From Squalus acanthias (Eukaryota): 64,000 nt of DNA. Positions within the stretch are counted from its first letter, which is position 1, and each line of letters begins with the position of its first letter. Shown in pieces: positions 1-64,000 of this stretch. The position numbers and the translations under genes are program-made. Below the pieces are notes generated by a model that worked only from the letters and a program-made list of their open reading frames with translations, did not search any database and was not told the DNA's origin. Where the stretch lies: the NCBI GenBank assembly GCA_030390025.1, contig CM059431.1:154816001-154880000 (forward strand), given 5' to 3'.

Positions 1-39
1 GCGATGGCTGTGAGTGGAAGGCTTTGACAAGGAGCAAAA

Positions 40-262
40 GATAAGCTGCCCAGCTTCTCCGGTTTGGCATAGGTGGTTCTGGCGGAGGAAGTAGGGAGAA
101 GAGGAGGGGTTTCCACTATCTGCAGTGGGAAGGAGGCCAAGGAGGTAGCTGATGCGCCGCATGTGGGAAGAGATCACACATGAGTTCACAGAAGGAGGCC
201 TGGACTCAGGACATGGCTCCAGTGCTGCAAGAAATTTAATGACTTGACCCATGTGGTCAAAG
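40..262 (+). mobile_element. Degenerate Myb/SANT-like ORF remnant of a PIF/Harbinger element
   Basis: Frameshifted translation ...RMWEEITHEF / RTWLQCCKKFNDLTHVVK followed by a GTAAG donor. It matches the W..V...V....RT..QC.KKF.DL pattern also seen at 10904-11155. Confidence 0.55.
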
Positions 263-1571
263 TAAGATCCCATCTCACACACACACTTCTCAAAAACTGC
301 ACCATCACAAACTCAACACGCTTCATCCAGCATCTAAGTCTGCACTGACATCCACACACCAAACATTGTTGCATCCTTCACCGGCACTACACACACCTCA
401 GACATAGCTCACAGCTCTTCAGCACTGTGAGGCATCACACACACAAAATTACACCTGCCAATGCACTCTTTCGGAATCACACTCTTTGTCTGCCAGACCC
501 CATCTTGGCCACCTCTTTACCTCTTTAGCGCCTAAAGTATTCGGCCAAAATAGCCCCCAGGTCTTTAGCTGCAACGCCGGCTTAGGCCGTGTTGAAGCGC
601 AAGACGCCATCAGCGGAAATGGGTTAGTGCAGGCTACATATACAGCTCCACGAAAATTGCGTCTATGCAGCACTTGCCAAACCTGTAGGTTTCTGGTTAG
701 CGCCTGCCGGCATGTTCAAATCATGGCAATCATCAATGAGACTGAAAATTGCGTGCTCAGTTAGAACTTTCAAATAGGCATTTCTTATTAGTACAACCCC
801 CACTTAGCACCTGTTACATCCGTTGGTTTAAATTACCCTCATTATGTATTAGCTATTTAGGCAAACATGCAACAGCCACGACCATCTCTGATTTCTCAGG
901 AACATCTTGTATTTCCAAGCCATTAAATCCAAACTTATATGACCGTCCGGATCATTTATAATTTAATTTACTGGACAAATGCTGCTGTTATCCAGCTTAC
1001 TCGATACTTCAAACAATCTTCGGGCACTGCCCGTTATAAACTTGGGTTTCTTTGGAGCTGTACTGCTTAAATTCAAATTCATCCTCACTTCCACTTATCC
1101 GTGATCCACTTGCTCACGGACCACTTATGACAAATTGGTCATTTGTTAAATTCTCCTACTCATCTACAAATCCCTCTACGATCTCGTCCACCTTATCTAT
1201 GCAGAGTTCTTCACATCTCCACTGTTTCACAACTATTCCCTCGATGTGGTCCCCAGTGTATCTCTTCTTCTGTTCCGGACTCCAGCCACAGACTCCCATC
1301 ACATTGGCTGAAACTCCGTTCCTATGGGCCTCCGTCTCGCTACTTCTTACTTACATTAAACATTCACCGAATGTTGTAAGGCCTGGGTCCTTCCTTAATA
1401 TACCAAAAAGAGACAGTGTTAATTGTTAATTCATCATCTGTAAGGCACCTCTGGCCGTTTCACTGCATGGATGGCTTTAAAGAATCGTCGTTGCTATAGC
1501 AATTGTTTAAGAGTATTCACTGTTTCGTAGCGGGCACAGCATTTAATCTGTTCTCATTTACACCTTGACAG

Positions 1572-1741
1572 AAAATGTAGGTAGTAAAATCTTACTAATG
1601 TTGGCGAGCTGCACGGATATCCAGCTGCACAGAGTTATCGTTTTCTACCGTCAGAGACTAGAACAGTCAATTGAAGAATACGTGGAGGCTGTTAGTCAGT
1701 CGCTTTTAGATGCAATCGTGTTTACTAAATCAGTTCATAAG
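1572..1741 (+). CDS. Exon, first half of CARD/death-fold-like module, copy A (NLR-like host gene)
   Basis: ttgacag|AA acceptor and AAG|gtatg donor; 170 bp, phase 1 to 0. Encodes (E)NVGSKILLMLASCTDIQLHRVIVFYRQRLEQSIEEYVEAVSQSLLDAIVFTKSVHK. Paralogous exons of identical length at 54904 and 57987. Confidence 0.8.
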
Positions 1742-2074
1742 GTATGCTACGTAGATTTTGGAATTATATAAAATTAAATGATTCATACAGTTGACTGTTT
1801 AGATTGACTGTATTCGGTGCAACCCAATCATAGAAACAATAATCTAAGATGTACTGGCATAACTTCAATCGGGACGTGAAATTGCATAAGGTGCCAATTT
1901 AAACAATATTTGAAGTGTTCTTCTGAGATATTTCTCTGGTAAATTAACTGTTCTGTAATTTTGAATGAGTGCATAGAATAATAATGGAACAGCATCTCAT
2001 GGTACATCCATTAGTTCCTTATGGCAGCGTCATTCGCCCAACACCAGTTAGCTTTTTATCCCAAATTGACAATG

Positions 2075-2370
2075 AACGACCATCGCTCACAAGTTCAGAA
2101 ATGGGGCTGTTCCCTGATGATTGCACAATGTTCAGCACTACTCGCAAATCTCAGATAATGAAGCAGTCCATGCCCACTTGAAGCAAGACCTGGACAACAT
2201 GAAGGTTTGAGCGGATAAGTGGCAAGTAACATTTGCGTTGCACAAGTGCCAGGCAATGACCATCTCAAAAATAAATGTCTAGTCGCTTCCGCTTGGCATT
2301 TAATGACATTACCATGGGTGAACCTGCCAACATACAAATGCTCGGTGTCACAATAAAACCGGCTTTGACA
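2075..2370 (+). mobile_element. LINE RT fragment (FADDCT-motif family)
   Basis: SEMGLFPDDCTMFS and WQVTFA motifs. Same family as 43235-46259; paralogous copy at about 63045-63320. Confidence 0.6.
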
Positions 2371-3299
2371 ATTCACTGCCAAATGGTCGTATTTCTGCAG
2401 GGATTGGGTTTACTCCAGCTTCTGAAAGCGGACACAGATTGCATCATATCAATTGAGCAATTATTCGAAATTCCAGGATTGAATACGCCAAGACGCCTCG
2501 AAATGAATAATTCAGTAAGACTCTACTAGCAGCGAAAGCATCACGTGTCATCAGCTAAACCCTAGTGGGAAACCTGGAGCTATATAAACTTTGCAATAAC
2601 AACATATTTCTAATCTCACTTGAAGAAATTAACTGACGTTTAGAAGCTATGCTTTTCGAATTTCTCCACGCTCAATGGCCGAGAGTTTCTGTCCATTCAC
2701 CATCAAAGCAGCCCTGTGTTTCCCGTAAACCATCCGATTGTTGTGAGCCATTGCCGCTTGCCCGGATTTCTAGAATGTTCTACAGAACTTATGCAAGTCG
2801 TTGTTTCCATTACTCTGCCTCTTTCTGCCTTCCAAAGAGGTTCCCTGTCACAGTTTTTACACCTAACTAAACATGTCCTTCATTTGCCACCTTACACAAT
2901 TTGCATTGTCTCACGTATCAGCCAGCAGTCACCAAATTCATCCAGTCTATGGGATATCCAACCTACTGTCTTCAGTGCATGCCCGATCAGGTCACGACCC
3001 TTATTGGCCCAATGCTCGGTGACATCACCGATACCGGGCTATCCTCAGGTATCATCCTGTTATGAAAAACTGCCATAATGAACCATGTGTTAAAAGAACC
3101 TCAGGACTTATTTGTGGTGTCCATATGCGCCCTTTTCCCAATAACTCCAACAGTTATATAACAAATTATTGGGAATAAAGCTGTTTAGCGGAAGGCACAG
3201 ATTGTCTGGGGATATGATAAAACTACATTGACAGCTACGTGGCTTATGTAAGGGCAGGTTTGAGAGCTAAGGTGACTTGTTGCCAAACATCGATGGTTA

Positions 3300-4290
3300 A
3301 TTGAATTTAAAACAAAAAATGGGAGGTATTATTAAAAGATTCAACGGCAGTACGGAACTCAGGACGGATATGAGGTATGATTCAGATTAGCAATCTATAC
3401 GGTTGGGTTACAGCATAATAAAGGAACTCTTTATATATGTGAGCTTAGTATCATGAATCAAATAGGGGGAAGGGATAGAAAAGATGTTTAGATACATTTT
3501 AGATAATTCAGCAATAGCAACAACGGAGTGATCGGTGATTTTAAATATCCAAAGAATAGAAGCAACGTAAGTGGGGAAGGGAGGCCATGGTGCCTGCAGC
3601 GTGTCCAGGACATTATACAGATGGATACTGTTTTAGAACAACAAGGAAGGAATCGGTATTGGATCTATTTCTAGAATGTGGACGGGTTAGTAGTTGAGGT
3701 AAGGGTAGTGCAACATTTAAGAAGAATCATATCGTTAGGTTTATTCTGAATTGTAAAAGGGAACGTGGCAATCAAAGCAATATATATTTTTCTGGAATAA
3801 CTCCAACTTCAACGAGACTAAACAACTAGCAAAGATATTTTGGGAATTGACCACAGAAAGCCGCGGGGAAGTAATCAGTCGCTTCCATTGAGTAGAAGAT
3901 TCCCGCAGAAGGTGTACAAATTACACAAGAATAATAGAGGTGCAGCACAAACTAGAATTGCTTGAACGTGCATAGAAAATGAACTAAAATGAGATTGTAA
4001 AATAAATGTAGGGTTGTAGAGCTGATTATATACAACAAGACAGGGAAACACAGATAATATAAAACCTACGTGAAAACGTTGAATATTAGAGACAATTATT
4101 ACACTACACAGGCATTAAAAGTGAAATAGTTACACAAAGGACAGAGCTCTTCAGAGATTAAAAAGACATGGTCCATAGAGAACATGATGGAGTGACTGAA
4201 AAGCTTATGCTACTGTTTCGATTAATGAAAGGGATACTTGGAATGAATGAAAGGCTCATTGAAGTAAATAGAATGTATATCGGGCGCGGC
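3300..4290 (+). mobile_element. Highly degenerate CR1 ORF2 (endonuclease region) remnant
   Basis: ggtgattttaaatatcc (GDF.YP) and gtattggatcta (VLDL) motifs; resembles the reverse complement of 38800-39300. Confidence 0.4.
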
Positions 4291-4903
4291 ATGAAGCGGG
4301 ACGCCGTTTTACTTAAGTTCGCGCTACTGGTCAACACTAATTTCACCAACATATTTATGGTTTGCAGTTTGTGCAAATAGATTTTCTGAAACTAGATTGT
4401 GAACTTTAATAATATTACTGTTATTGCAAACAATAATGCTTGGTTTGGTCGAATACTCTTCCTGCAAATGTAACTTTCCCCTTTTATTCAGCACTTTAAC
4501 ATTTTCCATCTGTCAGCTGAGAACATACAGTTTCCCTGGATGACTCAACGCTGCTTCTCTCTGTTTTTGCAACTTCTTCCAGCCCTATAACCCTCCCTGA
4601 AATCTGCTCTCATCCAATTCTAGCCTTTCGCTCAACCTCGATTTTCCTTGTCCCACCATTGGCGACATTGCCCCCAGCTGCCTCGGCCCTAATTTCTGAA
4701 ATTCCTTCGCTAATCCTCTCCGGCTCCCGAACACTTACTCCTCGTTTAAGACGCTCTTTAAAACTTACCTCTTTGATCAAACTTCTACACTCCCGATTGT
4801 GAGCTTTTCTGTTCATTCATCTCATAAAGAGAGCGAGAAAGAGAAATGTCGCTTGTTTGCTGAATATGTACATTACTTGGCTCAATATGATTTCATTTTT
4901 TAG

Positions 4904-5102
4904 AGAATCATAACACTAGTTGAAAGTCACAACAGGAGTGACGCTTCCCGGCACATTTTCGATACCGTGCTGGAAAAGGGCGCTCGGGCAGAAAGAACAA
5001 TCTGGAAAATATTTCTTCAACTGCAGAACACAAAACCACGGCTAAAAGCGACATTTTCAGAGATGCAGAGCAAAGTTACAGAGCGACAAAGTCATTTGGA
5101 AG
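4904..5102 (+). CDS. Exon, second half of CARD/death-fold-like module, copy A
   Basis: tttttttag|AGA acceptor and GAAG|gtaggt donor; 199 bp, phase 0 to 1. Encodes RIITLVESHNRSDASRHIFDTVLEKGARAERTIWKIFLQLQNTKPRLKATFSEMQSKVTERQSHLE, in frame with the 1572-1741 exon. Paralog at 55768-55966. Confidence 0.8.
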
Positions 5103-5634
5103 GTAGGTGTTATCCAAATCCTTTGCAAAAAATATTGTGTATGTATGGCAATGACCTTATTTTAAGTTAAATTCTGTGGGGATGACATTCTACATGCGCT
5201 GGGAAATAAAACAGCCACGATCGCATTTGTCGACAGTTACAACAAACGCCGGACTTTCAGTACAATTCAAGGTTATTCGGACGCAGTGTACAATAGGCGA
5301 TCGATGCGATACCGCCATTGTTATGTCTGCGCGAAAAACCAGCTGTAGCGCATTTGCTGCTCGTTATGCGGTCGGTCCATGTTGCCTTCTATTGAGTTCA
5401 ATAGAACTGAATATAGGGCGATTTGAAGTTGGTGTGGTTTGTGTTCTGCTCTGGTCCAATAATGTGTTTACTTTTTTGAAGCCGAGGTTTGAACTTGCGC
5501 ATTACCGTTTCTCGTGGGTGTCAGAAAGCTCCACCGCATTATAAAAATAAGAAATTACCATATTTGGGAATGCAGTGGAGATTTCTTACCCCCATGAGAA
5601 TCAGTAATGCGCATGTTGAAACCTCCTCTTCTAT

Positions 5635-6396
5635 GGGGCAAAAATTCGGCCCTTCCAGGGTGACTCCACAGTGCGGACTCACCGGGAAGGCGTCACGAAG
5701 TGCCGGTTTCCTGCATGCACTGCGCATGAGCGGGAAACCGGAACTTCCAGCCTGGTTTAGGGGGCGGTTCCTCGGTGAACCGCGTGCGCGGTAGAGGCTG
5801 CGTGCACGCAGCAAACTTCGATTTTTTTTCAGGTTTCTACGGGAGTTCAAGCAGTGAAGAAACTACGATTATGAAAAGGAGGCGCAAGAGCCGTTTTCAA
5901 CAAAGGTAAGTGGTTAATTATGTATAATTTAAAAATTGTTTCAACAGGTTTATCTTTTTTAGATACTTTAAACAAAGGTAAGATTATTTTTATCACTTTT
6001 AAAAAGTATTTTAATTTTTTCAAAAATTTAAATTTTTCTTTAAAGTGTTTAATTTATTTGACTAAATTTATTTTATAAATGTGATCCTTTTTTAAATTTA
6101 TTTTATGCTTAGCTGTTCTTTTGGGGCCGATTTCAATTCACAGATTTGACAGGTCTCCTGTCAAATCTATGAATGAAAGATGGTCTGCTGCCATTGGCTC
6201 ACCATGGCCCACGTGATCCCAGGGGACGCATCGCACTAACTGCGCCCCTGGGACATGCACGCACTGCACGCCGGCAGTTGGGAGAGGCCCAGGAGCTGAA
6301 GTTCCCGTGGGCCCAAAACACAACGGCAGGCGCGGTAGGTAAGTGCGTGCGCGATCCTTACCCCCGCGGCAAGCCGGAGAGGCAAATTTCTGGGCA
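5635..6396. mobile_element. PIF/Harbinger-type MITE (divergent subfamily)
   Basis: Imperfect TIRs GGGGCAAAAATTCGGCC ... GGCAAATTTCTGGGCA with 3-bp TSD TAT. GC-rich palindromic subterminal arms and AT-rich core, like the other MITEs here. Confidence 0.7.
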
Positions 6397-6469
6397 TATA
6401 TGCCTTTATCTTATGGCATATATCTATCTTTCTGTATATATATACATATATGTGTGGTTTTGTGTATAT

Positions 6470-7390
6470 CTGGCAGGATGCTGATACCTTCAACACTGTG
6501 CCCACTGGCAGCATCCTGTTACAGTTTGAAATATCATACATACCTAGCCAAGTCCCGATATACTTCAAAACCCATACACAGCAGGCAACATGCTGATACA
6601 CTGATAAAACTCATGCTAACAGGATTCTGATAAACAGTGAATCCACGTACACATCAGGAGGGTTCCTGATAGGCTATGAAAGGCTGCACACATCTGGCCT
6701 AATGCTGCTACACTAACTCTCCGATATTTATCTAGCAGGATACCAGGATAGTTTATCCTCATAAACACCTGGCAGTTCTCCAATACACAATGAAACCCTT
6801 TACACACCTGGCAGGAATCGATACACGCTAAATATCAATAAACATCTGGCATGACCCTGAAGCACTGTGAATCCCCATACAAAAATGGAATTATCCCGAT
6901 ACATTTTGAACACTTGGCAGGATCATGGTACATCGGGGAACCCCATATACAGCGGGAAAGATTCTGGTACACTGTCAAACCCCATACATATCTCACGAGG
7001 TCCCAATACACTGTGAATCCCCATGCATATCTGGCAGGATCCTGATATACTGTGATTCCGCATACACACCGGGCGAGATCCTGATAAACTGTGAAACCCC
7101 ATACACACCTGAAGAAACCAAATATGCTGTGAATTAATGTACAAATCTGTCAGGATCATGATACATATAAAATCCATGCAAAACTAGAATAGTCCCGGTA
7201 AACTGTGAAACCGCATACACAGCTGGCAATGTTCCGGAACACTGAACCCCCATACGCATGTGGGAGGATCCTGATACATTGTGATAAATGACTCATAGCT
7301 GGCAGGATCCTGATATACTTTGAAATGCAATACGCACTTGTCAGAAGTCCGATACACTGTGAATCCGTATAAAAAAACTGTCAAGCCGAC
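6470..7390 (+). repeat. 39-bp minisatellite, block 1 (degenerate)
   Basis: Variants of the unit GATACACTGTGAAACCCCATACACACCTGGCAGGATCCT. Confidence 0.85.
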
Positions 7391-7399
7391 AATATAATA

Positions 7400-7813
7400 C
7401 TCATTGCTATGGAGAAGCTGAGGTTTATCTACTTCGAACAGAGAAGGTAAAGAAGAGATTTGATAGAGGTGTTCCAAATCATTAACGGTTTTGAGATAGT
7501 AAAGAATGATAAACTGTTTGCAGTGGCAGCAATGTCTGTCACAAGATAACACATATTCAAGGTGATTGGTAAAAGAACTACAGCTAATATGAGGAAATAT
7601 TTTTTGAAGCAGCGAGCTGCTCTGAAGTGCACTGTATTGCCTGACATGATGGTGGAAGCTTAGTCAATAGAAACTTCCAAAAGGGAATTGGATAAATACT
7701 TGCAGGGATTTTTATAGGGCTATGGGTTTAAAGTTGGGCAGTGGAACTAATTGGACAAGTCTATCAAGAGCCGGCACAGGCACGGTGTGCTGTATCATTC
7801 TATTATTCTATGA
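7400..7813 (+). mobile_element. CR1 LINE 3' end fragment
   Basis: EQRR.RRDLIEVFQII-like C-terminus and 3' tail gctgtatcattctattattctatga. Confidence 0.7.
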
Positions 7814-9482
7814 TAAAAACGTGAAATGACAGTGCAGGCTAAGTATAGGATATGTGATATGTGGAACTTTCATGACAGTAAGACTGCCCCGAAATGAAAA
7901 ATCTGCAGAAAATGTCTGTTTCTTTAGACACTCCAGCTTAGATTCTTTGAGCTGGAGTGCGAGATAGCGAGACTGCGATACTTAAAGAAGGGGGAGGAAT
8001 TTCTGGACAGTTTTCTTGTGAGTAATCCACAGGTGCAGAAAGCGGAGAATGTCATTGCCATTAGAGTAGGGGTAACCAAGGTAATATAGTGGAGGAGGTC
8101 CACAAGACACTGGTCCTCTCCAATGGACACAATTTATTTGATATCTGTGAGGATAAGAAGAAAAACTGCTGGGACGAAATTTACAATCCTGACCTTAGCA
8201 CCGTGGAGCAGAGGGCTGTTAAAATCGTGGCAGGTGCGGAGCAGATTCGAAGCGTAGTAGTTAAAAGAGATTCAATAATTAGTGGGATAGATAGCAACAT
8301 ATTCATCCAGCGTAGAGTGTCCCAAAGGTTATGTTTTCTACATGATGACAGAGCAAAGGACATCTCATTGTGACAGGAAAGTAATTTTGAATGGGTGGGG
8401 GGAGATCTTGTTGTCGTGTTCCATGTCGTGAACAGTGACAGGGGGAAGAAAATGGTAAAGCTCCTGTGGAAGGGGTATCAGAAGTTAGGAGCTAACTTAT
8501 AAAGCAGCGCTTCAAGGGTTGTAATGCCAGGGTTACAAACAGATCAGGAACGTGAACACGTGGCTAAAGGAGTGGCGTTTGAAGAGCGGGTTCCATTTTA
8601 TGGGACACCAGCACCAATAATGGGACAGGAAGAAGTGTGTGTCATTGGGATGCGCTGCCTCTGAACCGGGCTGGGACCAAGTTCCTAGCGGAAAGTATAA
8701 ATAGGCTGATAAAAAGGATTGTAAACTAATAAATGGAGGGGGCAGTAAGAGTCTCAGCCAGGAGCAAAAATAAAAACGATAGTTTCAATTTTTTTAAAGA
8801 AGGTATAAGTGCTGTTCAAGTCACAAACAGTACTATAAATACTACGGGTGAAGAGAATATAAAATAACTAAAGCAGTTACAGCAGGAGTGATAAATAAGT
8901 AATGTGTCAAGTTAAACGGTGTGAGAAAAGAAATAGCAGGACAGGTTAGGGTCTCTTTGACAAAAAAGAGCTTTATATACTAACTGACGAAGTATAATAA
9001 ATAAACTGAGTGAATTAGAAACTTTAAGGAGATGGCATGGTGGCCATTACTGAGACATGGCTTTAAACTGGTCATGATTAGTGGTGAAATACTCCGGGTC
9101 ATAAGGTTTTTTATAAAAGGCTTGAGAAACGGGAAGAGGAGGATGGGTAGTCTTTTTCATTAAATATACTATGACAACATTAGCAAGAGAGGACATAGGT
9201 AAGTGAAAGCAATCGGCAGAAACTATGGTTAGAAATTAAGAATAAGTGAGGATTTAAAACTGTCTACAGGCCGCTTGATACCAGCAATGAAGCGGCAGAA
9301 TGTATTAATTCAGAGATTAGAGAGACTTGTAGCAACATGCAGAGTTGTGCTAATGCGATACTTTAATTATCATGTAGATTGGGTAGAGCAGAATAACTCA
9401 AGACAGAAAGGTATTGAATTTCTTGAGTGCATTCAAGTTAATTTTCTGAAGCAATGTGCTCTAGAACCAACATGTGGGCATT

Positions 9483-10225
9483 GGCCCAGAAATTGATCTC
9501 GCTCTGTTCCCGCGGGGGTAAGCCTTTCCCGCGATGTCTCACCTCGCTTATGCTTTTTCTGATCCAGCTCGCACGAAATTGATGTTCCAGACATCAGCTG
9601 TGCTGGGCTTGCGTATCCCAGCGGCGTAGTTAATTCGTGCGAGCTGTGGGATCACGTGACTCAGTTAGAGCCAATGGCAGCACACCATCTTCCATTCATA
9701 AGTCTCACAGCATGGCTGAGAGACTTATGAATCTTACACCCCCCCAAAATAACAGCTAAACCTCAATTAAATTTAAAAAAAAACCCATCACATTAATAAA
9801 ATAAGTATAGTTAATTAAATTAACCATTTTAAATAAAAAATTAAATTTTTGAAAAAATTTAAAATCTTTTAAAAGTTATAAAAATAAACTTACCTGTCTT
9901 TAAAGTCTATAAAAAAGATATACCTGTAAAAAAAAATTCAAAAAAATACTTAATTCACTTCTTACCTTCTTAAAAGCGGGTCTTACTCCTCCTTTTTACA
10001 TTTCCAAAATCTTCAGTACTTACCTGCGCGTCCAAAGCATGAAGTGCACAGCGTGCGCGCAGCCTGTAGCGCGCACGCGATGCACTCCGGCCCCGCCCCC
10101 TTTTCGGAAGAGCAATTGCCGGTTTTCAGCGCATGCGCAGGGCATGCAGAAAACCGGCAATTGGAGTGGGAATACGCGAGAGTATGCAGTGCGTACTCTC
10201 GCGTCCCGGGATCAATTTTCGGCCC
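9483..10225 (+). mobile_element. PIF/Harbinger-type MITE, ~743 bp
   Basis: TIRs GGCCCAGAAATTGATC ... GATCAATTTTCGGCCC; flanks ATT/AAT. Highly similar to 14759-15500 (inverted) and 35515-36255. Confidence 0.9.
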
Positions 10226-10903
10226 AATATTAAATTTAGTAACAAGTAAAGAGACAGACTTCGTTATTAATCTAACAGTAAGGGGACATTTATCTAACAG
10301 TGATCATAATATGATAGAATTCAATGTGAGGTTTGAAAAGGAGAAACTTAAACCAGTTGCTAAGATTTTAGATGTTGGTACAGCCAACTACTTGCGGGGG
10401 ATATCAATATTTGTTTTTTTTATAATTATAATGGGCCAGAAATTGATCTGGCTCCGTTCCCGCGGGTGTAAGGAGCCGGCGCGGTAATACATACCGCGTC
10501 TGCCGTTTCGTCTTTTCCACGGAGAAAATTCATCTTCTGGCTGATTGAGTGCAGGGCAGCGTATGACGTCACACTGCCCTGCAGCGCAGCGTGCGCGTTG
10601 CATCGCGTGCGATTAGGAGTGAAGACACGCCCATTAAGGTCTCTTTTCCATAGGCCACGCCCCCGATTTTTTTCTCCACTGAAACCATTGTACAGCTGCT
10701 GAAGACACAGTTTTCTCACTGTTTTAGGTGGAATTTGCAGTAAGTAGGATTTAAGTGCATGGTTTTGTAAACTTTTAAAGATTTTTAGTATAATTTGAGT
10801 AATGTTAAACATTTGCAAAGAGATTTAAAGTAATTTAAATAGTTTTAAAAGCACAGAAATAATTTTTTTCAGAGATTTAACTGTTTATAATCAGCAAACG
10901 AAA

Positions 10904-11155
10904 TTGGCTGCTATCAGCACTATCCAATTTATCAAAATAACACAGAATTTCAGTGATGATGATCTCCGTACACTTCTTGACGAGGTAGAATCGAAACGTT
11001 CACGGATAATTGGAACTCAGAAGTCCAAGCCGCCGCGAAAAGGCCAAATGGCAGCGTGGAAAGAGGTTGCTCAAAGTGTGAGCGCAACCTCGACCATTCC
11101 TCGTACAGCTGAGCAATGTCGCAAAAAATTCAGCGATTTATATCGAACGCTGAAG
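10904..11155 (+). CDS. Harbinger Myb/SANT-like DNA-binding domain exon (probably partial or pseudogenic)
   Basis: NFSDDDLRTLLDEVE...AAWKEVAQSVSATSTIPRTAEQCRKKFSDL, ending at an AAG|gtttgt donor. No clean ATG, and the downstream candidate exon has stops. Confidence 0.7.
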
Positions 11156-12067
11156 GTTTGTATAGTTATAACAAAAGTCAATGTAAAAATGTCTTAACAT
11201 TTAAAATGAAAAGCCTTGAAAAAGTGTTTGTTTGCTAAGCTGAGTTAACTGAAGTCACAAGATGCTCCCATAAATTTTTATGGCTTTTGTAGCCAGGCAA
11301 GTCTCATAAAATGCTAATGTCATCTTGATTGAAATGCTTTGAGTTGCTTACTGAGTCCTCTTGAAGGACTGTTGCAGAAACCCAATGTGGAAGTGCCGCT
11401 TAGTAAAATAAATGAGTCTCTTGAAGGACTCATGCGAATAATTTCTGCTGCAATTACTGTGACTCCATCAGAACCAACCTTACCTGCTCCCAGCGCAGAA
11501 TCAGTGCAGGTCCAAGAGCCACCAACGATGATGCAATCAAGAAAGCGCAAGAGACGTTAGGGTGTTGCATGTTCCACAATTCACATCCATTGACCCTCAG
11601 GAATAGTTTATTTGTGGTTAAATTTTTCAAGTGTTTAATTTTTAGTTTTATTTAAAACTTACATGTTTACATTTTTCTTTATTTATATATATATTTGACA
11701 CTGAAACTGAAAGTTAGCTTTTCATTGAAAAAGTACAGCCTTTCGTCACTTTATAAAAATTCAAATTGTTTATTTTCAAAACAAAATTGAACATTAAAAC
11801 TTGTTTACATTTAGGAAAGAGTTATTTCCCATCTTGAATGTCTTTACTGCATTAACGAAGCAAAAAAGTTACTGAGAACTGTTAACACATTTTTAAAAAA
11901 CCTATTTCTGTTTACGATTGTTTACAAAGTTGAAAAGTAGCTAGTTAACATTGAAAAGTTATAAACTATGTAAAGCAACAATGAACCTCAGAAGTCAGTA
12001 ATGCTACAATAAAAGAGCACTGTTTCACTTTAAATTGTGTCTGTACCTTTATTTGCCTTGCTGGTGG

Positions 12068-12241
12068 AGAGGGAGGGGGAGAGGGAGGGGGAGGGGGAGG
12101 GGGAGGGGGAGGGGGAGGGAAAGGGAGGGGGAGGGGGAGAGGGAGAGGGAGGGGGAGAGGGAGAGGGAGGGGGAGAGGGAGAGGGAGGGGGAGAGGGAGA
12201 GGGAGGGGGAGAGGGAGAGGGAGGGGAGAGGGAGAGGGAGG
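12068..12241 (+). repeat. Polypurine (GAGGGG/GAGGGA)n tract
   Basis: About 170 bp of G and A only. Confidence 0.95.
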
Positions 12242-12253
12242 TACAAGGCGACA

Positions 12254-12766
12254 CTACCTCGTGAAGGTGTTGGCTACCAGCTGCTCCCGAGCAGCCTTAC
12301 TTTGAGCAGCAGTTGGCTCTTCCCCATCATGCCTTCCCACAGGCACATTGGCATTGTCCACGTCCTCCATTTCTGCAGGTCGTTCATCTGCAGCGTTAAG
12401 GGTCAGTCCTTCCTGCAGGGCAAAGTTATGCAAAGCACAACAGGCCACCACAATCTTTGCCACTTTCTGAGGAGAATACTGCAAGGTCCCCCCTGAACTG
12501 TCCAGGCTCCGGAAGCGTGATTTCAGAACTCCAATTGTCCTCTCCACCACTTGCCGTGTGGACACGTGTGCCTGGTTGTATCTCTCCTGAGCCTCATTAT
12601 TGGTCTTGCGGTAGGGAGTCATCAGCCATGGTCTTAGCGGGTAGCCCTTGTCGCCCAATATCCATGCGGATCCTGGAGGCAATGCGTTGAGGACGCCATA
12701 TAAGTCAGAGTTACGGAGGACGATTGCAAAAGGGCATCTTTCTCTCACACAGGCTTCCTCCTCAAA
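12254..12766 (-). CDS. Harbinger (HARBI1-like) DDE transposase, C-terminal part only
   Basis: WILGDKGYPLRPWLMTPY...ERYNQAH...RQVVERTIGVLKSRFRSLD...LQYSPQKVAKIVVACCALHNFA; preceded by a ttttttcattacaactttcag acceptor. The N-terminal GAIDxTH catalytic motif is absent. Confidence 0.85.
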   Translation of the reverse strand, partial: FEEEACVRERCPFAIVLRNSDLYGVLNALPPGSAWILGDKGYPLRPWLMTPYRKTNNEAQERYNQAHVSTRQVVERTIGVLKSRFRSLDSSGGTLQYSPQKVAKIVVACCALHNFALQEGLTLNAADERPAEMEDVDNANVPVGRHDGEEPTAAQSKAAREQLVANTFTR

Positions 12767-13185
12767 CTGAAAGTTGTAATGAAAAAATGGAAATAGTTGT
12801 TAAAGTAACTTTAGTTAAGTGAGTGGCTATAAAATCAGGTCAGGCTATGGTGGGACACGTGCGCTATCAGCTTGGGAACACATCTACCCGCCACACGGCC
12901 CTAGCTGATTTTCCAAAACTGTAACATTTTCAGAAATTCATACATACATACATACATACTTACTTACTTACTCATTTTCATCTTTAAAACTTTTTGAAAC
13001 GTAAACAGTTCATTTTTAAACTTTCATTTTCACAGATAGATACCTAAATATGCCTTGTACACACCCACAGTTGCTATACTACTCCAAATGGTCAAAACCC
13101 GTTTTTAAAAATTTTTTTTTAAAACTCTTTACTTATATAAGACTTCATTTAAAACTTTTGTGTCTTTCAGATTTAAAAAACTCAC

Positions 13186-13305
13186 CTCAGTAGCCACACT
13201 CCAAAAGGATTTCTTCCTCCTTCTTATCTCGGCAAATGTATAAATGGCTGCTGCTCCTGGTTTTAAAATGTGTAACTGCTCGGAGCTTACACACACTACT
13301 CTCAT
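13186..13305 (-). CDS. Candidate first coding exon of the Harbinger transposase transcript
   Basis: ATG at 13305 gives 40 codons (MRVVCVSSEQLHILKPGAAAIYTFAEIRRRKKSFWSVATE) ending at GAG|gtgagt; phase 0 matches the acceptor at 12766. Confidence 0.4.
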
Positions 13306-14758
13306 TCACAAAATACATGAATTTTCCGACGCACGCGCAGAATCACCAGCCCACGCGATTATTCGCATATCCATGAAACTGACCAGACATGAAGTGCCGG
13401 TTTTCAGCGCATGCGCAGTGCATGCAGAAAACCGGCAATTGAAGAGGGAATACGCGAGTGTACGCAGTGCGTACTCTCGCGCACCAGGATGAATTTTTGG
13501 GCCAATATAAGTGAAAGGGTACTCAAGGTTAATGTGGGCCCTTTAAACATAGATGCGGGTAAATTTACAAATGACAATAGGGAAATGGCAGACTTCTTGA
13601 ATAATTACTTTGTATCAAGCTTCACAGTGGAGGAAGAAGATAATGTAAATCACTTTCCAGGAAAAAAACTAAAAAAACTGAATCAAGGACTGAAACTCTC
13701 TAAAGTTAGCGTAAGCAAAAAAACAGTACAGAAAAATATAATGGCACTAAAGACTAACAGATCCCCATGGAATGATTGTGTGCACCCCAAGGTTTAAAGG
13801 AATTAGGCGAAGAAATTGCAGATCATCTCTCGATTCAGTAATTGCCCATTTATATTGGAAAATTGCAAATGTTATTAACGAAAGTTGAGAGGGAGAAACC
13901 AGGAAATTATAGACCTGCTAACGGACTTTATTGGAATCTATAATGAAGGACAGAGTGATTGTATTTGATTTTTGAACAACATTTACACGATTCTGTTCAA
14001 GAGCTGCTGACGGTATCTCAAGCTTCGGCATTTATTCATTTTTATTTTACGGTCATTAATGAAGAAGCATTGAATGTGAACCACATTATATCTTCTGCTT
14101 ATGATATCTCAAAGTCATGTCAAAGAAACACGTTCCTCAAAATTGTGAACGGTCGCCTTTATTGAAAGTGTTTGTGGACATGATGTAGGAATTGAGGAGG
14201 CGTATACTTAGAGAAATTTGAGCTGATTAGGGCAAAAATGCATTTGGAAAGGGTAGGTTATGTCTAACCAACCTAATTGAATGTTTTGAGGAACTAACTA
14301 AAGTCGTAGATAGGGGATCCACTTTGGAACAAAAAGCAGATCTCAGCATTTTTGAACTGGGGAAAACATTGAACAGCGGAGATCAGAGGGATTAAGCGTC
14401 CATGTACAAAGATCACTGAAATGTAGCTGTCGGGATTAAAATTAATCAGAAATCTAATACAATAGAATAAAGGTCGAGGACATAAAGGAGGAAATGTTGA
14501 TACCGCAATCCAAAGCCCTGTTAAGTCCACATCTAGAGTACGGTGTACATTTCTCTGCACCGCACATTAGAAAGGATATATTGACCTTGGAAGGAGCGCA
14601 GCGTAGATTGACCAGAATGTTACCAGGGCGCCAAAGGTTTGATTATGTGGCGAGATTGAATGAAATAGTTTTGAAATTCTTGGAAAATAGAAGGACAAGC
14701 GTTGTTTTGATTGACGTTTTTAGGATTTTGTAAGGAATTGCTGCGATAGAGAGATATC

Positions 14759-15500
14759 GGCCCAGAAATTGAACCCGCGACGCGAGAGTACGCACTGCGT
14801 ACTCTCGCGTATTCCCACTCCAATTGCCGGTTTTCTGCATGCCCTGCGCATGCGCTGAAAACCGGCAATTGCTCTTTTGAAAAGGGGGCGGTTCCTCGGT
14901 GCATCGCGTGCGCGCTACAGGCTGCGCGCACGCTGTGCACTTCATGCTTTGGACGCGCAGGTAAGTACTGAAGATTTTAGAAATGTAAAAAGGAGGAGTA
15001 AGACCCACTTTTAAGAAGGTAAGTAGTGAATTAAGTATTTTTTTGAATTTTTTTTAACAGGTATATCTTTTTTAGAGACTTTAAAGACAGGTAAGTTTAT
15101 TTTTATAACTTTTTAAAAGATTTTACATTTTTTCAAAAATGTAATTTTTTATTTAAAATGTTTAATTTAATTAACTATACTTATTTTATTAATGTAATGT
15201 TTTTTTTTAAATTTAATTGAGGTTTAGCTGTTATTTTGGGGGGGTGTAAGATTCATAGATTCCACAGCACGTTTGTGAAACTTATGAATGGAAGATGGTG
15301 TGCTGCCATTGGCTCTAACTGAGTCACGTGATCCCACAGCTCGCACGAATTCACTACGCCGCTGGGATACGCAAGCACTGCCCAGCTGATGTCTGGAAGA
15401 TCAAGTTCGTGCGAGCTGGATCTGAAAATGCACAAGCGAGGTGAGAGATCGCGGGGAAGCCTTATCCCCGCGGGAACAGCGCGAGATCAATTTCTTGGCC
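14759..15500 (-). mobile_element. PIF/Harbinger-type MITE, 742 bp, inverted relative to 9483-10225
   Basis: TIRs GGCCCAGAAATTGA ... TCAATTTCTTGGCC with perfect 3-bp TSD ATC. Confidence 0.9.
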
Positions 15501-16244
15501 ATCGTTCAGCTCTTGGAGGAGCCTAAGGTAAGTGGACATAACGTTAACATCAGATCCAGCCCGTTCAGGAATTAAGTTAGGAAATAACCCTTCAACCAAA
15601 GGATGATCGAATTCTGTACTCTCCCTCCCACATAAAAAAACTATGGCTGCTAGCTCGAAAATAATTTTATATCTGTGATTGCTTGGTTTTTTGCCAGCCA
15701 TGAGTATTAATAGTTATGGAGCCATTGCGGATGGTTACAGTTAGGATAAACACCAGCCATGATGTCATTGAATGTCGGCGCAGGCTCGAAGGGCTGAAAG
15801 GCCTACTCCTCTCCCTATGTTCCTAAAGTGACGGTAAATAGACGGACAGAATTTCACATAGAAGGAGGCAATTCGACCCAAACTGTCTGTACCGGTTCTT
15901 TGAAAGAGCTAGCCAATTAGTCCAGTTAACCTCCTAATAGAAGGCAACGAGGGTGTACTTTCTCCCAACAAATTAGCGCTTGAGAAAGAAACTATGGGAA
16001 TGTCGGAAGCAATTTCGAGCGGCTTTCCGCTCTTGTTGCGGACCGGTTGAGGTTGTATACGCAAGCCCCCTTGTTGACCTTCTCAGCCCATTCCTCTCGC
16101 TGTTCAATAGTTTGTATTTAATTTTCTGGCCGTCCACTTGATCTTGGAGTTAAGGAGAACTAAGATCTTTCCGGCTGTGGGTATCGAATCAGCCGCCGAT
16201 GTAAACAGTCAGCGTAACATCCCTGATTTAAACATCTGTTCAAA

Positions 16245-17860
16245 TCCAGATACATTGCAAAACCTCATACATGTGTGTAAGGCTCCCGATTGAATGAAAC
16301 TCCATACAGAACCGGCAGGATCCTGATACACTGTGAATGCACATACACACTTCGCATGATCCCGATACAATGTTAAACACCATACACACTTAACATGATC
16401 CCGATACAATATTAAACACCATACACACCTGGCTGGATCCCGATACACTGTTAAACCCCTTATCCACCTGGGAAGATTCCGATACACTGTGAAACCTCAT
16501 GCACACCTGGTACGATCCCAATACAATGTTAAACCGCATACACAACTGGCAGGATTCCGATACAATGTTAACCCCCATACACAACTGGTAGGATCCCAGT
16601 AGAATTTTATACCCCATACACACATGGCAGGCTCCCTATAAACTGCGAAACCCCAACACACCTTGTATGATCACAATTCAATATTAAACCCCATATACAC
16701 CAAGGAGGATCCTGATACACTGTGAAACCCCATACACACCTGGCAGCATTCCGATAAAATATGAAACCCCAGACATTCCTGGCAGGATCCCGATACAATG
16801 TTAAACCCCATACACACCTTGCAGGATCCTGATACACTGTGAAACCCCATACACACCTGGCAGGATCATGATACACTGTGAAACCCCATACACACCTGGC
16901 AGGAACCTGATACACTGTGAAACCCCATACACACCTGGCAGGATCATGATACACTGTGGAACCCCATACACAACTGGCAGGATCATGATACACAGTGAAA
17001 TCCCATACACACCTGGCAGGATTCTGATACACTGTGAATCCCCATACATACCTGGCAGGATCCCGATACAATGCTAAACCCCAGACACACCTGGCAGGAT
17101 CCCGAGACAATATAAAACCCCATACATACCTTGCAGGATCCCGATACCCTGTGAAACACCAAAGATAACTGACAGGATCGCGATAAAATGTTAATCCCCA
17201 TACACACCTGGCAGTATTCCGATACAATGTTAAATCCCATACACACCTGGCAGGATCCTGATACACTGTGAAACCCCACAGATACCTGGCAGGATGCCGA
17301 TGCAACTTGAAACACCATAAAAAGTTGGCAGAATCCCGATACACTGTGAAACCCATACACACATGGCAGGAACCTGATAGAATGAAACCCCACTCACACT
17401 TGGATCGATCCTGACACACTGTTAAACCCCAGACACACCTGGCAATATCCTGATACACTGTGACGCCCCTGACACACGTGGCAGTATCCTGATACACTGT
17501 GACGACGGAGACACACCAGGCAGTATCCTGATACACTGTGACGCCCCAGACACACCTGGCAGGATCATAATACACTGTGAAGCCACACACATACTAGGAA
17601 GGATCCTGATACACCATGAAGCTCCATACAAACCTGGAAAGATCCCAATATATTTTGCAACCAAGTACACGCCTGGCAGCATCCCAATATACAGTGGAAC
17701 CGCAAAAATAAATGGTAGGATCACAATACACTTAGAAACAGCATATATATTTCGCAGAATACCAATAAGCTCTGAAAATGGAAGAATGTAGACACCCTGT
17801 GAATCAATGAACACAAATGGGAGGATCCTGATACGCTGTGAATCCCCATAAGCACCTGGC
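16245..17860 (+). repeat. 39-bp minisatellite, block 2 (largest and most homogeneous)
   Basis: Period 39 (GATACACTGTG at 16831 and 16870); 13-aa periodicity in the six-frame ORFs. Confidence 0.95.
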
Positions 17861-19150
17861 AACAATAACAACTTGCATTTATATAGCGCCTTTAACGATG
17901 TTAACCATCCCCAGCCGATTCCCAGGAGCGTTATCAAAAATAATTTAACATAGAAGCTCATACGGGATTTTAGGGCAGTAAGCATGGTCCAAGAGTTCGC
18001 TTTACCGAGAATCTTAAAGAAATAGGGAGATGTAAAGAGGTGAGAGAGGTTTTGGGAGGAAATTCCAGAGCTTACGGCCTAGACAGCTGAAGGCATGGCC
18101 ACCAATGTTGGAGCGATTGAAATCGGGGATTCTCAAGAGGCCAGAATAAGTGGAGCACAGTTATCTCGGTATTTTCTGGGACTGGAGGAGATTACAGAGA
18201 TAGGAAAGGGAGAGTCCATAGTCGGGTTTCAGCACAAGGATTGGAATTGTAAGATTAAGGCGTCGTTTAACAGGGAGCCAATGTAGGTCAGCAAGCAACG
18301 TGCTGATGAACGGGACTTGCTGCGAGTTATGAAACGGGCAGCAGAGTTTGCGATTAACTCAATTTTACAGAGGGTAGAACGTGGGAGGCCAGCCAGGAGT
18401 GTGTTAGATTAATAAACTCTAGAGATAACAAAGGCATGGATGAGCGTTTCAGCAGCAGATGTGCTGAGGCAAGGGAAGGGCGGCGACGGACCATGTTCCA
18501 TAGGTGGAAACAACCGTTCTTAGTTGAGGCACAGATAGGTGGTCGGAAGCTCATCTCGGGGTCAAATATGACCCCATGTTCGCGAACCGTCTGGATCAGC
18601 TTCAGACGGTTCTCAGGGAGAGGAATTGATTTGGAGGCTAGGGAACGGAGTGTGTGGCGATTATTTAGTTGCAGGCAATTTCTGCTCATGCAATATTGGA
18701 TGTCGGGCAAACATTTTGACAAGTAAATTACGGTTGAGGGGTCGAGAGATGGGGTTATGAGTTATAACTGGATGTCGTCACTGTACATGTGGAAATTGCT
18801 GGTGTGTTTTCGGATGCAGTCACTGAAGGGCAGCATGCAGATGAGAAATAGATGGGTGGCAAAGATAGATCCCTGATAGGCATCATAGCTAATTGCTGGG
18901 AGCGGGAAGATAAGCCATTGCAGCAGATTCTCCTTCTAGGTAAGACTGGAACCAGGCGAGTGCAGTCCCACCCAGCTGGACGGCGGCGGAGAGGCGTTGT
19001 GGACAATGCGTGGTCAACCGACACAAAGGCTGAAAAAGGGTCGAGAAGAGCAAGGAAGGATAGGTTACCTTTGTCAAAATCACGTAGAAAGTCATTTGTG
19101 ACTTTGATCAGGGCCGTTTCGGTACTGTGGCAGCGGTGGAAATCTAATTA
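17861..19150 (-). mobile_element. L2-clade LINE, 5'-truncated and degenerate
   Basis: Minus-strand remnants of STETALIKVTND and LLALLDPFSAFVSVDH (L2-type LDLSAAFDTVDH); 3' end aggcgctatataaatgcaagttgttattgtt. Confidence 0.75.
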
Positions 19151-19281
19151 GATTCTGAAACACTTTTAATATCCATATACATCTTTTAGGAAGCAGATAC
19201 ACTATGAGATCCCATACACTCCTGGTAGAAACTTGATACACTGTGAATCGCAAAAACGCCTGACAATATCGTGATGCACTC
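19150..19281 (+). repeat. 39-bp minisatellite, block 3
   Basis: cccatacactcctggtag...gatacactgtgaa units. Confidence 0.7.
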
Positions 19282-20709
19282 AGAACATAAGAACACAAAA
19301 AATAGGAGCAGTAGTAGGCCATTCGGCCCATCGAGCCTGCTCCGCAATTCAATGAGATCATGGCTGATATTCTGCCTCAACTCCATTCACCGGCCCTATC
19401 ACCATATCCCTTGATGCCCTTACCATTTTGAAATCTATCGATTCTGTTCTAAATATACACAATGACCGAGCCTCCACAACATAAGAACATAAGAAATAGG
19501 AGCAGGAGTAGGCCAATCGGCCCCTCGAGCCTGCTCCGCCATTCAATAAGATCATGGCTGATCTGATCCTAACCGCCAATCTACTATCTATCACAGAACC
19601 ATCTCCTGCATCTAACAGAATTGCACACACGAAATAGGAGCAGAATCAGGCTACAAGGTCCCTGGGCCCGCTCCACTACCCACAGGGCCATGACCGATCC
19701 GAACCTAGACTCATGTCCAAATTCCTGCCCGCTCCCCGTAACCCTTAATTCCCTTTACTTCTAGGAAACTGTCTATTTCTGTTTTAAATTTATTTAATGA
19801 TGTAGATTCTACAGCTTTTTGTGGCAGCATATTCCATGGACCTACCAACCTCTGAGTGAAGTAGTTCCTCCTCATCTCAGTTTTGAAAGAGCAGCCCCTT
19901 ATTCTAAGACTATGTCCCCTAGTGCTAGTCTCACCCGTCATCGGTAACATCCTCCCCGCATCCACCCGATCCAACCCCTTCACAATCTTATATGGTTCAA
20001 TAAGATCGCCTCTCATTCTTCTGAACTCCAATGAGTAGAGTCCCAATCAACCCAACCTCTCCTTATATGACCACCCCCTCATCCCCGGGATTAACCGAGT
20101 GAACCTTTTTTGCACTGCCTCGAGAGCAAGGATGTCTTTCCTTAAGTAAGGACACCAAAACTGTATGCAGTATTCCAGGTGCGGTCTCACCAATACCTTG
20201 TACAACTGAAGCAATACCTCCCTATTTTTATATTCTATCCCCCTAGCAATGAAAGCCAACATTCCATTTGCCTTCTTAATCACTTGCTGCACCTGCATAC
20301 TAACCTTTTGAGTTTCGTGCACCAGGACCCCCAGATCCCTTTGCACATCAATACTCTCCAGTTTCTCGCCATTAAGATAATAAATTGCTCTAGGATTTTT
20401 CCTGCCAAAGTGCATCACCTCACACTTTCCAGTGTTGTATTCCATCTGCCAAATCTCTGCCCACTTACTTAGCCTGTCTATGTCCCCTCACTCACTACTT
20501 CCCCTCCCATCTTTGTATCATCTGCAAATTTTGATATGTTACACTTGGTCCCTTCCTCCAAATCGTTAATATAGATTGTAAAGTGTTGGGGACCCCGCAC
20601 TGACCCCTGTGGAACACCACTAGTCACTGATTGCCAGGCTGAGAATGAACCATTTATCCCAACTCTTTGCTTTCTGTTAGATAGCCAATCCTCTATCCAT
20701 GCCAGAATA

Positions 20710-20970
20710 GAATCTAGGAGCAGGAGTAGGCCATTCGGCCCGTCGAGCCTGCTCCACCATTCAATACGATCATGGCTGATCATCCAAATCCAGTACCCTG
20801 TCCCTGCTTTAATCCCCACAGTACACATATCCCACCCTACCCCCGTAACCCCACGTATTTAATTCCCCCTAACATATCCCATCCTATCCCCATAACCCCA
20901 CATATTTAATACCCACCTAACACTAAGGCTCAATTTATCATAGCCAAATCAACCTAACCCGCACATTTTT
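20710..20970 (-). mobile_element. 5'-truncated V-SINE/HE1-like SINE with CR1-type 3' tail, inserted in ORF2
   Basis: Minus strand has a gtgcgggttaggttgatttggctatgataaattg...ccttagtgt core and a CR1-like tail ggagcaggctcgacgggccgaatggcctactcctgctcctagattcta. Flanked by a GAATA duplication. Confidence 0.65.
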
Positions 20971-22939
20971 GAATATTACCCCCAATCCCGTGATTTTTTT
21001 ACCTTAAGCAATAATCTTTTGTGTGGCACCTTGTCAAATGCCTTTTGGAAGTCTAAATACACTACGTCCACTGGTTCCCCTTTATCCACTCTATATGTTA
21101 CTTCCTCAAAGAACTCCAGCAAATTTGTCAAACATGACTTCCCCTTCGTAAAACCATGCTGACTTTGTCCTATTAAATTATGATTATCCAAATGTCCTGT
21201 TACTGTTTCCTTAATAATGGACTCCAAAATTTTACCTACCACAGATGTTAGGCTAACCGGTCTATAGTTACCAGCCTTCTGTCTACTGCCCTTTTTAAAT
21301 AAGGGTGTTACATTAGCAGTTTTCCAGTCTGCCGGGACCTTAGCGGAATCCAGGGAGTTTTGAAAAATTATTACCAATGCATCTACAATCCCTACCGCCA
21401 TTTCCTTCAAGACTCTAGGATGTAAGCCATCAGGTCCAGGTGATTTATCCGCCTTGAGTCCCATTATTTTACCGAGTACCACTTCCTTAGTGATTTTGAT
21501 CGTGTTTAGCTCCTCTCCCCCTATAGCACCCTGTTTGTCCAGTGTTGGGATATTCTTAGTGTCCTCTACTGTAAAGACTGATCCAAAATATTCATTCAGT
21601 GTTTTTGCCATCTCCATATTTCCCACCATTAATTTCCCGGTCTCATCCTCTAAGGGACCAACATTTACTTTAGCCACCCTTTTTCTTTTTATATAACCAT
21701 AAAAACTCTTACTATCTGTTTTTTTTATTTTTTTCTAATTTACTTTCATAATCTATCTTCCCTTTCTTAATCAATCTTTTTGTTATTTTTTGCTGCCTTT
21801 TAAAGTTTTCCCAATCCTCTGTCCTCCCACTAGATTTCGCTACCTTATATGCCCTTGTTTTTAGTCGAATACTATCCTTAATTTCTTTACTTAGCCACGG
21901 ATGACTGTCCTTTCTTTTACACCCTTTTCTTTTCAGTGGAATATATTTTTTTTGGAAGTTGTAAATAACTCCTTGAATGTACACAACTGATCATGTGTCT
22001 TCTTACCCTTTAATCTATTTTCCCAATCCACTCTACTCAATTCCGCTCGCATACCTTCATAGTCTCCTTTATTCAAGCTTAGCACGCTTGTTTGAGATCC
22101 AACCTTCTCAACCCTCTAATTGAATATGGAATTCAACCATGTTATGGTCACTCATTCCAAGGGGATCCTTTACTAGGACATTTTTAATTAATCCTGTCTC
22201 GTTACACAGGACCCGATCTAAGGTTGCTTGCCCCCTGGTCGGTTCAGTTACATACTGTTCAAGAAACCCATCCCTAATACACTCAATGAACTCCTCCTCA
22301 AGGCAGCCCTGCCCCATTTGATTTGTCCAATTAATATGATAGTTAAAATCCCCCATAATTATAGATGTTCCCTTATTACATGCCTCAACTATTTCCTGAT
22401 TGATATTCCGTCCAACAGAGTTGCAACTGTTCGGAGGCCTATAGACTATGCCCACTAGTGTATTTTTCCCCTTATTATTCCTTATCTCCACCCAAAGTGT
22501 TTCATTATCATGATTTTTTGACCCAATATCATTACTCTGTATTACAGTGATTCCTTCCTTTATTAACATAGCCACCCCTTCCTTCCTGCCTGTCCTTCCT
22601 GATCGTTAAATAACCTGGTATGTTTAATTCCCAGGCATTGTCACCCTGCAGCCATGTTTCTGTAATGGCCACAATATCATAACCATATGTAGTTATTTGT
22701 GCCATTAACTCGTCTATTTTGTTACGAATGCTACGTGCATTCAGATAGAGAACTTTCAAATATGCTTTGTGGCACTTAGTTCCAGCTTTTTTACTTTTTA
22801 CCACTTTACCTTTTACTCCACACACTCTGTCCCTTCCTGCCACGCTCTGATTTGTGATTCCCCTACTGCTACCTATGTCTATGGCCCTCTCTGTTGTCAT
22901 TTTTATTTTTTGCTCTCTTGAAACCTCCCCCCCCACTAA

Positions 22940-23896
22940 TTAGTGTAAAGCCCTCTCCACAGCCCTAGTTCTTCGATTCGCCAGGACACTAGTCCCAGCA
23001 CTGGCCAAGTGAAGTCCATCCCAACGGAACAGCTCTCTCCTGCCCCAGTACTGGTGCCAGTGTCCCAAGAAGCAAAACCCATTTTTCCCACACCAGTCTT
23101 TGAGCCACGCATTCAACTCCCTGATTTTATTTACCCTAGCCAAATTTGCTCGTGGCTCAGGTAGCAATCCAGAGATTATTACCCTCGAGATTCTGCCTTT
23201 TAATTTGGCCCCTAGCTGCTCAAACTCCCTCAGCACAACCTCTTTCCTTGTCCTATCTATGTCATTGGTGCCAACATGGACCACGACAACTGGATCCTCC
23301 CCCTCCCACTCCAAGTTTCTCTCCAGCCCAGAGGAGATATCCTTAACCCTGGCACCGGGCAGGCAACACAGCCTTCGGGACTCTCGCTCTTGGCTGCAAA
23401 GAACCCTATCTATCCCCCTAATGATACTATCCCCTACCACTACAACATTTCTTTTTACTCCCCCCACTTGAATGGCCACCCTTACCACGGTGCTGTGGCC
23501 AGGTTGCTCATCCTCCCTGCAGTCCCCGCTCCTATCCACACAGGGAGTAAGAGCCTCGAACCTGTTGGACAAGAGCAAGGGCTGCGGCTCCTCCAACACT
23601 ACCTCCTGGATCCCTGTACCTGCCTCACTCGTAGTCACACCTTCCTGTCCCTGACCACGGGCTACTTCTGAATTATTTACTCTAATTGGTGTGACTACCT
23701 CCTGAAACATGGAGTCCAGGTAACTCTCCCCCTCCCTGATGTGTCGCAGTGTTTGAAGCTCGGACTCCAGCTCATCAACACGGAGCCGGAGTTCCTCGAG
23801 CAGCCAACACTTACTGCAAATGTGTTCACCGTGAACATCAATGGTGTCCACCAGCTCCCACATATTGCATCAGTAACACATCACCTGCTCTCCCAT
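22940..23896 (-). pseudogene. CR1 ORF1: zinc finger/coiled coil plus SGNH esterase domain
   Basis: M-G-E-Q-V-M-C-Y-*-C..., HICSKC, LEELRLRVDELESEL, VVVGDSII, HVGTND, DGLHL. A single premature TGA at codon 9, then 307 aa open. Confidence 0.9.
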
Positions 23897-24111
23897 TCTA
23901 TGTAATTAATTAAAAATTTATTATTTACCCTTCAGTTAATTTATGCCAGCAGTCTCCGCTACACCACAGATACCCGAGAAACTATAAACTATGGAATTGA
24001 AGTTTTATATAAAAAAAAGAGAAATACTCACCAACCAATCACTTACCTGCTTTCTGGTGACGTCACACTTCGATTATTTTTTACCTCTCTCCTGCTCTCG
24101 GCTTGGTGAAA

Positions 24112-25022
24112 GCCTACCTGGTCGCTGCCGCCTTTTACCGCCACCGCCTCGCCGCTGTTGCTCCACCCAGGTCCGCCGCCTCTGTGGGCCTACCTGGTCG
24201 CTGCCGCCTTTTACCGCCGCCACCTCGCCGCTGTTGCTCCACCCAGGTCCGCCGCCTCTGTGGGCCTACCTGGTCGCTGCCGCCTTTTACCGCCGCCGCC
24301 TCGCCGCTGTTGCTCCACCCAGGTCCGTCGCCTCTCTGGGCCTACCTGGTCGCTGCCGCATTTTACCGCCGCCGCCTCGCCGCTGTTGCTCCACCCAGGT
24401 CCGCCGCCTTTGTGGGCCTACCTGGTCGCTGCCGCCTTTTACCGCCGCCGCCTCGCCGCTGTTGCTCCACCCAGGTCCGCCGCCTCTCTGGGCCTACCTG
24501 GTCGCTGCCGCCTTTTACCGCCGCCGCCTCGCCGCTGTTGCTCCACCCAGGTCCGCCGCCTCTGTGGGCCTACCTGGTCGCTGCCGCCTTTTACCGCCGC
24601 CGCCTCGCCGCTGTTGCTCCACCCAGGTCCGCCGCCACTGTGGGCCTACCTGGTCGCTGCCGCCTTTTACAGCCGCCGCCTCGCCGCTGTTGCTCCACCC
24701 AGGTCCGCCGCCTCTGTGGGCCTACCTGGTCGCTGCCGCCTTTTACCGCCGCCGCCTCGCCGCTGTTGCTCCACCCAGATCCGCCGCCTCTGTGGGCCTA
24801 CCTGGTCGCTGCCGCCTTTTACAGCCGCCGCCTCGCCGCTGTTGCTCCACCCAGGTCCGCCGCCTCTGTGGGCCTACCTGGTCGCTGCCGCCTTTTACCG
24901 CCGCCGCCTCGCCGCTGTTGCTCCACCCAGGTCCGCCGCCTCTGTGGGCCTACCTGGTCGCTGCCGCCTTTTACCGCCGCCGCCTCGCCGCTGTTGCTCC
25001 ACCCAGGTCCGCCGCCTCTGTG
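24112..25022 (-). repeat. 12 x 76-bp GC/CpG-rich tandem monomers forming the CR1 5' UTR
   Basis: Unit starts at 24112, 24188 ... 24948 (period 76); near-identical copies directly upstream of ORF1. Confidence 0.95.
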
Positions 25023-27684
25023 ATAGATAATTCCGAAGATTCTCCCACCTCTGAGCGAAGAAATTCCTTCTCATCTCAGTCCTGATTGGCCTACCCTTTA
25101 GCCTGAGGCTGTGGCCCCCCTTCTAGACTCCCCAGCCAAGGGAAACATTCTCCCAGCATCCACCCTATCAAGCCCAGTAACAATTTTGTATGCTTCAATG
25201 AGATCCCCTCTCATTGCTCTATTTCAAGAAAATAAATGCCTTGTTTACTCAATCTCTTCTCATACGAACGTCCCGCGATCCCAGTTATCAATCTCGTGAA
25301 TCTTCGTTGCACTCCCTCTATGGCAACTATATCCTTCCTTAGGTAAGGATACCAAAATTGTACACAGTACTCCAGTTGTGGTCTCACCAAGGCTCCATAT
25401 AACTGGAGTAAGACTTATTTAATCCTATACTCAAATCCTCTTGTAATGAAGGCCAGCAGACCATTTGCCGTCCCAATGGCTTGCTGCACCTGCACAATCA
25501 TATTCAGTGACGCATACTCTGCCTTTCTCTTTTTTCTACCAAAGTGGATAAATTCACATTTATCCACATTATATTCCATCTGCCATGTTCTCGCCCATTC
25601 ACTGAGCCTGTCGAGAATCTCTTGAAGCCTCTTCACATACTCTTCGCAACTGACGCTGTCACCTAGCTTTGTATCATCAGCAATTTTGAAAATGATACAT
25701 TTAGTCCCCTCATCCAAATCATTGATATAGTTTGTGAATAGCTGGTGCCCAAGCATCGATCCTTGTAGTCCCACTCTTGTCACTGTCTGCCATCTTGAAA
25801 ATACGCATTTATCCCCGCGCTTTGATTTCGGTGTTTTATCCAATTCTCAATACATGCTAGTATATTAGACCCAATTCCATATGCCCTAATTTTGTTCAAC
25901 AACCTCTTGGGTGGGACCTTATCGAAGGCCTTATAAAAATCCAACGACACCACATCTACCGGGTCCCCTTTGTCTACTCCACTAGATACCTCCCTAAAGA
26001 ACTCTAATAGGTTTGTTAAACAGGATGTCCCTTTCATAAATCCATGTTGACTCTGCCCAATCTTGATATTAGTTTCTAAGTGCCCAGTTATTGCATCCTT
26101 TATAATAGTTTCCAGAATTACCCAACTACTGATGTGAGGCTAACAGATCTGTAGTCCCCGTTTTCGCTCTCCCTCCTTTTTTAAATAGCGGGGTTACATT
26201 TGATATCCTCCAATCTGCAGGAACCATTGCAGAATTTATAGAATTTTGGAAGATGACAACCAATGTGTCCAGTATCCCAATGGCCTCCTCTTTCAAAACG
26301 CTAGGATGTAGGTCATCCGTTCCTTGGGATTTATCGACATTTAGTCCCATTAATTTTGCTAGAACTGTTTTTGTTTACTAATAATAATTTCTTTAAGTTT
26401 CTCATTCTCGCCATACCCTTGGTTTTCTTGTATTTCTGGGAGGTTTGTTGTGTCTTCCTCCATGAAGACAGAAACAAAGTATTTATTTAATTTCCCTGCC
26501 TTTTCCTCATTCACCATTATAAATTATCCCGTCTCTGACAGTAAAGGATCTAGATTTAAGTCGCCTGTCTTTTCCTTTCCATATACCCATAGAAGATTTT
26601 ACAATCCGTTTTTATATTTTCCGCTAGTTTTTGCTCATATTCCATTTTCCCTTTCTTTATCAATTTCTGTATCCCCTTTGCTGATTTCTAGAAAGATCAC
26701 AATCCTCAGACTGACCGTTTTTTCTGGCAACTTTATAAGCTTCCTCCTTTGACTTCATACTAGCTTTAATTTATTTTGTTAATCATGGTTGGATAATTTT
26801 TCCTTTTGGGTTTTTATGCCCTAGATGAATATATGTTTGTAGCAAATTATGAATAATTTCCTTGAATGTTTGCAATTGCATGTCTATATTCATGCCTTTT
26901 AGTGTAGTCTCCCAATCTAACATGGCCAACTTGTCCCTCATAACCTTTTAGTTTCCACTGTTTAGATTGAAGACCATAGTTTCAGATTGGAAGACATAAT
27001 TCTCAAACTTAATGCAAAATTCAATCATATTATGGTCACTTGTCCCTAAAGGCCCATTTACCACAATAATATTGATTAGCCCATTCTCATTACACAGTAC
27101 CACATCCAGAATAGCCTGTTCCCTGTTTGGTTCCTCCACATACTCATTCAGGAAAACATCTCGCATGCATTCCAAGATTCCGTCCTCCACATCATTAGTG
27201 GTAATTTCATTAACCCAATCAATATGTAGATTAAAGTCCCCCATGATTACCGTATTGCCCATGTTACATGCACTTCTAAATTCTTGATAGATACTGTGCC
27301 CTACATTACCATTAATATTTGATGGCCTATAGACAACTCCCACCAATGTTTTCCGCCCTTTGCTGTTTCTTAGCTCCACCCAAACTGATTCCAGTTCTAC
27401 ATCACGATCTGCCAAGCCAAGATCTTTATCTCTACCATACCGATCTCATCCCTTATTAACAACGCTACGCCACCTCCTTTTCCTTTTTGTCTGTCCTTCC
27501 TAAATGTAGAGTACCCTGGAACATTCAGTTCCCAGCTTTGGTTACCCTGCAACCATGTCTCTTTAATGGCCATTACAACATACCTATTTACTTCTATTAG
27601 TGCCATTCATTCATCCACCTTGTTGTGAATGCTACGTGCATTTAGATAAAGTGCCTTCAACTTTGCCTTTTTAATATTTTTTTC

Positions 27685-28305
27685 TGAATCACCGTACAGA
27701 ACTAGTGGATACCTGATACACACTGAATCACAATAGATATCTGGTTAAATCATGAAACACTATGAAACCCCATAAATCACTGACATGAACCCAACACACT
27801 GTAAAGCCTCATACATACTTGGCAGGGTCCGATAGAATATGAAACTCCATACATAACTGGCAGAATCCTGATACACGGTAAAACCCCATTCATATCTCGC
27901 AGGTACATGATACGTTTTGAAAATCCGTGCACACCTGGCAGGACCCGGAAATAATGAAAAGCACAATACATAAATTGCGGGATGCTGTTATACTGTGAAA
28001 CACCATACACGCCAGGCGGTATCTCAAAATATTGTGAAACCGCATGCCTGGCAGGATCCTTATACACTGTTCAGCCCACAGATACCTTGCAGGACCATGA
28101 TATACTTTGAAATCCCAGACACACTTGTTAGGATCCTGTTACACTTTGAAATCCAATACACTCTTAGTAAGATCCTGATACAATTTGAAACCACATACAT
28201 ACGTGGCAGGATTTGAACCCACATAGATACCTGCTGGATCTTGATATATTGTTTAACCCTAGACGCACCTGCCAGGATCCTGATACAAAGTGGAACCAAA
28301 TATAC
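27685..28305 (+). repeat. 39-bp minisatellite, block 4
   Basis: ctggcaggatcct...tacact.tgaaa units in the same orientation as the other blocks. Confidence 0.8.
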
Positions 28306-30283
28306 ATAACAACATAAGAAATAGGATCAGGAATAGGCCACTTGACCGCTCGAGCATGCTCCGTCATTCAATAAGATCATGGCTGATCATGGGCTCAATG
28401 CCATTTCCCAGCCCACTTCCCATAACCCTTCACTCCCTTATCTTGCAAAAATGTGTCTATCTCCAACTTAAATGTATTTAATGACCCAGCCTCCACAGAT
28501 CTCTGGGACAGAGAATTCCAGAGATTTCTGACGCTCTGAGAGAAGAAATTCCTCCTCATCTCATTTCTAAAAGGGCGACCCTTTATTCAAAAATGTTGCC
28601 CCGGAGTTCTAGATTCCCCCACGAGGGAAAACATCCTCTCTGCAGCTACCTTGTCGAGCCCCCTCATTATCTTATATGTTTCAGTAAGATTACCTCTCTT
28701 TCTTCTGAATTCCAATGAGTATAGGAACAGCGTGCTCAACCTATTCGCATAAGTCAACCTCCTCATCTCTGGAATTAACCTAGTGAATCGTCTCTGAACT
28801 GCCTCCAAATCAAGTATATCCTTCCTGAAATAAGGATACCAAAACTGTACTCAGTTCTCAAGGTGAGGTTCCACCAATAACCTGTACAGTTGCAGCAGGC
28901 CATCCCTGCCGTTATACTCCAACCCCCTTGAAATAAAGGCCAACATTCAATTTGCTTTTTGATTACTTGCTGTACCTGCATGCTAACTTTTTCTGTTGCA
29001 TGGACAAGGAGCCCCAGGTCCCTCTGAACTGTAGCATTTTATAATCTCTCTCCTTTTAAATAGCAGTTTGCTTTTTTATTTTTCCTGCCAAAGTGAATAA
29101 CCTCGCACTGTCCCACATTATACTTCATCTGCCAAATGTTTGCCCACTCACCTAGCCTGTTTATATCATTTTGCAGATGTTTTGAGTCATCTGCAACACT
29201 TGCTTTCCCACCTATCCTTGTATAATCCGCAAACTTATCTACATTACACTCGGTCCCTTCATCCAATCATTAATGTAGATTTTAAATAGTTTAGGACTCA
29301 GCACCGATCCCTGTGGCACCCCATTATTTACCGTTTGCAACCGGAAAATTACCTATTTATCCCGACTCTGCTTTCGTTCACTATCCATGCTAATACATTA
29401 CCCCCCAAATCCGTTAGCTCTTATCTTATGCAGTGACCTTTTATGTGGCACCATCTAGAATGACTTCTGGAAATCCAAATACACCACATCCACTGGCTCA
29501 TCTTTGTCCACCCTGCACGTTACATCCTCAAAAACTCCCAGCAAATTTGTTACACATGATTTCCCTTTCATAAAACAATGCTGACTCTGCTTGCCTGCAT
29601 TATGATTTTCCAAAAGACCTGCAACTGCTTTCTTAATGAAGCACTCCAGCATTTTCACAACGACAGATGTTAGGCTAACTGGTCTATAGTTTCCTGCTTT
29701 CTTTCTCCTTCCTTTCTTAAATAGGGATGTTACCTTTGCTTTTCTCCAATCCGCTGGGACCTCTCCAGAGTCCAGGGAATTTTGGTATATTGCAACCAAT
29801 CCATCCACTATCTCTGCAGCCACTACTTTTAAGACCCTAGGATGCAGGCCATCTGTTCCATGTTACTTGTCGTCTTTTAGTCCCATTATTTTATCAAGAA
29901 CTATTTCCTTAATAATAGTGATTATCTTTAGTTCCCCCTTCCCTATGGTCCTTTGATTATCCATTATTGGGATATTGTTAGTGTCTTCTACCGTGAAGAC
30001 GGATACAGAATATTTGTTCAGAGTCTCTGACATTTTCCTGTTACCCATTATTAGTTCCCCAGTCTCATCCTAAGGGACCAACGTTTACTTTAGCTACTTT
30101 CTTCCTTATTATATACATGTAGAAGTTCTTACTATCTGTTTTAATATTTCTTGCAAGTTTAAACTCATAATTCATCTTCTCACTCTTTATTAATTTCTTA
30201 GTCATCCTTTGCTGGTTTTTTAAAAATTCCCAATCGTCTGGCCTCCCCCCAATCTTGGCAACATTGTCTGCATTCGTTTTCAT

Positions 30284-31514
30284 TCTAACAGAAAGCAAAG
30301 AGTTGGGATAAATGGTTCATTCTCAGACTGGCAATCAGTAACTAGTGGTGTTCCACAGGGGTCAGTGCTGGGTCCCCAACTCTTCACAATCTATATTAAC
30401 GATTTGGAGGAAGGGACCAAGTGTAACATATCAAAATTTGCAGATGATACAAAGATGGGAGGGAAAGTAGTGAGTGAGGAGGACATAAAAAACCTGCAAG
30501 GGGACATAGACAGGCTAAGTAAGTGGGCAGAGATTTGGCAGATGGAATACAACACTGCAAAGTGTGAGGTGATGCACTTTGGCAGGAAAAATCCTAGAGC
30601 AATTTATTATCTTAATGGCAAGAAACTGGAGAGTACTGAAGTGCAAAGGGATCTGGGGGTCCTGGTGCACGAAACTCAAAAGGTTAGTATGCAGGTGCAG
30701 CAAGTGATTAAGAAGGCAAATGGAATGTTGGCTTTCATTGCTAGGGGGATAGAATATAAAAATAGGGAGGTATTGCTTCAGTTGTACAAGGTATTGGTGA
30801 GACCGCACCTGGAATACTGCATACAGTTTTGGTGTCCTTACTTAAGGAAAGACATCCTTGCTCTCGAGGCAGTGCAAAAAAGGTTCACTCGGTTAATCCC
30901 GGGGATGAGGGGGTGGTCATATGAGGAGAGGTTGGGTAGATTGGGACTCTACTCATTGGAGTTCAGAAGAATGAGAGGCGATCTTATTGAAACATATAAG
31001 ATTGTGAAGGGGTTGGATCGGGTGGATGCGGGGAGGATGTTCCCGATGACGGGTGAGACGAGAACTAGGGGACATAGTCTTAGAATAAGGGGCTGCTCTT
31101 TCAAAACTGAGATGAGGAGGAACTACTTCACTCAGAGGGTGGTAGGTCCATGGAATATGCTGCCACAAAAAGCTGTAGAAGCTACAACATTAATTAAATT
31201 TTAAACAGAAATAGACAGTTTCCTGGAAGTAAATGGCATTAAGGGTTACGGGGAGCGGGCAGGAATTTGGACATGAGTCTAGGTTCGGATCGGTCATGGC
31301 CCTGTGGGTAGTGGAGCGGGCCCAGGGACTGTGTAGCCTGATTCTGCTCCTATTTCGTGTGTGCAATTCTGTTAGATGCAGGAGATGGTTCTGTGATAGA
31401 TAGTAGATTGGCGGTTAGGATCAGATCAGCCATGATCTTATTGAATGGCGGAGCAGGCTCGAGGGGCCGATTGGCCTACTCCTGCTCCTATTTCTTATGT
31501 TCTTATGTTCTTAT
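30284..31514 (+). mobile_element. Young 5'-truncated CR1, same family as 19479-25022, inverted
   Basis: The 279-aa ORF 30365-31204 is near-identical to the minus-strand ORFs at 19711-20700, and it carries the same composite 3' UTR. Confidence 0.92.
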
Positions 31515-31906
31515 TTTGATACCATCCTTTACTTCCTTAGTTAGCCACGGGTGGTACTCCCTTCTCTTGAAATCTTTCTTTCTCAATGGAATATATATTT
31601 TTTGTGAGTTATGAAATATCTCCTTAAATGTCCGAAACTCCAGTTCAACTGTCTTAAACTTTAGTTTATTTTTCCAGTCCATTTTATCCAGTTATGCCCT
31701 CTTCCTATTGTCATTGCCATTGTTTAAGATCAGGACACTGGTTTGAGATACATCATCTCATCCTCCAACTGAATTTGAAATTCAACCATGCTATGATCAC
31801 TCTTTCCTAGAGGATCCTTTATTATGAGATCATTTATTAATTCTGTTTCATTACGCAGTTATACATCCAAGAATGCCTGCTTTCTGTATGGTTCCATTAC
31901 ATACTA

Positions 31907-33343
31907 TAGAAGCATAGAAGCATAGAAGATAGGAGCAGGAGTAGGCCATTCGGCCCCTCGAGCCTGCTCCGCCATTTAATGAGACCATGGCTGATCATCC
32001 AAATTCAGTACCCTCTACCTGCCTTCTCCCCATATCCCTTGATACCTTTAGCTTTATGAAATATATCTAACTCATTCTTGAATAAATTTAATGACTTGGC
32101 CTCAACTACCTACTGTGGTAGAGAATTCCACAGGTTCACACTCTCTGGGTGAAGAAATTCCTCCTCATCTCAGTCCTAAATGGCTTACCCCTTATGCTTA
32201 GACTGTGACCTCTGGTTCTGGACTCCCACGCCATCGGGAGCATCGTTCCTACATCTAGTCTGTCTAGTCCTGTTAGAATTTTATAAGTTTCAATGAGACC
32301 CCTCGCATTCTTCGAAACTCTAGCGAATATAAGCCTAATCGACCTAATCTCTCTTTATACTTCATTCCTGTCATCCAAGGTATCAGTCTGGTAAATCTTC
32401 GCTGCACTCCCTCCATGGCAAGAACATCCTTCCTCAGATAAGGCTACCAAAACTGCACACAATACTCAAGGTGTTGTTTCACCAAGGCTTGGTACAACTG
32501 CAGCAAGACATCCTTGCTCCTATACTCGAATCCTCTCGCTATGAAGGACAACATATCATTTGCCTTCTTAACTGCCTGCTGCACCTGTATGCTTACCTTC
32601 AGCGACTGGTGCACAAGGACTCCCTGATCACGTTGCACTTTCCATTTTAACAATCTATTGCCGTTCAGATAATAATCTGTCTTCCTGTTTTTGCCACCAA
32701 AGTGGCTAACCTCGCATTTATCCACATTATACTGCATCTGCCATGCATCTGCCAAATCAACCAAACTTTCCAAATCATACTGGAGTTTCTCTGCATCCTC
32801 CTCACAGCACATACGTCCACCCAGCTTTGTGTCGTCTGCAAACTTGGAGATATTACATCTAGTTCCCTCGTCTAGATCATTAATATATATTGTGAATAGC
32901 TGGGATCACAGAACCGATCCCTGCGGTACCCCACTAGTTACTGCCTGCCGCTCGGAAAAAGACCCGTTTATTCCAACTCTTTGCTTCCTGTCTGCCAACT
33001 AGTTCTCTATCGAAAACAGTACCTTACACCCAATCCCTTGTGCTTTAACTTTGCACGCTAATCTCTTATGTGGGACCATATCGAAAGCCTTCTGAAAGTC
33101 CAAATACACCACATCCACTGGTTCTCCGTTATCTAATCTACCAGTTACATCCTCAAAAAATTCCAGTTGATTAGTCAGGCATGATTTACCTTTTGTAAAT
33201 CCATGTTGACTTTGTCCGATCCTGTCACTGTTTTCCAAGTGCTCTGTTATTACATCTTTTATAATGGACTCCAGCATTTTGCCCACAACCGATGTCAGGC
33301 TTACCGGTCTATAATTCGTCGTTTTTTCTCTACCACCTTTTTC
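31907..33343 (-). mobile_element. 5'-truncated CR1 with (cttctatg)n tail
   Basis: RT ORF fragments 32444-33286; ACTAT present at both junctions; same subfamily as 59896-63005. Confidence 0.85.
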
Positions 33344-33419
33344 ACTATTCTCGGAAACTATCCTGGATGCACTCTATGAACTTCTCCTCAAGGCTACCAT
33401 GGCCAATTTCTTTCAGCTT

Positions 33420-33730
33420 GTAGATACCTGATATGATACCGACAAAATGTAAAGCCTATACATTCCTGAAAGCATTCCAATTCGCTTTAAAAAGCCAGAT
33501 GCACCTGTCCAATTCCGATATACAATGAAACTGCATATGTACCTTGCAGGATCCTGGTGTACCTTGTAACCCCATACTCACCTGGCATATCCCGAAATAT
33601 TGTGAAACCGCATGCACCCTTTGCATAGTCCTGATGTACTTTGAAACCCCATACACACCTGGCAGGTTCCTGATACACTGTGAAACCCTATAAACACCTT
33701 GTATGATCGCAATACACTGTGAAATATAAC
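33420..33730 (+). repeat. 39-bp minisatellite, block 5
   Basis: ccccatacacacctggcaggttcctgatacactgtgaaacc units. Confidence 0.8.
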
Positions 33731-33938
33731 ATAGCCTTAGATAGGATTGCATAGATATACAGCATAGAAACAGACCATTCCTTCCAACCAGTCCTTACCG
33801 GCGTTCATGCTCCACACACCGCCTCCCGGCTTTCCTCATCTAAATATATCAGCTTAATCCTCTATTCCCTTCTCCCTCATATGCTTGTCTAGCCTACCCG
33901 TAAATGCATCTGTACTATTTGCTTCAACCACTCCCAGT

Positions 33939-36900
33939 GTGATGGAACCAACAAGGAAACAGGCTATTTTAGATCTTGTATTTTTTAAGGAGACAGGGCT
34001 AATTAGCAATATCAAGGAATTTCACGTTAATTTTGTTTGTGACTTGCTTAAGTCCGAAACTACAGACTTAAACTTAAATAAAGCCAATTACATAGGTATG
34101 AGAGCGAGTTGGCTGAGGCAGATTGCAAAAATACAATCAACGTATGGTAGTAGATAAGCAGTGGCTCGCATTTAAAGAAATCGGTCATAATACGCAACGT
34201 AAATATATTCCGTTGAGACAAATAATTCTAAGGGAAAAGTGATTCAATCGTGGCTAACTAAATAAATTAAGGACAGCATTAGATTGGAAGGATAAGCTTA
34301 TAGTGTGGCGAAGAATTGACTGAGGATTGGGAGAGTTTCAGAAACCAGCAAAGGTTGACCATAAAATCGATAAAAGTGAAAACATAGAAAATGAGAGTAA
34401 ACTAGCAAGAAATATAAAAGAAGATTGTAAGAGTTTCTACAAGTATGTAAAAAAGAAAAGAGTAGCAAAAGTAAACCTTGGTGCCTTAGAGGGTTAGACA
34501 GGAGCAATTATTATGGGAAATAAGGAAATGGCAGAAATTTTTAACACATATTTTTTGTCTGTCTTCAAAGTAGAAGACACAAAAAGCTTACCAAAAATGC
34601 TGAAGAACCAAGGGTCTAATGAGGATGACGAACTTAACGTAACTAATATAAGTAGAGAAACAGTACGAGAGAAACTAATGGGACAAAAAGCCGACAAATC
34701 CCCTGGACCTGACGGCCTACATCCTAGGGTTCGAAAAGATTTGGCTGAAGAAATAGTGGATGCATTGTTTTTGTTCTTCCAAAATTCCCTCAATTCTGGA
34801 TTGGTCACAGCGGATTGGAAGGTCGCAAATGTAACACCGCTATTCAAGAAAGGAGGGAGAGAAACAACAGGGAACTACATGCCAGTTAGCCTGAGATCAG
34901 TCGTCGGGAAAATGCTGCAATCCATTGTTAAGGAAGTGGTTTCAAGTCACTTAGAAAATCATAACATGATTAGGCAGAGTCAACATGGTGTTCTGAAAGG
35001 GAATTCGTGTTTAACAAATTTATTACAGATTTTTGAGGATGTAACTAGCAGGGTAGATAAAGGGGAACCAGTTGATGTGGTATATTTGGATTTCTAAAAG
35101 GCATTCGATGAAGTGCCACATAAAAGGTTATTACACAAGATTAGGGCGCATGGTATTGGGGTAATAAATTAGCATGGATAGAGGATTGGTTAACGGACAG
35201 AAAACAGAGAGTAGGGATAAGCAGACCGTTTTCAGGTTGGCAGGCTGTAACTAGTGGGGTGCTGGAAGTATCTGTGTTGGGGCTTCAGCTATTTACAGTC
35301 AATATTAATGATCAAGTTGAAGGGACCGCGTGTAATGCATCCAAGTTTGCTGATGACACAAAGCTAGTTGGGACAGTAAGCTGTGAGGTGAACACAACGA
35401 ATCTGCAAAGTGATATAGATATACTGAATGAGTGTTCAGTAAGTTGGCAGATTCAGTATAATGTAGGGAAATGTGAGATTATTCACTTGGGTAGGAAGAT
35501 TAGAAAAACACAATGGCCCAGAAATTAATGACAGAGCCTTCGTGCGGGGCTAAGGCTTCCCCGCGATATCTCACTGCGCGCCTGCCTTTTCATTCCGAGC
35601 TCGCACGAACTTGATTTTCTAGACAGCAGCTATGCAGTGCTTCCGTATCCCACAGGCGCAGTTAATTTGTGTGAACTGTGGGATCACGTGATTCAGTTAC
35701 AGCCAATGGCAGCACACCATCTTTCATTCATAGTTTTCAGAGCAAGGGCTGTGAAGGCTATGAATCTATACCCCCAAAAGAACAGCTAAACCTCAATTAA
35801 ATTTAAAAAAAAACCATCACATTAATAAAATAAGTATAGTTAAATAAATTAACCACTTTAAACAAAAAATTACATTTTTTAAAAAATTTAAAATCTTTTA
35901 AAATCTTATAAAAATAAACTTACCTTTCTTTAAAGTCTCTAAAAAAGATATACCTGTTGAAAAAATTTCAAAATATTACTTAATTAACTACTTACCGTGT
36001 TAAAAGAGGGTCTTAAGCCTCCTTTATTAATGTGCAAAATCTTCCATGCTTACCTGCGCGTTCAAAGCACTAAGTGCACTGCGTGCGCGCAGCCTGTAGC
36101 GCGCACGCGGTTCACTTAGGAACCGCCCCCTTTTGAAATCACCAAGTGCCGGTTTTCAGCGCATGCGCAGTGCATGCAGAAAACCGGCAATTGGAGACAG
36201 AATACGCGAGATTACACAGTGCGTACTCTCGCGTAGCAAGACTAATTTTTGGGCCAGTATCTTTTAAATGGTGAGAAGCATTCAAATGTTGGTGTTCAGA
36301 GAGATTTCGGTGTCCTCGTGCAAGGAACACAGACAGCTATCATACAGGTACAGCAAGCAATAAGGAAGGCAAATTGTATGTTGGCCTTTAGTGCAAGGGG
36401 GTTGGAGTATAACAGTGAGGAAGTCTTGCTACAATTGTACAGGGCCTTGGTGAGACCACACCTGGAGTACTGTGCATCATTTTGGTCGGCTGATCTAAGG
36501 AAGGATATACTTTACTTGGAGGCGGTGCAACGCAGGTTCACTAGATTGATTCTTGGGATGAGAGGGCTGTCCTATGATGAAAGATTGTGCAGGATGGGCC
36601 TGTACTCTCTGGAGTTTAGAAGAATGAGAGGTGATCTCATTGAAACATACAATATTCTGTAGTGGATTACATGGTAGATGCTGATAGGTTATTTCCCCTG
36701 GGTGGAGTGTCTAGGACTAGGGGGCATAGTTTCAGGATAAGACCAGTTAAGAGTGAGATGAGGAGGAATTTCTTCACTCAGAGGGTTGTGATTCTTTGGA
36801 ATTCTCTGCCCCAGAGGGCTGTGGATGCTGCGTTTTTGTGAATATTCAAGGCTGAGATAGATAGAGTTTTGGAATCTAGGTGAATCAAGGGATATGGAGA

Positions 36901-37010
36901 TCGGGCGGGAAAGTGGAGTTGAGGTCGATGATCAGCCATGTACTTATTGAATGGCGAAGCAGGCTCGAGGGGCCGTATGGCCTACTCCTGCTCTTAATTT
37001 TTATAATTTT
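33939..37010 (+). mobile_element. CR1 LINE ORF2 remnant containing a MITE
   Basis: EPTRKQAILDLV; ORFs 34513-35097, 35259-35528 and 36249-36662; CR1 3' tail at about 36930-37000. Confidence 0.85.
35515..36255 (+). mobile_element. PIF/Harbinger-type MITE, ~741 bp
   Basis: TIRs GGCCCAGAAATTA ... TAATTTTTGGGCC; flanks AAT/AGT; homologous to 9483-10225. Confidence 0.88.
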
Positions 37011-39619
37011 TTAGCGAGTTCCACATTCTCACCTCTTTTTGTATAAAGAAGTTTCTTCTGAATTCCCTGTTGAATTTCTTGGTGACCATTTTATATTAGT
37101 GGCCTCTAGTTATGCTCTTCCCAAAAGTGGAAACATTCTCTCTGTATCCTATCTTTCAAAATCTTTCTTAATTCTGAAGACCTCGAGTAGGTCACCCCTC
37201 AACCTTCTTTTATGAAGAGAAAAGTGACCCAGCATATTCATCCTTTCCTGATATGTATACCCTCGCATTTCTGCTATCATCCTCGTAAATCTTACTTGCA
37301 ACCTCTCCAGTGCTTTCATATGCTTTTTATAAGATGGCGACCAGAACTGTACGCAGTACTCTAAGTGTGGTCGAACCAAGGTTCGATACAGGTTTAGCAT
37401 AACGTCCCTACATTTCAATTACATCCCGGCCGAAATAAAACCTAGTCTATCCCATCCTCAATTTGGTGTGATCCGCAAATTTAGAAATTGTGTTTATGAT
37501 GCCTTATTCTAAATCGTTAAAATAAATAGTGAACAGCAATGGTCCCAGCATTGATCCTTGTGCAACACCACTACCTACGTCTGCCACTGTGAATAGCTCC
37601 CCTTTACTCCTACTCTCTGCTTTCTGCCCTGAAGCCAGAAAGCAGTCCATTCTGCTACTTTTCCCCTGACTCCGCATTCTCTGACCTTGTTGAATAGTCT
37701 TTTATGGTGTACCTTATAGAAGGCCTTTTTAAAATCTAGATAAATTACATCTACTGCATTACCATTGTCTACTCTCTCTGATATCTCTTCAAAAAATTCA
37801 ATGACGTTGGTCAAGCAAGACTTTCCCTTTTGCAATCTATGTTGAATATTCATTATTATACTTTTGGTTTCAAGATGCTCTTCTATTTTCTCCTTTAGTA
37901 TTGATTTCCCTATGTTTCCTACCACCGATGATATGCTGACTGGTCTATAATTCCCTGGACATGTTGTATCCCCCTTCTTAAATATCGGTATTACGTTAGC
38001 TAAACGGCCAGTCCGGTGGCACTAAACTTTTTTTCTAACCAATTATTAAAACTACATAGCAATGCTGCTTCTATCCCTTCCCTAGATTCATTTAAAATTC
38101 TTCGATGCAATCCATCCGGACCAGTGTTTTTATCCTCTTTGGGTTTGATTAATTTATTTAATATATATCCTTTTTTATTTTCATGCACTTATGTTATTAC
38201 TAATCTAATCATTCAATGTCATGTCCACCTGTTCTATCTCCCTGGTAAATACTGAGGCAAAATAATTATTTAATATTTCTGCCATCTTTCTATCGTTACC
38301 TGTGGTATTGTTCTGAGTATCACTTAATGGCCCTATTCCCATCCTAACCTACCTTTTTTTATTGATGTACCTATAAAATTATTTACTATTTTCTTTCATG
38401 TTCCTTGGCAATTTAATTTCATAGTTCCTCTTTGCCTCCCTGATTGTTTATTGACTTCTCTCCTAATCTTTTCGTATTTTATCTTATCATGCACTTCTCT
38501 TCAATCAGTGTACTTAATATATGCATCTTTCGTTATCCTCAATTTTTCACTTCTCGGTTTATTCATCCATGGAGTCTCATTATTGTTTAGTTTGTTCTTT
38601 CCTTTTAGCGGAATATATTTTTCATGCACTCTGTTGAACATCGTTTTAAATGTTTCCCATTGCATTTCTACATCGTTGTTTGCCAATATTGCTGCCTATT
38701 TTTGTTTCCCAAGTTCTATTCTCAGCCCCTCAAAATAAGCTGTTCTCCAATCTATTAACCTGGTTTTCGTCATACTTATGTCTTTCTCAATTATCATCTT
38801 AAAGCGTTTTATATTACCTTTACTTCTCTTATCTGCTCTGGTTCAATCCCCATTACTAGATCCAATATCGAATCCTCCTTTGTTGTCTTTTTACATATTG
38901 AGTTAGAAAGCAGGCCTGTACACATTGTAGGAACTCCCTTCCCTTATCCCCTTTACCTACCTCTTCTGTCCAATTAAAATCGGGTTGCTGAAATCCCCCA
39001 TGACTAATCTTCTATGTTTTCTACCCATTTCCCTAATTTTCTGCATACTTCTTCCTCCACACCCCTTCCACTATTAAGTGGTCTGTAGGGTACGTCTATT
39101 AGTGTGGTTAGACATTTATTATCTTACATCTCTATCCCCGTGGACTCAATTTTTGTCTAGCTGATATCTGCTTCACTTTTTTCTACTGCCATTCTTTATC
39201 CCTAATAAGTACAGCTACTCCACCTCCCCTTTTTCCCTCTCTATCTTTTCAACATGTATTATACCCTGTAATGTTTAAGTCCCAGTCCTGATTTTTCTGC
39301 AGCCATGTCTCAGTAATCCCTATTATGTCTGGTTACTCGCAACGTATGATTGCCTTCAGCTGCCCTGCTTTCTTACGGATACTGTGTGCATTGCTGTACA
39401 GACAGTTTAACTCTAGGATTTCCTCAACTTTAATTTTAAGCATTTTTTTTAGAATTCTGTTCTGCAAATCGATTTATTCCCTTGCAATGAATGTCCTCCC
39501 TTAATATATTATTTCCCGTGCTTCCTATAGATCCGATCCCCCGTAACCTGGAATCACAGATCTTCATCCGGAACAGTTGTAGGTTAATTTTTTGGACATA
39601 CACTTCAATATAAATATAT

Positions 39620-39945
39620 ACATTTTTATTCATTGAAGGGATGTGGGCGTCTCTGGCAAGGCCAGCATTTATTGCCATCTCTATTCCCCCTTGAGAAGAT
39701 GGCGGTTAGCCGCTTACATGAACCGCTGCAATGCCTGTGGTGAAGGTACTCCCACAATGCTGTTGGGGAGGGCGTGCCATGAGTTTGGCACAGCGACAAT
39801 TAATAAACGTGAACTTGGAAGGGGTGGTGATCCCAGGCGCCTGCTGCTCTTGTCCTTCTAGGTGGTAGAGGGCGCAGCTTTGGGAGGTACTTTCGAAGAA
39901 GCATTGACTAGTTGCCGCAGTGCATCTTGTAGATGATACAATCTG
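39620..39945 (-). mobile_element. LINE 3' end fragment (FADDCT family)
   Basis: Similar to 59155-59500 and 43235-43460. Confidence 0.6.
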
Positions 39946-41925
39946 CATCACGTCCAATTGGAAGTCCAATCCCTCTACACCTGCCTCCCCCACAAGGATG
40001 GCCTGAGGGCGCTCTGCTTCATCCTTGAACAGAGGCTCAAACAGTCCCCATCCACCACCACGGTCCTCCGCCTGTATGAATTGTTCACATCTTCAACAAT
40101 TTCTCCTCTGACTCCATTCACTTCCTCCAAATGAAAGGTGTCGTAATGTGAACCTTCACAGATCCAAGCTATGCCTGCTTTTTCGTGGGACATGTGGAAC
40201 ATTCTTTGTTCCAGTCGTGGTCAGGTCCCCTCCCTACCTCCTTTTCCGGTACATTGATGATTGTATCGGTGCTGTTTCCTGCTCTTGCCCTGAACTAGAA
40301 AATCTCATTCACTTTGCTTCCAATTTCCACCCTTGCCTCATCTTCACATGGTCCATTTCCGACTCTTCCCTTCCCTTCCTCGACTTTTCTGACTCCATCT
40401 CTGGGGATATGTTATTGACACGCATTCACTACAAGCCCACTGACACCCACAGCTGCCTTTACTACACTTCCTCCAACCCCGCTTCCTGTAAGGTCTCTAT
40501 TCCATTCTTCCAGTGTCTCCGTCTCCACCGCATCTGGCCCGACGATGCAACCTCCCATACTACTGCTTCAGACATGTCTTCCTTTTTCCTCAACGGACGA
40601 TTCCAATCTACTGTGGTTGACACTGCCATTGACATTGTCCGTTCTATTTCACCCATTTCTGCTCTCACCCCTTCACCACCCTCCTGGAACCACGATAGGG
40701 TTCCCCTGGTCTTCACCATTCACCGCACCAGCCTCCACATTCAACGGATCATCCTCCGGTTTTTCCTCCACCTCCAGCTTGATCCCACCACCAAATCCAT
40801 CTTCCCCTCAACTCCCCTTTCAGCATTCCGAAGGGACCACTCCCTCAGCGAGACTCAGGTTCACTCCTCTTTCACCCCAAAAACCCCTTCCCCTTCGTCC
40901 GGCACCTTCACTTGGAAGCACAGGAGATGCAACACAAGCCCTTTTACCACCTCCCTTCCCACTGACCAGGCCCCCAAACACTCCTTCCAGATGAAACAGC
41001 GATTTACTTGAACTTCTTGCAATTTATTGTACTTTACTCGCTGCTCACGATGAAGACTCCTCTACACTGGGGAGATCAAACGCAGATTGGGTGACCGCTT
41101 TGTGGAAACCTCCGTTAAGTCCGTAAGGGTGACCCCGAGCTTCTGGTCGCCTGTCACTTTAATTCACCGCTCCACTCCCACTCAGACCTCAGCGTACTCG
41201 GCCTCTTACACTGTTCCAATGAAGCTCAACGCAACCTCGAGGAACATCACCTCATCTTTAGATTAGACACTTTACAGCCTTCTGGATTCAACATAGATTT
41301 CAAACATTTCAGACCATAACCTCTGCCCTTATCTTTTTTCCAATTATTGTTTTTCTCTCTCTCGCTTTAGCAGCTGTATTTCATTCTGCCAGTGCCATTT
41401 ACACTTCATCTCGAGCCATCGTTTAGAAACATAGAAACATAGCAGATAGGAGCAGGAGTAGGCCATTCGGCCCCTCAAGCCTACTCCGCCATTCGATGAG
41501 ATCATGGCTGATCATCCAAACTCAGCACCCTGTACCTGCCTTCTCCCCATATCCCTTGATACCTATAGCTTTAAGAAATATATCTAACTCATTCTTGAAT
41601 TGTTTCTAACTTGTTCCGTTACCATCTCATTTTGCCTTGCACCATCATTTATTTTGTCTCTTAATCTCTCCTGCCTTCCATCTATTCACAGATCTTCCTT
41701 TTTGTTCTTTCCTCCCCCCCCTCTTTTCCCTGCCCCTGCACTTGCTTAGAACCCTGTTGCATCTCCAGCTTTTTCCACTTCTGTCGAAATGTTATCGACC
41801 TGAAACGTTATCTCTGTTTCTCTCTCCACAGATACTGCATGACCTGCTGAGTGTTGGCAGCATTTTATGTTTTTATTCCAGATTTCCAGCATCTGCAGTA
41901 TATTGTTTTTGTGTTAGAGTAATAC
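39945..41925 (+). mobile_element. Penelope-like element (RT + GIY-YIG), degenerate, with a CR1 tail inserted at about 41425-41600
   Basis: FRYIDDCIG, LPFLD and YKPTD motifs in ORF 40148-41011; GIY-YIG remnant LLYFTRCSR*RLLYTGEIKRRLGDRF at about 41020-41105; Penelope-type terminal region 41760-41910. Confidence 0.88.
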
Positions 41926-42869
41926 TTCCTGGTACAATTGCTTCCTAACAGTTGACCAGTTTGAGGCATTCCTCTTTACACACAGTGCTATATTTCTTAA
42001 AGTTTTTTGTTACTTTTCAAAATAATTTCCCGCATCTTCTGCAAACCACAGCAATAAAACTTGCAAATCTAAATTTATAAATTGACGAGATGCCACAAAA
42101 CCCCACTTTTCACGATGGACTTGAATTGTCCATCCATTCTGAACTCCATTCTTTGCAATGTGTTCTAGGTGCAGCTATCAGGAAATACTGAAGTGGCTTG
42201 GCTCTTTTCTATAGAAACACCAGCAACATCAGGCACACAAGCAGCAGCAGTTGCAATACCAACCTTCTCCGATAGCACCTGATTCTGCACAGGAAAGAGT
42301 GCATCAGCACCCGAGTTCAGTGCTGTCCGAGAATCCAGTGGTCGCCTCACCATGGCCAAAATTACTTCACTTGACGCTAAACACCCTGGCTGACACATGC
42401 TTTGCGAGGTTGACTCCACCAACACCAACACCATATCTCATCGCTACAATATCCAAGCCATTATTTTCACACTCATTAGCATTCTAGGGTACTGTTATGT
42501 CTCACCATTCACTGTAACTCGCTAAGCCACTTCCAGTGGTGCACACACATCTGTCCAAGAAGGGAAAGTGTTGAAAATAGAGATTTCAATATTTCACAGC
42601 ACGTTAACATAAACTTTACATCAACATAGGATAAAATACCCAAGTAGCTACCGTTGTCTGTTGTTAGTTGCTATGATTCCATTGGATGAGGGTAAGTGTG
42701 AGGGGTGGCTAGTAAATGGGGATGTGATAACGTAGATGGAGAAAGAAGGTTAAGTGAAGGTGCAAAGTTATGTTGGTGCGACTAAGGATGTGCTGGAGAA
42801 GGGTAGAGAAGGCAGGTGATGGGGATGTGATGAGAGGCACAGCAGGATGAAGGTGACTGTGGCTTTGTT

Positions 42870-42985
42870 TTAACGTTTCGTTATCTAATGGGATCATTGA
42901 ACCGTTTTTGGCACTGCAACCAGGTACTCCTGACGACATCATTGCTTGTGACCTGCTCTGCAATGTGTAACCAGGTGGCTCCGCT
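42870..42985 (-). mobile_element. Degenerate Harbinger Myb/SANT-like remnant
   Basis: Minus strand reads TWLHIAEQVTSNDVVRSTWLQCQKRFND. Confidence 0.55.
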
Positions 42986-43234
42986 TCGACCACTTCCGTC
43001 TCACCGAGTTCCACACCACTCGCTGCATAAAAAAGTTTTTCCTCACATCCACCCTGTATCTCATGTCTAAACTTTAAATCTGTGGCCCCTAGTCCTAGTC
43101 CCATCAGCTAGTGGGAACAGCCTTTCCCCGTCTAACCTATCCAGAACCTTCTTAATCTTGTACAACTTTATCTAATCACCCCTTAACTTCTTTTCCTCTA
43201 ATAAAACAAATCCAGCTTCTCCAACCTGTCACGT

Positions 43235-46200
43235 ATTCCCACAGTGCTGTTAGGGAGGGAGATTCACGATTTTGACCCAACGACGATGAAAGATTGGCGA
43301 TATACTTCCAAGTCAGGATGGTGTATGACTTGGAAGGGAACTTGCAGGTGGTGGTGTTCCCATGCGCCTGCTGCCCTTGTCTTTCTAGGTAGTTGAGGCC
43401 GCGGGTTTGAGAGGTGCTGCCGAAGAAGCCTTGGCGTGTTGCTGCAGTGCATCTTATAGATGGTATACACTGCAGCCACGTACACCGATGGTGGAGGGAG
43501 TGAATGTTTAAGGTGGTGGATGGGGTGCCAATCAAGTGTACTGCTTTGTCCTGGATGTTCGAGCTTCTTGAGTTTTGTTGGAGCTGCACTCATCCAGACA
43601 AGTTGTGAGTATTCCATCGCACTCCTTACTTTTGCGTTTTAGATGTTGGAAATGCTTTGGGAGTCAGGAAGTGAGACACACGCCGCAGAATACCTAGCCT
43701 CTGACCTGCTCTTGTTGCCATAGTATTATGTGGCTAGCCCAGTTAAGTTTCTGGTCAATGGTAACCCCCAGGATATTGATGGAGGGGAATTCGACGATGT
43801 TAATGCCGTTGCATTTAAAGGGGTGATGGTCAGACTCTCGCTTGTTGGAGACAGTCATTGCCTGGCACTTTTGAGGCGTGAATGTTACCTGCCACTTATC
43901 AGCCCGAGCCTCAATATCGTCCAGGTTTTATTGCATGCCGGCATGCAGTGCTTCTTTATCGGAGGTGTTGCGAATGGCACTGAACACTGTGCAGTCATCA
44001 GCGAACATCCCCATTTCTGACCTTATGTTGGAGGGAAGGTCTTTGATGAAGCATCTGAAGGTGGTTGGGCCTAAGACACTGCCCTGAGGAACACATACAG
44101 CAATGTCCTCGGGCTGTGATGATTCAACTTCAACCACCACAACCATCTTCCTATGTGTTAGGTATGACGCCAGCCCGTGGAGAGAATACCCCTCGATTCC
44201 CACAGACTAAAATTTCACTAGGGCGACTTGATGACATACTCGATCAAATGCTGCATTGATTTGAAGGGCAGTCACTCTCACCTCACCTGTGGAATACAGC
44301 TCTTTTTTCCATATTTGGCCCAAGACTGTAATGAGGTCATGAGCCGAGTGGACTTAGCGTAACCCAAACTTGGCATCAGTGAGCAGGTTATTGCTGAGTA
44401 AGTGCTGCTTGATAGCACTGATGATAAAACCTTCCCGCACTTTGCTGATGATTGAGAGTAGACTGATTGGGCGGTAATTGGCAGGCTTGGCTTTGTCCTG
44501 CTTTATGTGAACAGGACACACCTGGTTAGTTTTCCACATTGTTGGATAGCTACACAGTGTTGTAGCTGTAATGGAACAGCTTGGATAGATGCACGGCTAG
44601 TCCTGGCGCGCAAGTCTTCAGAACCATAGCCGGGATGTTGTCGTGGCCCATAACATTTACTGTATCCAAACCGCTCAGCCGTTTCTTGATATCACATGGA
44701 ATGTCTCGAATTGGCTGAAGTCTGTCTTCTGTGATCGTCAGGAGCAGGCCGATATGGATCATCACTTGGCACTTCCGGCTGAAGATAGTTGCAAACACTT
44801 CAGCCTTGTATTTTTCACTCACGTGCTGGGCTACACCGTCATTGAGGATGGAGTATTCATGGAGCCTCCTCCCGTTAGTTGTTTAATGGTCCACCATCAT
44901 TCTCGACTGGATGTGGTAGGACTGCAGAACTTTGATCTGATACATTGATTCTGGGATCGCTTAGCACTCTCTATAGCATGCTGCTTCCGCTTTTATAGCA
45001 TTCATGTAGTCCTGCGTTGCAGCTTCCCCAATTTGGCACCTTATTTTTAGGTGCGCGTGGTGCTGCTGCTGGCATGCTCTTCCACACTTCTTATTGAACT
45101 AGGGTTGGTCCCCTGGCTTGAAGATAATTGTAGATTGAGGGATATACCGAGGCATGAGTTTACAGATTGTGGTGGAATACAACTCTGCTGCCCAACAGCT
45201 CCTCGTGGATGCCCAATTTTGAACTGTTGGATCTATCCCATTTAGCACGTTCGCAGTGCCACACAACATGATGGAGGGTATCCTCAATCTGAAGACGGAA
45301 CTTCATCTCCACAATGGCCGTGCGATGGTCACTGCTAACAATACTGTCATGGGCAGATGCATCTGCGACAGGTAGAGTGGTGAGGACGAGATCAAGACAG
45401 TTTTTCCCTCGTGTTTGTTCTCTCACCACGCCTCGCAGGCCCAGACTACCAGATATGTCCTTCAGCATTCGGCCAGCAGTGATGCTACCGAGGCACTCTT
45501 GGTAATGGACATTGAAGACCCCCACCCAGAATGCATTCTGTGCCCTTGCTGCTTCTTCCAAGTGGCGTTCCACATTAAGGAGTACTGATTCATCAGCTGA
45601 GGGAGGCGCTAATCTGCAGGAGGTTTCCTTGCCAATCCATGCTTGACCTGAAGCCATAAGACTTCGTTGGGTTTGGAGTCAATGTTGTGGACTCCCAGGG
45701 ACACACCTTTCCCGACTGTAGACTACTGTGCTGCCACCCCTAGTTGGTCTGACCAGCTGTTGAGAGAGTACATAACACAGTAACGGCGATGGAGGAGTTT
45801 GGGACATTGGCTGAAAGGTATGATTCTGTGAGTATGACTATATTAGGTTGTTGCTTAACTATTCAGTGTGACGATTTGGGCACAATTCCCTAGATGTTGC
45901 TGAGGAGGACTTTATAGGATCGGCTGACCTGGGTGTGCCATTGCCGTGTCCGTAGTAGGTGCCGAGTTGTCCGTCATGTTCCATTTTTATTCGTAGCGGT
46001 TTGTTATAACTGAGTGGCTTGTTAGGCCATTTCAGAACCCAGTTGAGAGTCAAACACATAGGCCAGCACCTTTTCTTTCCTAAAGGACATTAATGATGTA
46101 GTTTTTACGTCAATCCGTTAGTTTCGGACAGATTTATATCATTAACTGAATTTAAATTCCCCAGTTGCCATGATGGGATTTGAACTCACAGCTCTGGATC

Positions 46201-46259
46201 ATTAATCCAAGACCTTTGCTTTACTAGCCCAGTAATATTACCACGACGCTACCGTTCCC
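43235..46259 (-). mobile_element. Degenerate EN-RT LINE (FADDCT family) with tRNA-like 5' head
   Basis: EN start VLLSNI.GIVPK...KQQPNIVILTESYL at about 45910-45815; SSDH; YRPISLLSIISK; VPQGSVLGP; MFADDCT. Pol III A/B-box-like head at 46155-46259. Confidence 0.8.
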
Positions 46260-46261
46260 TT

Positions 46262-46522
46262 AATTGGCAAAAGAGCCAGAGATGATATGAGGGAAGAAAT
46301 ATGCAGAAACTTGTTATGATTTGGAATTCACTACCTGAAAGAATGCTGGAAGAATATACAATAGTAACTTTAGAAAAGGATTTTGATAAATACTTGAAAG
46401 GAAACAATTACAAAATTCACTAGGAAGAGCGGGGCGAGTGGAACTAATTGGAGAGCTCTGTGAAGGAATCGGAACAAGCACGGTGGGCCGAATGGTATAC
46501 TTCTGTGCTGTATCATTCTTTG
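46262..46522 (+). mobile_element. CR1 3' tail fragment
   Basis: Similar to 7565-7813 (gtggaactaattgga...gggccgaatgg...gctgtatcattc). Confidence 0.65.
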
Positions 46523-49039
46523 ATACTTTGGTTCTATAGAGAGATTACGATCAGTTATCTTTTCGATATAGTGAATATTCGTTAACAGTAACCGGGTCAT
46601 TTTTTGTTCAGCTCATCATGCCTTAGTCTTTTGCAAATAACTCCGTTTTATTGAGATGATATAGTGTCGTTTAAAAGTAATAAATTCAGAAAAATACAAC
46701 GATAATGTGATAATATCCGCAAACAATATTTCTAGACTAAAATCAGTCAAAGTCTAGACCCAACCCAGTGCGTCACAGCTCATGACAGTCCATCCATTAC
46801 TCAGTGGACCTATTGGGAGATCTGTTTGGTTGAACCAAACAAAATTAGGTTAATGATTGAGATAAAGCAGTGGAGATAAATTCAACTTCGCCGATGGCGA
46901 AAAACAGTTGATATTGAACTGGCTGCCCGATGGAATGGAAAATCATGCAGAGTCTGTATTTGGGGACCAATTTGGCATCACGCATTTTTTATCACTGCAG
47001 CCGCGATAGATGCTGATTGCAGTTGTTGGACGGAAGAGAACAATAATACGGATCACTCAGTCCTTTGAAATCAACGCCCCAATGCAAAGGTGATAAGTAT
47101 ATCCCGCTCACCCAAATGTTGTCCAGGTACAGACCTTGGGAGGAGCAGATTTCAGTTCCAAGAAACACAACTAGACTCCTCTTGTATTTTTTCGTTGTTC
47201 GATCCACAGCTTCTTTTCCTTACCTGTGCCATTTTTATAACAGGCAATTAAAACAAGTATTGCCTCTGTTATGCATTTTGCTGAAAACAGGAAGTAAATA
47301 AGTGCTGTCCACGTTCAGAAAACTGTGAAATTTACTTCAGTGAAACCAAGGTTAGGTCCTCATTGTCAAGGTACACTTTGATCAATAATGTGAGCATGCA
47401 GTGAAGACTCATATCAATCTGCCACTCCCTCAATTTTCACAATATTTTCATTCTCTTGTTGTGTATGCCTGCTTATCTGAGACTGTTAACTCGTATCTAT
47501 ACCATTGAGGTAATTTATGCTCTACGTACTACATAAATGTTCTGAAATGACAACTTGTCCTTCTGTCAAATCTAACACTCAAACCTTTTACAAACATGGC
47601 TGTCAGTTTGTTAAATCTTGTAAAATGTCTTTGACGCCTGAAGTTCTGGTTAACTCGGTCCATCTAACCGGTTGCAGTTAAAGTTTCCTCAGCAGACCGC
47701 CAACACAAGAAAAGTAAAAAACATTCTTACCTGAATGTGGAACCAATAATTACAGGAGTTCCCCTGTTGACCTCAGAGTAAAACCACGCGACCATGCGGG
47801 CACTACTCTGAATTGCCTCTCTCACTCGCTCGATGTTTGCCTCCCTCGCTCTTCTAACAGTCCCACACTCTCTCAGCGGACCACTTATCTCTCGCTCCTA
47901 TTTGGTCGCCCTTCTTCGCGGTCATATTGAACACTCCCATTCGCCCTTCCAGACCATCGACATTAAAATCATTGTTCATGTGCCAGTTTCCTGGGAAAGC
48001 TTAGCTGGTCTCTACACCTCCCAAGTCTGCTGTAAACAAGGCCCGAGGCCCAATATCGGGTGGGTCGGCGGTAATTATGACTTTGCGTGATGATGTAAAA
48101 TGTGCGATAGCGAATCAAAAGTATTAGCGAATGTTGTCAATGAAAACCAAAACCGGGAGAGGTATAATAGCGGCTGCCCATTCACTTCTGCATGTTTTAA
48201 TGTCATCACAAAATAAGAAAATCACAATGACACACTCCTCCCGGTGACCAGTTCCGGCCAGACTGCACGAAACAATTTCCAGGCCTTTGTCGTTAATTTC
48301 TTCGAAAAAAATGTATAGTTATAGATATTTACTCGATCGATTTAAATAATTCCACCATGTCTGCTTGAAGCTAATCATGCCCAATCTATAACCTCCAGAA
48401 ATAACGTTCCAGGTCAAAGAACTTATTTGTCAGAAATTTTTCATTATTCCAAGCAAAGCTCTATTGTTTTTTTATTTCTCGCATTTATGTTATCAATATT
48501 TTACATTGTTTTTCTCCCAACTTTGGAATTAGAGTGCTGAACCGTTAATTTATATTTCCTGTGGCATAACTGAAGGTTTGCTCCCATCAATAAGGAGTTA
48601 CCTTAACACTTACCACAACAACTCCTGCATCTGGTTGAAGCATTCCCCCCTACATTGTATCTATCCTGCCACTATGACCTGTTTAGTTGGAGACCAAAAG
48701 TTCTGTGCAGCACCCGCCCGCTTTGAATGGGGTCCCATTGTTTAAAAAAAAGAAAACCGTGATCCTCTACACCTGAGCATTAAACACGCGTTGGCCGGCC
48801 TAATTATTCCCGGTTGTCTACATTTCCACGTGGCACGGGTAATGATATACTAAATCGTTCTTCCTGTTGCCATAATTTATTATGATGGAGCCCAATCAAT
48901 ACTGGATCATAATAAGGATTGTAAAAATAAGGAACGCGGGAATTTCTTGAAATATTTATTTAAATGTGTCTGGCCCAGTTACAGATTTTAAGTTCAGGTC
49001 TACGAATATTATTGCTGAATATCTGAATCTTTGCTTTAG

Positions 49040-49600
49040 AAAAAGAAGCTTCTCCCTGTGGAGTCACCATGACTGAGAATCCGGAAGAGAACTCCCGGGG
49101 AACAAAAGTTTCGCTCGACCGCACTCATCGTTGTCACGAACTGGACAATGTAAACACAAAGCCTGATGATCGAACTGAACATTTGCACAAGGGACCTGAC
49201 ACAGAAACGGCTGTCATTCCAGAAGGATTGTTTCAAGATACAGCCACTTTATTGACTAACAATGAGAGCCATAAAGAAAAGGACAATGTGGAAAATATCC
49301 CTGCAATAACTGACAGGAGCACCGCGGCAGCTGGTCACAGGGTTGAATGTCACAAGAAAGAATTGGAAGAAAGTGTTCCCACTGGGACCGAATCTCACAC
49401 CAATATATCTGTAAAGAACCGTCCTGTCACTATCAAGCCTGAAATATTTCATCGTAACCAAGAGGAAAATGCTCCTAGGGAAACTGTGCTCAGCACGGAT
49501 ACTTACGATGTGAGCCCCACACACATATTGAATGAAGATCGAAATCCACGGCTGCAAGAAAAAGCAGCCAGCGGGAATGACAAAAGATTATACACATCCG
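49040..49600 (+). CDS. Acidic low-complexity exon, copy 1 (may contain the start codon at 49069)
   Basis: ctttgctttag|AA acceptor and TCCG|gtgagt donor; 561 bp open, phase 1-1; ACCATG at 49069. Confidence 0.7.
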
Positions 49601-50690
49601 GTGAGTTTGCTCTTTCTGTTGCACTGATATAACCGCAATTATTTAAATTCAATCCAGTAAACCTCAATATTGGGTGGTTCTCAGGCCTACCCTTTTTGGT
49701 GCAGTGCTTGTTGCCGGCTGTAATTGTGGCGTCGTGTGGTGATGTAAAATGGGCGACAGCGAATCAAAAGTAGCAGCGAATGTAAACAATGGAAGTCAAA
49801 ATCGGGAGAGATGTAAAAACGGCTGCCCAATCAAATCAGCATATCTAAATATATCTCACAATAAAAAGTCACAATTACTCACACCTCCCGGTACCCAGTT
49901 CGCGCCAGCCAGCACAAAACAATTTCTAGGCCATTGTCGATTATTTCTTTAAAACAAATATCGTTACAGATATTTAATCGATCGATTTGCATCATTCCTC
50001 CATGTCTGCCTGAAGATAATCATGTCCAATCTGTAAACCCCTAAAATAACGTTCCAGGTCACAGGTCTTATTTGTCAGACATTTTTCATTAATCCAAGTA
50101 AAGCTCTTTTGTGTTTTACGTCTCGTATTTCCATTATTAACATTTTACATTGCTTTTCTCCCAACATTGGAATTAGCGTTATGAACAGTTAATTTATATT
50201 TGCTCTGGAATAACTGAAGCTTTGCTTCAATCAGTAAGGTGATTCTCTGAGACCTACGACATAAACCCCTGCATCTGGTTGAGATATTCCCCCTCCATTC
50301 TATCTATAATGCCACTATGACCTGTTTAGTTGCAGACCAGCAGTTCTGTAAAGCACCCGCCCACTTTTGAACGGTTTCCCATTGTTTAAAAAAACGAAAA
50401 CCGTGATCCTCTACACCTAACTCCAAACACGCGTTGGCCTGCCTAATTATTCCGGGTTGTCTTCATTTCCACCTGGCACTGGTAATGATACACTTAATCG
50501 TTCTTCATATTGCCATAATTTATTATGATGGAGATCAATCAATATTGGATCATAATAAGGATTGTATAAATAAGGAACGCGTGAATTTCTTGAAATATTT
50601 ATTTAAATGTGTCTGGCCCAGTTACAGATATTAAGGTCAGGTCTACCAATATTATTGCTGAATATCTGAATCTTTGTTTTGTAAATGAAG

Positions 50691-51233
50691 CTTCACCCTA
50701 TCGAGACACCATGGCTGAGAATCCGGAAGAGAACTCCTGGGGAACAAAAGATTCGCTCGATCGTTGTGACAAACTGGACGATGTAAACACCAAGCCCGAT
50801 GAACGAAGTGAACATTGGCACAAGGGACCAGTCTTAGAGACGTATGTCATTCCAGAAGGAATGTTTCCAGATACAGTCACTTTATTGACTAACAACGAGA
50901 GTCATAAAGAAAAGGAAGAAGTGGAGAGTATCCCTGCAGTAACTGACAGGAGCACCGCGACAGCTGATGACATTGATACATGTCAGAAAAAAGAAATGGA
51001 AGAAAGTGTTCCCGCTGGGACCGAATCTCTCGTCAATATATCTGTAAAGAACAGTCCTGTCAGTATCAAGCCTGAAATATTTCATCGTAATCAAGAGGAA
51101 AATGCTCCCAGGGAAACTCTGCTCAGCACGGATACTCACGGCACGAGCCCCACACACAAATTGCACGAAGATCGAAATCCACGGCTGCAAGAAAAAGAAG
51201 CCAGCGTTGATGACATACGTTTATACACATCCG
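50691..51233 (+). CDS. Acidic low-complexity exon, copy 2
   Basis: Open paralog of 49040-49600 with donor TCCG|gtgagt. The equivalent AG acceptor is lost; the nearest in-frame AG is at 50689-50690. ACCATGG at 50711. Confidence 0.6.
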
Positions 51234-51699
51234 GTGAGTTTACTCTTTTTGTTGAACTGATACAACAACAATTATTTACATTCAATCCAGTAAACCTCAA
51301 TATTGGGTGGGTCTCAGACCTACCCTTTTTGGCGCAGGGGTCGTTCCAGGCTGTAATTTTGAAGTCGTGTGAACTTGTAAAATGGGCGATAGCGAATGGA
51401 AAGTAGTAGCGAATGTAAATGGAAGTCAAAATCGGCAGAGATGTAAAAACGCCTGCCCAATCAAATCAGCACATTTAAATTTATCTCACAATTAGAAAGC
51501 CACAATTACAAACTCTGCCCCGTTTCCGGTTCGCGGAAACCGGCACGAGAACAATTCTAGGCCAGGGTAGATACATTAACTGAATGTACTTTAAGCCTTC
51601 ACCCTGCAGTGTGCTTATGATGATGCATCGACTGCATAGATTAACCTGCCGTGTATTAGATTACACCAGGGTACAGTTTAGTAGATCCATAAATCGAAT

Positions 51700-51790
51700 A
51701 AGTAGATTGACAGATGTAGATATTGATGAGAGTTAGACTGATAGACAGATAGACAGCGAAATAGGCAGACAGATAGATACATAGATATAT
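51700..51790 (+). repeat. Degenerate (GATA/GACA)n microsatellite
   Basis: gatagacagatagacag...agatagatacatagat. Confidence 0.6.
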
Positions 51791-51933
51791 TCAGAATGAT
51801 TAATTATTATTTGACTTTCCCTCTTCGTTTGATTACTAATTTCTTGCAGTGCAAAATATTTCTGTGTGCCTCGTCTACATAATGTCGTTTATTGCAGCTA
51901 TGCGATATTGTTTCTTCCACTTGTACTTTATAG

Positions 51934-52103
51934 TGGATGATATTTCTGGAGTTGTTCCAACTGTATCGACAGACGCTGACACTCAGGAATACAAAGACGC
52001 AGAATTGTACCGGCATAGAATACTTGAAGCTGATGAAGAATCTGTGACTGGTGTCAGGGCAAATCTACATCATGATAATATAATTACTCCGATAGATTCT
52101 GAG
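51934..52103 (+). CDS. Linker exon
   Basis: ttgtactttatag|TG acceptor and GAG|gtattt donor; 170 bp, phase 1 to 0. Encodes (V)DDISGVVPTVSTDADTQEYKDAELYRHRILEADEESVTGVRANLHHDNIITPIDSE. Confidence 0.65.
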
Positions 52104-53236
52104 GTATTTTTGACGTAAACGGAAATGGACCTATGTTACCCTACGGTATTTAAGACTTGACTTCTATGATTTATTTATAAGAAGTAGGTTTTACGCTTTC
52201 TCAGCTTTTCCTTGCTGAAGTAGGCGAGTTGCACTGCGGTATGGTTACACGGGTCACCGCTCCGAAATTTTATTTGAGGAAAAAGTAGGATTGCCGAGAA
52301 CCTCTTCCTTACCTAATTTCCTCTCGGGCGCGTATCAAACGCTAATTTTGACAGATTTGATTTTACCCCGAATCTAACCCAGAGGCCAGTCGGTGAACTG
52401 GATCCAGCAGTGCTCTGCAAGAGCAAAGACTTATTTTGCAAGAATTACGCTACATCCTGTTGGCCGAGTAACTAAGTAATCCCTTGGTCATGCCGCTGCC
52501 TCCAGGCCCAGCAGTTAGAATGCATCTGCTTCCACACCTCTAAACCCAACTCCTACAATGCATTTATAGCATCGCTTCCAAGCAGAAACTCGCATTGTAT
52601 CTGCACCATCGGCTCTTATCACTAACTGATATATTGCATTTTAATAGTCACTCCATCCGTTAAAACATTCTATTTCGCCGCCACTTTCCGACTTGCTTCC
52701 GGTTCTGTCATTCTTGTCTCTGTAACTTGGGGCCATGCGTCTCTTAGTTCGAGATTTAGTCTGAATGATTGGATTGGAAATGTACCTATGCTGCCAGCTT
52801 TGCTATGTCTATGGGATGTACATATATTGATTATGCTTCAACACGCCTGCTCTTGTTTGTGCAGCGATTCCAGCTCAGCTCGGCTCAGAGCTGCCTCATC
52901 AGTCGTGTCTGAATTTTACTTTACAAACTCATTTATCCCGATTACACAAGCACTTGCTTTCTTAAAGATAAAATCAGATTATGGGATCACCTCGGCTCCA
53001 TCTGTAATTAATTCACCTTATCAAACAACTTTATACCTTTTGTTGTTTTCGGGTTTTGTGATTATGATGGGCATCACGATATATTTCTTCCGTAACTAGC
53101 GTACCTCCGTCCTGGGGAATCACAAATAACATTGTCGGTTGCTGCACTGGCTGGGGAAATTTGTCTCTCATACAGTTCAGTAATCGGAAAGTCAGAGCGA
53201 TTGTATCTAATCTAATCATATTCTTACTATAAACAG

Positions 53237-53363
53237 AACCAACAAGAAAATGCTCCAACAGAACCATTGGTCAGCACGGATACTTACTGTGACATCAGCC
53301 TCCCACACACAGTAAATGAAGATCTAGGAGCCGGCAGATATGGTATAAGCACACACACATCGG
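53237..53363 (+). CDS. Linker exon, homologous to the 3' part of the acidic exons
   Basis: aaacag|AAC acceptor and TCGG|gtaag donor; 127 bp, phase 0 to 1. NQQENAPTEPLVSTDTYCDISLPHTVNEDLGAGRYGISTHTS aligns with NQEENAPRETVLSTDTYDVSPTHILNED...YTS. Confidence 0.75.
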
Positions 53364-53839
53364 GTAAGATTACTCTTACACTCGAACTGATATAGCCGCC
53401 AGTGTTTGTATGCAACCCAGTAAACCTCAGTTTTCAGTCTCTTCTCATTCAGTTGTGGATGCCGACTGATGTGAGACTGTTAACCCATCAACAACACCAA
53501 CAACAACGTGTATTTATACAGCGCGTTTAACGTAGTAAAACGTCCCATGGCATTCACAGGGATGTTAACTGTACCAGTGAGGTAAATTATAAGCTCAATG
53601 TTACAGAATGTTAAGAAATCACGTCTTGTCCCTCCGTCAAATTTTGCACTGAATCTTAGTTCAACCATGGCTATCCACTTGCTTTCTCCGATAAACTGTG
53701 ACGCCTGAAGAGTTGGTTAACTCGAGTCATCTAACAGACGGTCGATAAAGGTACCTCTGCAGTCCGCCACCAAATGAAAATTTTAAGAAACAAAACGTAC
53801 ATTTATTTAGTGCCAGTAACTTCGGTAGTAGTATGGAGA

Positions 53840-54440
53840 ATTGGATAGGTACTCACATTGACAGGATCTGATTAGTGGTGTCCCGCAGGGATCTGACTTG
53901 CAACCTCAACTATTCACATTATTTATTAACAACTTAGTTGATTGCATAGAAAGTCCTGCATCCAAATTTACTGATTAAACAAAGTTAGGCATCAGTGTAG
54001 CTGAAAGCAAAAATTGAGAAGAGATTAAGGGAATGTGCAAAATTGTGGCAAATGGATTTCAATGTTCACAAATGTGAGATCATCCTCTTCGGACCAAGAA
54101 AGGAGAGAACAGTTGCAGGGAAAAAGCTAGAATCCATTATTAAGGACGTGGTAACAGGGCACGTAGAAAATAATATTAGGATTGTGCTGAGTCAACACGG
54201 ATTTGTAAAAGGGAAATCGTGTTTTACAAATCTGTTAGAGTTTTTTGAGTTTGTAACTAGTAAAATAGTTAATGGGGAACCAGTGGTTGTGGTGCATTTG
54301 GATTTTCAGTAGACATTCGAAGTGGTGCCACGCAAAAGGTTATTAAACAAAATTAGGCTCATGGGATTGGGGGTAATATACTAGCATGGATAGAGGATTG
54401 GTTAACAGACAGAAAACAGAGAGTATGAATAAACGGAAAA
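53840..54440 (+). mobile_element. Two juxtaposed CR1 RT fragments
   Basis: GVPQGS/WQMDFN segment followed by an upstream SQHGFVKGKSC...LDFQ segment, so the order is scrambled. Confidence 0.7.
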
Positions 54441-54903
54441 TACGGCCAATAACTTCTTATACCATACTGACCGTTTGTGAAAGCCTCCTCCTCATCTACC
54501 AATTCCTCTCTGGTCTCTCGCATTTTTTCTCTGTATTCTTCTTCGCATTCCTTCTATTACACTCCTAACCCTACTCTCCCTTTGCTGTGGTAAACAGTGT
54601 ATGTTTTTTCTGCTCCGGAATGCAGCTGCAAATTCAGCTAAACTGGCTGGATCTTCATTCCTATAGCCTCCATTTCACTACTTCTTGCTTACTGTAAAAA
54701 GTCACCAAATGTTGCAAGTTCTGGGCCAATTCTCTTAACTCTACCAAAAATAGGCAGCGTTAATGCTGATCCCTCCTATGCGCAGCGCCACAGGCCCTGC
54801 TACTGCACTAAATACACACTGTTGCTATAGCAGTCAGTTCAGAGTATTCATTGTGCTATAGAGGACACTATGTATTAATCTTTCCTCATTTCCACCCTGA
54901 CAG

Positions 54904-55073
54904 AACTTTTTGATACTAAAATCTTACTAATCTTGGCGAGCTACACTGATATCCAGCTACGCAGCATCATCGAGTGCTACGGTCAGAGACTAGAACATTC
55001 AATTGAAGAATTCGTGGAGGACGTCAGTCATTCGCTCTTGGAAGCAAACGTGTTTACTGAAACAGATCATAAG
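54904..55073 (+). CDS. Exon, first half of CARD-like module, copy B
   Basis: ctgacag|AA acceptor and AAG|gtatg donor; 170 bp. Encodes (E)LFDTKILLILASYTDIQLRSIIECYGQRLEHSIEEFVEDVSHSLLEANVFTETDHK. Confidence 0.85.
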
Positions 55074-55092
55074 GTATGCTACATATATATTG

Positions 55093-55400
55093 ATGTGGAG
55101 ATGCCGATGTTGGACTGTGGTGGACTAATGTGAGAAGTCGCACAACACCAGGATATAGTCCAACAGCTTTATTTGAAATCACAAGCTTTCGGAGCGCTGC
55201 TCCTTCGTCAGGTGAAGTGAAGAGATGCATATAGGCACAGCATATATAGTCAGAGAACACTGCCAGATGATTACAGTTAATCTTACCAACTGCCCTTTAT
55301 CACACCTCGGCAGAGAGATAATCAAGGCAATCAAAGGTGTGGATGGTGTCGAAACAGGTCAGTCAGGAAAACATTACATCAAAGACAATGTGGAAGATGC
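55093..55400 (-). mobile_element. Penelope-like terminal-repeat fragment
   Basis: Minus strand cacctgacgaaggagcagcgctccgaaagcttgtgatttcaaataaagctgttggactata...ggtgttgtg, typical of Penelope termini. Confidence 0.65.
55178..55216 (-). ncRNA. Minimal type-I hammerhead ribozyme motif
   Basis: UCAC-CUGACGA-A-GGAGC agc GCUCC-GAAA-GC-UU-GUGA: conserved core, 5-bp stem II, palindromic AAGCUU stem III, stem I UCAC/GUGA. Confidence 0.7.
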
Positions 55401-55767
55401 TGGGGTCTGCATGGAAAACAAAAAACTTTTCTAACCTCTTCCAGCTCAACCCCCCGTGATCTCTGCGCTCGTCCAATTCTGGTCTTTTGCGCATCTCCGA
55501 TTTTCTGCATGCCACCATTGGCAGCAGTGCCTTGAGCTGCCTCGGCCCTAAGCTCTGGAATTCACTCACTAATGCTCACCGGCTCTCTGCCATACTCTCC
55601 TAATTTAAGGTGCTGCTAAAAACTTACCTAGTTGACAAAGATTTTGCTCAACTGATTGTGAGCTTTGCTGTGCATTCCTCTTATAAAGAGAGGGAGAAAG
55701 AAAACAAATGTTTCAAAGCTGATTTTGCAAATTACTTGGTTCAATATGATTGCAATATATTTTTTAG

Positions 55768-55966
55768 GAAATCAGAAAATGTTCTGAAAGTCAGCGCAGA
55801 AATGATGCCTCCCAACTCATTTTCCATACCGTTCTGGAAAAGGGAGCTCGGGGCGGGAGAACAATGTGGAACATATTTCTTCAACTGCAGAATACCAATC
55901 CCGAGCTGAAAGCAACTTTGTTAGAGATACAGAACAGAGGTACAGGTGTAGAAAACTTTCTAGAAG
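55768..55966 (+). CDS. Exon, second half of CARD-like module, copy B
   Basis: ttttttag|GAA acceptor and GAAG|gtaggt donor; 199 bp. Encodes EIRKCSESQRRNDASQLIFHTVLEKGARGGRTMWNIFLQLQNTNPELKATLLEIQNRGTGVENFLE. Confidence 0.85.
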
Positions 55967-56244
55967 GTAGGTGATGACCAAATCTAATTGCAAAATATCT
56001 TGTTCATTATTTGTGTGGAGTAACTTATTTTAAGTTAATGCCCGTGAGAATGACATTCTAAATGGGCGGGGACACCAAACAGGCGGAATCGTATTTGCCG
56101 ACAGTTACAACACACGCCCGATATTCAGCGCAATTCAAGTTTATTCGGGCGCAGCATATATCGCTTGTGATGGTTGCGATACCGCTTGTGTTTTGTCCTC
56201 GCCTAAAAGCGGCCGGTATTACAGCTGCTGCCCGTTGTGCGCTC

Positions 56245-56882
56245 GGCCCGATATTCCCTTCCGTGGATTTCAAATAACTGCATAGGCTGCACTGTGCCCG
56301 CCAAGAGACGGCAATCAGTGAAATCTCTCAATCAGGGAACCTGATTAACTCTTCGGCTCTTCCAATATAATTGCGTTCTTAAATTCCGCACTAAAAGTTC
56401 GACTCAAAGGGATTGGATCTAACTGGGTTTCAACAGTCTACTGACTTCTAAACAAAAGTTATTGGCCTGAAAATCTAAATTTAATTTTGTGCAGTGTCAA
56501 TTTTATTCATTTTAATAAACATTAACATTTTTAAGAAAATGTAATTGTTTCATAAGTTTTTTCCTCCTTATTTCTGGTTTGAATTTTCCCCATGTGCCAG
56601 CCCCAATGTTTGTTTTGTTCCGATAACATTTTTGATGTTTAAGAGCTTACTCACTTCCTTTTTCGCTGTCTGTGAGAATTCGGCGCTTTGATTATCTGCT
56701 TAGGCAGCATGTTGACGTCACAGCAGCTTGCACTCGGGGATCCGCCATGTTCCTTCGTTGATAAAATTGAGCTTCGGAAAACCTGAACTTCTCCACACAG
56801 AGATTGCGTGATCTTTCTTTGAAGCTTACTTTCGGGCCACAGCAAACACCTTTGCTTCACCGCTGATCGCAAATATCCGGCC
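56245..56882. mobile_element. Possible old Harbinger-type MITE
   Basis: GGCCCGATATT ... AATATCCGGCC inverted ends and an AT-rich core; no TSD seen. Confidence 0.4.
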
Positions 56883-57986
56883 ATTCTTTATTTAATAGTG
56901 GTATCTCTCAGGCCTTTCTACTATAATCCCTCTACATTTTAGATCCAGAAACATTCAATTATGAATCCGACCAGCTATTGTCATGTTTCAGGAATGGTAT
57001 TAGAGATTCTCTTAATATTTTAATTAGATATCAATACATATTTTCCCAATGGTGTGTTCTTGTAATTGGTGTATTGGTATCTATAAAATCTATTGTGATT
57101 ACCTTTAGCTTCACAGTATTTCAATCTCTCAATTCTGTATCCCATTTTAGATTTCCAAGAAAGGAGAGAGCTTCCATTTATTATTTCATTCTTTAAATGT
57201 CTGTACATTATTTATCAGCTCTTTAGGAAAACAAGCAAAAGTCAGGACTATTTCTAATTGCTCAGCAGTATCTGGTGAATCCAAGCAATAAATTTCAACC
57301 TAGCGTCTCAGATCACCGTCCGCAACTATTACATGTTAATTTTCTGGATATATGTTAACATATAAATATTTGCTCCTGCTTTATCCAGGCTTTTCGGAGA
57401 TTTAGACTCAATTGCTCAAACGACCATTGTGCACTACCTGTTAGAAACTCCAGAGCTCGACTGCTTCAATTCCAAAGTTCACCCTCATTTTCAATTATCC
57501 GTAATCCCCTTCATCAGTGACCTACATTCACTTGCTATCCCAGACAATTTGTGAAATAATCCTACTCATCCACATTTCCCATTACGGTCTCGAGCGTCTT
57601 AGCTCTACAGTCTCCTGCAGATGCCCTCCCATAACTCTTGTCCATCCTCTCACTTTGCTGTGGTCCCCAGATTATTGGTTCTCCTGCTCCGGACACCAAT
57701 AAAGTCTTCAGCACCACTGGAAGGATTCCCGTTGCGATGGGCCTCCACATTTACTTTCTACTTACTTTAAACAACCTCCACAAGTTGCAAGATCTAGGTC
57801 GTTTCTCTTAACTCTACAAAAAAGAGGCAGCTTAAATTCTGAATTCCTGCTCTGTGAGGCGACACTGGCCGTCTGACTGCTTGAAAGGCTCTAAAGAAAC
57901 GCTGCTGCTCGAAAAGTTAGTTCAAAATATTCATTGTGTGGAAGCACGAACTGAATTTCAACCTTTTCCCATTTACACCTTGACAG

Positions 57987-58156
57987 GAAATTCAGATACT
58001 AAAATATTACTAATGTTGGCGAGCTGCACGGATATCCAACTGGGAAGAATTATCGGTTTCTCCCGTCAGAGATTGGAACAGTCAATTGAAGATTTCGTGG
58101 AAGCTGTTAGTCAGTCGCTCTTAAATGCCAACGTGTTTACTGAAACAGATCATGAG
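57987..58156 (+). CDS. Exon, first half of CARD-like module, copy C
   Basis: ttgacag|GA acceptor and GAG|gtatg donor; 170 bp. Encodes (G)NSDTKILLMLASCTDIQLGRIIGFSRQRLEQSIEDFVEAVSQSLLNANVFTETDHE; phase matches the 55966 donor. Confidence 0.85.
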
Positions 58157-58214
58157 GTATGCTATATATAAGTTGGAATCGTATAATGTTAAATGAGTCA
58201 TACGATTGACTGTT

Positions 58215-58879
58215 CACAATCTTCTTTTTCTTTCGCTTGGTCGTACAAAGCAAATTAAATGTCAATATCTAATTCAGATATGCAGGACAAAGCTTCAGGT
58301 GTTACAGCGTGGATATCTTGTAGGCTGCATGTGAATTTCATATGAGGGCAGACCTCAATGATGTGCTCCAGGGTCTGATTAGGTGCTCCACAGTCGCACG
58401 ATCTGAATGCTTTAATCTTCTATCTAGGGAGAAGTTGGCAGCTTCTACCATGTCCAGTTCTGAGGCGGTTGCTGGTTGTCCACTGTTTGCGAGGAAGGTT
58501 TGATCCTTTAGGGGTCCTTTATAAGGTCTCCATTCCGTATGTCACAGTTCTTCCAATCATTTTGTCATCTGTCATCAAGGCTGAGGGGAGATCGCTGAAG
58601 GGCTTCAGCGACTGTCCAATAAGACCTTCTAGATTTGAGTCGGGTTGTTGGTACCTTGTTTTAAGTTGGCCTGGATCGGCATGTTTTTGCTGGTGTAGCG
58701 GTTGTATTCTCTGGGATGATAACTTGAATGATGACAGCCTCTTCATGGGCCACCCTTTTACGTGATCATAGATTACAACTAAAGTCGTCTCAAAAGACAC
58801 CAAACTTGTCATTAAATTAACGTCCCGGTGACAGTAGCAAAGTAAGCAAATCGAACGGACGTCTCCAGAACCAAAGAAA
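58215..58879 (-). mobile_element. Vingi/Ingi-like LINE 3' fragment
   Basis: Minus strand LPRKQWTTSNRLRTGHGR...SCDCGAPNQTLEHIIEVCP (CCHC knuckle); ACTGTT at both flanks; absent from the paralogous intron after 1741. Confidence 0.7.
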
Positions 58880-59154
58880 ACTGTTTGGAATAAATGTATT
58901 CCGTGCAATCCAATGATATAAACAGTAAGCTAAAATCTACTAGTTTAACCTCAATAATGACATTGAACTACTTGTCCGGTGCTAATGTAAACGACAATTG
59001 AAATGCTCTTCTGCGATATCTCACTTGTATTTTTATTTCTGAAATTTTCAATCAATGCATTACATAATAACAGAACAGCATCTCATGATATAATCGCGAG
59101 TTCATTGTGGCAGCATTCGAGGCCCAAATATCGTCAGCTGCTACATCAGTGAAC

Positions 59155-59895
59155 TTTTTTTTATTCATTTATGGGTTGTGGGGGTCGCTGGCAAAGCCAG
59201 CATTTATTGCACATCTCTAATTGCCCTTGAGTAGGTAGTGGTGAGCCGCCTTCCTGAACCGCTGCAGTTCGTGTGGTGAAGGTTCTCCCACAGTGCTGTT
59301 AGAGAGTGAGTTCCAGGAATTTCACCCAGCGACGATGAAGCATCGACGATATATTTCTAATTAAGGATGGTGAGTGACTTGGATGGAAACTTGTAGGTGG
59401 TGGTGTTCCCATGCGCCTATTGCACTTGTTCTTCTTGGTGGCAGAGATCGTGGGTTTGGGAAGTGTTGCCAAGGAAGCCTTAGTGAGTTGTAGATGGTAT
59501 ACACTGCAGCCACGGTACGCCGGTGATGGAGTGAGTGAATGTTTTGTTTGATGGATTGGGTGCCAATCAAGCGGGATCCTTTGTCCAGGAAGGTGTCGAG
59601 CTTCTTCAGTGTTGTTGGAGCAGCACACATCCAGGGAAGTGGAGAGTATTCCATCAAACTCCTGACTTGTGCGTCGTAGATGATGGAAATGATTTGGGGA
59701 ATCAGGAGGTGAGACACTCGCCGCAGAATGCCTAGCCCCTGACCTGCTCTTGTTACCACAGTATTTATGTGATTGGTCCAGTTAAGTTTCTGGTCAATGC
59801 TGATCCTCAGTATTTTGATGGTGGGGGATTCGGTGATGGAAATGCAGCTGAATGTCAAGGGGCGGTGTTTTAGACTCTTGCTTGGTGGAGATAGT
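59155..59895 (-). mobile_element. LINE 3' fragment (FADDCT family)
   Basis: DQKLNWTNHIN...AQVRSLMEYSPL...HSLHHRRTVAA. Confidence 0.8.
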
Positions 59896-62800
59896 ATAGA
59901 AGCATAGAAGCATAGAAGGTAGGAGCAGGAGTAGGCCATTCGGCCCCTCGAGCCTGCTCCGCCATTCGATGAGATCATGGCTGATCATCTAAACTCAGTA
60001 CCCTGTAACTGCCTTCTCCCCATATCCCTTGATACCTTTAGCTTTAAGAAATATATCTAACTCATCCTTGAATATATTTAATGACTTCGCCTCAACTACC
60101 TTCTGTGGTAGAGAATTCCACATGTTCACCACTCTCTGGGTGAAGAAATTCTTCCTCATTTCTGTCCTAAATGGTTTACCCGTTATCCGTAGATTATGAC
60201 CCCTGGTTCTGGACTCTCCGACCATCGGGAACATTCTTCCTGCATCTAGTTTGTCCAGACCTGTCAGAATTTTATATGTTTCGATGAGATCCCCTCTCAT
60301 TCTTCGATACTACAGTGAGTATAAGCCCAATCGACCCAATCTCTCCTCATATGTCATTCCTGCCATCTCAGGTATCAGCCTTGTGAATCTTCGCTGAACT
60401 CCTTCCATGGCAAGAACATCCTTCCTCAGATAAGGCGACCAAAACTGCACACAGTACTCAAGGTGTGGTCTCACCAAGGCCCTGTACAACTGCAGCAGGA
60501 CATCCCTGTTCCTATACTCAAACCCTTTCGCTATGAAGGCCAACATACCATTTGCCTTCTTCACCGCCTGCTGCACCTGCATGCTTACTTTCAGCGACTG
60601 GTACACAAGGACACCCAGGTCTCGTTGCACTTCCCCTTCTCCCAATCTATTGCCATTCAGATAAACATCTGCCTTTCTGTTTTTGACACCAAAGTGGATA
60701 ACCTCGCACTTATCCACGTTATATTGCATCTGCCACGCTTCTGCCCACTCACCCAACCTGTCCAGATCATCCTGGAGTTTCTCGCTATCCTACTCGCTGC
60801 ACACACTCCCACCCAGCTTTGTGTCATCTGCAAACTTGGAGATATTACATTTAATTCCCTTATCTAGATCATTAATGTATATTGTGAATAGCTGGGGTCC
60901 AAGGACCGATCCCTGCGATACCCCACTAGTCACTGCTTGCCACTCAGAAAAAGACCCATTAATTCCTACTCTCTGCTTTCTGTCTGCCAACCAGTTCTCT
61001 ATCCAAGTCAATACCTTGCCCCCAATTCCATGTGCCTTAACTTTACCCGCTAATCTCTTCTGCGGGACCTTATCGAAAGCCTTTTGAAAGTCCAAATACA
61101 CCACATCTACTGGTTCTCCCTTATCTATTTTCCAAGTTACATCCTCAAAAAATTCCAGTAGATTAGTTAAGCACGATTTACCTTTTGTAAATCCATGCTG
61201 ACTTTGTCCGATCCTGTCACTGTTTTTCAAGTGCTCAGCTATTACTTCCTTTATAATGGAATCTAGCATTTTCCCCACTACCGATGTCAGGCTTACCGGT
61301 CTGTAATTCCCCGCTTTCTCTCTACCACCCTTTTTGAATAGTGGGGTAACATTAGCTACCCTCCAATCCATGGGTACAGTTCCAGATTCCATCGAATGTT
61401 GGAAGATGATCAGCAATGCATCTACTATTTCTAGGGCCACTTCCTTAAGTAAACTAGGATGTAGATTATCAGGCCCTGGGGATTTATCGGCCTTCAATAC
61501 CGTCAATTTCCCTAACACCATTTCCTTGCAAATACTGATTTCTTTCAGTTCCTCCCTTTCATCAGACCGTATTTTCTCCAACATCTCTGGGAGGTTATTT
61601 GTGTCCTCCTTTGTGAAGACAGAACCAAAATATGCATTTAATTGGGCTGCCATTTCTTTCTTCCCCATTAAAACTTCCCCCGCTTCTGACTGCAAGGGAC
61701 CTGCACTTGATTTCACTAATCTTTTTCTCTTCACATATCTATAAAAGCTCTTACAGTCAGTTTTTATGTTCCCAGCAAGCTTACTTTCATATTCTATTTT
61801 CCCCTTCTTAATTAATCCCTTTGTCCTCCTTTGTTGAATCCTAAACTGCTCCCAATCCTCAGGGCTACCGCTTGTTCTGGCCAATTTATATGTCCTCTCC
61901 TTGGATCTTATGCTATCCCTAATTTCTCTTGTTAGCCACGGTTGAGTCACCCTTTTTGTTTTATTCTTATGCCACACTGGGATGTACAAATGCTGTAGTT
62001 CAACCATGCAGTCTTTGAATGTTTGCCATTGCCTATCCACCGTCAACTCCTTGAGTGACATTCCCCAATCAATCCTACCCAATCCCGCCTCATACCATCG
62101 TATTTTCCTTTATTTAAATTTAGGACCCTAGTCTCTGATTCAACTACTTCACTCTCCATCCTAATGAAGAATTATATCATATTATGATCACTCTGACCCA
62201 AGGGGCCTCTTACAACAAGAATGCTAATTAATCCTTTCTCGTTGCATAATACCCAGTCTAAGATGGTCTGATCTCTGGTTGGTTCCTCGACATATTGTTC
62301 CAGAAAACCATCTCGTAAACATTCTAGGAATTCCTCCTCCACAGTATTTTTACTAATTTGGTTAGCCCAATCTATATGTACATTAAAGTCACCCATGATG
62401 ACTGCTGTGCCCTTACTGCATGCTTCTCTAATTTCCCTTTTAATGCCGTCCCCAACCTCCGTATTACTGTTTGGAGGTCTATATACCACTCCCACTAACG
62501 TTTTCTGCCCCTTGTTATTTCTCAGTTCTACCCATACAGATTCCGCATCATCAGAGCTAATATCCTTCCTTTCAATTGTGTTAATCCCATCTTTAACCAG
62601 CAATGCTACCCCACCTCCCTTTCTTTTTTGCCTAACTTTCCTAAATATTGAATAAACCTGGATGTTGAGTTCCCAGCCTTGGCCACCCTGGAGCCATGTT
62701 TCTGTAATCACAATCAAATCGTATTCATTTACCTCTATTTGCGCAGCTAATTCATGCACCTTGTTCCGAATGCTCCTTGCATTAAGACACAAAGCCTTCA

Positions 62801-63005
62801 GGCTTGTTTTTTTAACGTTCTCAGACCTATATGAATTATTATTTACTGTGACCATGTTTGATTTAAACCGTTGAGTTCTTTGCCTTTTACTTTTGTTTTT
62901 CTCCTTCCTATCTTTAACTTTTATCCTTATTTCCCTTTCCTCTGTCTCCCTGCTCAGGTTCTCAACCCCCTGCCACTTTAGTTTAAATCCTCCCCAACAG
63001 CACTC
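59896..63005 (-). mobile_element. CR1 LINE with nearly complete ORF2 (few stops), truncated at the end of ORF1
   Basis: ORFs 62172-63032 (EN), 60790-62082, 60310-60756 and 59995-60300 (RT); (cttctatg)n tail at 59896. Confidence 0.92.
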
Positions 63006-63044
63006 GCATTGCCTAGCACTTCTGTATCGCAAATGTTAACTGCT

Positions 63045-63320
63045 ACCCTCATAAGGACAGAATCTGGGCTGTTCGTTGATGATTGCAATGTTCAATTCCA
63101 TTCACAAATCCACAGATAATTAAGCAGTCCCTGTCTGTATGCAGCATGATCTGGTCAAAATGCCACTTTGGGCGGATAAGTGGCAAGTATCAATTGTGCC
63201 ACATAAGTGACAGGCAATAACCATCTGCAGAAAGAGACTCCCTAATGAACTCCTCTGGAGATTCAATGTTATTACCACCGACAAATCCGCCACCATCAAT
63301 AACCTGGTTAACACCACTCA
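63045..63320 (+). mobile_element. LINE RT fragment, paralog of 2075-2370
   Basis: gggctgttcgttgatgattgca...gcggataagtggcaagta; the downstream flank is also homologous to 2370-2760. Confidence 0.6.
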
Positions 63321-64000
63321 CACCAGCTGATAATTCACTGCTAAACGTCTTTCAGTTAATGTTTGTCGCATTTCTGCAGGGATTCGATTTACTGCAGTTT
63401 CTGAAATCGGTCATAAATGGCATGGTTTCCATGGAGCAATTTATACAAATTTCAGAATTGCAAGGAACATGCCAAGGCACATTGTAAAGAAAAATTGAAT
63501 AAGACACCATTCGCAGCGCAAGCATCTCGCGTCCTCAGCACAGTCTCATTGGAAATCATGGAGCTAGATAAAACTTCTAATAGCCACATATCTAATCTCA
63601 TGTGATGAAATTAATTGATATATAATAACTGAACAGTCGGTCACGGCCGAGAGTTTATTTCCGTTATTCATCAAAGCATCCGTGCGTCCCCAATAAACTA
63701 TACGATTCTTGTGAGAATCCTTCGTATTCTCTATGAACCATTTCCTTCCTAAATCTGAACAGCCCTGTCTTGTGAGAAACTATTCTACTTGAAGTGTTTA
63801 TGAAATGTGATCATTGTCTCGAATTCTGTCACCTGCCACTCACACAATTCTTAAACTCTCAATGTTTTACCTTCTGCTCATTATCATCTACGCTTCTTTG
63901 ATTTGTATTCTATAATTAACTCTACACTCCCTATATTCAGCTTTAAAATCTCCTTTTTATTGCCTTTTCTATGCAAGTCGAAGTGATTCTTGTATGTGCT

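Follow-up and report, generated by a model that had tools for sequence, protein, structure and literature searches.

Tandem duplication of a predicted CARD module in a probable NLR pseudogene of the shark Squalus acanthias

Introduction

To our knowledge, vertebrate NLRs carry one or two CARDs. Some described systems place more than one CARD in cis. In NOD2 this arrangement seeds an adaptor filament, as stated in the available part of PMC13249360, and the tandem CARDs of RIG-I and MDA5 do so as well (available part of PMC8455134, and partly general knowledge). An expanded, NLRP-related NLR family is reported for the whale shark in the accessible text of PMC8455134, and a 2026 preprint, in its accessible part, lists 0 CARD-containing proteins among 98 NLRs of Callorhinchus.

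Here we describe a locus within a 64,000-nucleotide stretch of Squalus acanthias DNA, the window. It probably represents the first half of an NLR gene with a tandemly duplicated module predicted to be a CARD, and this copy is likely a pseudogene that died recently within a birth-and-death cluster. We found no published description of such CARD arrays in the main texts of a literature set that included few subscription journals.

Results

A first-pass annotation of the window had described three paralogous 170-bp exons and two paralogous 199-bp exons, and all five are present where it placed them, stop-free, with canonical splice sites and in phases 1-0-1. Module A consists of exon 1 (1572..1741; 170 bp, phase 1 to 0), which on the fold of a homologue model would encode an extra N-terminal helix and the first half of a CARD, and exon 2 (4904..5102; 199 bp, phase 0 to 1), which would supply the second half and a short linker. 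Module B comprises exon 1 at 54904..55073 (170 bp, phase 1 to 0) and exon 2 at 55768..55966 (199 bp, phase 0 to 1), and RNA contigs from a paralog show splicing of the joint that corresponds to B1-B2. Module C begins with exon 1 at 57987..58156 (170 bp, phase 1 to 0). Its intron (58157..64000) continues beyond the window end, and exon 2 lies, intact, 2.6 kb past that end (G000:C7:154882627-154882825). A second in-frame acceptor of C exon 1, at 57996, appears to be the one used in a paralog's RNA contig. These exons and all others located below are on the + strand. Each pair, A1/A2 or B1/B2, measures 369 nt, or 123 codons, and all five module exons in the window have AG/GT ends. Since both ends of the cassette are in phase 1, the frame is preserved at any copy number.

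The flanking introns are also paralogous, as had been proposed. Positions 840-1570 and 57207-57986 differ by 26% over 700 aligned bases, 5103-5400 and 55967-56280 by 24% over 295 aligned bases, and 1742-2760 aligns to 58157-63720 in three collinear pieces; these similarities, with E down to 1e-117, are far beyond chance. Whereas 56 indels occur in 2,204 aligned bases of the flanks, exon length does not vary between modules A, B, and C.

Upstream of module B lie four further exons. L1, an acidic exon (49040..49600; 561 bp, phase 1 to 1), has an ATG near its start that is kept in 10 of 11 L1-type copies, and is likely the first coding exon of an L1-B-C-NACHT unit. L2 (50691..51233) is a tandem duplicate of L1, with 85% DNA identity over 1.9 kb. 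Its acceptor paralogous to that of L1 is mutated, an in-frame AAG acceptor is found 9 nt downstream (50691), and the exon may be skipped in splicing. L3 (51934..52103; 170 bp, phase 1-to-0) is a copy of module exon 1 that has degenerated and turned acidic (family HMM E 1.7e-6 in a single comparison; pairwise score reached by 1 to 6 of 2000 shuffles), and L4 (53237..53363; 127 bp, phase 0-to-1) corresponds by homology to the 3' portion of L1. L3/L4 pairs have the look of former modules whose decay left acidic spacer.

A scripted splice of L1-L2-L3-L4-B1-B2-C1-C2 yields 712 codons with zero stops, and the continuous frame claimed from 49040 to 58156 holds provided that L2 uses its back-up acceptor. 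The acidic linker of about 460 aa that was said to precede the modules is right in frame and acidity (466 aa, 20% D+E), but its L3 part is itself a degenerate module exon. Module A, 44 kb upstream of L1, is frame-compatible with it and may belong to one transcript with L1-B-C.

The module is almost certainly the CARD module of an NLR gene. The death-fold resemblance noted earlier can be narrowed to the CARD type by structure comparison, for which the fold was predicted on a Mustelus homologue, about 50% identical to the module, rather than on the window's own spliced module. The AlphaFold model of this homologue (pLDDT 83) has a six-helix CARD plus an extra N-terminal helix, and its residues 14-115 superpose on CARDs with Z up to 11.7 and rmsd of about 2 over 82-96 residues. 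CARD entries lead the VIA-align ranking, with SP100 at Z 11.7 (rmsd 2.1 over 96) and NOD1 and caspase-1 at Z 10.9; the top-scoring DD reaches Z 7.6, the top DED Z 6.5, and the top PYD Z 6.2. Helical bundles can attain a Z of 11-12 by common arrangement. The N-terminal PYD of NLRP-type proteins is thus not what the module resembles, as it ranks with CARDs and the AIM2 PYD appears at rank 50 (Z 6.2). The first 13 Foldseek rows are all CARD-containing entries, none at E 0.001 or better, and the top ESM Atlas clusters, taken as a lead only, are CARDs (scores 0.80-0.84).

At the sequence level, Pfam CARD (PF00619) gives 40.4 bits for the shark protein P0001 against a cut-off of 23.9, and P0053 also exceeds the cut-off. 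Matches at E 0.1 or better occur in 4 of 16 homologous modules; the five single window module exons, each of which is half a domain, give no CARD hit. The best natural CARD match by sequence profile is that of caspase-1 (E 0.018). Weak Pfam matches of window exons to annexins were rejected, and a single-sequence fold of a tandem-module protein (pLDDT 39.5) was set aside.

Ordinary genes with one module, on contigs C691 and C72, carry this exon pair ahead of NACHT, which bears out the earlier view of the module as the N-terminal domain of chondrichthyan NACHT-LRR proteins. It is the two-exon N-terminal domain usual in the expanded shark and ray NLRP3-like NLRs, multiplied by tandem duplication. 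Since the 1-0-1 exon pair is ancestral to one-CARD shark NLRs, the mechanism is tandem duplication and not, as the first-pass annotation had it, shuffling into a new gene. Nor is the multi-module gene lineage-specific: tandem modules are also found in Scyliorhinus torazame (5) and Mustelus asterias (3), other sharks have 3-5 modules per RefSeq model, and arrays recur in other sharks and rays. The idea that symmetric phase lets the module multiply was right. In genes of a 6-Mb cluster, between 1 and 17 copies are followed by NACHT-LRR or by a membrane-anchor exon.

Upstream of the window, at C7:154.57-154.72 Mb, a sister gene joins 17 modules and NACHT in one frame of 2,660 codons with zero stops, and none of its 34 module exons contains a stop or departs from the exact length. 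In further arrays the complete modules number 12, 9, 8, 6, 5, and 3, the arrays of 12, 9, and 8 lying at 153.80 Mb, 158.8 Mb, and 155.52 Mb, respectively. In family genes, three exons make up a short C-terminal LRR region. Many of the genes in the cluster are broken; among the NACHT matches listed at 60% identity or more, 9 of 33 have an open frame of at least 580 aa and no stops. Blocks of 50 kb in the cluster are 80-95% identical overall, TEs included. A word-based protein search with exon B2 returned no matches, and a NACHT query and a profile search did find homologues. Two profile matches, P0115 and P0154, were discarded as repeat-driven.

The downstream scan that the first-pass annotation had called for finds a NACHT exon, 11 kb past the window (C7:154891101-154893555). 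Relative to an intact paralog at C7:157.22 Mb, this exon has three lesions: a 1-nt deletion that shifts the frame, an insertion of about 730 bp, and a lost donor. The spliced frame of the window gene terminates 136 residues into it, with Walker A, the sensor-1 Arg, and the winged-helix His still readable in the broken exon. Three short, stop-free LRR-region exons follow (C7:154895271-154896146). An in-frame NACHT after the effector domain, absent from the window gene, is present in sisters at C7:154.71, 155.52, 157.22, and 155.84 Mb and on C1065. With its NACHT exon broken three ways, this copy, for which a multi-CARD receptor or adaptor had been proposed, is likely a pseudogene and not a working receptor, and as a full NLR it is very probably non-functional.

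Mammals have CARD-only proteins that act as decoys or dominant-negative regulators, and the window locus could be alive as such a truncated product, made up of the acidic region, two to four CARDs, and 136 residues of NACHT. Exons L1, L3, L4, B, and C are indeed intact, the three clear lesions all fall within NACHT, and the same cluster has module arrays without NACHT that end in a membrane-anchor exon. However, three lesions would all land in a 1.75-kb target out of some 3.9 kb with a probability of about 0.09, and the L2 acceptor is mutated too. The window lacks a membrane-anchor exon, one having been sought after module A and not found, and in the collinear paralog at C7:155.6 Mb decay extends to both modules and to NACHT. 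A stop upstream of later exons leads to nonsense-mediated decay; here the stop precedes intact LRR exons, and decay of the window transcript would therefore be expected. We regard a CARD-only product as very unlikely and retain the pseudogene reading.

Splicing of this kind of junction is seen in a paralog. GT..AG joints of exon 1 to exon 2, exon 2 to exon 1, and NACHT to LRR are present in contigs of sequencing runs that come from one study and are only guessed to be RNA. For the junction-read check proposed in the annotation, these contigs bear on the junction type: they show module-to-module splicing of a paralog and not of the window copy, are 82-94% identical to the window, match none of the fetched loci, and span at most two consecutive modules. 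The source of the main contig was found neither among the fetched regions nor by exact motif in G000. In paralog contigs, one L1-type exon is spliced directly to L3, and NACHT-LRRa-LRRb joints occur. The matches listed, in which absence is not implied, include no RNA run with the NACHT exon of the 17-module gene and no module-to-NACHT RNA joint.

The solved NACHT nearest to the family is that of NLRP3 (E 2e-41), and the entry 5irm, which we take to be the NOD2 structure, scores far lower, at E 9e-22. In a NACHT tree built without a reference NLRC3 sequence, the clade sits on a long branch. It departs from the extended Walker B motif hhhhDGxDE, with G replaced by D or E in 20 of 20 members and E kept in 2 of 20; outside the clade, 42 of 50 rows retain G and 49 of 50 retain E, a single row being a gap. 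The changed positions align to NLRP3 G303 and E306. Aligned to NLRP3, the 17-module gene keeps the Walker A lysine, sensor-1 arginine, and winged-helix histidine. For human NLRP3, the available text of two studies reports that E306Q is hyperactive, with hydrolysis at 0.22 of the wild-type level (PMC9633759), that G303D and E306K are gain-of-function (PMC11876074), and that in cells G303E abolished speck formation and was inactive, while E306Q raised specks (PMC9633759 / PMC11876074). As G303E and E306Q act oppositely on specks, the Walker B effect in the clade could have either sign.

The first-pass annotation had proposed dN/dS among the copies as a test for decay. Values among A, B, and C are 0.52-0.72 and omega over 70 modules is 0.69 (2dL 21.5 against 1), but for a six-module set that includes A, B, and C the departure from 1 is not significant. 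Taken by itself, the 15-module array has an omega of 0.69 (2dL 4.9), membrane-anchored arrays have 0.75 (not significant), and about half of the module sites fit neutrality. Positive selection on module sites is unsupported (M2a versus M1a, 2dL 4.3 on 2 df); the extra N-terminal helix is fast-evolving, with omega 1.7 on 13 codons (2dL 4.1, uncorrected). Between modules within a gene, divergence at non-synonymous sites is about 8%. A split of omega by residue type (1.15 at hydrophobic sites) was discarded because it is likely a codon-frequency artefact.

Discussion

What might the arrays do in the intact sisters? By analogy with NLRC4, NOD1/2, and RIG-I, NACHT oligomerization would cluster the CARDs, and clustered CARDs would seed a filament formed by the CARD of caspase-1, ASC, or RIPK2. 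A chain with many CARDs would serve as a ready-made seed, lowering the firing threshold. The Walker B change, judging from the human NLRP3 mutants, would slow ATP hydrolysis and either prime or silence the sensors. We consider this filament-seed mechanism a serious possibility that falls somewhat short of probable. Its fullest form is improbable: an undescribed shark and ray NLR clade in which an NLRP3-hyperactivating Walker B state and up to 17 CARDs would make a pre-primed, inflammasome-type sensor with its own filament seed and a threshold tuned by exon-pair copy number.

Amino-acid constraint is weak, and the arrays may therefore be tolerated slippage products. Unequal crossing-over would multiply the phase-symmetric pair, only the NACHT-proximal CARD would matter, and the extras would be tolerated, skipped, or housed in decaying genes. 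Omega of 0.69-0.75 within arrays, neutrality at half of the sites, and the lack of positive selection (M2a versus M1a) fit such neutral or near-neutral arrays, as do the many broken cluster genes, the identity of 50-kb blocks with their TEs, and L3/L4 pairs that look like older modules decayed to spacer. Against it stand the 34 of 34 intact exons of the 17-module gene, an overall omega below 1, the recurrence of arrays in other sharks and rays, and the splicing of tandem modules in a paralog transcript; we give this explanation credence, with more doubt than belief. It is compatible with the pseudogene call and competes with the seed mechanism only.

An unlikely further alternative for the intact sisters is that pathogen effectors or host CARD adaptors are caught by the array, which would be an integrated bait or sponge on a pseudo-ATPase NACHT scaffold, the genes then being sensors or dampeners and not filament seeds. 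The long-branch clade with its altered Walker B, the non-synonymous divergence between modules of one gene, and the fast-evolving helix are consistent with this, but site-level positive selection, usual for a bait, was not detected, and the Walker A lysine, sensor-1 arginine, and winged-helix histidine are kept.

The window copy is the less important part of these results, being likely one of many dead members. A series of 1 to 17 CARDs on close NACHT-LRR bodies would allow a direct test of CARD valency against filament-nucleation threshold, and the clade-wide Walker B change is a natural test of the role of ATP hydrolysis in NLRs. For shark inflammasomes, the predicted CARD module is mostly missed by Pfam, and despite the report of a Callorhinchus without CARD-NLRs, the Callorhinchus model P0015 carries at least the second half of the module.

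The nearest relatives are XP_072354261.1 (Scyliorhinus torazame, P0001) and XP_078087540.1 (Mustelus asterias, P0002), both called 'NACHT, LRR and PYD domains-containing protein 3-like'. They share the module, at about 50% identity to A, B, and C, the NACHT clade with altered Walker B, and the short LRR region, but have 5 and 3 tandem modules, fewer than the 8-17 of Squalus arrays. Both are automatic, uncharacterized RefSeq models, unbroken unlike the window copy, and XP_078087540.1 is named for a PYD although its module is CARD-like. The whale shark NLR family is likewise a cartilaginous-fish expansion close to NLRPs, and we infer that it and the window family are the same; the available text of that account (PMC8455134) contains no description of N-terminal domains, of arrays of CARDs, or of an altered Walker B. 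At the Walker B, human NLRP3 G303D/E and E306K/Q alter the same aligned positions as the shark clade, but are disease or engineered single mutants of a human protein, whereas the clade has a fixed, clade-wide double change of putative effect.

Among CARD proteins, the sensors NLRC4, NLRP1, and CARD8 and the caspase-1 CARD have the six-helix fold in common with the shark module (Z 9.7-10.9), but these sensors have a single CARD, and the shark module has an additional N-terminal helix. Teleost models also show tandem CARD multiplication (CAL8349490.1 of Arctogadus, 8 CARDs; XP_061898864.1 of Entelurus, 6 CARDs plus FIIND). In these NACHT was not detected, a weak profile match suggests that they likely belong to another CARD lineage, and their multiplication is likely independent. 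Like the shark arrays, NOD2 (two CARDs-NACHT-LRR) and RIG-I/MDA5 have more than one CARD in cis, although the NOD2 NACHT scores far below that of NLRP3 against the shark NACHT. Their CARD number is fixed at two, whereas that of the shark genes ranges from 1 to 17 and has been multiplied recently and repeatedly.

Module exons and reading frame

The exons proposed by the first-pass annotation are borne out. The three 170-bp first exons, which run from phase 1 to 0, start at 1572, 54904, and 57987; the two 199-bp second exons, which run from phase 0 to 1, start at 4904 and 55768. All five are stop-free with AG/GT ends, and their flanks are paralogous, at ~25% divergence. They belong to a 123-codon module present as copies A, B, and C, whose exon lengths are identical, in contrast to 56 indels in 2,204 aligned flank bases (summed over three non-independent pairs among the copies). 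The continuous frame also proposed holds for 712 stop-free codons, from acidic-linker exon L1 to C1 plus C2, except that C2 falls just beyond the window, 2.6 kb past its end; for the frame to hold, L2 must be spliced 9 nt beyond its paralogous acceptor, which is mutated. Within the spliced L1-C2 frame the predicted acidic linker comprises 466 aa, 20% of them acidic. As linker exon L3 is a degenerate module exon 1, and other genes carry L3/L4 pairs in three or four copies, part of the linker is a decayed cassette. Such pairs, an acidic spacer from a degenerate CARD exon, occur four times at C7:155427734-155442087 and three times at C7:155859449-155867653 (C7, the contig holding the window).

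A back-up in-frame acceptor lies 9 nt inside exon 1 (e.g., window 57996); it is AG in 66/72 copies and was apparently used in one RNA contig. All five exon 1 copies lacking the canonical AG retain this CAG, as do most copies. Repeats in the window include a 76-bp minisatellite (24112-25022; about 12 copies, 97-98% identity), related degenerate short-period tandem arrays, found in paralogous blocks too (6470-7370, 16240-17860, 27680-28300, and 33420-33730), numerous LINE-like reverse-transcriptase fragments in either orientation (19280-23900, 25000-35500, and 59890-63050), and several dispersed 750-bp repeats (9479-10230, 14752-15505, and 35510-36260).

Predicted fold and origin of the module

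A NACHT query matched RefSeq models from sharks and rays, in which an HMM built on the spliced modules locates the module ahead of NACHT. The Scyliorhinus torazame protein XP_072354261.1 is above the Pfam CARD cut-off. For a Mustelus module, AlphaFold with a 16-row alignment returns a six-helix bundle plus one extra N-terminal helix (pLDDT 83). CARD entries of SP100, NOD1, caspase-1, ARC, ASC, and NLRC4 top the VIA-align ranking of this model (Z 10.3-11.7), with DD, DED, and PYD rows after them at Z 7.6 or less; the first 34 rows include one de novo design and one entry with no molecule named in its title. Foldseek likewise ranks CARDs first, with no match at E 0.001. Since the modelled homologue shares ~50% identity with A, B, and C, we infer that the window's own module would fold as a CARD.

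Ordinary one-CARD shark NLRs have the same two exons, of about 167 and 172 bp, with identical phases, so the symmetric cassette is ancestral and the arrays arose through its tandem duplication. A difference is the exon-2 donor, 27 nt further on in the long-branch clade described below.

Probable decay of the window's gene

The NACHT exon, for which a downstream scan had been proposed, is present 11 kb past the window end, but broken. Compared with an intact paralog at C7:157.22 Mb (91% identity on one side, 87% on the other), it carries a 1-nt deletion, ~730 bp of inserted repeat DNA accompanied by a 9-bp duplication, and a donor without GT. The spliced frame terminates 136 residues into this exon, beyond Walker A; the LRR exons remain clean. 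Module A lies 44 kb before L1, behind decayed L1/L4-like exons of its own, and is accompanied, upstream of the window's start, by a further module (Z) and an orphan exon (Y). C7:155.617-155.672 Mb is collinear with the first 55 kb of the window at 80-92%, and there one module exon is interrupted by a stop and another by a frameshift, and NACHT contains two stops. A rival reading of a frame open through the modules and ending within NACHT is that the window's locus produces a CARD-only decoy; we consider the window's copy likely to be a dead gene, its significance being the clade that it reveals.

A cluster of module arrays

A first look at the assembly yielded 434 exon 2 candidates, of which 150 were scored, the close ones mostly at C7:153.7-159.6 Mb, and ~1.4 Mb of cluster DNA was surveyed. 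A 17-module gene lies 100-240 kb upstream of the window (C7:154573320-154716450; regions L062-L058). None of its 34 module exons contains a stop, all have GT donors, and 33 a canonical AG; when an in-frame CAG 9 nt further on is taken for the single exception, the modules and an open NACHT exon form one stop-free frame of 2,660 codons, followed by LRR exons, the last exon apparently ending a few codons early. At C7:153.72-153.80 Mb, a near-identical duplicate holds 12 complete modules with two stops, and at C7 155.5 Mb eight stop-free modules accompany an open NACHT. Arrays of six and three modules have a broken NACHT, and in those of nine and five a membrane-anchor exon comes next. Across the cluster DNA examined, 62/72 first exons and 67/72 second exons are clean, counts that omit matches of <55% identity or <46 residues, and among the NACHT matches listed at ≥60% identity, 9/33 are open. 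This pattern fits birth-and-death evolution.

The exon replacing NACHT after some arrays is 129 bp, phase 1 to 1, and encodes a membrane-spanning helix (L108:2889-3016; C7:158833016); it is also found at 11 other places in C7:154.0-159.3 Mb, one of them 89 kb past the window's end. A heavily decayed, partly inverted NACHT exon (C7:154744389-154745978; L040) separates the 17-module gene from that of the window. Exon 1 copies at C7:157254891 and 157299260 are inverted relative to their gene, with a stop in each, a duplicated local inversion.

Splicing and selection

Three presumed RNA runs (X1, X2, and X3) from one study, with the same species label, were examined as contigs. A ~1.2-kb contig (X1, X2) links L1 to L3, followed by an L4-type exon and then by exons 1 and 2, which are joined at the GT..AG borders of the B1-B2 intron; a 383-nt contig (X1, X2) reads exon 2, exon 1, exon 2, and in X3 one contig carries NACHT spliced to a pair of LRR exons. 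The X1/X2 pieces differ from the window by 8-20 letters per 104-164 and match none of the cluster loci examined. These presumed RNA contigs show that a relative carrying two or more modules in tandem undergoes the predicted splicing; they bear on that relative, as distinct from the window's copy and the long arrays.

For pairs among A, B, and C, dN/dS ranges from 0.52 to 0.72, and in a six-module set containing them it does not differ significantly from 1 (2dL 1.0); over 70 modules omega is 0.69 (2dL 21.5 against 1) and 0.61 in the CARD core. Under a site model, half of the codons have omega 0.32 and the other half 1, with no support for positive selection on the modules. The module reading frame is strongly kept, its residues weakly.

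Distribution and the NACHT clade

At E 0.001 the module profile matches 144 representatives, most with one module. Tandem modules number five in S. torazame (with NACHT-LRR), three in Mustelus asterias, two and a half in Hemitrygon, and two each in Hypanus, Chiloscyllium, Stegostoma, and Cetorhinus. As the Hemitrygon and Hypanus tandems are similar in sequence to the ordinary family, multiplication probably occurred more than once. Models P0023/P0024, P0055, and P0058 (Chiloscyllium, Stegostoma) have one or two modules at the C terminus, in P0024 after the LRRs and an L1-like acidic region, possibly by read-through of adjacent genes. Teleost models P0134 (Arctogadus) and P0169 (Entelurus) carry eight and six CARDs, likely an independent multiplication.

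In a FastTree phylogeny of 70 NACHT regions (13 from the Squalus assembly and 57 database proteins aligning over >430 residues), 20 shark and ray sequences form a long-branch clade with local support of 1.0; all of the tree's NACHT genes that have at least three modules fall within it. The position aligned to NLRP3 G303 is D or E in 20/20 clade members, with G kept in 42/50 outside; that aligned to E306 is Q, R, K, or H in 18/20, with E kept in 49/50 outside. As the members are related, this Walker B change amounts to about one evolutionary event, and as many one-module genes also fall in the clade, it is independent of the arrays. Among human NLRP3 variants, E306Q lowers hydrolysis to 0.22 of wild type and is hyperactive, whereas inactive G303E lowers it to 0.12 (PMC9633759); gain-of-function is described for G303D and E306K (PMC11876074). 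Walker A in clade NACHT exons (e.g., L057:6651-8372) is mostly serine-ended, across sharks and rays.

Comparison with known CARD receptors

CARD-bearing NLRs and shark NLR expansions are already known (PMC8455134), and models with 3-5 modules exist in RefSeq as automatic annotations; the literature searched yielded no published account of module arrays. Beyond the anatomy, duplication pattern, and lesions, which are observed directly, intact sisters of the window's gene may act as CARD-NACHT-LRR receptors, whose oligomers would seed a CARD filament of an adaptor or caspase, with several CARDs in cis perhaps lowering the threshold. Neutral accumulation of modules and a bait or scaffold role are rival readings of the arrays. 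The receptor analogy is with NOD1/2 and RIP2, for which CARD filament seeding is described (PMC13249360).
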